DNA of 64,000 nt from Chiloscyllium plagiosum (Eukaryota), in the NCBI RefSeq assembly GCF_004010195.1, contig NC_057754.1, positions 1,588,823 through 1,652,822 of the forward strand. Direction: 5' to 3'. The notes beneath the pieces are model-generated. The model did not search any database. It had not been told where the DNA came from and saw only the letters and a list, made by a program, of their open reading frames with translations. This document shows, in pieces, positions 1-64,000 of this stretch. How positions within the stretch are numbered: the stretch's first letter is position 1; every line of letters starts with the position of its first letter. The position numbers and the translations under genes were made by a program.

Positions 1-261
1 ATCCAAAAACTAATATGCCAAAAAGAGTAATGATAAAACTAATTTTATCTGGCAATAGCTTAACTCTATAAAATATGACATGCAATTAAAAGAAAGCTGA
101 AAGTTTATTAGAATTTCTGAGCGTTCCTTGGTGGACTCATTCTAAGAAATAGGAAGGTTTGAAATATTGTTAGGCAAAGATGAAAAAAAAGACCAAATGT
201 CATTTATGATTATAAAATGGACCATTTATATTATTAATTGGGAAGTAACATTTGTGCCTCA

Positions 262-1225
262 CCAATACCTAGCAATGCTCATCTCATGCAAAATAGAGTC
301 TTAACTACATTCCCTTGATATTCAAACATATTACCATTGCTGAATCTCTCACCATCCTGGAAGGTATCATTTACCAGAAATTTAATGGGGAGAAAGTGAG
401 GACTGCAGATGCTGGAGACAGAGTCAAGAGTGGGGTGCTGGAAAAGCAAAGCAGGTCAGGCAGTATCCGAGGAGCAGGCAAATCAACATTTCGGGCAAGA
501 GCTCTTCATTAGGAATGAGGCTTGTGAGGCCGAGAGGGTGGAGAGATAAATGAGAGGGGGGTGTGGGTAGCTGAGAGTGCAATAGGTAGATGGAGGTGGG
601 GATAATGGTGATAGGTCAGAGAGGAGGGTGGAGCGGATAGGTGGGAAGGATGATGGACAGGTAGGACAGGTCATGAGGGCGGTGCCGAGTTGGAAGGTTG
701 GAACTGGGATAAGGTGGGGGGGGTGGGGATATGAGGAAACTGGTGAAATCCACATTGATGCCATGTGGTTGGAGGGTCCCAATGCAGAAAATGAGACGTT
801 CTTCCTCCAGGTGTCCGGTGGTGAGGGAGTGCCAATAGAAGAGGCCCAGGACTTGCATGTCCTTGATGGAGTGGGAAGGGGAGTTGAAGTGTTCGGCCAT
901 GGGGCGGTGGAGTTGGTTGGTGCAGGTGCCCCAGAGACATTCTCTGAAGCCCTCTGCAAGTAGACATCCTGTCTCCCCAATGTAGAGGAGACCGCATTGG
1001 GAGCAACGTATACAGTAAATGACGTGGAAGTGCAGGTAATTTACTGGACCAACTCCACAAATACTATGATTACAAGAGCAGATTAGAGGCTGAGAATTTG
1101 GGTGTGATTCTCTAGAGCCTGACCAACATTTTCAAGGCATACTTTCCACTTGCCTAGATGAGCAGTTCCAGCAACATTGAAGAAGCTCAACAGCATCCAG
1201 GACAAAGCAGTCCTCTTGCTTGGCA
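262..1225 (+). mobile_element. Old Crack/CR1-group LINE 3' fragment, split by a Penelope insertion (LINE parts ~262-389 and ~1039-1225)
   Basis: Both parts align by eye with the LINE at ~8600-8900 (e.g. aagaagctcaacagcatccaggacaaagc vs aagaagcttaacactatccaggacaaagc). AATTTA occurs on both sides of the inserted PLE. Confidence 0.6.
390..1038 (-). mobile_element. Penelope-like element family A, 5'-truncated: GIY-YIG endonuclease C-terminus plus terminal repeat with decayed hammerhead
   Basis: Minus ORF 616-900 (AEHFNSPSHS..MQVLGL..LEEERLIFCIGTLQPHGINVDF) is the typical PLE GIY-YIG C-terminal motif. Minus 483-512 reads cctaatgaagagctcttgcccgaaatgttga. Confidence 0.85.
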
Positions 1226-1227
1226 CC

Positions 1228-1368
1228 AGTTTTGAGGAAGGATCACTTGATCCAAAACGTTAACCCTGATTTCTCTCCACAGACGCTGCCAGTTCTGTTA
1301 AGTTTTTGCAGCAATTTCTGGATTTTTGTTTCTGATTTACAGCATCTGCAGTTCTTTCTTTTTTTTAA
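1228..1368 (+). mobile_element. Penelope-like terminal fragment, family D
   Basis: ttgaggaaggatcacttgatccaaaacgttaac (decayed hammerhead) followed by ...cagcatctgcagttc. Homologous to copies at 5638, 10225 and 15497. Confidence 0.75.
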
Positions 1369-1441
1369 TCAACTTAGTAAACCTCCTCTGAACTGTCTAC
1401 AACACATTTACATTCTATCTTAAGAAGACCAAACTGCACAC

Positions 1442-2335
1442 GTGATTTGGAGATGCCGGTGTTGGACTGGGGTGTACAAAGTTAAAAATCACACAACATC
1501 AGGTTATAGTCCAATAGGTTTAATTGGAAGCACTAGCTTTCGGAGCGCTGCTCCTTCATTAGGTGGTTGTGGAGGACACAATGTAAGAGTCAGAATTTAT
1601 AGCAAAAGTTTACAGTGTGTCTGTGTGTGTGTGTGTATAGTGCAATGGTGGTCACCTGTAGTATGACATGAACCCAAGGTCCCGGTTGAGGCCCTCCCTA
1701 TGGGTATGGAACTTAGCTATCAGCCTCTGCTTGGCCACTTTTCACTGCTGCCTGTCCCGAAGTCCGCCTTGGAGAATGGTCACCCGAAGGTCACACACAC
1801 ACCCCCAGACACTCACACACACACACACCCCAGACACTCACACATACTCACAAAGACCCACATGCACGCATATACGTTTGTGGGGTGAATTTGTACTTGC
1901 AGAGTTACTTTGTACCTAGCTCAAAAACTTCATGAATTCATGTAAGACTCTGTTATCTCCCTTTTTAGATTGGAATCAGTCTAAACATTATGGCACAGAC
2001 AGAGAACACAGGGGGCTAACACCTTCAACATATTGCCTGGCTAACACCAATTGTTACAGTCACCCTGAGAATGTAACTTTTTAAAAAAGGTTTTGTGATT
2101 TACATATGAAAGAAGTGAAACTATCATGGTATTTGAACAGATGAGAGACTCAACAAACAATCAAGGTATTTTTCAATGTATAATTTCAGTTACATCACAC
2201 GTAAACTTTTGCTATAAATTCTGTGTCTTACAATTGTGTCCTCCACAACCACCTAATGAAAGAATGGCGTCCGAAAGCTAGTGCTTCCAATTAAACCTAT
2301 TGGACTATAACCTGGTGTTTTGTGATTTTTAACTT
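1442..2335. mobile_element. Penelope-like element family B with inverted termini, inserted in a minus-strand CR1 fragment
   Basis: Minus ~1653-1790 translates LRVTILQGGLRDRQQ*KVAKQRLIAKFHTHREGLNRDLGFMSYYR* (GIY-YIG C-terminus). ~1478-1612 and ~2200-2335 are inverted copies. TSD caaactg(c/a)acac at 1430-1441 and 2336-2347. Confidence 0.85.
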
Positions 2336-2371
2336 CAAACTGAACACAGTATTCAAGATTTGGAACTGAAG

Positions 2372-2478
2372 TTCATCAGGAATGCCTGATGAAGGGCTTT
2401 TGCCCGAAATGTCGATTTTCCTGCTCCTCGGATGCTGCCTGACCTGCTGTGCTTTTCCAGCAACACTCTAATCTAGAG
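2372..2478 (+). mobile_element. Penelope family A terminal fragment with hammerhead motif
   Basis: ctgatgaagggcttttgcccgaaatgtcga, preceded by a short fold-back (ttcatcagg-aatg-cctgatgaa). Confidence 0.85.
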
Positions 2479-5339
2479 TCTTGTGAAATGTCCAGTGTGC
2501 AGGAAGAAAGCCAGTGATCTTCTCCACTCAGCCAGGATATGTGTCCCCATCTATTCTCTACAAGCTCACACTCCCTCCATCTCAAGGGTAACTATGGACA
2601 AGTAATAAAGGCTGGCCAGGCAGCTACTCGTACATTCCATGAGTGAATGATAAAAAGAATTAATATCTACACCCACCTCCCATCAAAGCTGATGCTGTAT
2701 CATTCTCACTGTTGCATGTAATATCTCTTCTCTCTCTCTGTCACCCTCCCCAACCCCTTGCACTATTAAGCGTGTATGCCCCCTGTGCTCTTTACTCACT
2801 TGATCAGTGCACCCACCACCATTCTCCCACCTGCACCAGCATCAGTATCAGCATCAACACCAACACTGTGCCAGCTTCTTTCACCTCACTCAGTAGTAGT
2901 GCCAAAAGAGCCCGGACAGGTGGTGGGCTGCCAAATATTCATCTCCTCACCATGCAAGTAGATGGTCTTGGTTCTGATGGGCAAAGACCAAAACCGAGCT
3001 TGTGAAGAGCCAAAACATCCATATCATGGCAATCAAATAAGAAGCATTGTTCATTGTTGTACTCCTTTTCCAGTATCCCCACTGTAAATTTATTGTTAAA
3101 TTGCCACAAAGTCTACTCCTTGATCACACAACCTCTTGTTTGTCTTGTGCAGGCAACAGCGGGATGTCCATAGTGGCTATGCTTAAGAGGGCTGCCCACA
3201 AGACATGCTGTCTTTCACCTCTGAAGAAGACAGCATGGGTGCCTCAGAGGAGGAACTGGCAAGGCTGCTGGCATCTCTGATGCTGACACCTTGGGTGGTT
3301 ATTTTATCTAAATTAGAGTTGGGTGCACCTTCGGATGACCAGATCAATGCCACATCTCTACAGCTGGTTGAAGAAGAAATACCCCAAATCTCTGGAACTC
3401 GAGCATGCCAGAGACCGAGCATCTACTTAGCCCCAGGCAGGGGTGGACTCTATAGTTTTGGTGATTAGGGACTTTATGCATATGTACAGGAACAGCAGGC
3501 AGGTTTATCTGCAGCACTGGATGAGCTAACATAAAAGCTGTAAGACTTCAACAATGCAGTTTTGACCCTGTTGCTTCCATGAGCAGGTTGATGGAGAGCC
3601 AGGTCCAACAGTCTTTGGATCTGCTGGATATGGACACTCCTGTATTACTTTTCACAGCTCCAATGTTGAAGGTATAGAGCCCACCCATCCTTAGCTATAC
3701 AATGATAATCCAAAGTGTTAAGTGAACAGCTTCAGCACAATGCACAGGCAGTGGATAAAAGGCAGCTAAATGCTACTTTAGCAGCTATGCTCTATCTTTC
3801 TAGGTTAATAAATGTAAGTAAAACATCAGAAGCACTCATGCGATTCATCTATTATCTTGCATGATATGGTTAAGAGGCAAGGAATTAGACTGCACAAAGT
3901 AGGCTATGGTCAGCAAAGCATATGAAACTGGCTGGTGTGTTTCAGCTTCACTGTGAGGGTGTCTGTGTAATGGTTGTTGCTTGTTGACAATCCTCACACT
4001 TCTCTGAAATGAATGTCCTTCCGTCACAGGACGAAGGGCTTATCACATCCACTCAGGGTTTAGTGGCAGCATTCTACATGGCCATAGTGTGCTTGTTATT
4101 TACATCACGCTGGAATGCAACAGCAGTTGTTCCTTGGACAGGAATTTCAGGCTCAGACTCTCTGTCTTGGTGAACCCCCATGCATAAACATCCCCTCCCT
4201 GGTAGCCAAACTCGTCAACCCCCTAGGCTTTGCACACTCCCTCGTCCCCACTCAACCCATCTATCTAAATCTTTATCTGCTCACTTTTCATCCCAGCCTG
4301 GTGGTGCACTGGTCCCACATGGAAGGCAGGATGCTGCTTACAGTCAATGACCCCACTCCTGCATGAGCCCTTTCCCTCCCATGCTGTATTATTTCCACCC
4401 CCTTGGTATTGTAACCCCCACTGCATCTCAACGTTCCAATTCCATTGTCCACAACGGAGTTCCCCAGCCTCTCTCATGCAGCAATGGTTCCTAATAATGC
4501 CCATTGAGTTTTAGATGGACTGACTGTGGTCAGCCCATTGAACGCTGGACAGCATTGAATGATGAACAGCTAGATCCCTGGCTGTATAGCTCCCCAACTA
4601 TGTTCTTGTGACTTTCTGGACTAGTTCCATTTGCTGACTGTAGCCTACTCTGAGGACTGCAGAGGTACAGATTCCCCCTGCATCCAACCCCTAACAGCCC
4701 TGACCAGACACCTGACTATGCCCACGCCTGGACAGATATTGGAGTTTACCCTTGATTACTGTGGTGGAGCCTCCTGACTGAAGTGTGTCTCCCAGAACTT
4801 GACTGAGGACTACTCTGCTTAGACCTTGAGACATGACAGGAGCAAGCTAGAGCCGGAGTGACAAGGTACCTACTCAGACTTGCATGTTGGGAATTTGTTG
4901 CATCTAATTTCTATCCTGTATGTGGGAGAATGGAAGCCTGTATATCAATGACATAGATAAGGTGGTGATGATGGTGATAAAACTTCTTAAAGTGTCTCTT
5001 GCTGGCCATGAATTAGAATCTCCTGTCGATGTTGAGATTTGAGAGGAAAATGCTCTTGTTGAACTCCATATCAAAAAAGGCTTCACTGGATATCACATGC
5101 AATTCTCCCAAGTTTCTCATTGTAGCCCATATTGTTTAAGGCCTGGGAAGGTTCCACCCATAGCAATGCTTTACTGAGTAAACCTGAGCCAGAAGTCTAT
5201 GGTCAGAATATATTGAACATATCTGGACATTTAGTTTATTTGTTTGTGTGTACTGTGTCTGAAGGTGATACTTGCCTCATTGTCCTGCTTTATTCTGAGC
5301 TGTTTTCTTGCCAGTATTTGACAATGGGTAGTTTGCCAC

Positions 5340-5470
5340 TGCCTTCCACTCTCAGGGAAGGGGTGAATTGAGAGGTCCTATGATTTCCTCAGCTGTAATG
5401 GTAATGAATTACATATTGTTTCTGATATTTTGGAATCACATACTCTCCAGTCAACCAACTGAGCTAATAG
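5340..5470 (-). mobile_element. Decayed tRNA-derived SINE fragment (family of 36018 and 42070)
   Basis: Partial similarity (ctcagggaaggggtgaattgaga ... caaccaactgagctaa) to the minus copy at 36018-36250. Confidence 0.5.
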
Positions 5471-5637
5471 GCCTCCTTCATTTTTTTGATAAATTATACA
5501 TTGACTTACTTATTGAATAACTTGCAATCTCTTGAGTCACTTGAGGGTTTAAAGCAAAATTCTTCCTGAGATTTTAACATAGGTGATAAGACTGCAATTA
5601 TTCTTCTGAGAAGGAGGGCTGAAGTCCTTGAGGTGAT

Positions 5638-5772
5638 AAAAATCAAAAGAACTGCTGATGCTGTAAGTTGTAAATAAAATTACAAATTGCCAGAAAAGCT
5701 CAATAGTTCTGGCAGCATCTGTGGAAAGAAATCAAACTTAACGTTTCAGATCGAGTGACCCTTCCTCAGAAC
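5638..5772 (-). mobile_element. Penelope family D terminal fragment
   Basis: Reverse complement of the 1228 and 15497 copies. Confidence 0.8.
5740..5769 (-). ncRNA. Minimal type I hammerhead ribozyme motif (family D), core intact
   Basis: Minus strand: CUGAGGA-A-GGGUC-ACUC-GAUCU-GAAA-C-GUU. Conserved core, helix II and NUH triplet are present. Confidence 0.65.
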
Positions 5773-7431
5773 CTGCACCTTATAAATTGTTCCAGCAATT
5801 TCAAATTCTGTTCCTTGAAGTGATGTGCTTTTGATTGTCTATTCTTTATAGCTGTTTCCAAGACCTCGTGGCCCTATTTAAAATGTTTGGAGATGTGATT
5901 GTGTTCATGGCACAGGAAATGGGGCAAATTCCACAAAAATTAGATTGGACTTTGAACCTTTGGAGGTCATGGGCAATCCTGCTGCATGGTAGGAGGGTGT
6001 GTTTGTGCCACTACAATAGCTTGTCAGTCATTGTTCAGACAGAGGTTGCACAGGTCAAAGGCAAACCTTCACAGACCCATATTTACATAGATCATGCTGG
6101 AGGTAAGTAAATAACCTCTTGCTGTGGAAAATTAAGAGGGACATGCTTTATCTTGGTTTCAGTGCTGTTGTCACAGTCTGCCCTAGGCTGAGTTCAAATA
6201 TAATCTCATCCAAATTTGATCACTGTTGAGCAACCGGCTTGTGAAACATTTATTCCTATCAAATTTATCAAAAACAATGGCCTGGATTTCTGCTTTAAAG
6301 CACAATTGAATATAGACTGTGTTTTTGTCATTTCCTGTATATGTTTGAACCCATTTCAACTGCATTGGATCGGACCTGAATTGATTTTCTTGGCTGATGT
6401 CATGAGTGAGATAAGTTAGAAATACCTGTTTGTGTCCAATTTAGGGAGTGAAGTGAAAGGTTCTGAAACTTTCTTGTGAATATTAAAGTATTATAATTTT
6501 ACCGTTCTTGAATTTGTGTGTGATTATGGAGGGGATTACTGGAAGAGGAGTCAGTAAAATTTCATCAAAGCCATATGATTAACTTGCAAGTTTGTAATTG
6601 CTCTTTGGAATATTAAGTCAAATGGCAGTCTATGAAGTATCTAAATTCCCATATCAGAATTCACATGTACATTATATCATATTATTCTAACTAATAAGCA
6701 TTTATTCAGTAGGATGTTGTGAATTGGAATTTTCTTTTGGAAATGGTTAACTTGTTCAAAAACAAAGAAAGTAGGTTACATTGTTTCAGAATGAATTCTG
6801 CCCTGTGTTATATGTTGGTTTGATTCTTCTCTTGTGATTCAACCTTGGAATAAAGTACTCTGAGTGGTGTGTCTGCTATGTAATATCTACTTCTGGGGAA
6901 GCTCTCCCTTCCACTTCCACTGCATTATGAAGTAACTGCTGATTACTGTATCAGGGTACCTATTCTGCAGAATGAAAAAATCTTCATGAATTTAACTTGT
7001 CAAACCATTGTGCTAATAGAGATAAAGTTTGCTCTTCCTTTGTGTCATCAACTCCCTCTGGTTATGGGAGCTCAGGATTCAGTTTTTCTATAACTCGAAT
7101 CTGTGCAAATCTGCACCTAATTGTGCCCAGCAATGTGGCTGGCAATCTTAACTGGCCTTTGAAATGGCTCAGCCAGACATTCTGACCAAGGGACATTTAT
7201 TGGTAGCCAATAAATTGCAGGTCTTGCCAACGTCACTTGCATTTCTTTAAAAATAAAAAAAATGTACAAGACCTCGAATAAAGTCTTTCTTGTTCCGATT
7301 ATATCTATTTTAAGGCTGTGAGTAAAGCTAAAACTAATGATATTTTAAGCAAATAACCATGACCATACTCATTCATCAAGTTAGTCAGATCTCCTCTTCC
7401 CTTCATAATAATATAGGATATGGAGGCTAAT

Positions 7432-7635
7432 GTACACAGGGGTTTTGGATTTAAGATTGTCTGACTTACAAACACTTATATTCATGAACACAATCCTATA
7501 CAGGGGTGTTATTTTAAAGATCTGACATATGAACATTTCCTGTATTTATGAATGGCAACTTTATAATGTCCTGCATTGTGTTCTGACTTACGAACAAACT
7601 CCAGAATGGAACTCGTTCACAAACTGCTTATACAC
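7432..7635. mobile_element. Possible old Tigger/Tc1-mariner-type MITE
   Basis: Repeated subterminal-type motifs (tctgacttacaaac, tctgacatatgaac, tctgacttacgaac) and ggaactcgttc. Termini are not clean. Confidence 0.4.
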
Positions 7636-7829
7636 CGTAATAATTTCTAGATATTTTACTGATATCTGAATTTATTGGAGTGAGGACAGTTTTGAATTTG
7701 ATAACAATTGTGGAGGTTAACTAGCATTTGCGACAGTCTTCAGGCAGAAGTGCCAAGTGGATGATTCATTTGGCTTCCTCTGGAGATTCCCAGAATCACA
7801 AATGCTAGTCTTCAACCAATTTGATTCAC

Positions 7830-9300
7830 TCCACATGATATCAAAACATGGCTGAAGGCAATGGATACTGAAAAGGCTTTTGGCCCTGACAATATTCCAG
7901 CAATTGGACTGAAAACCTATGCTGCAGACTTGCTGCATCCCCAGCCAAGTTGTTCCAGTACAGCTATGACAGTGGCTATGAACCTTACCAGTTTTGTCTT
8001 GTAGAAGTAGGACAATTCACCCAGCTCAATTATTGCCCTTTTAATAAACTTGATTATCAGTAAAGTGATGGAATGGCTCATCAACAATGCTATCAAATAG
8101 CACATGCTGAGCAATAACCTGTTCACTGACTCTCAGTTTTCAGGGCCACTTAGCCCCTGAACTCATTACAGTCTTGGTACAATCATGAAAAAAAAAAGAA
8201 CTGAATTCCAGCGATGAGGTGAGAGTACTGCCCTTGATATGAAGACCTCATTTGACCAGGTGTGGCATTAAGTAGCCCTTGCAAAACTGAATCACTGTGA
8301 GTCAAGGGGGAGACTCTGCTGTTTTAACTAGTATCTAGCATGAAATACGATGGTTGTGTTTGTTGGAGATCAGAACATCTCTGTAGGAGTTCCTTAGGGT
8401 AATGCCCTAAGCCAGTCAACTTCGGCTGCTTCTTCAATGATCTTCTCTCCATCGTAAGGTCAGAAGTGGGGGTGTTCACTGATGATTGCACAATATTCAG
8501 CACCATTCGTAACTTCTCAAATATTATCCAAATGCTGCAAGATCTGGATATTATCCAGTTCAATGCTGATAAGTGGCAAGTAACATTCACACCACACAAA
8601 TGCCAGACAATGACCATCTAAAACAAAATAGAATGTGACCATTATCCCTTGGCATTAAATAATTATGCCATCAATGAATCTCCCACTAACCTGGGGATTG
8701 CCACTGACCAGAAACTGAACTAGACTAGCTATATCAATGCTGTGGCGGGGAAGCTCACCTCCTGATTCCTCAAAGCTTTTCCACCATGGAAAGGTATGAA
8801 TTAGGCATATGATTGAATACCTCCCTCTTACCTGTATGAATGCAGCTCCAACAATACTCAAGAAGCTTAACACTATCCAGGACAAAGCTTGATTGGTACC
8901 ACATCCACCATCCTCAACATTCATTTGCTCCACTACTGAATCTCATTAACAACAATGTGTAGCATGTATAGGGTTCACTGGACTAATTCACCAATGCTCC
9001 TTAGACAGGAACTTTCAAATCCCCTGCTACTCTGATGAAGAAGGACAAGGGTAGATACATGGGAACACCATTGCCTGCAAGTTCCCCTCCAAGCCTCTGA
9101 TCATAATGACTTGAAAAATATATTGCTGTTCCTTCAGTGTCACTGTAGCTGGATCTTCCTCCCCAGTGGCAGTCTAAGTATCCCTATATAACATGGATTG
9201 CAACAGTTCAAGAAGGCAACACATCACTACCTTCTCCAGGGCAATTAGGGATGGGCTAGTTCAGTCAGTGAAGTCCACATGTCCTGAATGAATAAAAAAA
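7830..9300 (+). mobile_element. Decayed Crack/CR1-group LINE: RT region and 3' UTR
   Basis: KAFGPDNIP..LKT motif (~7872-7915), FTDDCT (RT YADD-like box, ~8475), tail ending gaatgaataaaaaaa. Many stops and frameshifts. Confidence 0.75.
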
Positions 9301-10224
9301 TGCATCTATTTTTGGAGACAGCTTTAAGATTGCACTGCTCTGGAGTGGGTCTCATTAGATGTGTGCTGGGGCAGGTTGGCACTGCCTTGTAGGCATTCAG
9401 TATTTCAGCCTCTGAAATTTGAAACAGGCCATACTCTGGGCATAAAGCCAGGTTCCATTATCTGCATTTTCTGATGAAACTCTGTAAGACATTAACCTGT
9501 TCATTTCTTTCTGGTCCTGACTGAGCTGCAGCACATATTTAGCGTTTTCTTTTTTTTCTTTGTACAAAGCATTGAATTTGAAATTTGCCCTATGAAGTCA
9601 GGATCTCGTACCTTCCTAAATTATTCCTTTTAGGAGAAATGTGTGTTCCAGCACATTTTGAGACTCAAAGGATGGCTCCACATAGGGGTGTATTTTACAC
9701 AAGTACTATAATCTTAAAAGAGGAGTGTACCTAATGCATTTTTATTACAAGCTTTCAGCTGAATATGGCCTTTACGGTAGGTAATTTATGTAGCATTTTA
9801 CTGTGATTCTCCCTCCCTACCTTAAATCCATCTGACAAGGTCAAGATTTATTTTGAGAGCCATGACCTTACAGCTGTTGGATATTTTTGTTCCCACACAC
9901 CAGTTTTGTTTCTTTCTTTTAAAAAAAAATACATGTTTTTGTAAAATACCAGTTCATTTTTACTTCAACTTTCTGGTATTCCCATTTTTACCTGGAAATA
10001 AATGTTGTGTTTGAACTCTGTACTTCCACTTATTTTAACGAAAACGGCATACAATGAAATTTAGCAATGCTATTATAACTTCTTTTCTACCTTCCTTAAA
10101 ATAATTCCATAAAGTTGTCTTTTAGAGTTGAGGGTTATGTTTATTTGGCAAGAAAGGGTTGCGTGAGATTTTTGGAGAGATTCTTGCCACAAGGCACAGC
10201 AATATTTTCCTTCACAATTAGATG

Positions 10225-10356
10225 AAACCAAGAATTGTGGATGCTGGAAATCTGAAACAAAACCAGAAATTGCTGGAGAAATTCAGCAGGTCTGGCAGCA
10301 TCTGTGGAGAGAAAGCAGAGTCAATGTTTAGAGTCCAGTGACCCTTCATCAGAACA
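10225..10356 (-). mobile_element. Penelope family D terminal fragment
   Basis: Minus gttctgatgaagggtcactggactctaaacattga (hammerhead with GAAA mutated) plus the family tail. Confidence 0.8.
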
Positions 10357-10521
10357 CTTCATATCTTACCAAACTCACCTCGTTAACAGCTATGTCATTC
10401 CTATATGTCCTTCCATCCGTCTACGTCCATCTTACTGTGCACCATTTCCAGAACAACTCACCATTCATCAGATATCCGCTAAAAGATTCACATCCATCTT
10501 AAATTAGATTAGGTTCTTAAA

Positions 10522-10823
10522 TTAGATTACTTACAGTATGGAAACAAGCCCTTCAGCCTAACAAGTCCACACCGATCCTCCAAAGAGCAACCCATCCAGA
10601 CCCATTCCCTTACACCTAATACTACGGGCAACTTAGCATGGCCAATTCACCTAACCTGCACATCTTTTGGACTGTGGGAGGAAACCGGAGTACCTGGAGG
10701 AAACCCACGCAAACACGGGGAGAATGTGCAAACTCCACACAGACAGTCGCCTAAGGTGGGAATTGAACCCAGGTCTCTGGCTTTGTGAGGCAGCAGTGCA
10801 AACCACTGTGCCACCGTGTCGCC
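10522..10823 (-). mobile_element. HE1-type V-SINE
   Basis: Minus strand has a tRNA-like head, V-domain (gtctgtgtggagtttgcacattctccccgtg...gggtttcctcc) and a CR1-like 3' tail. Confidence 0.9.
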
Positions 10824-10919
10824 CACTCCTGGTGCCTGCATCATACTTAAAATGCTGCTGTGCACCAGGACAAGCACTAAAGTTCTACAACTGCCCAGCT
10901 GGGTCAAGGACAAAGTCAG

Positions 10920-11110
10920 AAGATGGGAAGATGGCACCATGATTCTCTGACAGGGATCTGGGTGTCCTTGTCAAAGGGGTGTTGCAAAGAAGAGTTGTCC
11001 TACTCCCAGAAGGTTGGCAGAGGAGGTCACACCACCAGTCTCTGACAACCTGGTACAAGGTTGCTACCTGAGTCAGTGCCATTCTCCATGATCCAGAGGA
11101 ACAAATGCCA
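10920..11110 (+). pseudogene. Fossil Myb/SANT-like DNA-binding ORF of a Harbinger/PIF-type transposon
   Basis: Translates GKMAP*FSDRDLGVLVKGVLQRRVVLLP...WYKVAT*VSA, resembling the FSxxELxxLV...WxxVA Myb/SANT motif. Two in-frame stops. Confidence 0.6.
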
Positions 11111-11514
11111 CACTCTTGTCTCTGCTACCTCAGACTCACTTTACCTCTACCACTACACCCACCTCCCACCTCAGCTCATGATTTATCATTCTCACTATTG
11201 CATGCAACATCTTTCCTCACCTGCTTTTACACCACTCCCCTCCCATCCACACCACTAACCCTGCATGGGCTCTGCGCTTCCTCCTCACTCCCTCGGAACA
11301 CCTCATCATCTTTCTCCTACCTGCCCTAACGCTAACAGCTATGCCACCTAATTTATCCTCCTCTTTAAGTTAATAAGGTGTTTAGCAAGCTGAAACCCTC
11401 CTTAATTGCCAACCTGCTGCTGCCAATTGAGAAAGTTGCCATGCCACTTGGCAAAAGCATAAGGGTTGCAGCAAGATGCTTCTGACATTGAGATAGGCCT
11501 CACTGGACATCTCG

Positions 11515-11759
11515 ACGAAAGTGAAGACTGCAGATGCTGGAGATTAGAGTTGAGAGTGTGGTGCTGGAAAAGCACAGCAGGTCAGGCAGCATCCGAGGAG
11601 CAGGAGAATCGACATTTCGGGCAAAAGCCCCTCATCAGCAATGGCATGTCTTATGGCAGAACTGAATGAGATGTCCAGTGAGCAGGCGAATCGATGTTTC
11701 GGGCAAAAGCCTTTCCCGATGAAGGGCTTTTGCTTGAACCTAAATTCTCTTGCACACCC
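11515..11759. mobile_element. Rearranged Penelope family A insertion
   Basis: Minus terminal repeat at 11515-11640, further hammerhead pieces in both orientations at 11680-11740, TSD gacatctcg at 11506-11514 and 11760-11768. Confidence 0.8.
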
Positions 11760-12477
11760 GACATCTCGTTCAGTTCTGCCACAAGACGCTATCGTCCACA
11801 TTGCTTAGACCTATATGTGATTCCACCCATAATGTTGCAGCATTTTAAGATAGCAGTCAGAGAGAGAATTGTTTCACCCTGCTCTGCAATCTTGCTTTAG
11901 AACGCATAACCTGAAGTGTTTTAGAATTCTCAAATTGCGTACTCATGCTTGTGAATTATGATTTTGAACCAGTTAAGCTAAAAGAGTAAACATTTTAGTG
12001 ATGCTACGCCAGAAATTCTTTTTTAGCCAAGTGTCTCATATTTTTACTCAATGCTTGAATAAATACAAAGATCAACTAAATTGTAATTCTACATGTTGCA
12101 ATAAACCATTGATAGAAGTCATATTTAGAGCTTGGGAGGACAGTGGGGGGAAAATGTCAAACATATGGGCATAATATTGACAGAAAGATGGTGAAGTAGA
12201 AGAGTTTAAAACATTGGGGTGATGTTCAACATTTAGTAAGTTTGTGAATCCTGAGCAGACATTTATGATGTTGATGTAAGAACGCTTGGGATTTGCTTAG
12301 ATTCAGACTGATGAGGGAATCTTTGTTAGGAACAAGGCAAAAAGCTTCTTGAAGGCAGATTTGGTCATGAAAGAATTGTGGGAATTCAACTTGCAGTCTA
12401 AAGGGATGGTGAGACTATGAATGTTGATCATTGTCAAAAGACTAAAGTGCTACCATACGTCTGAAATAACGAATTTT

Positions 12478-12642
12478 GAGAAGATTTGTAGCTCAGGATG
12501 AGGTTCTGGATGTAGGTTTGCTCGCTGAGCTGGAAGGTTCACTTCCAGACATTTTCGAGGCCCACTGAAGATGTTAGCTAGTAGGGTGACGAAACGTCTG
12601 GAAATGAACCTTCCTGCTCAGCAAGCAAACCTACATTCAGAT
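12478..12642. mobile_element. Penelope family C fold-back terminal element
   Basis: ~12505-12556 and ~12590-12641 are inverted copies. Starts aagatttgtagctc like the family C copy at 46780. Confidence 0.8.
12562..12601 (+). ncRNA. Minimal type I hammerhead ribozyme motif (family C), core intact
   Basis: CCA-CUGAAGA-U-GUUA...UGAC-GAAA-C-GUC-UGG: helix I CCA/UGG, helix II GUUA/UGAC, GUC triplet at 12596-12598. Confidence 0.75.
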
Positions 12643-14159
12643 TGCTAAATTTAGCAAGTATTGTTTAACAACCAGCTGGCCAATTATTACATGATAATCT
12701 GCACAGGAAAATGGGAGCAATCATGTGTAGAAACATCAGAACCTTTTCATGCATTATGTTTTCATCACCCATTTTGCTCACTTGCTTAAGTGCTACAGTA
12801 TCTATCATTCTCTGGTAAAATCAGAAAGGCTGTGATTATCCTATTGGCATTTGGTTTTCCATGCTGTTACAAATATTTATATACAGGGAATTATGTTCTG
12901 TTGTTAAAGGATATGAAATAAGGAAGTGCCACAAGTTGGAAATTATTTAAAAGTTGCTTCTTGATGCTGCTTTTGTTGTTGTTTTGCTACAAGGAAAGTG
13001 CAAAGAAATTATAAGATTAAAAAGCAATTTTAATGCACCCATTTGGAACTGGGAAACTGATTTTTAAAAAAAATCTATACCATCTTGTGTAGCATTACTT
13101 TAAAAGATTAAAATGGAACTTACACCCTACATCAAAGCAATGTCCACAAGGTTGATTCGCTGGGTAAATATGTTCATACTTTAACTCAAATTGAATTTTT
13201 ATTCATCATACATATTCTAATACTTGTATCCCTTAGCATTAGGTTTGCACAGAGAACTTCAAGTCCGAAGGAACAGGAGATGAGGTATTTATGTTTCCCC
13301 CCACGTTTTGAAGTATATCCCCTGTTTTAATGTCTAAATGTTTTGAGAATAGGTCCTCCACATACCTTTCTTGACTGGGAACTGTTTAGGGGATGTAGAA
13401 GAAAGAATCTAAGTGAAAAATTCACCTCAGATTTCTGTCCTGGTATCTATTAAATTTGGCAGTATTTGGAATAGCCGCCATGCGGTAATCCTTTCTGGGT
13501 TACAGCTCTGATGAGCTTAACGTATAAACAAATCACACTGCAATTTCAGTTGGAAAATTTAATTGACCAAGGATTGGAAAGATTGCTCCCTACTTTGTGT
13601 GGGGATTTAGATGCTATTTGGAGTTCATTTGTATTGTTTATTGTGGCATTGAAAACAATTTGATCACAGGCTTGTAGCTTGCACCTACCAAATTATTTTC
13701 TCTTTTTCTGTTATGTCTTTAATATTTCAAAAAGAAAGTTTAAATATTTATCATGTAATTTTTCCTCAAAATATATCTCAGAAAAATATATTAGATGCTG
13801 CACTGCACAATGTATTTCAAGACACGCAGTTTGGAGCCAGAACTATCTTGCAGTTACACTACAGGCAGATGCTCAGTGTTGCTCGCTTTGTTCAGTTTTT
13901 GCCCAGATCACAACACAACCTTCTTGATTATACTGCACAGTGGAGACGACGTTTTGGAGCTACTCCAGTTCCATCACAACTCTATGGAAAGGCCCCCATT
14001 CTTTGTATTGTTTATCATACTTAAGCAATTTCAGTTTGCATAGATTCCAGCACCCTCAGGGAATGACAGTAGTTCTGCAGGTGAAAGCAAGGGCCACATC
14101 ATCAATAACAAATCCATACTTGGGGGTTAGCGAGGACAGGCTTGTGTGTGTTTGGTTCA

Positions 14160-14312
14160 TCTTAGAATTAGAATTAGGTTTTATTGTCACATGTACTCAA
14201 GTACAAAAATACAGAAGTACAATGAAAAATGTACAATGTTGCCATACATGGCGCCACCTGAGGTACAAAGTACGTGTTACAAATCTTAAGTACAAAAATA
14301 AAGAAAAAAGCT
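14160..14312 (-). mobile_element. 3' tail fragment of the same family as the 33456-35415 composite element
   Basis: Minus gtactttgtacctcaggtggcgccatg...cttgagtacatgtgacaataaaacctaattctaattct aligns with ~35270-35415. Confidence 0.75.
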
Positions 14313-15431
14313 AAAAGTTCTCAAGCAATGCAAGCCTTTTTCTGTTTGTTAAAATTCTAAACATGTTCTTATATGGTTTAAGGGCTGTTTGGAATCTGTT
14401 ATGGCACTGACAATCCAAGTTAGTATGCTCAGTTTCTGAAGTTAATTCCTCCTAGAGATGCAGTACATTTAAAATAGATGTGAATAGTTGTAAGAACATA
14501 ATAAAACCTCAATGCTTGCACTAATAGAAGACAAACAGGTGTTTTAAGGAGATGAAGGTGACAAGAGAGTTATATTACAGCCATGTGCCTTGTGAAATGA
14601 TACGGTCTGTTTTGGATTCCTTATCTTACTGAAACTCAATGCATTAAATCTTTGTCATGTAACAACTTGCAAACCCAAAGAAGGGATAATTACCTACTGT
14701 AATTTTTTTTTCTTTTCATGATAACACCAAATCCTTCTATTTTCTCTGAGATCAATCGTATTTTACCATCTCATTGCTAATGTAACTGAAATTACTGAGT
14801 GATGCAGCAATTGAAGTTGTGCTGTGGAATGGCAGAATTATGAGGTATTTCCCCTAGTGATTTACTCAGACAACAAGTTCCTGACCTTGAGCCAGATTGT
14901 CTGTACTGAAGGAGAAGAGGCAACAAGATATTGTTCCAGAGAACAGGAGGAAAATTGAAGAGCATGGGCACCCAGAATTCCTCCACACGAATAGGTCCAA
15001 TAAACAATTTCAGTACAAGATTGCTGATAATGAATCTCTTGTTAGATTGAGAATGATGCCATAACTGAGGGAGGACTTAAACATGGAGGGAAATAAACAT
15101 CGGATTTGGGGGTTACCTTGGCATATATTGAATTTTAGGTGCAGATGCTGTAAATTTTGCTGTGCAAGTATAAGTTTTTCTGATCAAAATCACTTTTATT
15201 CACTATTCTCAAGTTTAATGTTGCGAAGATTTCTGTCAGCTGTTTCCAAGGCCATAGTCTTTAGAGAACCATCATGCTATGTAACCTAAATATAAGCTGT
15301 TGTGTGATTGGTTTAGTTCTGTAGATAAAACAGTTCCTTCTAAATGCATCAATCAATTACTTGAAAATATTGTCATCACTTAGTTAATCAAATACAGGAC
15401 TATTTGTATCACAGAATTGGTTCAGAACTTG

Positions 15432-15591
15432 CCAGAATGATGAGAATGTCACTTGGAGAGTGAGACTGAATGATAATTGGTAGCAAGGAAATGCCAGTTC
15501 TGAGGAAGGGTCACCGGACTCAAAATGTTAACTCTGATTTCTCTTCACAAATGCTGCCATGCATGCTGAGCTTTTCCAGCAACTTCTGTTT
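15432..15591 (+). mobile_element. Penelope family D fragment (from ~15497) with a ~66-bp captured 5' segment
   Basis: ttctgaggaagggtcaccggactcaaaatgttaac. TSD ttggtt(c/t)agaacttg at 15417-15431 and 15592-15606. Confidence 0.75.
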
Positions 15592-16199
15592 TTGGTTTAG
15601 AACTTGTTTGAATGATTTAGCTTCATGTTGGAGACGGTTATAAAAAGGAATTCTAACTGGGTCTGTTAGAATTAACATAAGATATTACAAACATACTTGT
15701 TTTCATTAAGGAAACTAGTTTTGTATAAAATCTTGCAGCATTATTTAATTGTTCTTTATTTGCTTGATGCGCGTAATGAGCCACTGATATGCTGATACTC
15801 AGAGACTTTCTCAAAATGTGAAAAATATCATGTGTATGAATAGTGTAGTTCCAGGAATCAAATCAGGTATTAAAGAAAACATTTTTGCTCTTTGTCTTGG
15901 ACCAGTTTTAAAATATACCTAGCTATCAAAGCCAGTTAAAGTACTTTTAAGGTTGTGAGGATTTAAGAACTTACTTCTTGGACAAATTTAGACTAAGCAG
16001 GTCAGAAACATACAAACAAATGACTTAGAAGCAGAAGCAGGCAACTTGGCTCCTCAAGTCTTCAGTTAGTGTTTTTTAGGGAATTCATGAGGAACGTCTT
16101 TACCCAGACAATGATGAGAATGCCACTTGGAGAGTGAGATTGGAAATAATAACAGGCAACAAGAAAATGCCAGAAACTTTGAATAAGTATTTTTTATCT

Positions 16200-16500
16200 G
16201 CCATCTTAGCCCTCCAAGATGTCTGTGTTCCTCCTATTTGAGCTTCTTGAGTATCCCCTGATTTCCACTGCTCTACCATTAGCGGCCATGCCTTCAGCTA
16301 TAATGGGCCCCAAGTTCTGTAATTTCCCTCCCAAACCTATATTCCATTCTACCTCTCTTTCTTCCCTTAAGATGGTCCCTAAAGATTATTTCTATTGACT
16401 AAGCCTTTAGCCACCTGTGACTCAATGTTACTTAATTTAATAACAGGCCAGTGGAGTGCCTTGGGATGTTTTATTACTTTATACAAAGTTGTTATTGTTG
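16200..16500 (+). mobile_element. L2 LINE 3' end fragment
   Basis: Similar to 24520-24775 (gcggccatgccttcagc; gccttgggatgttttattac...gttgttattgttg tail). Confidence 0.6.
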
Positions 16501-17244
16501 AATTTATGCCTCGAGACTGTCACACATGCTCTCTTTGATCATCCTATCAAATGTTCTTGTTATGGTGACATTTTTGCAAATCACTGACTGAGTAAGAGCC
16601 TTGCTTCAAATCGTAACTGGCATGGTGTTTTATGTTTCCATTTTTACTGGCCAGCAGCTGTCCTAGTGATATCATCTGATTATTTTTTCAGTTTTGCCAT
16701 AATAAAATTTTGAAAAATTATACAGAAACAAAAATCCTCCAAGTTTAGCAATTATATTATTACATGCTATTATGCAAAACCCATTTGCAGTTTTGAAAGC
16801 TTTATACTTATGTGGTTAATTAACTTGCTTCCCATTTTGGTGGTTGAATCACACCAGTGGTCTCAATGGAGATATTGTATTTCTTCCCTTGAGTAATATT
16901 TCCCCTTTACTCCAGAAAGTGTTAAGTATTCTTGGATATGTTTTCACTGGAACCAGCAGCTTCTCAGTACTTTACCTTAGTCCTGTTCTTCAGGTTAGAG
17001 CCTAGATCACTGATAGCCTCTTCAGCTCTGAAAGACTTTATCTGAAAATTGCATGTATTTAGTTTCTAGCAGATATAACAATAGTAGCAGGCACCTGACA
17101 CTTTTAAATAAAAACAACTTTGTTTAGCTCAAGAGCACTCCAGCTTACCATCACAGGAGAGAGGGGTGAGTTATGATTTATTGTATATCTTCGGGTTATA
17201 TCTTTGTGTTATAATCTGATCAAGGACCATGATAGAAAAATTGA

Positions 17245-18180
17245 TAAAGAAATAGTACTGCAGATGCTAGAGATCTGAAATAGAAAGAAAATTCCAAAGA
17301 AACTCAGTAGTCTGATAGCACCACCTCCACGATAATCCTCAACACCAGTGTGCTGCAAGGCTGTGTAACTGGATCGTTGACTTCCTGACCCATAGACCAC
17401 AATCAGTAAGAATAGGTGATAGCACCTCCTCCACGATAATCCTCAACACTGGTTTGCTGCAAGGTTGCGTACTTAGCCCCCAATATACACCTTATACATT
17501 CATGACTGTGTTGCTAAATTCCACCCCAACTCTATTTACAAGTTTGCTGACAACGCTACCATCGTAAATTAAATCTTAAATAACAACAAGACAATTCAAG
17601 AAAGAGATTGAATGCTGAGCAGCATGGTGTAAAGACGACAAGTTAACATTTTGAGTCCAATATGACTCTTCTTGGGAACTAAAGGGATTGGAAGTTATTA
17701 GGAATTACGTTGAAGAAAAAGTGGGAAGGAGGAGGACATGGAACAGATGATAAAAATGCCCCAGAGCAAAAGGCAATAACAGTGCTAATGGAAGCAGGAA
17801 AGAGATATGGATGAAGAATAGGTGTTAATAACAGAAAATAGGTCAGATGTAGTGACAGCAAATCTGTCACTACATCCATGCAAACAAGACACTGGGTATG
17901 GGTGAAGAAGGGAGTGAAGATAATCAAAATGGAGCTCAGTTCTCGTGGTTTGAAATTGTTAAATTCAATATAGAATACTGAAGCTGTTAACTGTCTAAAT
18001 GGAAAATTAAGTGCTGTTCTTCCAGCTTGTGCTGGGCTTTACTGAACATTGCAGTTAGACCTAGAATGGAAATATAGGCAAGGGAGCAAAAAGGTGTATT
18101 GAATGTCAAACACATTAAGATTGGAGGCATTCTTGTAGGTTGTGTGGAGGGTTTCCACAAAGTACTCTCACAGTCAGAAA
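17245..18180 (-). mobile_element. Old Penelope (family D-like) element, interrupted by Rex1 sequence
   Basis: Minus ~17995-18037 translates AQHKLEEQHLIFHL (GIY-YIG C-terminus). Terminal repeat is split between 17245-17320 and 17640-17680. Confidence 0.65.
17320..17640 (+). mobile_element. Internal Rex1/Babar RT fragment
   Basis: Aligns with ~19137-19407, including the KFADN (FADD box) region. No 3' tail. Confidence 0.8.
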
Positions 18181-18894
18181 ATTGGAAATTGTGAGATAAA
18201 AACCAAATCTGAAATCAAGGATCACTTCACCACCACCACTCAAATATGTGTCTGTTCAATCTTTCCTCCTTTCTCTTATTGAAAACCTTTTGAAGTTCCT
18301 TTCGCAAAATCACATGCATGTTCAGGATCTAACCACATCCCAATTTTTGTGGGTGATTGTATTGTTCTTGATCCCGACCTTGTTCTAATTAAGTGCTCAC
18401 TGATGTTTGGATTGGCCCATTAAGAAGTCTGTGACTGATTCCTACATTTACTTGATGGGAATCAGAGGTGGCCAGCATTTCTAATTGGCAGCTCAGTGTT
18501 CTCAAGTCTCTCAGCTCAGCAGCTGGCTCTTAAATACCAAGTTGGTTCTGGCAGGCTTCTTGTTGAAAACAGCACTTTTTCCCTCTAAATTTAGTAAACG
18601 ATTTTAAAATATATTTTGATTTGCTTTTCACGTTGCTCTGGGCTCCCAGGTTTTGTTCATGTGTCAAGAATCAGCCTATTTCCAGTTTTTCATTTCACCC
18701 TTTCATTTCAATTTCTCTTTACAGTGCAGGTTGTGTGCCCTTATTTTTTTGTTTGTAACTCAATTTTCGCTCCTGAGTACTGCTGTATAGAGATGTTTGT
18801 TAGTTAATGCTTTAGAGAGGATTATTTGTTTTAAACAGATTTTACTCAGGTTCAGCTTAAATCAAATGTTCAATTAGAGGCCAACTGTTATCTC

Positions 18895-19700
18895 TCGTGT
18901 TATGGCTCATGTGGACTCTAGCCTACGAAATTGCCTTGATCCTTTGCAATTCACCTACTGCAACAGGCCCACAGCAGACACCATCTCCCTGACCTTACAC
19001 ACATCCATAGAACATCTGGATAACAAGGATATCTATGTCAAGCTCTTACTTACTGACTACAGTTTTACCTTCAACACCATAATTCCAAATAAATTTATCT
19101 TTAAATTCTAAGACTTAGTTCTTGGCTCCCCCCTCTGTAACTGGGTCCTTGACTTCCTAACCCATAGACCACAATCAGTAAGAATAAGTGATAACATCTC
19201 CTCCACGATAATCCTCAACACCGGTGTGCTGCAAGGCTGTGTACTAAGCCCCCTACTATACTCATTATCCGCTCACAACTGTGTTGCCAAATTCCACCCC
19301 AACTCCATTTATACGTTTGCTGACAACACCACCACTGTAGGTTGAATCTCAAATAGCAACAAGACAATACATGAAATTAAGTGTTTAGCAGCATGGTGCA
19401 AAGACAATAATCTCTCCATCAACGTCAGCAAAACGAAGGAGCTGGCCATTGATATCAAGAAGCAGAGTGGAGGGCACGACCCAGTCTGTATCAATAATTC
19501 TGAGGTGGAGATGGTTGAGAGCGTCAAGTTCCTGGGAGTTATGATACGAGCAATCATCCATGGTCCATCCATGTCAATGCGACAGTCAAGAAAGCACAAC
19601 AACGTCTCTGCTTCCTCAGGAGGCTAAGGAAATTTGGCATGACCACAGGACTCTTACTAATTTTTATAGATACACCATAGAAAACATCCAATCTGGTTGT
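18895..19700 (+). mobile_element. Rex1/Babar LINE, decayed RT domain
   Basis: ORF 18902-19111 LDPLQFTY..TADTISLTLH..EHLDNKDIYVKLLLTDYSFTFNTIIP is the Rex1 RT signature. FADN at ~19316, then INVSKTKEL and VKFLG. Confidence 0.9.
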
Positions 19701-20204
19701 GGCAAATAGGATGATATGATAATTGGAGTACCATTGAGGTGTGGTGCATAGCTACCGCAGTGAGTTAGGGAGAATAGTGTGAGGAATCTTTCTAGGCCTC
19801 GTAGAGAGAAACTCTCCATGAACTTCACCAAAATGGATTCTTAGTCTACTTCCAGTAAAATTCAGCTTGTAATGTGATTTACTGTGTTACTTTTGTCTCT
19901 GTTTCAGTTAAGGTGTTTGATTTATCAATTGTGTTGAATAGTATTTGTTAAGCACATCTAGCTTCTCAATGATGTTAAAGTAAGTTTTCCTGATATAATT
20001 TATAATCATTTATTATCATGTGACCAGATGCTGACAGTTCTGACAGTCATGTTAGGAAACTCAATTACTTTTAATCTCCATTCAACCAATTTCATTTGTA
20101 TTTAAAGTTTTAATTGTTTTTTCTGCATCAAAGTCATCTTTACATCCAAGTCTTCATAAATAAGATGATTTAAACAAACGAGTACATATGTTTGCAAAAA
20201 AATT

Positions 20205-20920
20205 AAAGACTTGGACAGGACAAGCAAGGCAAGAGAATACAAGACAAACAGGAGGATCCTGGGAAGCACCGAGGTTCAGAAGGACCTTGGAGTGTATGTC
20301 ACTGGTCCCTTAAGGTAGTGACACAGTGGGTAGACAAAGTAATTAAGAAGGCATATCAAATACTTGCCTTTATTAGATGAGATGTAGAGTTTAAAAGCAG
20401 GGTGGTGATGCTGGAGCTGTATAAAACATTGTTTAGGTACCAGGTAGAGTATTGTGTGCATTTCTAGAACCTACATTGTAGGAGAGATGTATTTGCACTG
20501 GAGAGGGTGCAGAAGAGATTTACCCGTGGTGGAGAGTTGCCCGTGGTGGAGAGTTTTAGTTATAAAGGGAAATTGTTTACACTAAGGTTATTTTCCTTAA
20601 AGCACAAGTAGCTGAAGGAGGGGGCATTATTGAGATATATAAAATTATGAGGGGCATGGATAGGGTGGCTGGAAAGAAATTTGGTGGAGTGATCAATGAC
20701 GAAGAGGAGATGTAAGGAAAAATCATTTCATCCAAAGGTAGTAGGGACAGAAACCCTCATAACATTTAAGAAGTATTTAGATACACACTTGTGATGGCAA
20801 GGCGTACAAGGCTGTGGGTCAGCTGCAAGAAAATGAGATTAGAATCGTTATGTGCTTGTTTCTGACCGGAGCAGGCTAAATGGGCTGAAGAGCCTTTTTC
20901 TGTGCTGTAGACCTCATGTC
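20205..20920 (+). mobile_element. CR1 LINE 3' fragment, decayed
   Basis: LELYKTLFR..VEYCVHF, ALERVQKRFT; tail gggctgaagagcctttttctgtgctgtagacctc. Confidence 0.85.
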
Positions 20921-20954
20921 TTTTAGTAACCTTCATGACTTGAGTAAGTTGCAG

Positions 20955-21332
20955 AGTGCTTTACAGCCAATGAGTTATGTTTGAAATGTCATCACCACTG
21001 TTATGTAGGAAATGTGGCAACCACTTTTTACAGAGCAAGACCCCATGAGCAGCAATAGAATAATGATCATATTTTGATTTTGATTTGGTTGAAGGATAAG
21101 CTATATCTCCCCTATTCATTTTTAAACAGTAGCCGTGGGAAGATTTTATTTCCACCTGGAAAAGCAGAAGGTGCCTTGTTTTAATGCCTCGCCTGAAAGA
21201 CAGCACATCCAATTGTGCAGAACTCCTTCAGTATTGCAATGATGTATGAGTTTCAATTATGTGCCCTCCAGACTTGAAGCCATGGCCTACTGATTCAGGT
21301 GATAGTTCTACCTACTGAGTTGCAGCTGACAC
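20955..21332 (-). mobile_element. Deu-domain SINE (SacSINE1-like)
   Basis: Minus head gtgtcagctgcaactcagtaggtag; body tactgaaggagttctgcacaattggatgtgctgtctttc; tail ggttgccacatttcctacataaca...ttggctgtaaagcac. Confidence 0.7.
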
Positions 21333-23699
21333 TATGGAGAACAAGTACTTCTATCAAATAATGGGAATCAAATAGGTGTTACAAGCCCCACCCTCAGAGT
21401 TGTCATATTGCAAGGACCAACCACATTTTAGATCTTTCTTGCTGTGCCACGACAACATGGCTAAAATTAACATTTAAATAGTAATTAATTTGTGAAATGC
21501 TTTGACAAGTATTAAGGTACAAGACATATAAACGTGTATATTTCTAGCTTCAGTAGGTGAGGGACTGTACGTGTTTTGCATTTGCTAAATTTTCTCTTTG
21601 ATTTAGATTGATGAGTGACGCCCTTGGAGATCTGCCATCATAAATATAAGATAACAAATAAAGGAAGACCTTGTATTTATGTATATAGATTTGCCACAAA
21701 TCTGCGAACCATCCCAAGCTTCACATGCAAATACCCTCTTTTTGTGGGTGCCAATACTGTTTTTCTCACTGTAGGTGAATATAATGGCATTCTAAATGTG
21801 CAGGGTCCCCAAAATGGAAGGATCCTCTGCTTTTTGTGTTGTTGATTGAAATAAAACTGTGGGTTAGAACAAAGGGAAAGGGGATACTCCCTGATCATCT
21901 TCAGGGTGTTTAACGTGCTAGAAAAGGCAGACTGTAAGAATAATATCCCTGACTGTGCAACATCCCTCAATGCTACTTTGGAGTGTCAGCATGAGTTATG
22001 GTATTTTATTTCATACATTTTGTTTTGTGTATATATTATTCTGGACATATTATGTCATTACAATATACGTCTGCTGGTGTTCCTGTCAACAACATGAAAA
22101 GTTATGCTAAGCTGGTTGTTTACCCATAGGTGCATTTATAAATTAATATAATTCTGTTTAGATGATCTATATAATCCTTGTGTCCTATAACTTGTGATTC
22201 ATTGAGTTCTGTTTGTAATTTGTTTAATCTGCAAATATCAAACTCTCAGTACTGATAGTTAGGAAACGTATATTCCTCTTCAAGACAGATTGGTTCCAAT
22301 GTAAGAAAAATCCTCTGAGAATTATTTCTTGCTTTTCATTGTAACTTCTGTGCCCAACCTTGTTTTTTCTCCAGTAAGATTGTTTCGACAGCCAATATTC
22401 ACAGACTAGACCCGAGCTTTCTTCATTTCATATGGGGAAGTGATTTTTGAGAAAACTGGAGTTTTGGGCTTTTCGTTTTCTTAATAAATATATGAACAAA
22501 AACCCGATCTTCCCGAAACTCCTTTCATCCAGAACTATATCACTGTTGTCTGATATAATACTGAATGGTCTGTTCTTGAGACTAAAGTGCCAGCTAACCT
22601 TATTTCACTGTGAGGGTTTTTGACACTTCTTCCGAAGAACTTCTTTTTCCCTCATGTGTTCGACGATACGGTGCTACTTAAAACAAAAAGCATATGCTGT
22701 TTCTCATCTTCAATCCTTGCAAACATGCATCAAGATGAATAATTTTCAACCTATATTTCCTGAGATACATTTGGGAACAGGCCCACGCCGCAAAATTTAT
22801 CTGTTCTCCGTGTCACTGCTTTTTGTTTGTAACTTCTAATGTTAGGGATGTGCATTGGAAAGGTTGGGAGTGGCGGCTGTTGGTGTGGGTGGTGCGGGCG
22901 TAGGAAGAGAGAGAATCCCGACAAACAATAATATGCAAGTGCTGAGAGGGCTACATGATTGACTCTCATCAGATCTGGACCCCTGCCATTGTAAGTTGTT
23001 ATTACAGTTGTTTCAGAGTATCAGGTTTTTGTTGTGGTAGGCACTGCTAGACTGGCTGCCTGCTAACTTAGTCAAACAAAAGTGCATATGTTCTCACTTA
23101 GTCATACTGGTACTCTGTGAATGGGGTTTCTTTTATAATTTAATGGTGCATTTTCTGTCACATAAATAACACAGTTTGTGGCTAAGTTAAATATTGTAAA
23201 ATAAAACGTTCCTCCTCCCCCAAACCATAAGAACTGAAATAGTACAAACTGTGTGACATTTCTTAGACTTCTTGAATCTTCCTTTGCATTCTCTATGTTT
23301 ACATTAATAAAAAGCAGATTTTACTCATGTGTAATTTGATCATTAACTCTAGTGGTACTGAAATTATGTCAATGCATAAATGCTTTATGTCTTGTTGAAA
23401 TCATTCTCCTCATTATTTCAGTGCAGGCTTTGGCCTAATAATGACATTTTTGCTAAATTAGAAAAGGGAGGAATATCAGATGAACGTGTTGACAATTTTA
23501 CAGCAGTATGCTATTGGGTTAGTAGGTTTTGGGAAATTTTATTGGAAGGCAAAAAAACTGTCAGAGGTTTAAACAGTTTGTAGTTTTCTAATTATTTTGA
23601 AGATTAAGGTGGCTGTTGAACTCCAACTGAATGACCAGCTGACTAAGGCTGACTGTGTCCCTGGTGCTGTGAGGCAGCAGTGCCAACCACTGAGTTTAA

Positions 23700-23942
23700 C
23701 CAAATTACTGTGGAACTGGAGTCACATGTAGGCCAGACCAGGTAATTTTCCCTCCCTAAAGGATATTACTGAACGAGATGAGCTTTTAACAACAATGGAT
23801 TCATTATCATTATTAGCCTCTTAATTCCAGATTTTTATTGATTCAAATTCCACCACCTGCCATGGTGGGATTTGAACCTAGGCCCCCAGATCATTACCTG
23901 GGTTTCTAGATTAACAGTCCAGCGATAATGCCACTAGGCCAC
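23700..23942 (-). mobile_element. tRNA-derived SINE; a second fragment lies at ~51350-51505 (+)
   Basis: Minus ggtggcctagtggc (A box), ggttcaaatccc (B box), then cctggtctggcctacatgtgactccag shared with ~51388-51413. Confidence 0.7.
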
Positions 23943-24089
23943 CTCTGTGTTTTATCCTGATAAATTTAACTAAGAATTTGTTTAACTTGATGCTTCTCCA
24001 ACATTCAACACTGAGTGAGCAGAAATTTTCTCATTGTTTTATATTCCAGCTTCAAATTCTGTTCCTTAGTTACCAACTCAATCCTTTGC

Positions 24090-24775
24090 CCTGCCAACAG
24101 TCTGAGTTCAAATTAGTCTGTTTGCAATCTTAGTGTCATAATTGATTTCAAGATGTACCTTCAACCTCATGTCTCTGCTATCATTAATACTGTTCATTTC
24201 CCTCTCTCTAACATTGCCCTGACTTTACCCCTGAATGAGGTCAACCCCTGCTAAAATCCTTACCCAGCCTTTGTTACCTTTTGACTTGACTATCCCAACT
24301 CATTCCTGCCTGGTCTCTCACATATAACCTCTTTAAACTTGAGGTCATTCAAAAATTTGCTGACTGTTAATTCTCATCAAGCGCCACATCCCTGCCATCA
24401 CTTTGCTTGCTAACTTTCTCTGGCTCCCAGTCAAGCAATATCTTTATTTTAAGATTCTCATCTCTATTTTCAAATGCCTTTATGGTTTCACCCATACCTC
24501 TATAATCTACAACCTACAACTCTGAGATGTCTGTGCTCCTCTACTACTGACCTCTTATGCTTTCCCAATTAATTGTTCTGCTATTAGTGGCCATGTACCT
24601 CACCTTCCTTCTTTAAGGTGATCCTGAAAACCCACCTCTATGACCAAATGTTTGATCATTGATTCTAATATCTCCCTATCTGGCTCTGAGTCAAACTTAA
24701 TTTTAAAATGTTCCTGTAAAGCATCTTGGGAAGTTTCATTACATTAAAGGTATTTAAATAAAAGTGGTTGTTGTT
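24090..24775 (+). mobile_element. L2 LINE 3' part, decayed
   Basis: NLSVIID (NLGVxFD), LDYPNSFLPGL (RLDYxNxxLxGL), LWLPVKQ..FKIL motifs; gttgttgtt tail. Confidence 0.75.
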
Positions 24776-27700
24776 CAAAATTCCAGCCATAATCTACTGG
24801 TTTTGAAGTATTGAACTTCATTTGCAATGGCTTGATGGAATCCCATCAAAAAACATAGTGTATTCCGATTAGATAGACTATTATATTGAAAATTATACAG
24901 GCAGGCCAAAGACTGCCAGAACCCTAAATAATGCCAAAATTATTGCCTGAAAAAAACCTTACTGACAAAATTCAGATCTGTGTAACCTTTATCAGGAGAA
25001 TGTGACATTTAGTTTGAACACCCAGCTAATGTTTCACCCTTCGGGTCTTAAAGTAGAAAAGGGATTTTGGTGCCACAGTCAATTAAATATTATGATGGAA
25101 AATGCAGTAAGACCTTTCTTTGGCTCCCAAAATGTCAATCAGTAAAAGCTTCAAAGAACATTAACTATAGCGAAGATTTAAAACTATCGCAAATGTTTAA
25201 AAATTTTTGAAATAGTTTAGACTGGATAATGGAGTATTGCGTATCTAATCACACAAATAAAATTACAGCATTTAAAATGATTTCACGCAATACTTCAGAT
25301 GTAAAATCATCTTTGATACTAATTAGCAGAATTTCACTTTAACCCTTTTTTTGACAGAAAATTATTCTTTCATTTGTCATTCCATTTCACACTCTTAATT
25401 CACTTAGTTTCCTTAAACCAACTTTTCCTAGGTTGAGCAGCTTAACGGCTGATCTCTTCCCAGGCTTCTGCTAAAATATCTTTGAACCAGTTGTTCGGAA
25501 GTATAACTGGACAATTCTGCGATGATTTTCCCTCTGATCTTTCCTCCCTTCCCCGAGACAACTTGTAACTTTCTACAAAAATGACTTTGAGATTGGGAGT
25601 TCACTTGTAAGAGGTATCTTTACAAATCTGGGTTCTAGAATTCTGTGGAACATTTTATTAAAAGTTCCAGCAAGTTTCATGCTGATTTTAGGATCCTGTG
25701 CAATGACATTGCTGTAACTTTATATAAAATGTGTGCTCCAGGATGTCTTCTGTTTTCATTTATTTGGTAACTATTTTTTAAAAAATTACTTAAATAAATT
25801 AATTATTTGTTTAAAAAAAGTTCAATCTTGAACTCGCTCCCCTATCGAAAACCCTCCAATTTCTGTGCTTTGAGATAATAGTGTAAAATCAATACATTTT
25901 TAATTAACTTGAGAATTTTTGACAGTGCTGAAGTACAGCAAAAATATCAGAGCCATTTACTGTTTAGAAAGTGCAATTATGATTTGGAACCTTTTTTTGC
26001 CTCAGGGTAAAGATATTATGAATAAGGTAAAGAGTGTAACCCAGTATATTGTTCTGAAAAGCTTCAAGTGTTCTATTTACATAGCACACTGGAGCTCCAG
26101 TATACTGCCCCACCCGATTACATTTCTTAGCTTTTTTTGAGATCACTAATCAAGCAAGGGAGGGTTATATTTACAATTAGCCTTTATATCACCGTTCTAC
26201 TGCACAAAATATTGGCCATTCTAAACCTTAACTGTGCTGCACAAGTGATTCGATGGCTTCACTTTCAAGCTTGCAGCATCCAGAGCATGTAAACTTGATG
26301 CAGGAACTCCCATACCTGTCTTTACCTCAGAATCTGTTCTGTTTCAGCAAAACTGAAAACTCAGAAAAATCACACACTTCTGAAAAATATGAAGAGATTT
26401 TCCTAGTTTGACAGCATTGTATTTGGAAAGACAACGTTATTTTGTTTAAAATGAAAAATTGAAACATTTTATTTATGTTGAAAAGAAGGACTATTGAATA
26501 TTTACTTGTTTAAAGATATGATTCAGAACTAACTGTGCAAAAATTTTATTGCAGCATATTTCAAGTGTCTTCAGCAATAATTTTGGAATGATTAAATATT
26601 ACTCAATAGATCACTTTTTCATTGCAGATGTTCGCCAAATACAGCTATCAGCTGTACTGAACCATTAGCTTCAATTTTAATAGAAACAATACGATTGTAA
26701 CATCTTAAAAATGTGTGATTACGAAATTGCTTTTTGATGAAATCTGTTGGTTGCTGTATAATAAACGTGGTGAACCAGTCCCTTGACAATCTAATTACAG
26801 TTGCACCTCCACATTAATAGTGGGGGCCAGTGCAACTCGCATCTGACTGACAAATCACAGTGGAGAGCGATGCACAGAAGCCTCTCTGTCGTTAAACAGC
26901 AAGAGCAAAGAACCAGTGTAAAAGCACCTTATTATTCATTTTTATTCTGACGAATGCTAGCCCTCAACACTATTTTATTTCCAATTTCAACCTTAAAACC
27001 CACTGGAAAAAGCAAGTCTAAAAATGTTACCTATCTCAAAGTGTGAACTGATCAGAAATAAGAAAAATTTATATCCTGTCAAAGGACTAATTTAGCATTG
27101 TTCTTATCAATATGCCACCTTGGAGAAATTAATTATACCTTAATATTGTGATTATTTTGGCTCATCACCTCAAATTGTTCTTGCAACTAATATTATGACA
27201 GACTTGTAATGCCAGTGTTTCAGTCTGGCTCATATGTAACTCAGATTGCTTCCTTCAATGTAACCTAAGTTCAGGAGGGTGAAATCTATAACTTAGTGTT
27301 CTGTCCATCTTTTAAGTGAATCTCATTTGGAAATTTAATGTAGCATTCCCTCACCCATTTGCAGTTTACTGAAATCCCAGTGGGAACATTGAGACTGTCT
27401 TGAATCTTACCTCCTTTGCTGTGTTTTTAGTTCATGGAGTTTCTGAATTGCCCAGAATTAGCTGTAGTGGCATGCATCGGCTCTCTGCTGGTAAGGTCCT
27501 CCTTTTGGTTTATTCAGTGTTTCGTCTCAGGCACACATCAGTAGTTTCTCATTATCCCACTTACACAGGCAAATCCCCCACACATTCCAATGTACACATT
27601 CCAGGCTCTGAGTGAGATCGTACTTCGAGTCAAGAAAAGGTCCTGAAAAGATTTCAGCTTCTTGGATATATTTGTCTTTTTTAAAAGCTGGATAAGTCTT

Positions 27701-28689
27701 TTTTTTGTCTCAGTCCAAACCAGTTTCTTGCAGATTGCTTCAAAACTGGATTCTTCAGCAGGAAGCAAGGAAAAAGCTGCAGTTTGTATTTCTGCTACTG
27801 GGAAGTGCAATCTCCAGAATAAAGTAGGTGGGAGTCCTGGTGTAATATTACATAGCTGTGGAGTTAAAACGCAAGCCTTTATCTGTTCAATCACTTGACT
27901 TGCAATTCATAGCTGTGACAACTCTTAAGGAACCCCCCACCCCCCGTCCCCAGTGCGCACATTGAATAGTGGTGTTCACTTGTATAACCAGAGAATCCAG
28001 CACTTCTTGTTGTTTGTAATACTTCTTGTGGACACGTTAGCAGTTGAAATGACACAGAGCTGCTCTGTCGGTTGCCCTTTTTCTAACAAGGCAGATGTTC
28101 TTCCTGTAGCCTTGTTTGTCCTTTTTTAAAAAAACAACCAAGATTTCCCTACAAACAGTAAAAGAAAATTAGCCACATCCTTTCGATTATTCACTTGCTT
28201 TATTGCCGTAGGTTTGAAAAAATACTTATTTTTGCTTTCATTTCTCTTTTTTCTTCAGTTTACATGAGTGTATGGGCATGAAGGTTCTTTATATTCCTTT
28301 TGCGTTAACCTAAACAGGGAGTCTTGACAGCATAGATTGAGCTCTTACATTCGTAATGTCAACTCAGCAGGGAGGGAGTCATTGGAGACAGCTGAGCAGC
28401 AGGGACTCTGATTTCCTTTCCTTCTTGGCCCTGATTTTGATGTATCGGTGATTTTCCAGCCGAGCTGAAATGAGTGACCGTTGATTTTGTCCTGATCTAT
28501 GTGATTCAAACATTCCACCTTTACCAACTGGTATAGCTGGGAAACAATGCTGGACTGGTTGTTATTTTGGATTCACCTTTTGGGGATCTGGGAGTACACA
28601 GAAAATGCTGTAGCATGACTCCAGGGCCCATACTGCAGCTGTAGTACCATAGGTTTTATCATTAGTGACCATCTCTTTACAAGCCCTAG

Positions 28690-29660
28690 GCTCATTGAGA
28701 AGTGCACTTACCTCTCAGTCTGAAAGTTATACATAAAAGTCCCCCTTCAAGATTTGAACACAAGAATATGGGCTGACAATCCACTACTATTGCATGAGTG
28801 AGTCCTGCAATGTTGGAAGTATCAGACTGCCTCACTGTCAGAGGGTCAGTACCAAGTGAACACTGCATATTGGATAACTAGTACCAAAGAAATACTGCAT
28901 TGTTAGATGGTCAGTACTGAGATGATGCTACCTGTTAGAGGGTCATTACTGAAGGAGCACAGAACTGTTGGAGAGGCAATAGCCGAGTGAGTGTTGCATT
29001 GTCAAGAGTCAATGCTGAGTGAGCGCTGCACTGTCAGACAATCATTGCTAAGGTAGCATTACACTGTTGGAGGGACATTACAGAGGGACTGCTGCACTGT
29101 CAGAGGCTTGGTCCTGATGGAGCACCACACTATTGGAGGGTTACTAATGAGGAAGTACTACAGTTTTAGAGGGTCATTTCTAAAGGAGTACTGCAGTGTT
29201 GGAGGTTCACTAATGAGGGAATGCCGCACTGTCATAGGATCAGTAATGAAGGAGTGCCACATTGTTAGAGGGTCAGTACTGAAAGGGTGTTGCACTGTTG
29301 GAGTACTGAAGGAGTGCTGCGCTGTTGGAGGGTCAGTACTGAAGGAGTGCTGCATTGTCAGATTGTTAGTACTAAGGAAGTGATGCAATACTGGAGGGTT
29401 AGTACTGCGGAAGTGATGCACTGTTTTTGGATAAACCTTTAAAATGATGCTCACTCTAGCCTCACACTGAGTTAGCCTGGCGTCATGAATAATTTTAATC
29501 CCTCAATTACTATTACTGAAACAGAAATCTGGCTTGTAACAGGAATTTGCCATGAATAAATTGGATGCTGTGTTTCCTGCATTGCCAGTTTGTACAGATC
29601 AAGTACCTAATTCAGCATAAAATATTTGGAGCATTCTTAGGTTGTGAAAAGCACTTGAGA
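28690..29660 (+). mobile_element. Deu-domain SINE with internal 33-bp tandem expansion
   Basis: Decayed tRNA-like head at 28690-28780, array ~28790-29425, SINE 3' part (aaattggatgctgtgtttcctgc) after ~29500. Confidence 0.7.
28790..29425 (+). repeat. Minisatellite, 33-bp unit CTGCACTGTTGGAGGGTCAGTACTGAAGGAGTG, ~19 diverged copies
   Basis: Direct periodicity; produces the 11-aa repeat (GGSVLKECCTV-like) in ORF 29108-29383. Confidence 0.9.
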
Positions 29661-30435
29661 AATTAAAGTACTTTTTTTTCAAATCAACTTTTAGTGTAAT
29701 ATATACAGAATAATGTTTTTTGTTTTCTCTCCCCTCTATGGCATTTACTGTCAGGGTGAAATTTTCCTTTATTGAAAAATCAGGTTTATCTGCAAATGGT
29801 TGTGGGAAAATGAGACTGCACACTGGGAACACATTTAAGAGCGAGTGCGTTTCCTGTTCACCACTGACTGTCTTTTATGGAAAAGTCCATTAATGTTGAC
29901 AGTGGAGTAATTGTTTGAAATAGAGGAAGTAGTCATGTAAAAACTGAACCCAACATAACTGATGAATTTTCTCTTATTTCTCAGTGGAACAGAGCTTGTG
30001 AAGAACACAAAATGAAAAGTTTAACTTATTGCACCCAACCCTCCTTATAAAGGTTGCTGTTACACCAGTATTCATATTTCCACTTCTGATGTACAGTGTA
30101 TTATTGCCACTCTTACAAGCCCACCATATTATTAGGCTCCGAATAGAAAATCATCTTTGTTACATACTTTTCTCATGAGCAAGATCTCTGGTGTTCTGCA
30201 TTCTCAGTGGCTATGATTTTGGCAGTTTTGGCTGCAAAGTAAACAAGACAACACCACAATTACTGAGTAGTTCACTTCTGTGTAAAAGGGTGGTCAGCTC
30301 TGGCACCTTTGAAGGCAGCACTGCTTCCCGTGATAAACGTAAACACTTCAAAATCTGAGGTCACAGGTGAGCTGAGGACTAACCCCAACATCTCAAGTTA
30401 ACCCTGAAGTTTCTGCATGACTAGATCTACATGAA

Positions 30436-30515
30436 GGTAGCTTTTGCCCGAAACGTCGATTTTGCTGCTCGTCGGATGCTGCCTGAATTGCTGTGCTCTT
30501 CCAGCACCACTGATC
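30436..30515 (+). mobile_element. 80-bp Penelope family A fragment
   Basis: gcttttgcccgaaacgtcga...ccagcaccact. Perfect 15-bp TSD ctagatctacatgaa at 30421-30435 and 30516-30530. Confidence 0.9.
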
Positions 30516-31139
30516 CTAGATCTACATGAACTTTACTTACATATTGACCTGAAACAAAGCCAGGTGCTTCATTGAACTGTAAATCTATGTATGTATGTAT
30601 TGGCTTTCTTTTGTTCTGATGCAATAAAATCTGTCCAGCATTTAAAATACAGAGGGTTCTGTAGAAATGGAAACTAAGGTACTGCAGAATTCCTTCAGGA
30701 AACAGCTTTGTAAAAAACCTTTAGTTGTAATATCCCTGTTACATTTTACAGTCTGGTTATAGCAGCCTGATTTTTTAAATATCACTTTTTATTACTTTTG
30801 GCACATTCAGTATGATTAAACCTTGGAAGTGAGTTACAGAGTACTGCTTGAAGAGTTGTGGAAGGTAGTGGTTGTAGGTTAAGGGGGTGCTGCAGGGTTT
30901 GTACAAGAATGAAGAAAAGCTTTATTGGTTTCTATCTGTTTTGTTCACTTGGAAATTAGTTTCGGACCTTGAACTTGATCTTTGTTAAGTTTGTGAAATA
31001 AAAAAGGCTTCAGTATTTGGTAATTTTTCATTTGAGTTGTCTTGTTTCTATCAGTAAAAGGCTATACTTATAAGTAGTATCACTTGCTATTCAGTGATAG
31101 AATTCTTACTTTACAGTTTAAAAAAAAAACTAAAATCTT

Positions 31140-31560
31140 GGCTGACACTTTGTCACTTTTATGCTGTACTGAGGGAGTGCATCACTGCTGTTTTTGTATA
31201 AGGGATAATTAGCAGAGGCCCTATCTTCCCTTGCAGGTGGAGGTAAGAGATTTCACAATCATTATTTCAAAGAAGAGTTCACCTTGGTGTCTTGGCCAAC
31301 CTTCATCCCTCAATCAAGGCAGATGAAAACAGAAACTGCTGGAGAAAGTGAGCAGGTCTGGCTGCGTTTGCAGAGGGAGAAAAACAAATGTGTTGAATCC
31401 AATGACTCTTCTACAGTAATGAGATTGTGTTCAGTCTCCAGTTGTTGGGATAGTGCTGTATGCAAATTGGCTGCCACATTTCCTACGTTAGGTTAATGAT
31501 TATATTTTCTAAACTACAATGCTCATGTTGTGTAAGATGCAATATTAGTGCAATTCTTTT
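31140..31560 (+). mobile_element. Deu-SINE fragment with nested minus-strand family D-like PLE piece (~31320-31412)
   Basis: gtactgagggagtgc, gcaaattggctgccacatttcctac; nested tgctggagaaagtgagcaggtctggc. Confidence 0.65.
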
Positions 31561-31754
31561 TTCTTCCAATTTTAATGCTTGACTTTCACTGAAGTATTAA
31601 AGGTTTGGGATATTGACGCCAGGATATTTGCATGGTAATGTTTGAAATGTTTGCCCTATTTGAGATATGCTGTTATGTGCAAGAGACTATTTGGAGCACT
31701 GTAGTAGAAAGGATTATTTTGAATAGAGTGTATGATATTTTATTATGGACTATT

Positions 31755-32330
31755 TAGGCTGGAGACTTGGGTAGAGAATTGGCAGATGGAATTTAATCTG
31801 ATGCAGTTCTGGTTGCCCTACTATAGAAAGGATATTATTAAACTAGAAAGAATGCAGAAAAAGCTCACTGGTATGCTACCTGGACAGGAAGGCTTTTGTT
31901 ATAAGGAGAGGTTGGATATGCTGGGACTTTTTTTCCCTGGAGTGTAGGAGAAAGGAGTGAGTTTATAGAGGTATATAAAATCATGAGAAGCATAGATAAT
32001 GTAGAATGCAGACAATTTTTCTCATAGTCCAAAGGGGAGTCCAAAATTAGAGGGGATAGGTTTAAGGTGAGAGGGGAGAGATACAAAAGTGTCCAGAAGG
32101 GCAATTTTTTCACACAGAAGGTGGTGAGTGTCTGGAACAGGCTGCCAGAGGTAGTGATGGAAGCGAGTACAATTTTGTCATTTAAGTATCATTTAGACAG
32201 GTTCATGGATGGGATAGGTATTGAGAGATATGGACCAAATACTGGCAAATGGGACTAATTTAATTGTAAAAAATGGGCAGCATGGGCGAGTTGGGCCGAA
32301 GGGCCTGTTTTCATGCTGTACACCTCTTGA
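31755..32330 (+). mobile_element. CR1 3' fragment
   Basis: WQMEFN, QFWLPYYRKDIIKLERMQKK, NFFTQKVVSVWNRLP; CR1 tail. Confidence 0.9.
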
Positions 32331-33085
32331 CTTTAATACGGGAGAGGAGTATACAGTAAATGACAGAACTCTTAGGAGCATCAACATATAGAGGGATACA
32401 GGTCCACAGTTCCCTGAAAGCATCAACACAAGTGGGTAAGATGCTAAGAAGGTATGTGTCATGCTTGCCTTCATCGGTTGGGGGGCATGGAGTTTAAAAA
32501 TTGGCAAGTCATGTTATAGTTGTACAGAACTTTAATTAGGCTGGATTTGGAATATTGTGTACGGTTCTGGTCGCCAGACTATCAGAAGGATGTGGAAACT
32601 TTGGAGAGGGTACAGAAAAGGTTTGCCAGAATTTTGCTGGTTTGGAGGGTATTAGCTATGAGGAGAGGTTGGACAAACTCAAGTTTGTTTTTACTTGAAC
32701 ATCAGAGGCTGAAGGGTGACCTATGTTGTTTACAAAAGTGTGAGAAGGATAGATAGAATGGAATTTTTTTTTCCCCCAGGGTAGAAATGTCAATTCCTAG
32801 AAAACATAGGTTTAAGGTAAAAGGGAGAAAGTTTAAAGGAGATATGAGAGGCAGTTTTTTTTTACACCGATGGTGGTAAGTGCCTGGGATGCGCTGCCAG
32901 AGGAGATGGTGGAAGCAGATACAATAGCAATGTTGAAGAGGCATCTTGACTGATACATGAATTGGCAGGGAATAAAAGAAATAAAGACTGTGTGAATGTG
33001 AAAGATTTTTAATTTTAAAAAGGCATCATGTGTCGGTGTAGGCTTGATGAGCTGAAGGGCCTGTTCCTGTGCTGTACTGATCTTT
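32331..33085 (+). mobile_element. CR1 3' fragment (second subfamily)
   Basis: YRTLIRLDLEYCVRFWSPDYQKDVETLERVQKRF; tail gctgaagggcctgttcctgtgctgtac. Confidence 0.9.
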
Positions 33086-33574
33086 GTTTTCTTTGTTCTA
33101 AAAGGATACAGTGTGACTCAGGTTGATAGAACGGTCATTGTAAATGCAGTCAGACAAATAATGGGTCTTACTCCCAGTTGGGTTGTTGTGAGGTAGAAAT
33201 CTAGAAGATAGGGTCAGCACTTCTCTCTTGAAACTATGTTTATCTGGGCTGTGATCAATACTGTCTCAGTAGCCAGTTCGAAAGCACCATGCGTTAGGAA
33301 CAGAAAATCTCTAAACTAGGACAGAATGTAGGAACTTTCAGAGAGGAGCCTGTAAGAATCTTACAGTGATATTTGGTGTTACAGGCGCTCTCCTCGAAGT
33401 GCAGATATCACAGGATGTATTGATAGCTGTTGTCAATAGCTAATGTGCCTGGAATCCAAGATGGCAGTGAAATGGGATGCTGCAGTTGGAGCTCGTCTGC
33501 TCAAACCTTTCCCTTCTTTTTCTTTTTTTAAATCTCGTGTTTTTTTTCTCTTTTTTTTTCCTCTTCCGCCAGCA

Positions 33575-35100
33575 GCTAGGAATGGAGTGGGGACTGCAGT
33601 CAGCAGCCTGGAATGGAGCAGGGATAATGGTCAGTGACCCAGAACAGTGTGGGGACAACCAGCGGCCTGAAGCGGGGCGTGGCCAGCAGCCTAAAGTGGA
33701 ATGGGGAGAGCAGTCAATGGTCCAGAATGGAGCAGGGGCAACCAGAGGCCTGGAACAGAGGAGGGACGGACAGTGGCCTGAAATGGATGCAGCCAGCAGC
33801 CCAGAGCAGGGACAGCAGTCAGTGGCCTGGAACAGAGTGGGGGCAGCCAGCACTCCAGAACGGTGTGGGATAGTTGTCAGCAGCCTGGAATGGAACAGGG
33901 ACAGTGGTCAGTGGCCCAGAATGGAGTGGAGATGGTGGTCAGTGTCCCAGAACCCAGCAGGGACAGCTAGTAGCCCAAAGCAGGGTGGGAGCAGCCAGTG
34001 ACCTGGAATGGAGCATGGAATATGGTCAGCGGAATGGGGGGGCTGCCAGCAGCCCAAAACAGTGTGAAGAGGCCAACGCGCCTGGAGCATAGTAGGGACG
34101 GACAGTGAGCCTGGAGCAGAGCTGGAATGGCCAGTGGACCTGGAGTGAAGTGGGGATGGCCCGCAGGCCTGGAGCAGAGCAGGGGTGGCCAGTTGGCCAG
34201 GAGCAGAATGGGGATGGCCATCAGGCCTGCAGAAGAGCGGGGACAGCCATCAGGCCTGGAGCAGAGCGGGGACTGCCAGCGGGCCTGGACCAGAGCCGGG
34301 CCTGGAGTGAAGTGGGGATGGCCAGTGAACCTGGTCCAGAGCAAGTCAGCCAGCAGGGGCTTTTGCCCGAAACGTTGATTTTACTGCTTCTTAGATGCTG
34401 CCTAAATTGCTGTGCTTTTCCAGCACCTCTAATCCAGCAGGCGTGGAGCAGAGCGGGGACAGCCAGCGGGCCTGGAGCAGAGCGGGGACGGCCAGCAGAC
34501 CTGGAGCAGAGCGGGGACAGCCAGCAGGCTTCGAGCAGAACGGGGATGGCCTGCAGGTCTGAACCAGAGCGGGGACAGCCAGCAGGCCTGGAGCAGAGCG
34601 GGGACGGCCAGCAGGCCTGGAGCAGAGCGGGGACGGCCAGCGGGCCTGGAGCAGAGCGGGGACGGCCAGCGGGCCTGGAGCAGAGCGGGGACAGCCAGCA
34701 GGCTTAGAGCAGAACGGGGACGGCCTGCAGGTCTGGAGCAGAGCGGGGACAGCCAGCAGGCCTGGAGCAGAGCGGGGACAGCCAGCAGGCCTGGAGCAGA
34801 GCGGGGACGGCCAGCGGGCCTGGAGCAGAGCGGGGATGGTCAGCGGGCCTGGAGTGAAGCGGGGACAGCCAGTGGGCCCAGAGTAAAGCTGGGACAGCCA
34901 GCAGAGTGGAGCAGAGTGGGACAGCCAGTGGGTCTAGAGTGAAGCTGGGTTGGTCAGCAGAGTGAAGCAGAGTGGGGATGGTCATTGGGTCTGGAGCAGA
35001 GTGGGATGACCAGTGGGCCAGAGTGAAGTGGGGCCAGCCAGCAGAGCAGAGCAGAGTGGAGATGGCCAGCTGCACTGAGCAGAGTAGGGATGATGGCTGG
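33575..35100 (+). repeat. GC-rich minisatellite, 29-bp unit GCCTGGAGCAGAGCGGGGACAGCCAGCAG, ~50 copies
   Basis: Direct periodicity; near-identical units at ~34440-34850, diverged toward both edges. Confidence 0.95.
34358..34433 (+). mobile_element. Penelope family A fragment nested in the VNTR
   Basis: ggcttttgcccgaaacgttga...ccagcacctctaat, flanked by ccagcagg on both sides. Confidence 0.85.
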
Positions 35101-36017
35101 CGGGACCCAGACCAAAGGTGGTTAATTGTTGGGGTCCAGTGGAGCCCAGTCAGACCCCACGGAAGCCCTTAGAGAAAGACTGTACTGTCTATCGTTTTGG
35201 CTTTATTTCTTATTTTGCTAACTTATATTGTGTATATTTGTAATGTAGTGCAACTTCTTTTTTTTATTTTTTCTATATATTTGCACCTATGATTTATACA
35301 TCGGTACTTTGTACCTAAGATGGCGCCGTGTGTTGGTGACACTGTACACTTTTCACTGTAATCCTGTTCTTTTGTAACTTGAGTACCCGTGACAATAAAT
35401 CTTATTTTATTCTATTGTGTTCTACTCTATCTGCCATCTTGGCTGTGGCTTAGTGGTTGAGCTCTCAAACTAGCAATGTCACTTGGCAAAGTCTAGTTTT
35501 GGGAAAGGCCTCGGTCACTTATAGCATTGGAAATGGATCTGTAACATTAAAAGAGCATAAAATAGCAAAACTAATGCCTTGAGACAGCTTAAATAAGTAT
35601 TTTACAACTTTTAACGTTGTCCAGTCTCTTGATGAAATTGGTGACTGCAGAAATTTCACTGCTGTCATTTTTGTAAAGCCAGTTGATGTGATTCCTGCTT
35701 TTGATCTGCTTTTGTTTGCCTTTACAACGCTAAATAATGTGAGAGATGCTTTCTTCCATTTTCCTCAGTTGATGATTGTCACCATTATTTAAGCATTTGA
35801 TTTCTTTAATTGTGATTATTATCTAAACAGCAACTGTGTAAAATGCCTTACCAGTAGCTCTGCTGCTAGTTTGCTGGAGACGAGATAAACACATCGATGA
35901 TGATCGATGAGAATAGCTTTCCTAACAACAGACTGAAAATTGAATGAAAATTGACATGGCCTGTTTTCCTGCAATTTCACTTAGTAAAATGTTTGCTCAT
36001 TCTAGGCTAGACACTGT

Positions 36018-36250
36018 AAAAGTAAAGGTAAAGTTTCTGTACTCTAATCAGACCATAAGACTGCTCTCTCTCATTAGATAAAATCAGCTGATTGTAGTTT
36101 AACGTGAGGCTCACCGTGCCTCAGGCAAGAGGAAGGATTGAGAAGGTAAATCTTCCATGGCATCTTCAGCCAGTGCAGAAATTGAACACACACACTTTTG
36201 GTATCACTCTGCATCACAGACCAGCCAACCAGCCACCTGAACTCAACTTG
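36018..36250 (-). mobile_element. tRNA-derived SINE with (tttacc)-type tail
   Basis: Reverse complement matches the 42070-43110 SINE (ccttctcaa..., tgagagagagcag..., actttacctttac). Confidence 0.7.
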
Positions 36251-36979
36251 AAGAACATGAATTGTGGATGTAAACCAGTCCTACAATTTTGCTACAAAGT
36301 ATCTTGCCACAGTATCAGCTTGAAGAAAAAATGTCATTTTACACAAAAGCTGTTTCAGTCAGCCTGCAGATATGATAAGCCAATTGAAAATAATCTGTAT
36401 TTCTGTTGAGATGCAGCATCTGGTGTGATGCAATTTTCTTTTGACTTTTTGAATGGATTTCATTGCTTGGTATTAACAAAGGCTGACTATACTGAATGCT
36501 TTAACAACAATCACTTGTCTTTGCACAGAAGCAGGAGAAACGTTATGCAGATGCTGCCAGTTGAAATACTAATGATATACGTGTAAGAGTTGAGTTTCTG
36601 ACGCCAAACCATTAGCCAAAAAGTAAGGGAATGAGTTGTACATGAGCCATATGCTTGAGGGATTAACGTCCACCTTTTCCCATCATCTCTACATCTAACA
36701 CTAGACAATGGCTCCTCCGCAGATTGAAAATTTGTAAGATCAAGGATCATTCTTGACAACCCACTGTCAAAACTATGTGAAAGGAATCAAAAAGTATTTT
36801 TATTATTTAATTTTAATTTGTAAAATAATAACTCCCAGACACAGATTAATTTGTTTATTAAATTAAATTCAAATTATCAAATTCATCAAAAACAAAAGCC
36901 ATATACAATCCTGTCATCACTGGCTATACAATTCCAAAAAATAATCACTTCTATCTCATCAGATACGTTAGCTGTCCTG

Positions 36980-37668
36980 TCCTTGAAAGTGGAGTCGCAG
37001 GTAGATAGGATAGTGAAGAAGGCGTTTGGTATGCTTTCCTTTATTGGTCAGGGTATTGAGTACAGGAGTTGGGAGGTCATGTTGTGGCTGTACAGGACAT
37101 TGGTTAGGCCACTGTTGGAATATTGCGTGCAATTCTGGTCTCCTTCTTATCGGAAAGATGTTGTGAAACTTGAAAGGGTTCAGAAAAGATTTACAAAGAT
37201 GTTGCCAGGGTTGGAGGATCTGAGCTACAGGGAGAGGGTGAACAGGCTGGGGCTGTTTTCCCTGGAGCTTCGGAAGCTGAGGGGTGACCTTATAGAGGTT
37301 TACAAAATTGATAGGATAAATAGACAAAGTATTTTCCCTGGGGTGGGGGAGTCCAGAACCAGAGGGCATAGGTTTAGGGTGAGAGCGGAAAGATATAAAA
37401 GCGACATAAGGGGCAACTTTTTCACGCAGAGGATGGTACGTGTATGGAATGAGCTGCCAGAGGATGTGGTGGAGGCTGGTACAATTGCAACATTTAAGAG
37501 GCATTTGGATGGGTATATGAATAGGAAGGGTTTGGAGGGATATGGGCTGGGTTCTGGCAGGTGGGACTAGATTGGGTTGGGATATCTGGTCTGCATGGAT
37601 GAGTTGGACCGTAGGGTCTGTTTCCATGCTATGACTCTATCTCTACATCTCTATGACTCTATGTCTCT
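36980..37668 (+). mobile_element. Relatively young 5'-truncated CR1 (ORF2 C-terminus open)
   Basis: ORF 36851-37570: SLKVESQVDRIVKKAFGML..LEYCVQFWSPSYRKDVVKLERVQKRFT..NFFTQRMVRVWNELP; (ctatgact)-type tail. Confidence 0.95.
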
Positions 37669-37669
37669 A

Positions 37670-37800
37670 AGGTAAAAACAATGACTGCAGATGCTGGAAA
37701 CCAGATTCTGGATTAGTGGTGCTGGAAGAGCACAGCAGTTCAGGCAGCATCCAAGGAGCTTCGAAATCGACGTTTCGGGCAAAAGCCCTTCATTAGGAAT
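37670..37800 (-). mobile_element. Penelope family A terminal fragment
   Basis: Minus attcctaatgaagggcttttgcccgaaacgtcga. Confidence 0.85.
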
Positions 37801-37975
37801 TTAAGTCTTGAATGGTGATATGAAAGTCACCGTTCTGATTTCACCCCAGGCTCCTACAACCCACTCACACAGGATTGCTAGCATTAGATCACATATGCTA
37901 CCTTCTTTGGTGAATGTCTTTCTCCCCTGTTGTTCCAGTTATTTCACTTCTCTTTCCTGTTATCCTTGAAGGACA

Positions 37976-38063
37976 GCTACATGCTGAAGAAGCAGTGCTC
38001 CAAAAGCTAGTACTTCCAAAGAAACCTGTTGGACCCTAGCCTGGTGTTGTGTGATTTTTAACT
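37976..38063 (+). mobile_element. Penelope family B fragment
   Basis: gcagtgctccaaaagctagt...gtgatttttaact; ttgaaggaca duplicated on both sides. Confidence 0.8.
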
Positions 38064-38864
38064 TTGAAGGACATGTTTAGAGAGATATTCATGGTTGAAC
38101 AAGGCTGATTAGACTACCAGGAATCACTTCAATATCGCTGTTTTGTAATCTAGCTTCAGGAACTGATATGATCTGAGCATGTTTCGTATGGAAAAATACT
38201 TATTAAATAATTTATTAATACTTATTATTTGATATTTCAGGCTGGAAACCAGAAACTTTCCTAAGTCATATTTTCAAGCCCCCTTGATCCATCCATCATT
38301 TGTTGTAAACGAGGAATACTACTCCTTTTGGGAACTGCTGTTTGGGATGTTTTTGTCTTCAATATCACCACTGATTTAAGCAATGCCAGGTTGGACAATT
38401 CTGATATTTTCATTGATGTATTTTGAAAAGTTGTTTTCCCCTGTAGTCACATGCTAGGCTTTCCTCTATTTGCATAGTTATTCTTAGATATCTCCCTAAG
38501 TTGTGTAGCAAGCTACCTATAATCTCTGTGTCTTCCTTGGTATCTTCAATTCTTTAACTGCTGCACAGTATCAGATCTGCAGTCTCAAGACTTTAAATCT
38601 GATCTGGGCTGTATAACTACCGTTCCCTCTTGATGCCATTTTGTCACATGGCTACAAACAAAGATATAATTAAAGTTCGCACTTGTTGTACCAGCACAAA
38701 ATTCGAGAAAAATAACTCAGTCCTGTAGTGGGACAGGTAGGAACTCAGCACATGCCGGTGAGGTGGTAACCTTGACAGCCATGAGAAGCTGAACAGATGC
38801 TTTCAATAATGTGCCATTCCATGCTTCTGCAACACAAGTTTGACTTCAACAGTCAGTTAGTGAC

Positions 38865-39330
38865 AGAACATAGAAGATTACAGCGCTGTACAGGCCCTTT
38901 GGCCCTCGATGTTGCTGAAGCCCATCTAACCTACACTATTCCATTCTCGTCCATATGCCTATCCAATGACCATTTAAATGCCTTTAATCTTGGTGAGTCT
39001 CCTACTGTTGCAGACAGTGCATTCCTTGCCCCTACTACTCTGAGTAAAGAAACTGCCCCTGACATCTGTCGTATAATCTATCACTGCTCAATTTAGTGCT
39101 ATGTCCCCTTGTGCTAGCCATCGCCATCCGAGGACCAAGGCTCTCACTGTCCACCCATCTAACCCTCTGATTATCTTATATGTCTCAATTAATTCACCTC
39201 TCAGCCTTCTCTCTAACGAAAACGGCCTCAAGTCCTTCAGCCTTTCCTCGTAAGACCTTCCCTCAATACCAGGCAACATCCCAGTAAATGTCCTCTGTGC
39301 TTTTTCCAAAGCTGCCTCATCCTTCCTATA
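38865..39330 (-). mobile_element. CR1 3' fragment
   Basis: Minus ORF: YYRKDEAALEKAQRTFTGMLPG..YEERL..SLERRLRGELIETYKI. Confidence 0.9.
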
Positions 39331-39775
39331 ATAAATAGAAAGCATTTGGATTTTTGGCAGAAAGCTAGGACTCAATTTATATGCAAGGTGTATGAAAATT
39401 TAGAAATTTTGGGTGAACCGTGAGGAGTTGAATTCTGCAAAAGGTCGACAATTATCATTCCTTTATCACCTTTTGCTGGTGCTGTTTGTGGCAACTCCTA
39501 CCAGGAGATCTACTATCAGGGTACACCAGAGTTTTCTGTCTTGCAACATCCTCACATATTCACCAATTTATCTGAAAACACTTTGCAACGTCCATCGTCG
39601 AAATATACCTGTGTCAACCCATCTTTCTGCTGCCATCCACTTTGACCTGTGGAAGATATTTCGGTATCTTTTGAATTCTTTTACCAAGTCCAAAATTGAA
39701 CAGGGGGAATCATACATGAAACAAATGAAAAGATCAGAATGTGAATTTTGCAGATGAATATTCATTGAAGATCTT

Positions 39776-40368
39776 ATAGAGACATCAACTCATAGAGCAC
39801 GGAGACAGGCCCTTTGACCCAAACTGGTCCATGTTGGTCAAAACATTTGTCCACACTAACCCCATTTCCCTGAACTTGACCCATATAGAGACATCAACTC
39901 ATAGAGCACGGAGACAGGCCCTTTGACCCAAACTGGTCCATGTTGGTCAAAACATTTGTCCACACTCCCATTTCCCTGAACTTGACCCATATCCTTCTAA
40001 TCCTTTTCTGTCCATGCATTTGTCCAAATGCCTTTTAAATGTTGTACTTCCACTGGCAGCTCATTCCATATGTGTACTACTCTCTGCGTAAAAAGGTTGC
40101 CCCTCAGGTTCCCTTTAATTATTTCACGTCTAACCTTAAACTGGTGGCCTCTCGTCCTCGATTCCCCAACCCTAGGAAAAAGACTAAGTGCATTCACCCC
40201 ATCCATGCCTCTAACCATCTTATACACCTTTATAAGGTTCCCCCTCTGTCTCCTACACTATGAAGAAAAATGACCAAGCTTGTCCACCTCTCCCTATAAC
40301 TCAGACTGTTTATTCCAGGCAACATCCTCGTAAATTTCTTCTGCACTTTTTCCAGTTTAATAACACCC
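39776..40368 (-). mobile_element. CR1 3' fragment with tandemly duplicated tail
   Basis: Minus ORF YKMVRGMDGVN..LFPRVGESRTRGH..FTQRVVHIWNELP; ~109-bp duplication at 39776-39990. Confidence 0.9.
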
Positions 40369-40559
40369 TTAATTACTAATACAGTACTGCAGGTTTATTT
40401 TGACCCCAGTCTGCATCCTGCCTTTTTTTTCTTGGTCTTTGCAATTTGTACCCGCAATTTCAATTTTGTCAGAGGGATAACATGGTGAGTCAACAAGCTC
40501 TACAATGTCTTCTACTTGAAACAATCCTATATTTTGATACCTTTGGCATTTTACAGAAG

Positions 40560-41530
40560 CATTAACCAAAGAAAATTTTGTGGAGAAAGCTGATAGCTTT
40601 TTAAAGAAAATGGATGTTGATGGCTTTGGCTCTAACAATATCGGGTTTTTGTGGTTGGAATTGTGACATAACCTTGTGTCGCTTAATAGTGTCGGTTCAT
40701 CTGCTGGCACTTCAAATCTGAACACTTGTGTGTTTAGGAACTTATTCAAGGATATAATCGCATAGGTAGTTTTAATACAAGCAAAACTGCCCTTTCCTAC
40801 AAATGCACACCAGATGAAACTTAACATGCTAAGGACAAAACTGCAGTTGGTGGCAAGCAACCAAAGATCGGGTGTCACTTCTTGTTTCTCCATGCTTGTC
40901 CAGAATCAAAAAAGCATGAACCATGATAAAAGCATGGCTTATTATTTATCAGCATGTTCAAATGCCCAAGGTGCTTAAATCATGTCAACTACTCGCCAGT
41001 CAGCTATGAAGCAAACCAAAAGTCCTGGGTGAAATCAACGATTTTTACTGCATGGTTTCAACAACTTGATCACAAGAAAAGCATGATCCTGTTACTCATG
41101 GATAATTTCTCAATGTATCCTAAGGACTAAAAGCCATATGATTTTTTTTTCTTCCACATAATTCAACTTCAGTTACTGAGCCAATGAACCATAGTATAAT
41201 GTACGATGCTTTTCCATAAGATAAATTACATGCTTGGAATTTGGTGGAAACTTCAATGTTGTGTTGCTTCAAGCGCCCAAAAGAAATATCGTAAAACTGG
41301 AAACAATCCAGAATTGCTTCATATTTGCAATTTTGTTTAAACTAATGATACACACTTCTCAAACTAAGGATTAGAAAAAGAAACATTTTTGACTGCTGCA
41401 GTTTCTGCTGATGATAATGCAATTACAAAAACAGCAATTCCTGAGGAGGCAGCTGAAGAAGGTGAGATGCAGGCAGAAGAAGAAAGTTCACATGTTACCA
41501 GTGTTGAAGTCTTTACTAAGTTAGATTCAT
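40560..41530 (+). pseudogene. Fossil Tigger/pogo (DDE_1, CENP-B-like) transposase
   Basis: Ordered motifs across frameshifts: FNTSKTALSYKCTP, GGK..KDRVSLL, PRCL..PVSYEANQKSWV..IFTAWF, ILLLMDN, FLPHNSTSVTEPMN, TIQNCF, acidic C-terminal tail. Confidence 0.85.
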
Positions 41531-41694
41531 TGCTATTTAGATTAGATTATTTTTAATCGGCTGCCAGAACCGGCTTGCTGTATTCTTCCAGTCTCCTGCC
41601 TATCTACTTTTGATTCCAGCATCTGCAGTGTTCATGTCTCAAAATAAAATGAAGAAACATTTGAATTAATGGGTCAGTTTTCCAGACTTGCAGC

Positions 41695-41987
41695 GTAGGC
41701 ATCTGCTTATTGACTATAGTTCCACCGTCAACACCATAATTTCAAACAAATCCGAGACCGAGGTGTCAGCTCCCCCTTCTGTAACTGGATCCTCGATTTT
41801 CTGACCTAGAGACTGCAATCAGTAAGAATAGGTGACAACACCTCCTCCATCATAATCCTGAACATCGGTGTGCCGCAAGGCTGCGTTCTGTTATCCTATG
41901 CACTTTGTATAGAATGATCTGTCTGTACTGCATGCAAAACAAACCTTTCACTGTACCTAGGCATGTGACAATAATAAATCAAATCAA
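41695..41987 (+). mobile_element. Internally deleted Rex1/Babar copy with 3' tail
   Basis: LLIDYSSTVNTII and CNWILDFLT..QSVRIG segments joined to tail ctttcactgtacctaggcatgtgacaataataaatcaaatcaa. Confidence 0.8.
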
Positions 41988-42069
41988 GAAGGAATAATCA
42001 TCAGAAATTAAGTAACTGTTATTGAACTCTATTTTTAAAGCTTACAGGTGGTTCTTTGTGTTTTACTCA

Positions 42070-43110
42070 TTAGCTCAGTTGGCTGCTTTGCAATGCATCA
42101 CCATCAGTGGTCCCTCACAGATGAGGATGTTTCTGTTCCACACTCAGGGTGAGTCTGTAGGTGGCTGTGTAGACAGGTGCAGCTACTGCTGACTCCTTCA
42201 TACTAGGGGCAAGTGGTGGTCACAGGAAGGAGTGGGTGGGTGTGGATGTGGCAGCGCACTTCTTTTGCTGTTTTCGCATGGTTTCCATTTTTTTTCCTGA
42301 TGGCAAGTCTTGAGATGCTTGACGCCTTCCAGGATGGATGCTCCACTTTGGATGGTCTTGGGTCAGTTATTCCCAGATGTCTGTGGGAATGCTGCACTTC
42401 ATCAGTGAGGCCTTGAGGGTATCTTTGAACCATTTCCTCTGTCCACTTGGGGCTCACCTGCCGTTTCGGAGCTGGGAGTAGAGCACCTGCTTGGAGAGTC
42501 TCATATCGGTCATGTGGACATTGTGCCCAGCCCATCACAGCCAATCATGAGGGGTCAGTGCCTTGATGCGAGGGACCTGGTGTTGGTGCATCTTTCTTCC
42601 CAGCGGATTGGCAGGATCTTGTGCAGGCAGTATTGGTACTGCTCCAGTGCCTTGAGGTGTCTGCTGTGATCAGTCCATGTCTCAGAACCATAAAGGAGGG
42701 CAGTAATCACCACAGTTTTGCATATCATGAGCTTGGTGTCGGATCTGATGTTGTTGTTCTCGAAGATCCTTTATCTCAGGTGGCCGAAGGCTGTGCTAGC
42801 ACACTGAAGGCGATGCTGGATCTCTTCTTCAGTAGCTACTTTGGTCGACAGGACACTGCCAAAGTACTGAAAATGGTCAGTGTTCTCTAATGCCTCACTG
42901 TTGACCTTGATGACTGGGAGTTTGCAATGCAGAATAATGCCAACAGTGTGAGTTCAATTTTTGCATTGGCTGAGTTACCATGAAGGACTCTCCTTCTCAA
43001 CCTTTTTTTCTTGCATGTGGTGTGATAACCCTCAACTTAAACCACAACCAGTCGTCACTCTCTGAGAGAGCAGCCCTGTGCTCCAGTTGGACCATGGTGA
43101 TTTTACCTTT
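42070..43110 (+). mobile_element. tRNA-derived SINE split by an RTE LINE
   Basis: Head tagctcagttgg at 42071 resumes after 42931 (gagttcaatt...ccatgaaggactctccttctcaacc...tttaccttt). Confidence 0.75.
42098..42920 (-). mobile_element. RTE-clade LINE 3' fragment
   Basis: Minus GHNVHMTDMRLSKQVLYSQLRNGR*APSGQRKWFKDTLKASL, typical of RTE/BovB C-termini. TSD tttgcaatgca at 42087-42097 and 42921-42931. Confidence 0.85.
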
Positions 43111-44019
43111 CTATAGCTTGTACAGACATTCTGGCTTTAAAATCTTTGCTGATAGAAGGGTGGTTGATTATGGGCTGTTCTCCAAATAAAAATAAGTATT
43201 AGAATTTTACCATTCTTAATTAAAGTTTTACTTAAAAATAAAACTATGTGCATAAAACATGTGGTCCACCATCATCTTGGAACAGCAATGTTGACAAACT
43301 TTACATAGGTTTAGAAGTGTCAACATGAACAAGTAATCCTGATAATCCAGTAGTTGAATCACAGGAAAACATTGGATCAACAGACAGTTGTTTTCAAATG
43401 ATAAACGTTAATGAGTAGGTGATATTCTCTTTTTTCTTAACAAACTGTTTAATGTGATCAGGTGATATTTCAGTTGCTGATTGCGTTTGTAAGTTTGGGT
43501 GAGTTGTTCAGGGGAGACTTTATCACTATAAAATTCTCAGTATTGTACCTAAAATAGAGTCAGAAGGTGAAAGGTTCAAGTCTCATTACATATAATTTAG
43601 GCTGGATCCGCAGTAAGTACTGGATGAGTGCTGATTTGCTGCAGGTCGTTTGATTCAAATGAGACATTAAATTGAGGCCAAATCATCTACTATTAAAAAG
43701 TAGATATGGTGTTGTTTGAAAAATAGCAGGATGAGATGTCCTGATCAATATTCATCCATTAATCAACACTATTAAAATGGATTAGTTAGTCTTTGTTGTT
43801 TGTTTTTTCAGTGCCTGTGAAGCACTTTGGAATTTCCCACTGATGAGATTATGAATAGAAATTCATTTTCTTTAACAAATTCAAGGCTGTTGTTGCAATC
43901 ATGTGAAGTATAGAAATAACATAAAAGTTAACTACCACTGACTAACTAATTCACTTTGAGAAATTTGCAGATACTTTCTTAAGAAACTATTGGTAGGAAC
44001 GTGAACATCCAGTACAAAC

Positions 44020-45445
44020 TGAGGAAGTGACTATGAGGATTGATGAGGGTAGTGCAATGGATGTTGTCAACATGGATTTTTGTAAAGTATTTGACGTGGT
44101 CCCATATGGCTGACCGATCAAAGAAGTAAAAGCCGATAGAATACAGGTTAATGTGTTAGAAAGAATCCAAAATTGCTTTTGTAACAGGAACTAGGAGAGA
44201 CTGAGGACTGCAGATGCTATCTGCAGTTGCTGAATGCAGCGATCTGCATTTTCCAGATGCTGGAGAATCAGAGTTGATGTTTCATGAGCAAGGGAGTTGA
44301 TGTATCAGGCATAAACCTTCTTCAGGACTAAAGAAGGGTTATGCCCAAAACATCGACTCCTTTGCTCCTCAGATACTGCCTGACCTGTAGTGCCCTTTCC
44401 AGCGCCATGCTTTATCAACTCTTTAGTAACAGGAAACAAATGGTAATGGTCAATTGCTGCCTTTCAAATGGAAAGCTTTTTCAGGTGGTGTTCTGCAGGG
44501 CTTGGTGTTGGTACCATTGCTGTTTGTTTTATACATTAACAATTTGGACTCAAACATGGAGGGCACAATTGGGAAATTTGCAGACGACACAAAAACTGGC
44601 CGTATAGTAGATCGTGTCGAGTATGGCTGTAAGCTCCAAAATGATATAGATGGGTTGGTGGAGTGGCTATGAAAGTGGCAGATGGAATTCAATTCTGATA
44701 AGTGTGAAGTAATGCATTAGGGAAGTGAAATAATAAAAAGGAATTTTCAGTAAATGGGAATATACTGAGGAGAGTAGATGAAGTGAGAGATCTTGGCATG
44801 CAAGTGCACAGGTCCCTAAAATTAGCATGACGGGCAGATAAAGTTGTAAAGAAGTCATATGGAATGCCCCTCTTCATTGACAGAGGTATAGAATACAGAA
44901 GTAGGGATATAATGATGAAACTGTATAAGACACTGGTGAGACCACAATGGGAGTATTGTGTGCAGTTCTGGTCACACTTTAATGAAAGATGAATTTGCTC
45001 TGGAGAGTGTGTAAAAAGGATTGACTAGAATGTTGTCAGGGTTGGAGAATTGTAGCTCAGAGGAGCGATTGGGGTTGCTTTCTTTGGAACAGAGAGGGCT
45101 GAGGGGTGACATGATTGAGGTATTCAAAATTGTGAGGGGTAGAAATAGAGTAGACAGGAGGGACCTGTTTCTCTTGGCAGAAATTTCAAAAACCAGGGGT
45201 CATAGATTCAAACTGAGTGACAGAAAGATTAGAGGAGACATGAAGAAAACCTTTTTACACAAATGGAGGAATTTACTGCCTCCATTTGTGTTGGAGTCAG
45301 AGTCCCTCAATTCTTTTAAAGCGAGCCTGTAGGCTGTAGGGCTATGGACTGTGTGCAGGAAGCTGGGATTAAGTAGGGCATCTGGGTGTCTTTGGCATGG
45401 ACAAGATGGACTGAATGATCCCTTTCTGTGCTGTATCATTTCTAT
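44020..45445 (+). mobile_element. CR1 RT and 3' end, decayed, with nested fold-back PLE family A insertion (~44190-44422)
   Basis: GVLQGLVLVPLLFVLYINNLD..KFADDTK. Nested PLE is flanked by gtaacaggaa repeats. Confidence 0.9.
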
Positions 45446-46779
45446 TGTTATTTACTCTTTCCTTTCTTCCCCTACTGTTTGCTTACTTTTTAAAAATAGC
45501 TCACGTTATATTTTTGAGTTTGACTCTGGATGTGCACCCAGAGGTTGAGACAGCAATTTCAAACGACCACTCCGTAATGGGGTGTGCATTTTGGAGTTAT
45601 GGAATAAAGGGTCAACAATATTGCTATTCTGCAAATAATGAATAAGTGTGGTACGTAAAGAGTGATTGTCTTCTCTTACCATCCTTTATATGTAGAGATG
45701 ATTTGTAAAGCCTATTAATTTTTTTATTAATACATTAGTTTCACCCCTATTTGCAACCCCAACTTGCCTCTGTCTCCAAGGAATGACCATTGCTAATGGT
45801 AGATCATAAGTGATTGACAGAGAGTATTTTTCAGTACCTTTGAAGAATTGTATCCCCCACATCAGCTGAAACACACTAGAGAGTCTGAATCGGTAAATTC
45901 TGCAATTATTGTGAAGACATCTGTTATTTTGAATATGCCTACTGTTAGCATTTCACTTTCAATTTACTGATCCAAGGCTCTGCTCTGCATTTTTTCTACA
46001 TTAATGTGACTGCTTTATCTCTTCACCATGTTAATTCAGCATAATTTATACATAATAAATAGGGCCAAGTGAGTGCTGATTTAAGCTCTAAACCTGCTTA
46101 AGGGTAACAGTGACATGTTGACAGAACATTTGTCAAGGACATTAATGTGGCTGCTGGAATGCAAGCCATTGCTAATAAAAACATCAGAGCAAATATGTTG
46201 GAATTTTGCTTTCTCTTTCCCATTGCTATCCTTTGATACCATCTTCCCCTCTGTTCCTGACATCATGCTGACTTGAGCAACATTCTGTGCTTGCAGATTT
46301 CTGGATTCCTCTCAGTGGTATTACCTGATCATGTATAGGAAGTACATATCATTATGGTGTAACTTTGTTATCCAGCTTTCTCTCCAACATTGAGCTACCT
46401 CTGGACACTTGAGATTGACATCTTGACTAAGATCACAAACCCACTGATTGGAAAATCACAAGCATGTATTGGGCTGCTATAATCTGTGAATATTATTAGT
46501 ATATCAGTTGTGATTCTGTGGCACGAAAATGGTTAATTCAAGAGTACATCATAACAAAACAGTTGCTCCCAGTTTAAAACATTCATGGATATATATTTTC
46601 ATCTTCCAAACCCAATTCATTAGTTATGGGAGCATCCATAATTAGCATTATTCTTGCAGTTATTAATTTTTATATTGTCTTCAAGAATGATCACAATTAG
46701 TCAAAGTATTACAGTTCATTTGATTTAATAGAAAGTGAACAAAATGCAGGTAGACTAGAAGGAAAGTTTCCAGGATTGT

Positions 46780-47155
46780 GTAAAGATTTGTAGCTCGGGT
46801 CCCAGTTGCAGTTGCTGTGGTATGTTCGCCGAGCTGGGAATTTGGTTTGCAGACATTTTGTCCCCCTTCTAGTTGACCTCCTCAGTGTCATGGAGCCTCC
46901 AGTGAAGCACTGCTATACTGTTTCAGTTGGAATTTCTTTGGTTTTGTTCCTGCTGCTTCGGTTGCCAGTTGCAGTTGTTTGTTGCAGTGATCGGTATATT
47001 AGCTCTAGGTCAATGTGTTAATTGATGGAGTCCGTGGATGAGTACCAAGCTTCTAGGATCTGGCTGTCTTCTGTTTGGCCTGTCCTATTATTGTTGTGTT
47101 GTCCCAGTTGAATTTGTGGTCCTTGTCATCTGTGTGCAGAGATACTAAGGACAGC
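46780..47155 (-). mobile_element. Penelope family C fragment
   Basis: Minus LEAWYSSTDSIN*HIDLELIYR (PLE ORF end) and decayed hammerhead ctgaggaggtcaactagaagggggacaaaatgtc. Confidence 0.75.
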
Positions 47156-47318
47156 TGTTTACGTTTCGAGCATAAGCTGTTCATATCCAAAGAACTTACG
47201 CTCGAAATGTTGATGTTCCTGCTCGTCGGATATGAAAAGCTTATCCTCGAAATGCCAACTCTCCTGCTCCTCAGATGCTGCCTGGCCTGCTATGCTTTTC
47301 CAGCACCACACTTTGTAC
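47156..47318. mobile_element. Tandem/inverted Penelope family A terminal pieces
   Basis: Three hammerhead 3' halves: acgtttcgagcataagc (minus), cttacgctcgaaatgtt, gcttatcctcgaaatgcc. Confidence 0.7.
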
Positions 47319-47319
47319 T

Positions 47320-49920
47320 ATAGCCCCCTTCCCCCAAAAAAGTCAGAGGGAATTTGAGGAACAAATATGTAGAGAGATCTCAGATATATGTAAGAATAAT
47401 AAGGTGGTAAGAATAGGTGGCTTTAATTTTCCAAACATTGACTGGGATTGCCTTAGTGTCAAAGGCTTAGAATAAGAGGAATTTGTTAAATGTGTTCACA
47501 AAAATTTTCTTTATCAATATCTAAATGCACTTACTAGAGAAGGAGCCTGGGAAATAAGGCAGGGCAAGTGACAGAAGTGTTAGTAGGGGAACACTTTAGG
47601 AAGAGTGATCATGATTCTATTAGTTTAAAATAGTTATGGAAAAGGATAAGCCTTCCATGAAAGTTAAAGTTCTTAATTGGAGTAAGGTAAATTTCAATAG
47701 CATGAGACAAGAATTTTCAAAGGTTGGTTGGAGTAGTCTGTTCGCAGGTTAAGAGATGACTGACAAATGGAAGGCTTTCAGAAGTGTGATAACGGGCGTT
47801 GAGAGGCATTATGTTCCTGTTTGAGTACAGGGTAGCTTGGTAAAAGTAGGGAACAATGGATGAATAAAGATATTGAGGTTCTAATCAAGAATAAGAAAAA
47901 AATCTTATTTTAGATATAGACAACTAGGATCAAATGAATCTCTTGAAGAGTACAAAGCATGTAAGGGCGTTCTTATGTGGGAAATCAGGAGGACGAAGAG
48001 GGGATATGAGATAACCTTGGCAGATAAGGTTAAGGATAACCCAAAGAGATTCTACAAGGTTAAAAATCGCACAACACCAGGTTATAGTCCAACAGGTTTA
48101 ATTGAAGATTCTGCAAGTGCATTAAGAGCAAAAAAGCAACTAGAGAGAGAAAACAGGGCCCCTTAAAGGTCAACGAAGTTATTTATGTGTTGAACTTCAG
48201 GAGATGGGAGACATACTAAATGAATACTTCATGTCAGTTTTTACTGTGGAGGAAGAAATGGAGGTTAGAGAGCTTGGGGAAATAAATATTGATATTTTGA
48301 AAACAGTTCACATTACAGGAGAAGTGCTGGAGGTCTTAAAAAACATAAAGGTGGATAAATCTCCAGAACCTGATCTAGTGTATCCGAGGACAATGTGGGA
48401 AGTTAGGGAAGAAATTGCAGGGCACCCAGCAGAAGTATTTAGATCATCTATAACCATGGGTGAGGTGCTGGAGGACTGGAGGCTGGCTAATGTTATACCT
48501 TTATTTAAGAAAGGCTGTAAGGAAAAGCCTGGGAACTGTAGACCTGTGAGCCATACATTGATGATGGGTAAGTTGTTGGAAATGATTTGAGAGATATGAT
48601 TTACATGCATTCGGAAAGGCAAGGACTGATCAGGGATAGGCAGCATGGTTTTGTACATGGGAAAACATGTGTCACAAACTTGTTTGAGTTTTTTGAGGAA
48701 GAAACCAAAACGATTGATGGGAGCAAAGCAGTAGACATTGCTTATGTGTACTTTAGTAAAACCTTTGACACGGTTCCACATGTTAGACTAATTAGTAAAG
48801 TAAGATCACATGGGATTCAGGGAGAGATTGCCAATTGGATACAAAACTGGCTTGGCAGTAGGAGACAGAGGTTGGTGGTGGAGGATTGTTTTTTGGACTG
48901 GAGGCCTGTGACTTGTGGTGTTCCACAGGAATTGGTACTGAGTCCATTTTTGTTTGTCATTTATATAAATGATTTGGATGACACCAAAATGATAGTGAAG
49001 AAGGCTATCTAAGATTATAAAGAAATCTTGATCAGCTGGACCAATGGACTGAGAAGTGGCAGATGCAGTTTAATTTGGATAAATGTGAGGTGATGCATTT
49101 TGGTGAAACAAACAAGAGCAGGACTTATACAATTAATGGTAGGGCCTTAGAGAACAAAGAAACTGAGGGGTTCAGGCACATAATTCTTGGAAATCTACAT
49201 CACAGGTAGACAGAGTGGTTAAGAAGGCATTTAGCAGGCTTGCCTTCATTGCTCAGAAGTCTGAATATAGAAATTGGGACATCATGTTGAGGTTGTACAG
49301 GATGCACTTCCGTTCGCCTGCTATAGGAATGATATCATGAAGCAACAGAGGGTTCAGGAAAAATTTGGAGAAAGTGAGGACTGCAGGTGCTGGATATCAG
49401 AGTTGAAAAGTGTGGCACTGGAGAAGCTCAGGCAGCATTCGAGGAGCAAGAGAGTCGATGATTTATCAGGCTGTTGCTGGGAATCGAGAGTTTGAGTTAT
49501 AAGGAGAGGCTGGGGATTTTTTTCACTGGAGCATATGTAGTTGAGGGGTGACCTTTTAGAAGTTTATAAAATTGAGGTGCATAGATAAGGTGAAGCGTCT
49601 TTTCCCTAGGGTGGGGGAGTTCAAAACTGGAGGGGAGGTGCATATTTTTAAGGTGAGAGGGTAAAGTTTTAAAAAGGACATACAGAGCGACGTTTTTTAC
49701 ACAAAGAGTGGTACGTATGTGGAATGAACTGCCAGAGGAAGTGGTGGGTGCAGGTGCAGATAAAACATTTAAAAGACATTTTAGATAAGTACATGAATAG
49801 GAAAGGTTTGGAGGGGTATGGGCAAAACGCAGGCAAGTGGGACTACTTAAGATTGGGAACATGGTTGGCATGGACTGGTTGGATCAATGGGTCAGTTTCC
49901 ATTCTGTTTGACTCTATTAC
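47320..49920 (+). mobile_element. Long CR1 ORF2 remnant (APE endonuclease end, RT, 3' UTR) with nested PLE fragments at ~48058-48104 and ~49365-49480
   Basis: GGFNFPNIDW, KSPEPDLVYPR, DWRLANVIPLFKKG, QHGFVHGKTCVTNL, GVPQELVLSPFLFVIYINDLD. Confidence 0.95.
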
Positions 49921-52900
49921 AGGGATTAGTACCTGATTAAAAGAAATAATTTAAATGTGAACCCTGTCTTATTTAAGCTAGCAGGAAAATGTAGCCTCGT
50001 AATGTAACCTGAAAGAAATTTGACGTTCTTCAGACCCTCATTATTGCGTTTTTGGCATGATTAAGATTGTGGAAAGCAGACATTTTATCTTAAACAGCTC
50101 TATAACAAGTCAGAGTGGACTTTTTTTTACTTAAGGCTCTCAACCAACCTCAATTTTACTAGGGTCTAAATCTATTGGCTTTGTAATGTGCCCAATATTT
50201 GCTCAAACACCATTAAGCATAAAGGAAAATGGTATGACCACTTCAATAACATCAGCACATCTTTCTCAATGATAGATTGCACAGCCTCCACCATTAAGAT
50301 GGGCAACTGTGTATTCAGATTTATCCTGCTAATGGACCAAAGTGGAAAGTAATGAATATTTAGTTACGCCTGGCACTGAAATCTTAAACGGCAGTATTGA
50401 TGCTGCAAATGGTTTCTGATTTGGTGATGTACAATTATGTGACGAGCATAAAATAATGAAAGTGCAGATTCAATGACTTCAGTAATTTTCTCTTCATATT
50501 TTGACATGTACCATGGTGAGCTGCTTATTTAACTTAAGCCTGCACTGAATGCTAAGTATTACCTATTTTCAGTGGTATAGAAAAGTCCCATGTTGTATTG
50601 TAATTTTTTAATTGGAGCTTTGTGTATTAACAGAACAAATATTCTGCTGTTGCAGTAGCAAACTATTGTATCTTGCTGATGTACAACATATATGTTTAGA
50701 TATGTTCATACTTCTATTTGGACAACTGTTTATAGAGGGACACCTTTCTGGAAACTTAGTGAAGGTCGCCTTTGTAGATTTATTCTGATGACATGCTACA
50801 GTATCTCCGGGTCTACCTTTTGGTATTGCTTTGATCAATCTTCTGGAATGATATATATCCTTGGTGGAACATGGCTACGTTAATGTTCTTTAATCAAATT
50901 CATGATTAAAGAACATTCCCTGTCTGCTGCTTCTAACCCAGCCATGCAGGCACAAATTCTTGCTGGGCTGTTACATTTGCACATGCAGGTTGTGAATTTC
51001 ATCTGGCTTTTCAGCTAGAACTGTGGAGGAAGGATTGAGTTAGGGGAAGGATGAGAGCGAGGGGTCCTGGGTAGGGTGTGGCTGTTGGCAGTGAGTAAAA
51101 CCAGAGCACAGTTTCCTCACTCAACATCTCCAAAAGATACCATTTGAAAGAAGAACTTTCGCTGTTTTATCTTCTCTCTCACAAGCCTCAGGGAAGAAGG
51201 CTATTGTATTATTCAACTCAATAATTCAGTAGACATTGCCAATTGAGACTGAAAACATGGCTGTATACTGTGTAAATGTGCAACTGACAACTGAGCCACG
51301 ATGGGTGCTTTAATTAGGTAGATACATTTTTATAATTAGCTGCAGCTAGCACTAATGTCATTCAGGGAGGAAAATCTATTGTCCTTGCCTGGTCTGGCTG
51401 ATATGTGACTCCAGACCACACCAATATGGTTCACTGCTATTGGAGCAATAATGGATGGGCAACAATACTGGCCTAGCCAGAGACGCACATGTCTTAACAA
51501 TAAACTAAATTCTCGCTATGTTCTCATCAATGTTAAATTGATTAACAAATGTCTCATTTATAATGGGGGCGCAGTTATGATAATATATAAAGTGGGTAAA
51601 AATATTTAAGCATAGAAACAGAACACAGATTCAAAGCCCTGGTTGTGGTATTGGCTCCGTTATTCAATTTTAACTCAGTAGCCTTAGACAGAGAATAAAT
51701 CAGTTCCCAAAGGAACTCAAAATCCTCAATGCCTAAGCAAATCATACAAGCTGACATGGTCTCTTGAATTGTTACATTGCACTGCTTTTCGTCATAGAAA
51801 ATGTGATCCAGGATTTTGTTAATGTTCTTGTTTTGTTCTTCTATATTGAATTTGTAATTTTTTTCCTATTAAGTGTTTCTCAATGTAGTAAAATATTTGC
51901 TCTCTCTTCACATCACTGCTTTTTGTTTAAAGCTGAGTAACAGTCTTGTGACTGTTTCTTAAAATTGCAATTTCCTTCATGTTTCCCAATTCTTTGGTGG
52001 ACTACCTTCTATCTCACAGTAACCTACATGGTAGATAATTAATTTTAACAATTAAATAATTTTTTTTGTTGAATACCTCCCATCAGAACACTGTTGTCTG
52101 ATCCCTGGTTGAGAAATTGTTTTTATATTACAAAGTACAATTTGTTCATGTTTTAAAGCAAATATGCAAATTATGATTTTCTTTTTAAGGATTTGTTTTG
52201 GCCTCTTATGGTGTTTAGTGTTTCCATTGCCATTACAACACTGATGTAGAAATTGGATGAGGATGGCATTTGTGACATTGGACCTTATAGTTGCATGTCA
52301 TGCTTGGTGCTGCACTATCGACTCCAACTGGGTTTTTAAAATATTGCTGACTCTATCAGATTTGAATATTAACATATTTGGCAAAGATAGTCAGGCTAGT
52401 AGTGTTTTGAGAAGAAGCAATATTCTTGCTATTAAGTAAGTAGTTCTCTCCTAAACTAAATTTCAGGCTAAACCAGGAGCATTAAGAAATAGATTATATG
52501 CATAGTTAATAAATGTAACTAATTCTATAAGTACCTGTCACAAGTTAACTGCTGAGAAGAAGACTGTGAGCTACAATGATAATACACATATACGTTACTT
52601 CAAGAACTGCTTCCAACCCATAGGCTGAATCATCTGGCTGCTCTTCTCATTTTGTCTACTTCATGCATTAACACTGCCACTTTTTAGCACATTACAAAAG
52701 AGAGCAACCCTCCAACTATCAAAATAAGAAGCAAAAAACTTGCAGATGCTGGAAAAAGGTTCCTTCTGAATCCCAAATTCCCAACTGGATTTGTTAGTGA
52801 CGATAATAGTAGCAAATAATTTATACAATTATGAAATGACAGATCAAAAGGACCAAGTGGAGCATACATCCTGCAGTATGTATGAAGACATGGACATACC

Positions 52901-55044
52901 ATATGTCTCAGAGCAACACGTATATGGGAAGTGTTACCAACTGCATAAGCATGAGCTCTGGGTTTCTGAACCTGAGCAGCAGCTGGAGTTCGTGTGCAGC
53001 CATGAGACAGGGGACTGTGTGGATAGCATGTATAGGGAAGTGGGCACAACGTAGACTAGAAATGTACAGACAGAGAAGAAATGAATGACAGTTGAAAGTA
53101 TGGTGCTGGAAAAGCACAGCAGGTCAGGCAGCATCTGAGGAGCAGATAACCAGACAGTTAGTGCAGGAGTCCTGAGTCTATCATACCTGCTAATCAGTAC
53201 TTAATTTTGAAACTGGTGAAGGTAGTGGTTTCTCAGGGGAGTCGAACCAGAGACAAACCCATGGCACTCAGTTGTACAGGGGAGGAAATAGGAGAATGGA
53301 AGAGTACTGGTTTCAGGAGACTCCATAGTCAGTGGATCAGACAACTGCTTCTGCGGCAGTAAACAGGACTCCAGGACGATGTCTTGCCTCACTGATGCCA
53401 GGGTGAAGGAACTAATGGAGCAGTTGCAGAACATCCTTCTGGGAGAAGGATATCAATTTGAAGTCATTGTTCACATTGTAACCAATGACATAGATAAGAA
53501 GGATGAACTTGAAGGAAGTTAGGAAAGAAATTCAAACAAAGACCTCAAATGCAACAACTTCAGAATTACTCCCAGTGCCGTACAGTCATGAGCATAATAA
53601 CGGGAGGATGGACTAAATGATTGAATATGTGACTAGAGAACTGATATGAGAATAATGGCATCAGTTCTGGGGCAGGTGGGACCTATACAAACTAGTCAGG
53701 TTGCACTTTAATGGGGTTGGGACTGATATCTTCACAGGGAACTTTGCTAGTGTGGTTGGGGATGGGTTTAAACTAGCTTGTCAGGAACATGAGACGTAAC
53801 TCAAAATGGAAGGAAGTAATGTTAGTAACATGAAGTCAAAAAGATGCCACAGAGACAGGACAAATAAAGTCGAACATTGAGTGTACTTCAAATGCAGAAT
53901 GACGTCAAAAAGACCAAGTTAAGTTTGTTTTACTTGAATGCACGCAGCATTTGCAACAAGGTAAATGATCTATAGGAAAAATAGAGATAAATGGATATGA
54001 TCTAATTATACTTACAGAAAGATGGCTGCATGGTGATCAGCATGATCAGGACTGGCAACTGAATTATGAAGGATATTTGATGTTTAGAAAAGACAATCAA
54101 GAAAGAAAATGAACTGGAGTTGCTTGATAATATGGGAGTTGAAGAACAATGTATGGAATCTGTTTGGGTGGAGCTATAAAACAATAAGGGGCATTGGGTA
54201 TTGGTTGGAGTTATTTGAAGGGCACAAAGCAGTAGGGGTATGTGGGGCATGGTATTAATCAGGAAATGAAAGAAGCATATAGTATGAGCATCATGGTTAT
54301 CATGGATCAGTTCAATCTACACATATTTGTTTAAACAATTGAGCACTAAAGCAATGGAGAATGAATTTCTGAATTGTCTTAGAATGGCTTTCTAGAGCAG
54401 TATGTTGAGGAGCATGAAGATATGCTGTTTTAGAACTGGTGTTATGTAGTAAAAAAAGGCTAATTAACAACTTGTAAAATAAAGCCTTTAGGGTCCAAAG
54501 ACCACACTATGATAGAATTTTATGGAATCTGTTTGGGTTTGTTTAAATCTGTTAGAATTTTCTTAGAGTAGGATAAAAGGCTGGCACAACATCAAGGGCA
54601 AAAGGGCTTATACTGTGCTGTACTATTCTATGTTCAAAGTGAGGTAGTCTACTCAGAAGCAAAAGTATTTACATTTGAATAAGGCATGAGGCACAGATTG
54701 ATTGAGGTGGATTGGGAAAATACATGAAAAGGCATAACTGTACAATAGGCAATAGTCAGTAAAGAACCATTAAATGATTAACAGCAACTATACATTCCCA
54801 CAACATGCAAAAACTCAAAAAGGCCAGTCAACCGTGATTAACAAAGGAAGTTCAGGATTGTATGAAATTAAAAGAAAAGACTTAAAGTTGCCAGAAATAG
54901 GAGTAATTCTGAGGATGGTGAGGTTATTGAATTACAGCAAAGGAGGAGCAAGAAATTGATAAGGAGGGAGAACAGAAGATGAACGGAATGTAGCATAAAA
55001 GCGGACTGCAAAAGCTTCAATAAGTATCTGAAATGGAAGTCATG

Positions 55045-55590
55045 AATTGGAGATGCCGGTGTTGGACTGGGGTGTACAAAGTTAAAAATCACACAACACC
55101 AAGTTATACTCCAACAGGTTTAATTGGAAGCACAGTAGCTTTCGGAGTGCTGCTCCATCAGGTGGTTGTGGAGGACACAGTTGTAAGGCACAGAATTTAT
55201 AGCAAAAGTTTACAGTGTGATGTAACTAAAATTATTCATTGAAAAATACCTTGATTGTCTGTTGAGTCTTTCATCTGTTCGAAAACCATGATAGTTTCAT
55301 TTCTTTCGTGTGTAAATCACAAAACTTTTTTTAAAAGTTGCATTCTCAGGTTAACTGTAACAATTGGTGTTAGCTAGACAATATGTTGAAGGTGTTAGCC
55401 CCTTGTGTTCTCTGTCTGTGCCATAATGTTTAGATAGATTCTAATCTAAAAAGTGAGATAACAGAGTTTTACATGAATTCATGAAGTTTTTGAGCAAAGT
55501 ACAATGTAACTCTGCAAGTACAAATTCACCCCACAAATATATGTATTTGTGTGCATGTGGGTCTTTATGTCTGTGTGTGTGGGGGGGGTA
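55045..55590 (-). mobile_element. Penelope family B 3' UTR/terminal repeat nested in CR1, followed by a family A fragment (~55610-55705)
   Basis: Highly similar to 1442-1617 (direct) and ~1850-2335 (inverted). Confidence 0.9.
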
Positions 55591-56221
55591 AAACAGAGAA
55601 CTCAGATCTGGATGACAAGGGCTCCTGCCCGAAATGTTGATTTTCCTGCTCCTTGAATGCTGCCTGACCTGCTGTGCTTTTCCAGCACCACTCTAATCTT
55701 GTCCCTGAAATGGTTGATAATGATCTGATTGGACATAGTCACCACGGATTTGTGAATGCGAAATTATGTTTGACAAACTTTTTGAGAATGTTACTAACAA
55801 AATGACAAAGGAGAATGAATGGATGTAATATACTTAGGTTTTCAGAAGGCTTTTGATAAAGTCCTCCACAGGAGGCTGATTAAAGAATTAAAATGCAGGG
55901 GATAGGAAATGTACTGAATGATAAGCTAACAGACAGGCAAGCTGTGATTAGTGAGGTACACAAGGCTCAGTACTTGGGCCTCAGCTGTTCACAATATTTA
56001 TCAGTGGTTTAGTAGTGGGGACCAAATGTAATATTTCCAAACTTGCAGATGGTGCAAAGCTAAAATTGAGCTAACTGACTCCAGTAAGAAAAACAGATAG
56101 CAGAATATTCCTTAAACTGTAAGAGATTGGCAAGTGTACAAAAGTACAAAAGAACCTCTGTGTTCTTGTCAATAAGTCACGTCTGGTGCAGCAACTATTA
56201 GAAAGGCTAATGTATGTTGTA

Positions 56222-56335
56222 GATATATTTAATCAACCTGTACAGATGTGTTATGATACACGTCTGTAGCAAGTGGGCCTTGAAGTCAAGCCTTCTGGCC
56301 TAGAACTAGGGACACCACCACTGTGCCATTGGAAT
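56222..56335 (-). mobile_element. Short tRNA-derived SINE nested in CR1
   Basis: Minus tggcacagtggtggtgtccct (A box) and gacttcaaggcccac (decayed B box). Confidence 0.5.
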
Positions 56336-56910
56336 CCTTTAGCTTTTATTGCAAGAGGGTTTGAATATTGGAGGAATTAAGTCTTGCTTCAATTATATAG
56401 GAGTTTAGTTCAACTGCACATGGAGTAGTGTGTTCAATTTTGGTCTCTTTATCTCAGGAAAGATATTATTGCCACAGAGGGAATACACCTGAAGGTTTGT
56501 CAGACTTGTTTCTGGGATGATGGGACTGTCCTATGAAGAGAGATTGGGCATCAGGACCTATACACTCTTTTGAAGTCTGAGAAGTGATCTCATCTAAACA
56601 TAAATTACAAAAGGGATAGACAGGGTGGATGCAGGTAAGGTGGTTTCCTTGGGTGGGCAGCCAAAACCAGGGGGACAATTTTAAAAAAAGGGATGTCACT
56701 TGGGTCCAAAAAGGTGAGAATCTTTCTTACTGAGAAGGTGTGAATTCTCCACCATAGAAGCAATTGCCCAAAATACGTCACTTCTGTTTTGAAGTGCTTT
56801 GGTCACTGTTACAATGTAAAACAATTAGGAAGTGGTTTGATACGGTAGACACAGTGAAGACATTTTTACTTGTGGGGAAGGAGAAGGGTTTTGGTGGTAA
56901 CATTAAAATT

Positions 56911-57556
56911 GGGCAGAGTCTTGTGGTGTCAAGGCAAGCAGGGCAATTAATTGGCAAAGGAGGAGACATACCATGTCCCTGCCACCATCCTGCTTCCACC
57001 AGAATTATGTAAAGGTTGTTAAGGTCAGGGGTCAACCTTCCTGCCTTGTTGCCAATTGAGGCCCTTAAGTAGCAATTAAGAATCACTGGAGGTCCTCATT
57101 CCTGCTTCTACAGCAGTGAACCCTGCAGCCAATAAACCTGTTGACATAAAGAGTGCTGGCTGTTTTGTTCAGGGCTGGGTGTTGCTTTTGATCAAAGCCA
57201 GTCAGGGCTTAATCAAGGGTAAGGACATCAGGCAGGGTAGTGCCCACTGGGAACTAACCTGCCCCTCTGAACTGACCACGCTGCCCAGGAACCTCCACTC
57301 CACCCCCAAAGAAAATCACTTACTTTGCTTCTCTCTCCCTGGACTTTGGGCTTGCCCTTCTGACAGCCTGCACAATCTCCCTGTGACACCAGCAACAGCT
57401 CCTAGTAGGAAACAAAGTTGACTCTAAGTACCTAATTTTGGATGAAGGTTCGTTTGGCAGAAAATTTGGTGAGTCTGTATTAGAAGTGACAGCCTGACAT
57501 CGCTGGCTCTCCAACTGGTCAGCACAATACCCATTTCACCCATGAAGATTCTGCTC
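56911..57556. mobile_element. Non-autonomous TIR element (Harbinger-type MITE)
   Basis: TIRs gggcagagtctt / aagattctgctc, 3-bp ATT on both flanks, interrupts a CR1 3' fragment. Confidence 0.7.
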
Positions 57557-60500
57557 ATTGTCACTAATTAAGCCAGTAGGAAATTCAGGAGGAACCTCCT
57601 CATTCACTCAGAGAGTGATGTGGAATTTCACAGGGAGTGGTCAGGGCAAATCGTCGAGGAAGTAAGTTATAAACCCATGAGGGAGAAAGGAATATACTGT
57701 TAGAATGAGGTGGTATGCTGGGAACAGGCTCATGTGGAGCCTAAACACTGACATGGACTACTTGTGCCCAATCACTTATTTGTGTACTATAAATGCTACG
57801 TATTTACAGTACGTATATAGCCTCGTCACTCCCCAGCCTGTGCAAGCTCTAATGATTGTGCATGCTTTTCAGACAGAACAGAAATGAGAAAAAAATAACA
57901 TTTGTTTTATGTAATCTGGTGAAACATTATGCTTTGTGCCCTAATGGTACGATTCTCTCATCATTATTTGCCATAGCAATCTATTTTGTGTATTATTATA
58001 AAACGTTGCTTTTCATCATTTCTGCTCAAAGTGATACGGTCCACTATCATGTTACAACCAAGTCTGCAGGATTTGTTCTGGAAATGAGCGATGCAACTCC
58101 TCCAAAACTAATGACTTCAAATTTTCAAAGAACTATATTCTTTTGAGTTTTGATCCCCAAAACAATTTTAAAACTAAGCAGCTTAAAATTAGTTTTCACG
58201 AGCACACCATGTAACTCTGGCAATGTTTTTCTCCAGTAAGGACATAAAATTTCAGCATGTTTTGCAATGTCCACCTTGTATGACATGGTATCATAACTGC
58301 ATAATAAATTAGAATTGATGAACTTTAAATTAACTAGCTCAGTGGACAGATACTGATTTAAATCCCTGCCTGTTGCACAGGTTGTATAGTCTATAAACTT
58401 GTTATTAAATCCTTGCAAGAAGCAAATGTTTTCCTGATGAAATGGACACAAATGAGCAAATCTCACACATTTAATTATAAATCCTAATATATTGCACTGA
58501 TAGAGATGGGATTGCAGAATTTTATTTTGCAAACATGAAGGGTTCATAACTCATAACTGCTGCAAGTTGAGTAAAGGCAGTAACACATTTTCTGTACAGA
58601 TTTCTAATTATTCACTCACTATGTTGATATTTGCAATAAGAATTTAATAAGCCATACTTTCCCCCCCGGCTTTGGCCAGTGTGACTGTTGCTAAGGTATG
58701 GATTCATTGTGGTGCCTTCAGTACTTTATCTAAAGTGGCCCTTCTGCCAGTGTGATTGTACATTTTTGAAGCGTGACTGATTTCATTTTGTCCCTTTTCC
58801 AGGCAGCAAATACTGAGGTCAATTGTGCTGCTCTGCTTTTATAGTAATTCAAATCAACTCCAAACACAAACTGGAAATCCATACAATGTGTAAAGAAAGG
58901 GGAGAATCTTTTTCCTATTCTTATCATCCCTTGTTTCCCTGCAACTCGTGACAGTCTGAAAGTCTGTATGGTGGGTGAAGCTGTTGGGTTTTGTTGATAT
59001 TCTAAAGCACAGTGTGTAGAGTAAAATGTTTTGGAGGGGTGTTGGGGTTCAACCTACCTATCATAGACCCTTACTAAAGAGAGTTGAGGTTTCTGGTTCT
59101 GTGTTGTTCTGTTTCCCCACCTCCTTCCTTCCTTCCCCCGCCGGCCCTGTATTATCTGCAGGTTTAGCCCTGTATTATCTTCAGGTTAGGTTTCATCTGG
59201 TCATACTGGGCAAGGCGTTTGGTTCAAAATTTTTGGTGCTGATACCAGTAGATTAGAAACAAGCTAAACATAGTGCATGTGTTCAAAATGGATGACAGGC
59301 AGCTGCATGAGTAGACTTATTTCAACTCATGGAAAGTAATAAAACTAATTATAAAAGAGTAAACTAGGGAATCAGCTCTGCTACAAAAACAGCCTGATGA
59401 ATAGAATCAACCTCAGAGAGGGAAGATCCCACCTGCAATTTTGTTGCCTTCTTTGAGAAAGTGAACTGGGAGCTCTGAAAGAAACTTGATAAAATTCCAT
59501 CTGAGAAATTACTGATTGAGCTCAAAACTGTGGTGATTCAGGCTGAAACTTAGGTTTAGATAAGAAACTGCCAGAAGAGAACCAACCTGAGGGGTTAGGA
59601 AGAATGAAGTATTGAGTGGAGTGTCCAGGGCTAAGCATTGGGACTATTGCCGTTTTTAATTGATGCTGCGTCTGGAGTCTGAATCTTGGTTTCCATTTTT
59701 TCCTGGTTACATTTTCAAATACCACATTTGGGGGGGTGTGACCGAGAACTTGCAGAATGAGTAAATTGAAGGATATGAGGAAGCAGAGCAAAATCAAATG
59801 TCAAATTAAAGTTAATGTGGACAAGTATAAAGAATTGCACACAGAAAAGAATGAGGGCAATATGGATAGTGTTGAAATGGACTAAGGAGTCTCAGCAGTC
59901 TCAACATATCCAATTAGGTACAGAGTAGCAACCGACAAGGCCATTGGAATGTTGAACGAGAGAGCCAAACCTTTATTAGAATTCAGATATTGATGCCATA
60001 GAATTACATACAAATTACAAGACAAGAAACAGCCTGCTTAGCCTATCCATGTCTGTATTAATGTTTATCATCTGTCCACTCCTAATCCTGATATTTTATT
60101 TCTGCAACCTCCTCATCTAATCTATTAAACATTGACATGGTCTCTTTTCTTTAAATTGCCAACTTCTTCCTGCATTTAGTCCATGACCTTAGAAGCACAC
60201 CTGAGGTTTCAAGAAAAACAGCTATGCGTTCCATATATCATATATTCAATGTAATATCTAAGGAGTCTAACCAGTCTATAAATCTAAACCATTTAAAGAA
60301 ACCCACTACTTATCTCCTTTGGTTTATTCTCTCTCTATTAAAGTGCTGATCGTTCTGCATTCTAACAGCCCTCATTTCTGAAGTGGGCTTGTGTATTTAT
60401 TTAAATGCATGAGTTGAGACCTATGCATAGCGAGTGGGAAATGTAATAGTGAAGTGAGAATAAGGTGTGTTGACTGCTGAGCTAATTTCCTCTTATAGGA

Positions 60501-61626
60501 TGGCTACTTGTATGAGGTGCCAGAGGACAGCTGATGAACAGGAGCCCCCATGTAAGTTGCACCTCTCAAACCGAAAAGCAGAAAATTGATGAATAAAACA
60601 AAACACAGTACAAAGCCTTCAAAAAAAACCTTTCAGTTTTATGATCATGATGTCATCTGAACTATTTCAATAGATGACTAGCTTGTAATCATGCCCAGGG
60701 ATCCATTATTTTGTATATAGTTTTCACCGGTCCTGTTGTGAATTATGGAATTAAACCACCTAGCAGTAAAATTATCATCGGCTGCTGTTGGATAAATAAA
60801 TATTACCACTGCAATAACAGTGCAGCTTTTTGCAGCAGTAATGGCATAACGAATGGGCCTAGGGAAGAATTATATGCCTGGATCTCCTGCACACATTTCA
60901 GCATTTATTGATCCAGGAGCTGTAAATCTTTCACTTATGATAGAAAGTCGTTAGATCAACCCAAGACAAATTTCAATCATAAAATATATAAAACTAAGTG
61001 ACCTCACACTTGGAGGAGATGAAAGGGACATTGCATGACCCTAGGGGTTGACCTTTCCTCAGCCATTAGCTAACCCAATGGTTGACACTTGTTTACTTTT
61101 AAGTCTGATTTGTGGGATTCATTATAATGTCACCGTTATGTATAACATAAGCTTCTTGAAAAATGCAAGTATACCAAACCCTGCAAAATAATATGATTAT
61201 AATTTAATTCACATAGCTAAAATTGTAGTTGACCTCCAGTTATTGAATCCATGACATCAATTCTATAAACAACATAAATCTGTTGCTAACATTGAAAGGA
61301 GTATATTCAGGCTTTTAAGCATTGCGGTATTAGAATGTTAACAAGGGATCTATTATTTGTGAGAAGCTAACTGATTTTCTATTAAGTTATTTTAGCTGAG
61401 GGACTACTTGAAGAGAAACTGTTGGCCATGCACCACTGTGTGACAGCGATATGCTTCTGTTGTTGCACTTTACACTTCATTAGGTTGCAAAACCAGTATC
61501 AGGCATTATGCTGAAGTGGACATGAGGCACCCTTTTCTGCTTGGTAGAATGAGAGTGCTGGAGAAAGGTGATGAAATAGTAAGCAAACTACTATAATTCT
61601 TTATAAATTGGCAAAGGATGACAAGC

Positions 61627-61834
61627 TGAAAATGTGTTGCTGGAAAAGCGCAGCAGGTCAGGCAGCATCCAAGGAATAGGAGAATCGACGTTTCGGGCAT
61701 AAGCCCTTCTTCAGGAAGGCTTATGCCCAAAACGTCGATTCTCCTGTTCCTTGGATGCTGCCTGACCTGCTGCGCTTTTCCAGCAACACATTTTCAGCTC
61801 TGATCTCCAGCATCTGCAGCCCTCACTTTCTCCT
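61627..61834. mobile_element. Young fold-back Penelope family A insertion
   Basis: ~82-bp inverted arms (61624-61705, 61718-61799) with 2 mismatches. TSD caaaggatgacaagc at 61612-61626 and 61835-61849. Confidence 0.95.
61687..61714 (-). ncRNA. Minimal type I hammerhead ribozyme motif (family A), core intact
   Basis: Minus CUGAAGA-A-GGGC-UUAU-GCCC-GAAA-C-GUC. Helix I is weak. Confidence 0.7.
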
Positions 61835-63114
61835 CAAAGGATGACAAGCAAAAGTTCAGTTGAGTAAAAGTTGTAAAGGGTATGTTTAGGAAATAAATGT
61901 TTTCTTCATTTCCTGCTTCTTTATGGTTTAAGGAAATATTTGCAGATAATCCTAATTTCTTCAACTGAGACTATAACTGTAGTAGGATTTGTACATAGGG
62001 TCACAATTGCCAGCTCTGTTGGTGACCTGGTGGGCCATGATAATAGGCTACATGTGCCAGGTACAGGTTAAGTCTCCAAGCTCTGCTTCATCAACTGCTC
62101 TGAGCCCGGGTGGTAGGTATTGGTGTCTCTAGGCTAGTGCATTGATAGATCATGCTGGATTTTCATCCCTAGCAGTGAGTTGCTGGCAGAGTATGCTATA
62201 TGGAAAGTACATTATGCTCAGCCATGAATACCTCTGGAGGAATCTACTGAAACTCACAAGGTAAGATTAGGTATGAATGACCTCCATATATACCTGAGTT
62301 TTGCTGGCTTCTATGAGCTTCAGCAACTATCATCATCTTCAGGAAAATGAGAAGAGAAACGAGGGAAGAACAAGATAGCAGCCTTCCAGCTTTACTGTAG
62401 ACTTGTGTTTTGGTTTTCTGTAATCTTTCAATGGTAACACTGTGAGATTTCATTCTTTAAAGATTCACTGAGCTTGTTAACTGAGAATTAATGAAATTGA
62501 AGAGCATGTTATGAATTAGTTGCTCACTTGGATAGGGTTAAATTGGATAGTTCTCAATTCCTATTATTCCCAATCTTCCATTACAGCGAATTAGACTCTC
62601 AGGATGTTAGTGAACATTGGAATATGTGATGAAAGAAGGGTCTGACCATATAATTTGGAAATTAATCTTATTTTGAACTGGTCAGTGGTAACTTAGAAGT
62701 CAACACACAATGATGAATGAGATGAGCTGTAAATGAGCTGAGCTGGTATAGCACTGTATAGCTGGTGTGGCTTTCTCTGCGGATGCAATTATATCATTTG
62801 TGTAGACTTTTTCATTCATCCACAGTGTACTCAACTTACTATGTAAAGGCTGGAAATAAAATGTTGATGTATGCTTTCCTCTAAGGATGTAATGGTTAAA
62901 CTTGGTCTCCAATCCATCACCTAGACGTTTTAAATTGCCAGCCAAGTCATTTTTTATGGTCTCCAGAAATGATCTTTAGGTTCAAACAGCTTTAACCTTT
63001 AGTTTGACTGGGATTGCATGTTTTGATGTTACAGCCAGAATTTCAAGAAAAGATTTAAAAATGTGAAATATTTTTTAAGTCTAAAGGACTTGTTGTGGCA
63101 CTTGCATTCTGGTA

Positions 63115-63422
63115 GTTTAGATTAGATTCCCTACAGTGTGGAAACAGGCCCTTCAGCCCAACCAGTCCACACCGACCCTCCGAAGAGTAACTCACCCAGA
63201 CCCATTTCCCTCTGACTAATGCACCTAACACTATGGGCAATTTAGCAAGGCCAATTCACCTGACCTGCACATTTTTGGACTGTGGGAGGAAACTGGAGGA
63301 AACCCATGCAGACACAGGGAGAATGTGCAAACTCCACACAGACAGTCACCCGAGGCTGGAATCAAACCTGTGATCCTGGTGCTGTGAGGCTGCAGTGCTA
63401 ACCACTAAGCCACCATGCCGCC
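63115..63422 (-). mobile_element. HE1-type V-SINE
   Basis: Same structure as 10522-10823; minus head gggcggcatggtggcttagtggttagcactgc. Confidence 0.9.
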
Positions 63423-63721
63423 CATTTATTTTATGGGAAAGTTAAAATTAAGTGTACATTTTTTGAACAGTTGGGGTACCGTCACAACTCAAACAGGTAT
63501 GTGGTTCCACAGACATTAGTGGTGTCCTGGTATTTCATCCACGAAGTCTTTTTTTCCTATGTGTGAAACCATACAGTAATTGTTGGCAAGTTGTTTGATT
63601 GTGAGAGGCTACCGCTGCTAATTCCAGTGACAATGCCATCCTGCTTCCATCCTGGTGAAAGATGAAAGCTCGCTCACCTCATGTTAAAATTAAAACTGGG
63701 ACTCCTCTACTTTGTTTCAAC

Positions 63722-63817
63722 TGTCTTGCTTCTTGGATGCTGCGTGACCGGCTGTGCTTTTCCAGCACCAGACTTTTCGACTCTGATCTCCAGCATTGCA
63801 GTCCTCACTTTCTCCTT
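63722..63817 (+). mobile_element. Penelope family A tail fragment
   Basis: ggatgctgc...gctgtgcttttccagcacca...gcagtcctcactttctcc. Confidence 0.75.
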
Positions 63818-64000
63818 TGCTTTATTTGGTACTACTTTGCTCAATTGATTTATTTGCTGAACCATTGCTATATCTTTGTAATTTCCTGCACCTGTGGCAG
63901 AGTGTGGGAGTGTTCACACACCAAACTGCAGTAAATAAAATGAATAAAGAGCTAGCCTTGTGCCATGAGGTATTCTATACTGACAGAATGCTGTCAGGTT

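Follow-up and report, generated by a model that had tools for sequence, protein, structure and literature searches.

Minimal type I hammerhead ribozymes have been described in the pseudo-LTRs (pLTRs) of metazoan Penelope-like elements (PLEs), where CUGANGA, one inserted base, a helix II bearing the G10.1-C11.1 pair, GAAA, and NUH are combined with a loop-less helix III that is palindromic at 15.2:16.2, in copies that are mostly single, truncated, and widespread (Cervera & De la Peña, 2014; PMC4209133). Fig. S3 of that study contains no cartilaginous fish and presents all four palindromes (C-G, U-A, A-U, and G-C at 15.2:16.2), the G-C pair occurring in Adineta, Philodina, Schistosoma mansoni, and painted turtle (PMC4209133). 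Published work on other PLEs indicates that a palindromic helix III without a loop arises only by pairing of two motifs, that cleavage is weak and may require the protein of the element, and that reverse transcription initiates internally on the RNA, immediately beyond the hammerhead. In PAc, a Poseidon element of Anolis carolinensis, the hammerhead lies in the pLTR, two reverse transcription start sites bound an optional tail, uncleaved RNA is the main template, and RNA-seq ends are lacking at the cut site (Frangieh et al., 2024; PMC11167929). Insertions of endonuclease-bearing (EN+) PLEs show heavy 5' truncation, an adjacent inverted and 5'-truncated copy, junction palindromes, an optional tail of 30-40 bp, target-site duplications (TSDs), solo pLTRs, and an Initiator (Inr)-like motif in a pLTR (PMC3846280; bioRxiv 10.1101/2021.04.23.441226). 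Most recently, non-LTR retrozymes with type I hammerheads of PLE pLTR origin, one of them chondrichthyan, have been reported as head-to-tail arrays (Li, Clavereau & Pollet, 2026; bioRxiv 10.64898/2026.07.22.740005).

At a probability of roughly 0.8, the insertions in the 64,000-nucleotide stretch analysed herein (the window) are decaying 3'-end pieces of EN+ PLEs carrying a terminal-repeat minimal type I hammerhead, the short ones being likely abortive RNA copies and not SINEs.

Insertion units and coding remnants

Profile searches built from the window's own copies, with inspection of the context of each match, gave 26 insertion units comprising 35 arms between 390 and 63817 (13 units of family A, seven of D, four of B, and two of C). 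These are mostly worn 3'-end pieces of PLEs in a shark-type genome. One further tail (41560-41634) was counted apart from the 26 units, without a family, and the PLE tail pattern and endonuclease profile had no match in the viral contigs searched. The sequence-only reading had recognized about 20 insertions in four families, most with whole or partial hammerheads; many short PLE insertions are indeed present, but they number 26 units, and the description holds for partial hammerheads, whereas the core is intact in only 5 of 35 arms, none of them of family B. Its four core types were likewise matched, although A and D are not independent witnesses because they have a tail in common (cross-match E 2e-11 in the profile search).

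Long copies that join the same tails to coding or UTR parts were found in each of the four families. The family A example (390-1040, minus strand) comprises a GIY-YIG endonuclease remnant (1041-730), a 3' UTR, a decayed hammerhead (core position C3 at 512), and a tail; the remnant shares 70% identity with an RT-GIY-YIG protein of Chiloscyllium punctatum, and its 813- and 609-aa relatives contain both RVT_1 and GIY-YIG. Family B is represented by a head-to-head pair (1441-2335, both strands; TSD CAAACTG), of which the minus arm bears an endonuclease C-terminal remnant (1792-1655) and a hammerhead (C3 1562) and the plus arm a long 3' UTR and a hammerhead (C3 about 2251), and by a long 3' UTR copy with a partly deleted hammerhead (55041-55590, minus). 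The family B remnant is 89% identical to P0156, which itself aligns to the 813-aa RT-endonuclease protein (E 2e-40). A D-like long copy (17574-18160, minus) has an endonuclease C-terminal remnant (18160-17951; E 1e-7), a 3' UTR, and, downstream, a decayed hammerhead (C3 17675). By this arrangement, the predicted hammerheads of A, B, and D are joined to GIY-YIG remnants of endonuclease-bearing PLEs. In the family C long copy (46773-47140, minus), a frameshifted coding remnant (about 47140-46960) precedes a hammerhead (C3 46885) and a tail. This remnant returned no Pfam family and no homologue, and its atlas matches were all below 0.9, among them a GIY-YIG cluster at 0.82; the ORF presumably resembles the Poseidon clade, and the putative link of family C to a PLE ORF is only a lead.

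The window contains no RT remnant of the A-type proteins. It includes neither a full-length element nor a 5' terminal repeat, so the RNA start is not seen in it. It differs from PAc (PMC11167929) in having no 5' pLTR or ORF start to compare and in that A, B, and D have relatives with the CxxC linker of Neptune-type elements. For comparison, 80 related PLE loci were drawn from metagenomes; of the 66 with at least 200 nt of downstream sequence, 33 carry a minimal hammerhead on the sense strand no more than 600 nt from the endonuclease, and one carries an antisense hammerhead.

The predicted hammerhead and its helices

A stringent descriptor requiring CUGANGA, 1 nt, at least 4 bp of helix II, GAAA, NN, and UH matched five sites, against a mean of 0.025 and a maximum of one in 40 dinucleotide shuffles. 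These are C3 2386 in the plus arm of a family A fold-back copy (2372-2472, both strands), where helix III has decayed to AUGU; C3 5769 in a family D short copy (5636-5772, minus); C3 11638, on the minus strand of a family A three-arm unit (11516-11760; fold-back 11713-11716; TSD GACATCTCG); C3 12565 in the plus arm of a family C fold-back copy (12471-12641, both strands); and C3 61714 in the minus arm of a family A fold-back copy (61624-61835, both strands; 15-bp TSD). Relaxing the descriptor to one core mismatch, with a Watson-Crick or wobble pair required at 15.2:16.2, gave eight sites versus 0.2 in shuffles. A single core change separates two further short copies from the full core, one of family D (15497-15602, plus; C3 15500) and one of family A (37676-37801, minus; C3 37796). 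Where the window copies of A and B have drifted, public RNA reads over 380-1612 restore the canonical core, with CUGAUGA majorities of 245 of 257 reads for family A (at 510) and 1363 of 1437 for family B (at 1560).

Helix II has 4-5 bp in each family by the descriptor scan. In a MAFFT alignment, the G10.1-C11.1 position is G-C in 13 of 15 rows, family B lying one column off register and family C being partly misaligned there, and three of the four helix II pairs show two-sided changes. Helix I, which the sequence-only reading had left out, is short, with about 2 bp in family A, 3 in B, 2-3 in C, and 3-4 in D, and 60% of the alignment cells are paired over three positions; the family A helix is shorter than the 3-5 bp shown for most families in PMC4209133. 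Helix III (the tetramer 15.1-16.1) was read out per arm, the MAFFT pair counts having missed the G-C pair of family B because of the register shift: AGCU is found in all four family B arms, and the 24 arms of A, C, and D comprise nine ACGU, nine AUGU, five ACAU, and one AUGC. The palindrome is thus lost in 15 of 24, and all 15 arms concerned carry a CpG-type change, which argues that most A, C, and D arms have decayed; most window copies are predicted to be inactive as ribozymes. Among the 33 metagenome hammerheads, 15.2:16.2 is Watson-Crick in 26, AUAU and AAUU included.

It is very improbable that the motifs are chance matches or non-catalytic hairpins. Such a view could draw on Rfam, which returned no hammerhead among 12 weak matches (E up to 10), on the minimum-energy monomer and dimer folds of six copies, none of which gave a hammerhead, and on the one RNA run, in which no RNA ends pile up at the predicted cut site. 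Loop-less hammerhead forms are poorly modelled in Rfam, however, so that null is not evidence against hammerheads. Against chance stand the excess over shuffles, the constant sense-strand place behind the endonuclease in half of the related loci considered (33/66), and the exact fit to the published consensus (PMC4209133).

The window motif is therefore best described as a predicted minimal type I hammerhead of PLE terminal repeats, as the sequence-only reading had proposed, and the cores, helix II, the palindrome, and the endonuclease-linked position all agree with it. The four consensus cores given there match the copies, and the statement that helix II varies in sequence yet still pairs is borne out. 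Its helix III covariation was overstated: the ACGU/AGCU swap is a genuine change of a paired base, albeit a single double change in the window. Both the motif class and the helix III covariation were already published (Cervera & De la Peña, 2014; PMC4209133), and the claim, which adds shark examples to them, consequently matters little.

Insertion ends, RNA ends, and the origin of the short copies

Of the 35 arms, 23 begin in the interval from -14 to +10 relative to C3, six are long, six start past +20, and the stretch from -15 to -50 has no start at all; the local aligner over-extends some 5' ends by chance, and the minus-arm starts at 44327 and 53141 were set by eye. This clustering at the front edge of the hammerhead fits abortive copying of PLE RNA. 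The window insertions share the architecture described previously for EN+ PLEs, from heavy 5' truncation to junction palindromes, solo pLTRs, and an Inr-like pLTR motif, and differ in having their truncation and inversion points at that edge (PMC3846280; bioRxiv 10.1101/2021.04.23.441226). The short copies measure about 90-140 nt and have a sharp 5' edge. In family A they lie at 30431-30515 (plus; 15-bp TSD), 34355-34434 (plus; within a GC-rich tandem repeat, 8-bp TSD), and 55617-55700 (plus), with two further copies starting near the predicted cut site (49372-49463, minus) or at or just past it (63720-63817, plus; 8-bp TSD). Family D contributes 1229-1364 (plus; decayed core, with the start some 3 nt ahead of C3 1232), 10227-10355 (minus; from the profile search), and a D-like decayed copy at 31324-31416 (minus; profile search), and family B a copy at 37983-38064 (plus; 10-bp TSD). 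Only tails remain at 17251-17319 (D-like, minus; profile E 1.4e-5), 48051-48106 (B, minus; profile search), and 53100-53146 (A, minus). Many units are folded back head to head through an inverted arm, as in the decayed family A copies at 44190-44425 (both strands; 10-bp TSD) and 47140-47316 (both strands; three arms, fold-back plus tandem), and the optional tail is present. About 8 of the 23 units tested are bordered by TSD-like repeats 7-15 bp long. Short and long copies end at common 3' ends, which in family B are fixed at +83 and +119 and resemble the two reverse transcription start sites, with and without the tail, of PAc (PMC11167929).

The sequence-only reading had the termini spreading in a SINE-like manner, and in that account the short copies would be non-autonomous, SINE- or retrozyme-like elements, transcribed from themselves and copied with borrowed PLE proteins. 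Their uniform size and sharp 5' edge, the four family D copies that by eye start within 3-4 nt of C3, and the existence of vertebrate PLE-derived non-autonomous retrozymes, one chondrichthyan (bioRxiv 10.64898/2026.07.22.740005), lend this some appeal. It is nonetheless improbable. No tandem head-to-tail hammerhead arrays occur among the 26 units, with at most two same-strand arms in succession, whereas the retrozymes, likewise bearing type I hammerheads of PLE pLTR origin, form such arrays and the window copies are dispersed singly or head to head; the 5' ends spread over about 25 nt, with fold-back junctions that vary between copies; all four families include long copies that have these tails together with endonuclease remnants (in family C, the lead described above); and no internal promoter could be recognized. 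A TCA(G/T)T resembling an Initiator does lie 4-6 nt before C3 in family A and partly in D, but the motif (TCAKTY, -6 to -1) is absent from B, C, and the 33 metagenome hammerheads; a transcription start at this place would therefore not be a general feature, and the putative Initiator just ahead of the core is only a lead.

The common 3' ends, front-edge starts, frequent fold-backs, and CpG decay, which show no sign of short-to-short propagation, instead fit abortive copies. The short copies would be abortive reverse copies of the RNA of an autonomous parent PLE, with reverse transcription presumably starting just past the hammerhead, by analogy with other PLEs. Several points weigh on the other side: the window copies of family A have a helix I of about 2 bp only, a stop induced by the helix II hairpin or a self-propagating short master copy could yield similar 5' ends, and hammerhead cleavage is here a prediction from primary sequence.

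RNA evidence came from one run of one sample, with reads aligned to 380-1612, a second raw run having given none. About 1,000 family B reads bear poly(A)-like tails and end at 1507 and 1504 (468 and 540 reads), which is 12-15 nt after an ATTAAA hexamer (1524-1519; the region 1504-1524 on the minus strand) and 27-30 nt downstream of the cut site predicted to follow 1534. In family A, read depth is about 1,100 across the core but 20-100 in the ORF remnant; in family B, it drops from 1,437 at C3 to 215 at 27 nt upstream. Depth tracks the fit of the window copy to its family and not copy number. The present analysis adds these poly(A)-like ends of family B past the cut site, with no RNA ends piling up at the cut site itself, the latter as in PAc (PMC11167929); neither the 5' clustering of short copies nor the poly(A) site was found in the parts of PMC4209133 compared here.

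These ends also bear on a reading in which the pLTR acts like a true (retroviral) LTR with the hammerhead as R, the short copies being integrated strong-stop cDNAs and the long ones requiring a strand jump at R. The RNA would then begin about 4 nt before the core, at the hammerhead front edge, and end at a poly(A) site or a cut site just past the hammerhead, in family B by polyadenylation 27-30 nt past the cut site, and reverse transcription would begin within the 5' repeat, in its U5-like tail. The clustered arm starts accord with this, as do the poly(A)-like tails of family B at +55/+58, after the cut site (+28) and before the 3' ends; because the poly(A) site precedes both genomic 3' ends, an RNA polyadenylated there could not supply the tail from its own 3' end. 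In four of five family B arms, moreover, ATTAAA is retained and followed by a GU-rich run. The reading is nevertheless unlikely: it draws on a single RNA run from one sample, whose reads may derive from a few host transcripts ending in a B copy; nine A, C, and D tails checked have neither AATAAA nor ATTAAA; read-through tandem transcripts or RNA circles would account for the long copies with no need of a jump; and polyadenylation this close to the start would need suppression.

Abortive copying of PLE RNA accordingly remains the preferred explanation of the short copies, and their starts, together with the poly(A) position of family B, provide a testable map of the template RNA. This side evidence bears on PLE replication and on the role of PLE hammerheads, and host transcripts could be terminated by an abundant repeat that supplies a functioning poly(A) site. 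If the LTR-like reading were true, the shark genome would amount to a very large fossil archive of intermediates in PLE replication.

Hammerhead cores and helix covariation

The window is repeat-rich animal DNA (~40% GC), in which profile searches built from window copies located 26 insertion units with 35 arms (single copies within a unit) between 390 and 63817, of which 13 units belong to Penelope-like element (PLE) family A, 7 to D, 4 to B, and 2 to C. A strict minimal-hammerhead descriptor recovered five intact cores versus 0.025 per shuffled window (40 shuffles), and a one-mismatch descriptor found eight sites versus 0.2 in shuffles; an Rfam scan of the window gave no hammerhead match. 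The four consensus cores of the sequence-only reading proved correct for A, B, C, and D, as did its claim that helix II differs in sequence among families with pairing intact over 4–5 bp, while helix I is short in window copies (~2 bp in family A). Where A and B copies in the window have drifted, the family majority retains CUGAUGA: public reads on 380–1612, a span covering the cores of A and B and little of D's, carry it in 245 of 257 RNA reads for family A at 510 and in 1363 of 1437 for family B at 1560, with the same majorities in DNA contigs of two organisms. The hammerhead motifs in this genome are real, were rightly read, and are new members of an already known class.

At helix III (positions 15.1–16.1), all four family B arms read AGCU, and 24 A/C/D arms comprise ACGU (9), AUGU (9), ACAU (5), and AUGC (1). 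Because every departure from ACGU includes the change expected of methyl-CpG decay, the A/C/D copies are not maintained as working ribozymes. The previously proposed ACGU/AGCU swap is real but amounts to a single double change within the window and, as A and D share a common tail, is weak evidence taken alone. The covariation pattern is firm outside the window: among 80 related metagenome PLE loci, 66 of which have 200 nt or more of sequence past the endonuclease, a sense-strand minimal hammerhead follows the endonuclease in 33 of the 66, versus 1 antisense, and the helix III pair is CG in 23, UA in 2, AU in 1, a CpG-decay form in 5, and other in 2, several loci being of the same family. In one published set, C-G, U-A, A-U, and G-C occur among 56 motifs, none of them, unlike the present copies, from cartilaginous fish (Cervera and De la Peña, 2014, Fig. 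S3; PMC4209133). An antisense minimal hammerhead at metagenome locus L077 (453, minus strand) is an inverted copy of the locus's own motif, and one at L074 (1146, minus strand) belongs to another family and has an AUAU palindrome.

Parent elements and neighboring insertions

The closest named relatives of the window's PLE remnants are Chiloscyllium punctatum proteins (70% identity for family A and 87–91% for family B), which makes a cartilaginous fish the most likely source. The family A long copy holds a GIY-YIG remnant (1041–730, minus strand), and proteins related to this remnant combine an RT domain with GIY-YIG. The family B pair (1441–2335) retains the C-terminal part of a protein with 89% identity to the comparison protein P0156. 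P0156 aligns with an 813-aa RT-endonuclease protein (E 2e-40) and carries the CxxC linker, described as a mark of Neptune and Nematis elements (Craig et al., bioRxiv 10.1101/2021.04.23.441226). A D-like copy places its hammerhead (17675) downstream of an endonuclease remnant (18160–17951, minus strand). One family C copy contains a frameshifted coding remnant, possibly Poseidon-like, an identity for which sequence searches gave no confirmation.

Head-to-head fold-backs occur in seven units, and abutting TSD-like repeats of 7–15 bp in ~8 of 23 units tested. Inverted 5' copies and TSDs, like tails and solo terminal repeats, are standard features of PLE insertions (PMC3846280; bioRxiv 10.1101/2021.04.23.441226).

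DNA contigs of two organisms join A or D 3' ends to B 3' ends at other loci (window 389 and 1443; 1346–1372 and 1443–1480), the 389–1443 junction appearing in 62 and 55 contigs; in the window, D, B, and A ends lie 40–70 bp apart at 1364–1441 and 2335–2372. PLE families may insert beside each other's tails. A diverged tail-only fragment akin to the A/D tail (41560–41634, plus strand; profile search, E 1.4e-4) may, by sequence, represent a fifth family. Other repeats include a GC-rich degenerate tandem array of ~27-nt units (33570–35100) into which a family A copy is inserted at 34355, a second degenerate array (28830–29420; ~29-nt units) in which both strands have open frames, and, by eye, many CR1/L2-like LINE remnants throughout and two copies of a ~300-bp dispersed repeat (10510–10825 and 63120–63425), presumably the HE1-type SINE of sharks.

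Origin of the short copies

Relative to core position C3, 23 of 35 arms start between -14 and +10 (about -5 to +10 by eye), six reach >50 nt upstream, six start past +20, and none begins in -15 to -50. Moving upstream, RNA depth, which differs from copy number and varies with likeness to the window copy, drops 10–20-fold immediately 5' of the A core and holds level for 500 nt; it declines ~7-fold over the 30 nt preceding the B core. Family B has two fixed 3' ends, at +83 and +119. For an anole PLE, Frangieh et al. (PMC11167929) showed that the two start sites of reverse transcription are internal and bound the tail, that the main template is uncleaved RNA, and that the hammerhead cleaves only with protein present. 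In the favored reading, the enzyme would copy from the tail through the uncleaved hammerhead and would mostly halt or fold back at its front edge, so that the short copies would be abortive products, not SINEs. The SINE-like spread suggested earlier is not supported, and the 5'-end clustering at that edge fits abortive copying. The front edge is likely the RNA 5' end, the weakest step of the reading; counting against it, no RNA start site was observed, and an Initiator-like motif ahead of the core lacks generality among the window families and the 33 metagenome hammerheads. On the whole, we assign a probability of roughly 80% to these being PLE hammerhead end-pieces whose short forms arose by abortive copying of PLE RNA.

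An apparent polyadenylation site in family B

An ATTAAA hexamer and GU-rich run (1504–1524, minus strand) are accompanied by ~1,000 RNA reads with poly(A)-like tails on the family B sense strand, with T-runs beyond 1504 (540 reads) and 1507 (468 reads) at a depth of 2,171 at 1515, all from one run (X21; single-cell poly(A) RNA from one sample, of which ~2% was read); a second RNA run, X22, gave no reads. The tail sites lie 12–15 nt past ATTAAA, ahead of the GU-rich run, and 27–30 nt beyond the predicted cut site; the hexamer is kept in 4 of 5 B arms and absent from the nine A/C/D tails checked. The tailed reads may derive from a small number of host transcripts that have a B copy at their 3' end, or the T-runs may reflect the genomic A-rich flank of some other copy. 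Ahead of the predicted cut site, the B core still has a depth of 1,437 in X21, and no place on 380–1612 was reported where molecule ends pile up, so much of the family B RNA appears uncleaved.

Since the genomic 3' ends of B extend past this poly(A) site, RNA polyadenylated there could not template the tail from its own end. This suggests a model, which we nonetheless consider doubtful, wherein the terminal repeat acts like a retroviral LTR with the hammerhead as its R segment, short copies are integrated strong-stop cDNAs, and long copies need a strand jump. No statement of it turned up among the matches listed by literature searches on Penelope with strong-stop or polyadenylation, nor in the passages of PMC2377424 that were searched; papers beyond these searches, including most subscription titles, Lünse et al., and the supplements of bioRxiv papers, may bear on it. 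The family B reads point to a used polyadenylation site within a PLE terminal repeat, one that possibly terminates host transcripts.

Follow-up and report, generated by a model that had tools for sequence, protein, structure and literature searches.

A probable non-coding retroposon with a GC-rich minisatellite and a LINE-type 3' end in the shark Chiloscyllium plagiosum

What is the repeat at positions 33456-35430 of a 64,000-nucleotide stretch of the Chiloscyllium plagiosum genome? (We call the whole stretch the window.) A sequence-only reading had proposed an SVA-like composite retroelement with a YY1-type head, a GC-rich VNTR, and a Rex1-like tail. We judge it fairly probable that this is a single old copy of a non-LTR retroposon that is abundant, non-coding, and non-autonomous, is probably of polymerase II type, and has a putative head and a Rex1/Babar-like LINE as its mover. 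We also lean towards a particular order within the copy: the putative head, a T-rich tract, a GC-rich minisatellite, and a LINE-type 3' end of about 270 bases. All of the parts of the element that we describe are on the plus strand.

The window has a GC content of 40% and is full of LINE and other repeat pieces. As had been claimed, the element contains no TE-like coding sequence: no Pfam family matched either of the two plus-strand translated frames that were scanned, and protein searches returned no relatives. It shares this lack of coding capacity with the bipartite, ORF-less derivatives of LINEs. The translated VNTR, used as a probe for other copies, had no match at E ≤ 0.001 among 8000 candidates. 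It had 10 matches in a representative library, and the seven that we inspected were unrelated repetitive sequences. The window contains no tRNA according to ARAGORN, and Rfam gave a single chance match (E = 0.76) and no SRP-type families. Our literature search found no description of such a shark family (Repbase, Dfam, and the supplements of genome papers were outside its scope). Exact tail motifs had 0 matches in metagenome contigs, viral contigs, and prokaryote genomes, which is uninformative because these collections need not contain shark DNA.

Evidence from other loci comes from 34935-35775, that is, the 500 bases at the element's 3' end plus flank, which were aligned at 80% likeness in 4 of 24 listed public runs. 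These are X1 (the same species), X13 (a relative), X9 (a small run with 73% of the words of the locus), and X21 (poly(A) RNA, about 2/100 of the run). The full order of head, VNTR, and tail appears at this locus, and other loci were compared for 34935-35775 only. We aligned 1067 contigs from X1 (1001 of them less than 95% alike), 1118 from X13, and 35 from X9, as well as 75 reads from X21. Summed depth in X1, which is not the same as copy number, peaks at 430 in a VNTR piece (34964-34992), at 1414 in the pre-tail (35196-35224), and at 7134 in the tail (35341-35369). This climb toward the 3' end suggests 5' truncation, but it may instead mirror faster divergence. The copies are dispersed and have a common 3' end, and a variable 5' extent is suggested by the depth gradient alone. 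Four small data sets, X9 to X12, with contigs totalling 104-198 million letters, contain 57-73% of the words of 33000-36000, and in X9 the VNTR-type contigs from other loci are unusually deep.

At 23 or more listed positions in 35157-35388, the copy departs from the X1 majority depth, which puts its divergence from the family at about 10% or more. The orthologous insertion is present in the relative, in three contigs with differences at 8/232, 9/214, and 12/450 bases; the last of these bridges tail and flank. The insertion is older than the split from this relative, which is 3-4% away.

The 3' end is as had been described, with TTTCACTGTA at 35351 and GTGACAATAAA at 35389, followed by a simple repeat of TTCTA type that extends to about 35430. 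The pre-tail (35111-35261) is common to other loci from about 35127-35140, and other-locus pieces at 35140-35260, 35127-35263, and 35161-35391 show about 80-84% identity. The conserved tail (35262-35399) was recognized from the match to a second copy, the peak in depth, and folds; it contains AAGATGGCGCC, TTTCACTGTA, a decayed terminal hairpin, and GTGACAATAAA, with its AATAAA signal. We take the TTCTA/CTAATT-type microsatellite that follows (35400-35430) as the family's 3' end from the loose ends of other-locus contigs: behind 35406, 40 contigs in X1 and 32 in X13 open with CTAATT repeats, after which agreement is lost. From 35428 on, the depth in each DNA run is that of the locus's own contig only. 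A tail-only copy had been claimed near 14 kb, and we recovered it on the minus strand at 14160-14316 (reversed at 14316-14172, 78% over 148 columns, E = 2e-26). It ends in CTAATT repeats and has no VNTR and no counterpart of the inverted arm discussed below. This copy folds a terminal hairpin directly ahead of the last motif, with z-scores for the folds (-0.76 and -1.82) that are not significant.

All 75 of the X21 RNA reads are less than 95% alike, so they derive from other copies. Eight of them end, in the sense orientation of the element, in a poly(A) run some 17 bases past AATAAA. No RNA run was listed as containing this locus, which says nothing either way. The poly(A) reads show that the 3' end is used, not that the family is active, and their sources may be a few loci, host 3' UTRs, or genomic A runs. 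(An element-only transcript from X9 was a candidate that we dropped, as the own-locus contig continues into the flank to 35607.)

Which LINE could be the partner? The comparator is a rearranged LINE piece at 41706-41985 (plus strand), in which a tail with AAATC repeats and the same two motifs as in the element comes almost immediately after an RT fragment. (The piece is itself internally deleted.) The sequence-only reading had likened the element's end to the tail at about 41945-41985; we found the two motifs in the same order (41946-41974), but no long alignment. The pattern TTTCA(C/T)TGTA, then GTGACAATAA within 45 bases, occurs at three places in the window: 35351, 41946, and, on the minus strand, 14227. 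When the two tails were compared with 41946-41974, 15 and 9 of 2000 shuffles scored equally well, as did 11 and 4 of 902 window pieces. After the RT side of the query had been trimmed, at least 8 of 901 window pieces outscored this copy (29), and one of 901 outscored the 14-kb copy (36). The match is short; it beats most shuffles, but for this copy it does not rise above the window background in one of the two tests. The RT fragment is 75.6% like an RT piece at 19049-19245, whose frames match RVT_1 (E = 4e-5 and 0.0015, below the curated cut-off) and PF09004 (E = 5e-12); this pairing also occurs in close relatives. We take the RT-linked tail piece to belong to the Rex1/Babar clade, and our literature search found no link in print between PF09004/DUF1891 and Rex1. 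Judging from sequence, a Rex1/Babar-type LINE is a plausible partner; no LINE carrying exactly this tail was seen. In all, the window contains three RT fragments from a single type of LINE (17313-17636, 18944-19700, and 41706-41985), each of them broken, with RVT_1 and, at 19519-19677, PF09004.

A LINE-like family end and tail-only copies would also be expected if the VNTR and tail belonged to an autonomous LINE subfamily as its long 3' UTR. This copy would then be an ordinary 5' truncation, and the "head" would be UTR or flank. A distant ORF would be invisible, given that only 30 letters of the upstream loose ends are visible. However, there is no RT remnant upstream, 33100-33460 has no repeat match within the window, and the promoter-like motif sits precisely at the change in composition. 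Also, a 3' UTR of 2 kb would be long for a LINE of this kind. We consider this explanation unlikely, and we prefer a non-autonomous retroposon with a putative head of its own.

As had been claimed, the segment starts with CCAAGATGGC at 33456. The putative 5' head of this retroposon (33456-33510; start CCAAGATGGCAG) has a YY1-like motif and no second copy in the window. A T/C-rich tract (33511-33567), read from the sequence, leads from the head to the repeat region, and 33456-33567 as a whole is 46% T. Across all 64 kb, just two places, 33457 and 35433, have CAAGATGGC or its complement. Among the window matches to the putative head, none is a LINE 5' end. The translated head frame matched 0 of 34 candidates at E ≤ 10, which is weak evidence. 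Fish Rex1-type elements have AAGATGGCG starts, then T-rich tracts. The YY1-type label on the motif is our assumption. In mammals, L1 promoters have documented YY1 sites (PMC7778262).

The first 12 bases of the putative head (33456-33467) have an inverted match at 35431-35442 (GCCATCTTG), which the sequence-only reading had reported and which our comparison of the window to itself confirmed. The match is beyond the family's 3' end: the first bases of the 3' flank are the exact complement of the first bases of the head. Such matches are rare, as inverted matches of at least 12 bases were found in 5 of 2476 pairs of zones 2 kb apart, and two of the five are this locus by arithmetic. The match could be due to chance, to the choice of target, or to an inverted copy of the target. 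This bears on whether the VNTR and tail form a real retroposon whose 5' end is not CCAAGATGGC. The 12 bases would then be flank or an inverted target copy from integration, and their YY1 look would be coincidental; or the head would be a decayed tRNA-type SINE head. There is a B-box-like 9-mer at 33499, and in salmon SINEs the RSg-1 tail is indeed combined with tRNA or 5S heads (PMC3747384). But B-box-like 9-mers occur in 207 of 2132 60-base windows, so Pol III boxes are at chance level, and neither ARAGORN nor Rfam found a small-RNA-derived head (a decayed head could escape both). Furthermore, in the relative's orthologous contig, C35435T breaks the 3' arm, and AAGATGGC is present in the conserved tail as well. 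A different 5' end seems quite unlikely to us, and we keep 33456 as the putative start of the retroposon.

The repeat region had been described as about 1.5 kb of 29-bp VNTR. Sequence related to the unit does extend across about 33568-35110, but clean periodicity covers only about 0.7 kb, and a 77-bp piece interrupts the array. The arrays are 66-72% GC. The first part (33568-34072) is degenerate G-rich sequence akin to the unit, with few CpGs (o/e 0.19) and an unclear period (the best autocorrelation is 0.40, at period 31). When ten 60-base windows starting at 33551-34001 were scored against the unit consensus, seven exceeded 29, the highest background score in the window, one equalled it, and two were below it. 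Then come eight 29-bp units with a mean pairwise identity of 71% (34073-34356) and, beyond the interruption, a homogeneous core of 15 units that are 88% identical pairwise (34434-34868). The 29-bp periodicity is clear at 34073-34350 (autocorrelation 0.65) and 34434-34870 (0.88) only. The core includes a duplication of a six-unit, 174-bp block (34463-34636 versus 34637-34810, 167/174 bases identical), and core units at lag six are 94.6% alike, versus 85-88% at other lags. It is also rich in CpG (o/e 0.52, versus 0.10-0.22 in the outer parts). A homogeneous and CpG-rich core with a block duplication suggests a recent expansion at the DNA level, in place, within an older array. The last part (34869-35110) has degenerate units with a period of 28/56. 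Many other-locus contigs match 34964-35021, where the summed depth is 430 and 268, versus 4-18 in adjacent bins.

The interruption (34357-34433), which had gone unnoticed in the sequence-only reading, is an unrelated high-copy piece with 11 other matches in the window (E ≤ 3e-7). We take it to be a Penelope-type 3' fragment. The octamer CCAGCAGG brackets it on each side and is a possible TSD, but this octamer belongs to the unit too. Four of the eight other copies that we aligned begin with CTGATGA or CTAATGA ahead of the common part. Copies of the piece are also at about 390-517, 2385-2476, 11517-11643, 30431-30516, 37683-37800, 55617-55699, and 61629-61836; the last comprises two directly adjoining copies that are inverted relative to each other. 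Several copies start with a hammerhead-like motif (CTGATGA...GAAAC). Near the window's start, a stop-free frame (616-1131, minus strand) lies beside an end that we presume to be Penelope-type; Pfam gave no match for two frames there, including this one, which we take to be GIY-YIG-like.

Does the VNTR travel with the tail at other loci? Two joints from the VNTR to the pre-tail, among 15 of 70 joints, indicate that it does in at least some copies: 35001 to 35186 (one contig in X1, with a short side of 31 bases) and 35005 to 35203 (one contig in X9, with a short side of 40 bases). The two contigs that make this VNTR-to-tail link cover 31-40 bases on their shorter side, at a threshold of 80%. A joint from 35216 to 35368 has a depth of 8.84, as does the first of these joints, so it is probably from the same contig, which would place VNTR, pre-tail, and tail in order. 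Periods of 58, 58, 58, and 60, or about two units, come from four back-joints at other loci that have unit-like letters in between. So, of the family that had been proposed, we see dispersed copies with a LINE-type 3' end, and VNTR-type units of the same period at other loci; for co-occurrence, we see a VNTR-type unit joined to the pre-tail in at least two contigs. This is modest evidence from sequence that the VNTR is part of the family at some other loci. Tails are common (two in 64 kb) and the core expanded locally, which would fit a local minisatellite that happens to lie beside an independent tail fragment. We think that this is very unlikely, given that many other-locus contigs in both species match the unit, that they show 58-60-base repeats, and that two of them are joined to the pre-tail.

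No usable TSD was found, in agreement with the sequence-only reading: the longest direct match between the end zones in a TSD scan is five bases. An old TSD, if there was one, could have decayed. The flanks just outside the 12-bp arms are ...GGAAT and CTGTG..., with no TSD there. The sequence-only reading had left open a non-autonomous DNA transposon with 12-bp TIRs as its bounds, which would explain a perfect inverted match at both ends that is rare by chance, but this is extremely improbable because no other-locus contig aligned past 35427 and over the arm (other copies continue with CTAATT repeats, with no arm in the 30 letters visible), the 14-kb copy lacks the arm, the arm is outside the family's 3' end and is broken in the relative's copy, RNA reads reach poly(A) ahead of it, and there is no TSD outside the arms.

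For the non-autonomous retroposon that we favor, the likeliest origin would be a LINE with an internal deletion that kept its 5' end and 3' UTR, and its GC-rich interior might then have given rise to the VNTR. Polymerase II would transcribe the element, using an internal promoter within the putative head, and a Rex1/Babar-type LINE would supply the reverse transcriptase, which would recognise the RNA by its 3' hairpin and motif. (A 3' stem-loop is what stringent LINEs read; PMC5135761.) Insertion would be by target-primed reverse transcription, and most copies would be 5'-truncated and would lack a clear TSD. After insertion, this copy would have taken up the Penelope-type piece, and its core would have grown at the DNA level by the six-unit duplication.

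How similar is this to SVA? SVA, LAVA, PVA, and FVA are described as hominoid-specific and as having a 5' part with a CT hexamer and an Alu-like region, a GC-rich VNTR, and mobilisation by L1 (PMC4432496). Like them, the shark element has a central GC-rich VNTR in a non-autonomous non-LTR element, and its organised arrays of units are remodelled at the DNA level, here by duplication of the 174-bp block. However, where SVA and LAVA have the 5' CT hexamers and Alu-like region, the shark element has a putative head of 55 bases and a T/C tract, with no hexamer array. The SVA unit is 30-50 bp, while the shark unit is 29 bp. SVA and LAVA have TSDs and are moved by L1, whereas we found no TSD in the shark element and its copies end in a microsatellite. 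Thus, the label "SVA-like" holds for the layout but not for the defining parts of SVA, which are absent, nor for the 3' end. The shark element is not a member of this group, although it works somewhat like SVA, and no homology is implied.

The shark element is closer to the bipartite derivatives of LINEs than to SVA. Like these ORF-less elements, it is non-coding, has a LINE-type 3' end and no small-RNA head that we could find, is probably transcribed by polymerase II, and would be moved in trans. It differs in having 1.5 kb of minisatellite in the middle. The passages of PMC5786205 on such derivatives, which are probably transcribed by polymerase II, name RTE, Ingi, Vingi, and R2 only and not Rex1, and the word "tandem" is absent from the main text of this paper (Kojima 2018). 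ORF-less bipartite derivatives also appear in PMC7245038.

Two other kinds of elements have similar 3' ends. RSg-1 belongs to the Rex1 clade. SINEs with RSg-1 or Rex1 tails (SlmI, HpaI, OS-SINE1, and SINE2-5_NV) have a borrowed LINE 3' end, as the shark element seems to, and have small-RNA heads (PMC3747384, PMC5135761). These SINEs are short, with tRNA or 5S heads, whereas the shark element is about 2 kb and no such head was detected. Rex1/Babar LINEs themselves have a conserved 3' UTR and then an oligonucleotide run (PMC6274825), and they are often truncated; the shark element resembles them in these respects, but is without endonuclease or RT sequence.

A bolder proposal is that a family of VNTR composite retroposons arose in sharks independently of primate SVA and is abundant and still transcribed there, with copies that combine a YY1-type polymerase II head, a GC-rich VNTR of 29-bp units, and a tail of Rex1/Babar type. 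These would be ORF-less bipartite derivatives of a LINE clade not listed as a source, would seed minisatellites and CpG-rich patches genome-wide, and would be absent from repeat libraries. We offer this tentatively and consider it doubtful as a whole. If it is true, then the VNTR composite layout would have a second origin with a different partner enzyme, which would provide a natural comparison for the role of the VNTR in a retroposon and would account for the GC-rich minisatellites that are dispersed through shark genomes. Should the putative head fail, this would be an ordinary repeat family that deserves a library entry.

We also noted several other repeats in the window. A second minisatellite, at 28895-29425, has about 16 degenerate copies of a 33-bp unit. 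At 39775-39992, a LINE/SINE-like piece ends in a near-perfect tandem duplication of 109 bp (97%). An inverted repeat pair of about 510 bp (1827-2335 and 55079-55589, 89%), which we take to be probably a SINE, has partial copies at 1443-1619, 37985-38066, and 48053-48104. Finally, 10517-10825 and 63117-63424 form a direct repeat pair of about 310 bp (80%).
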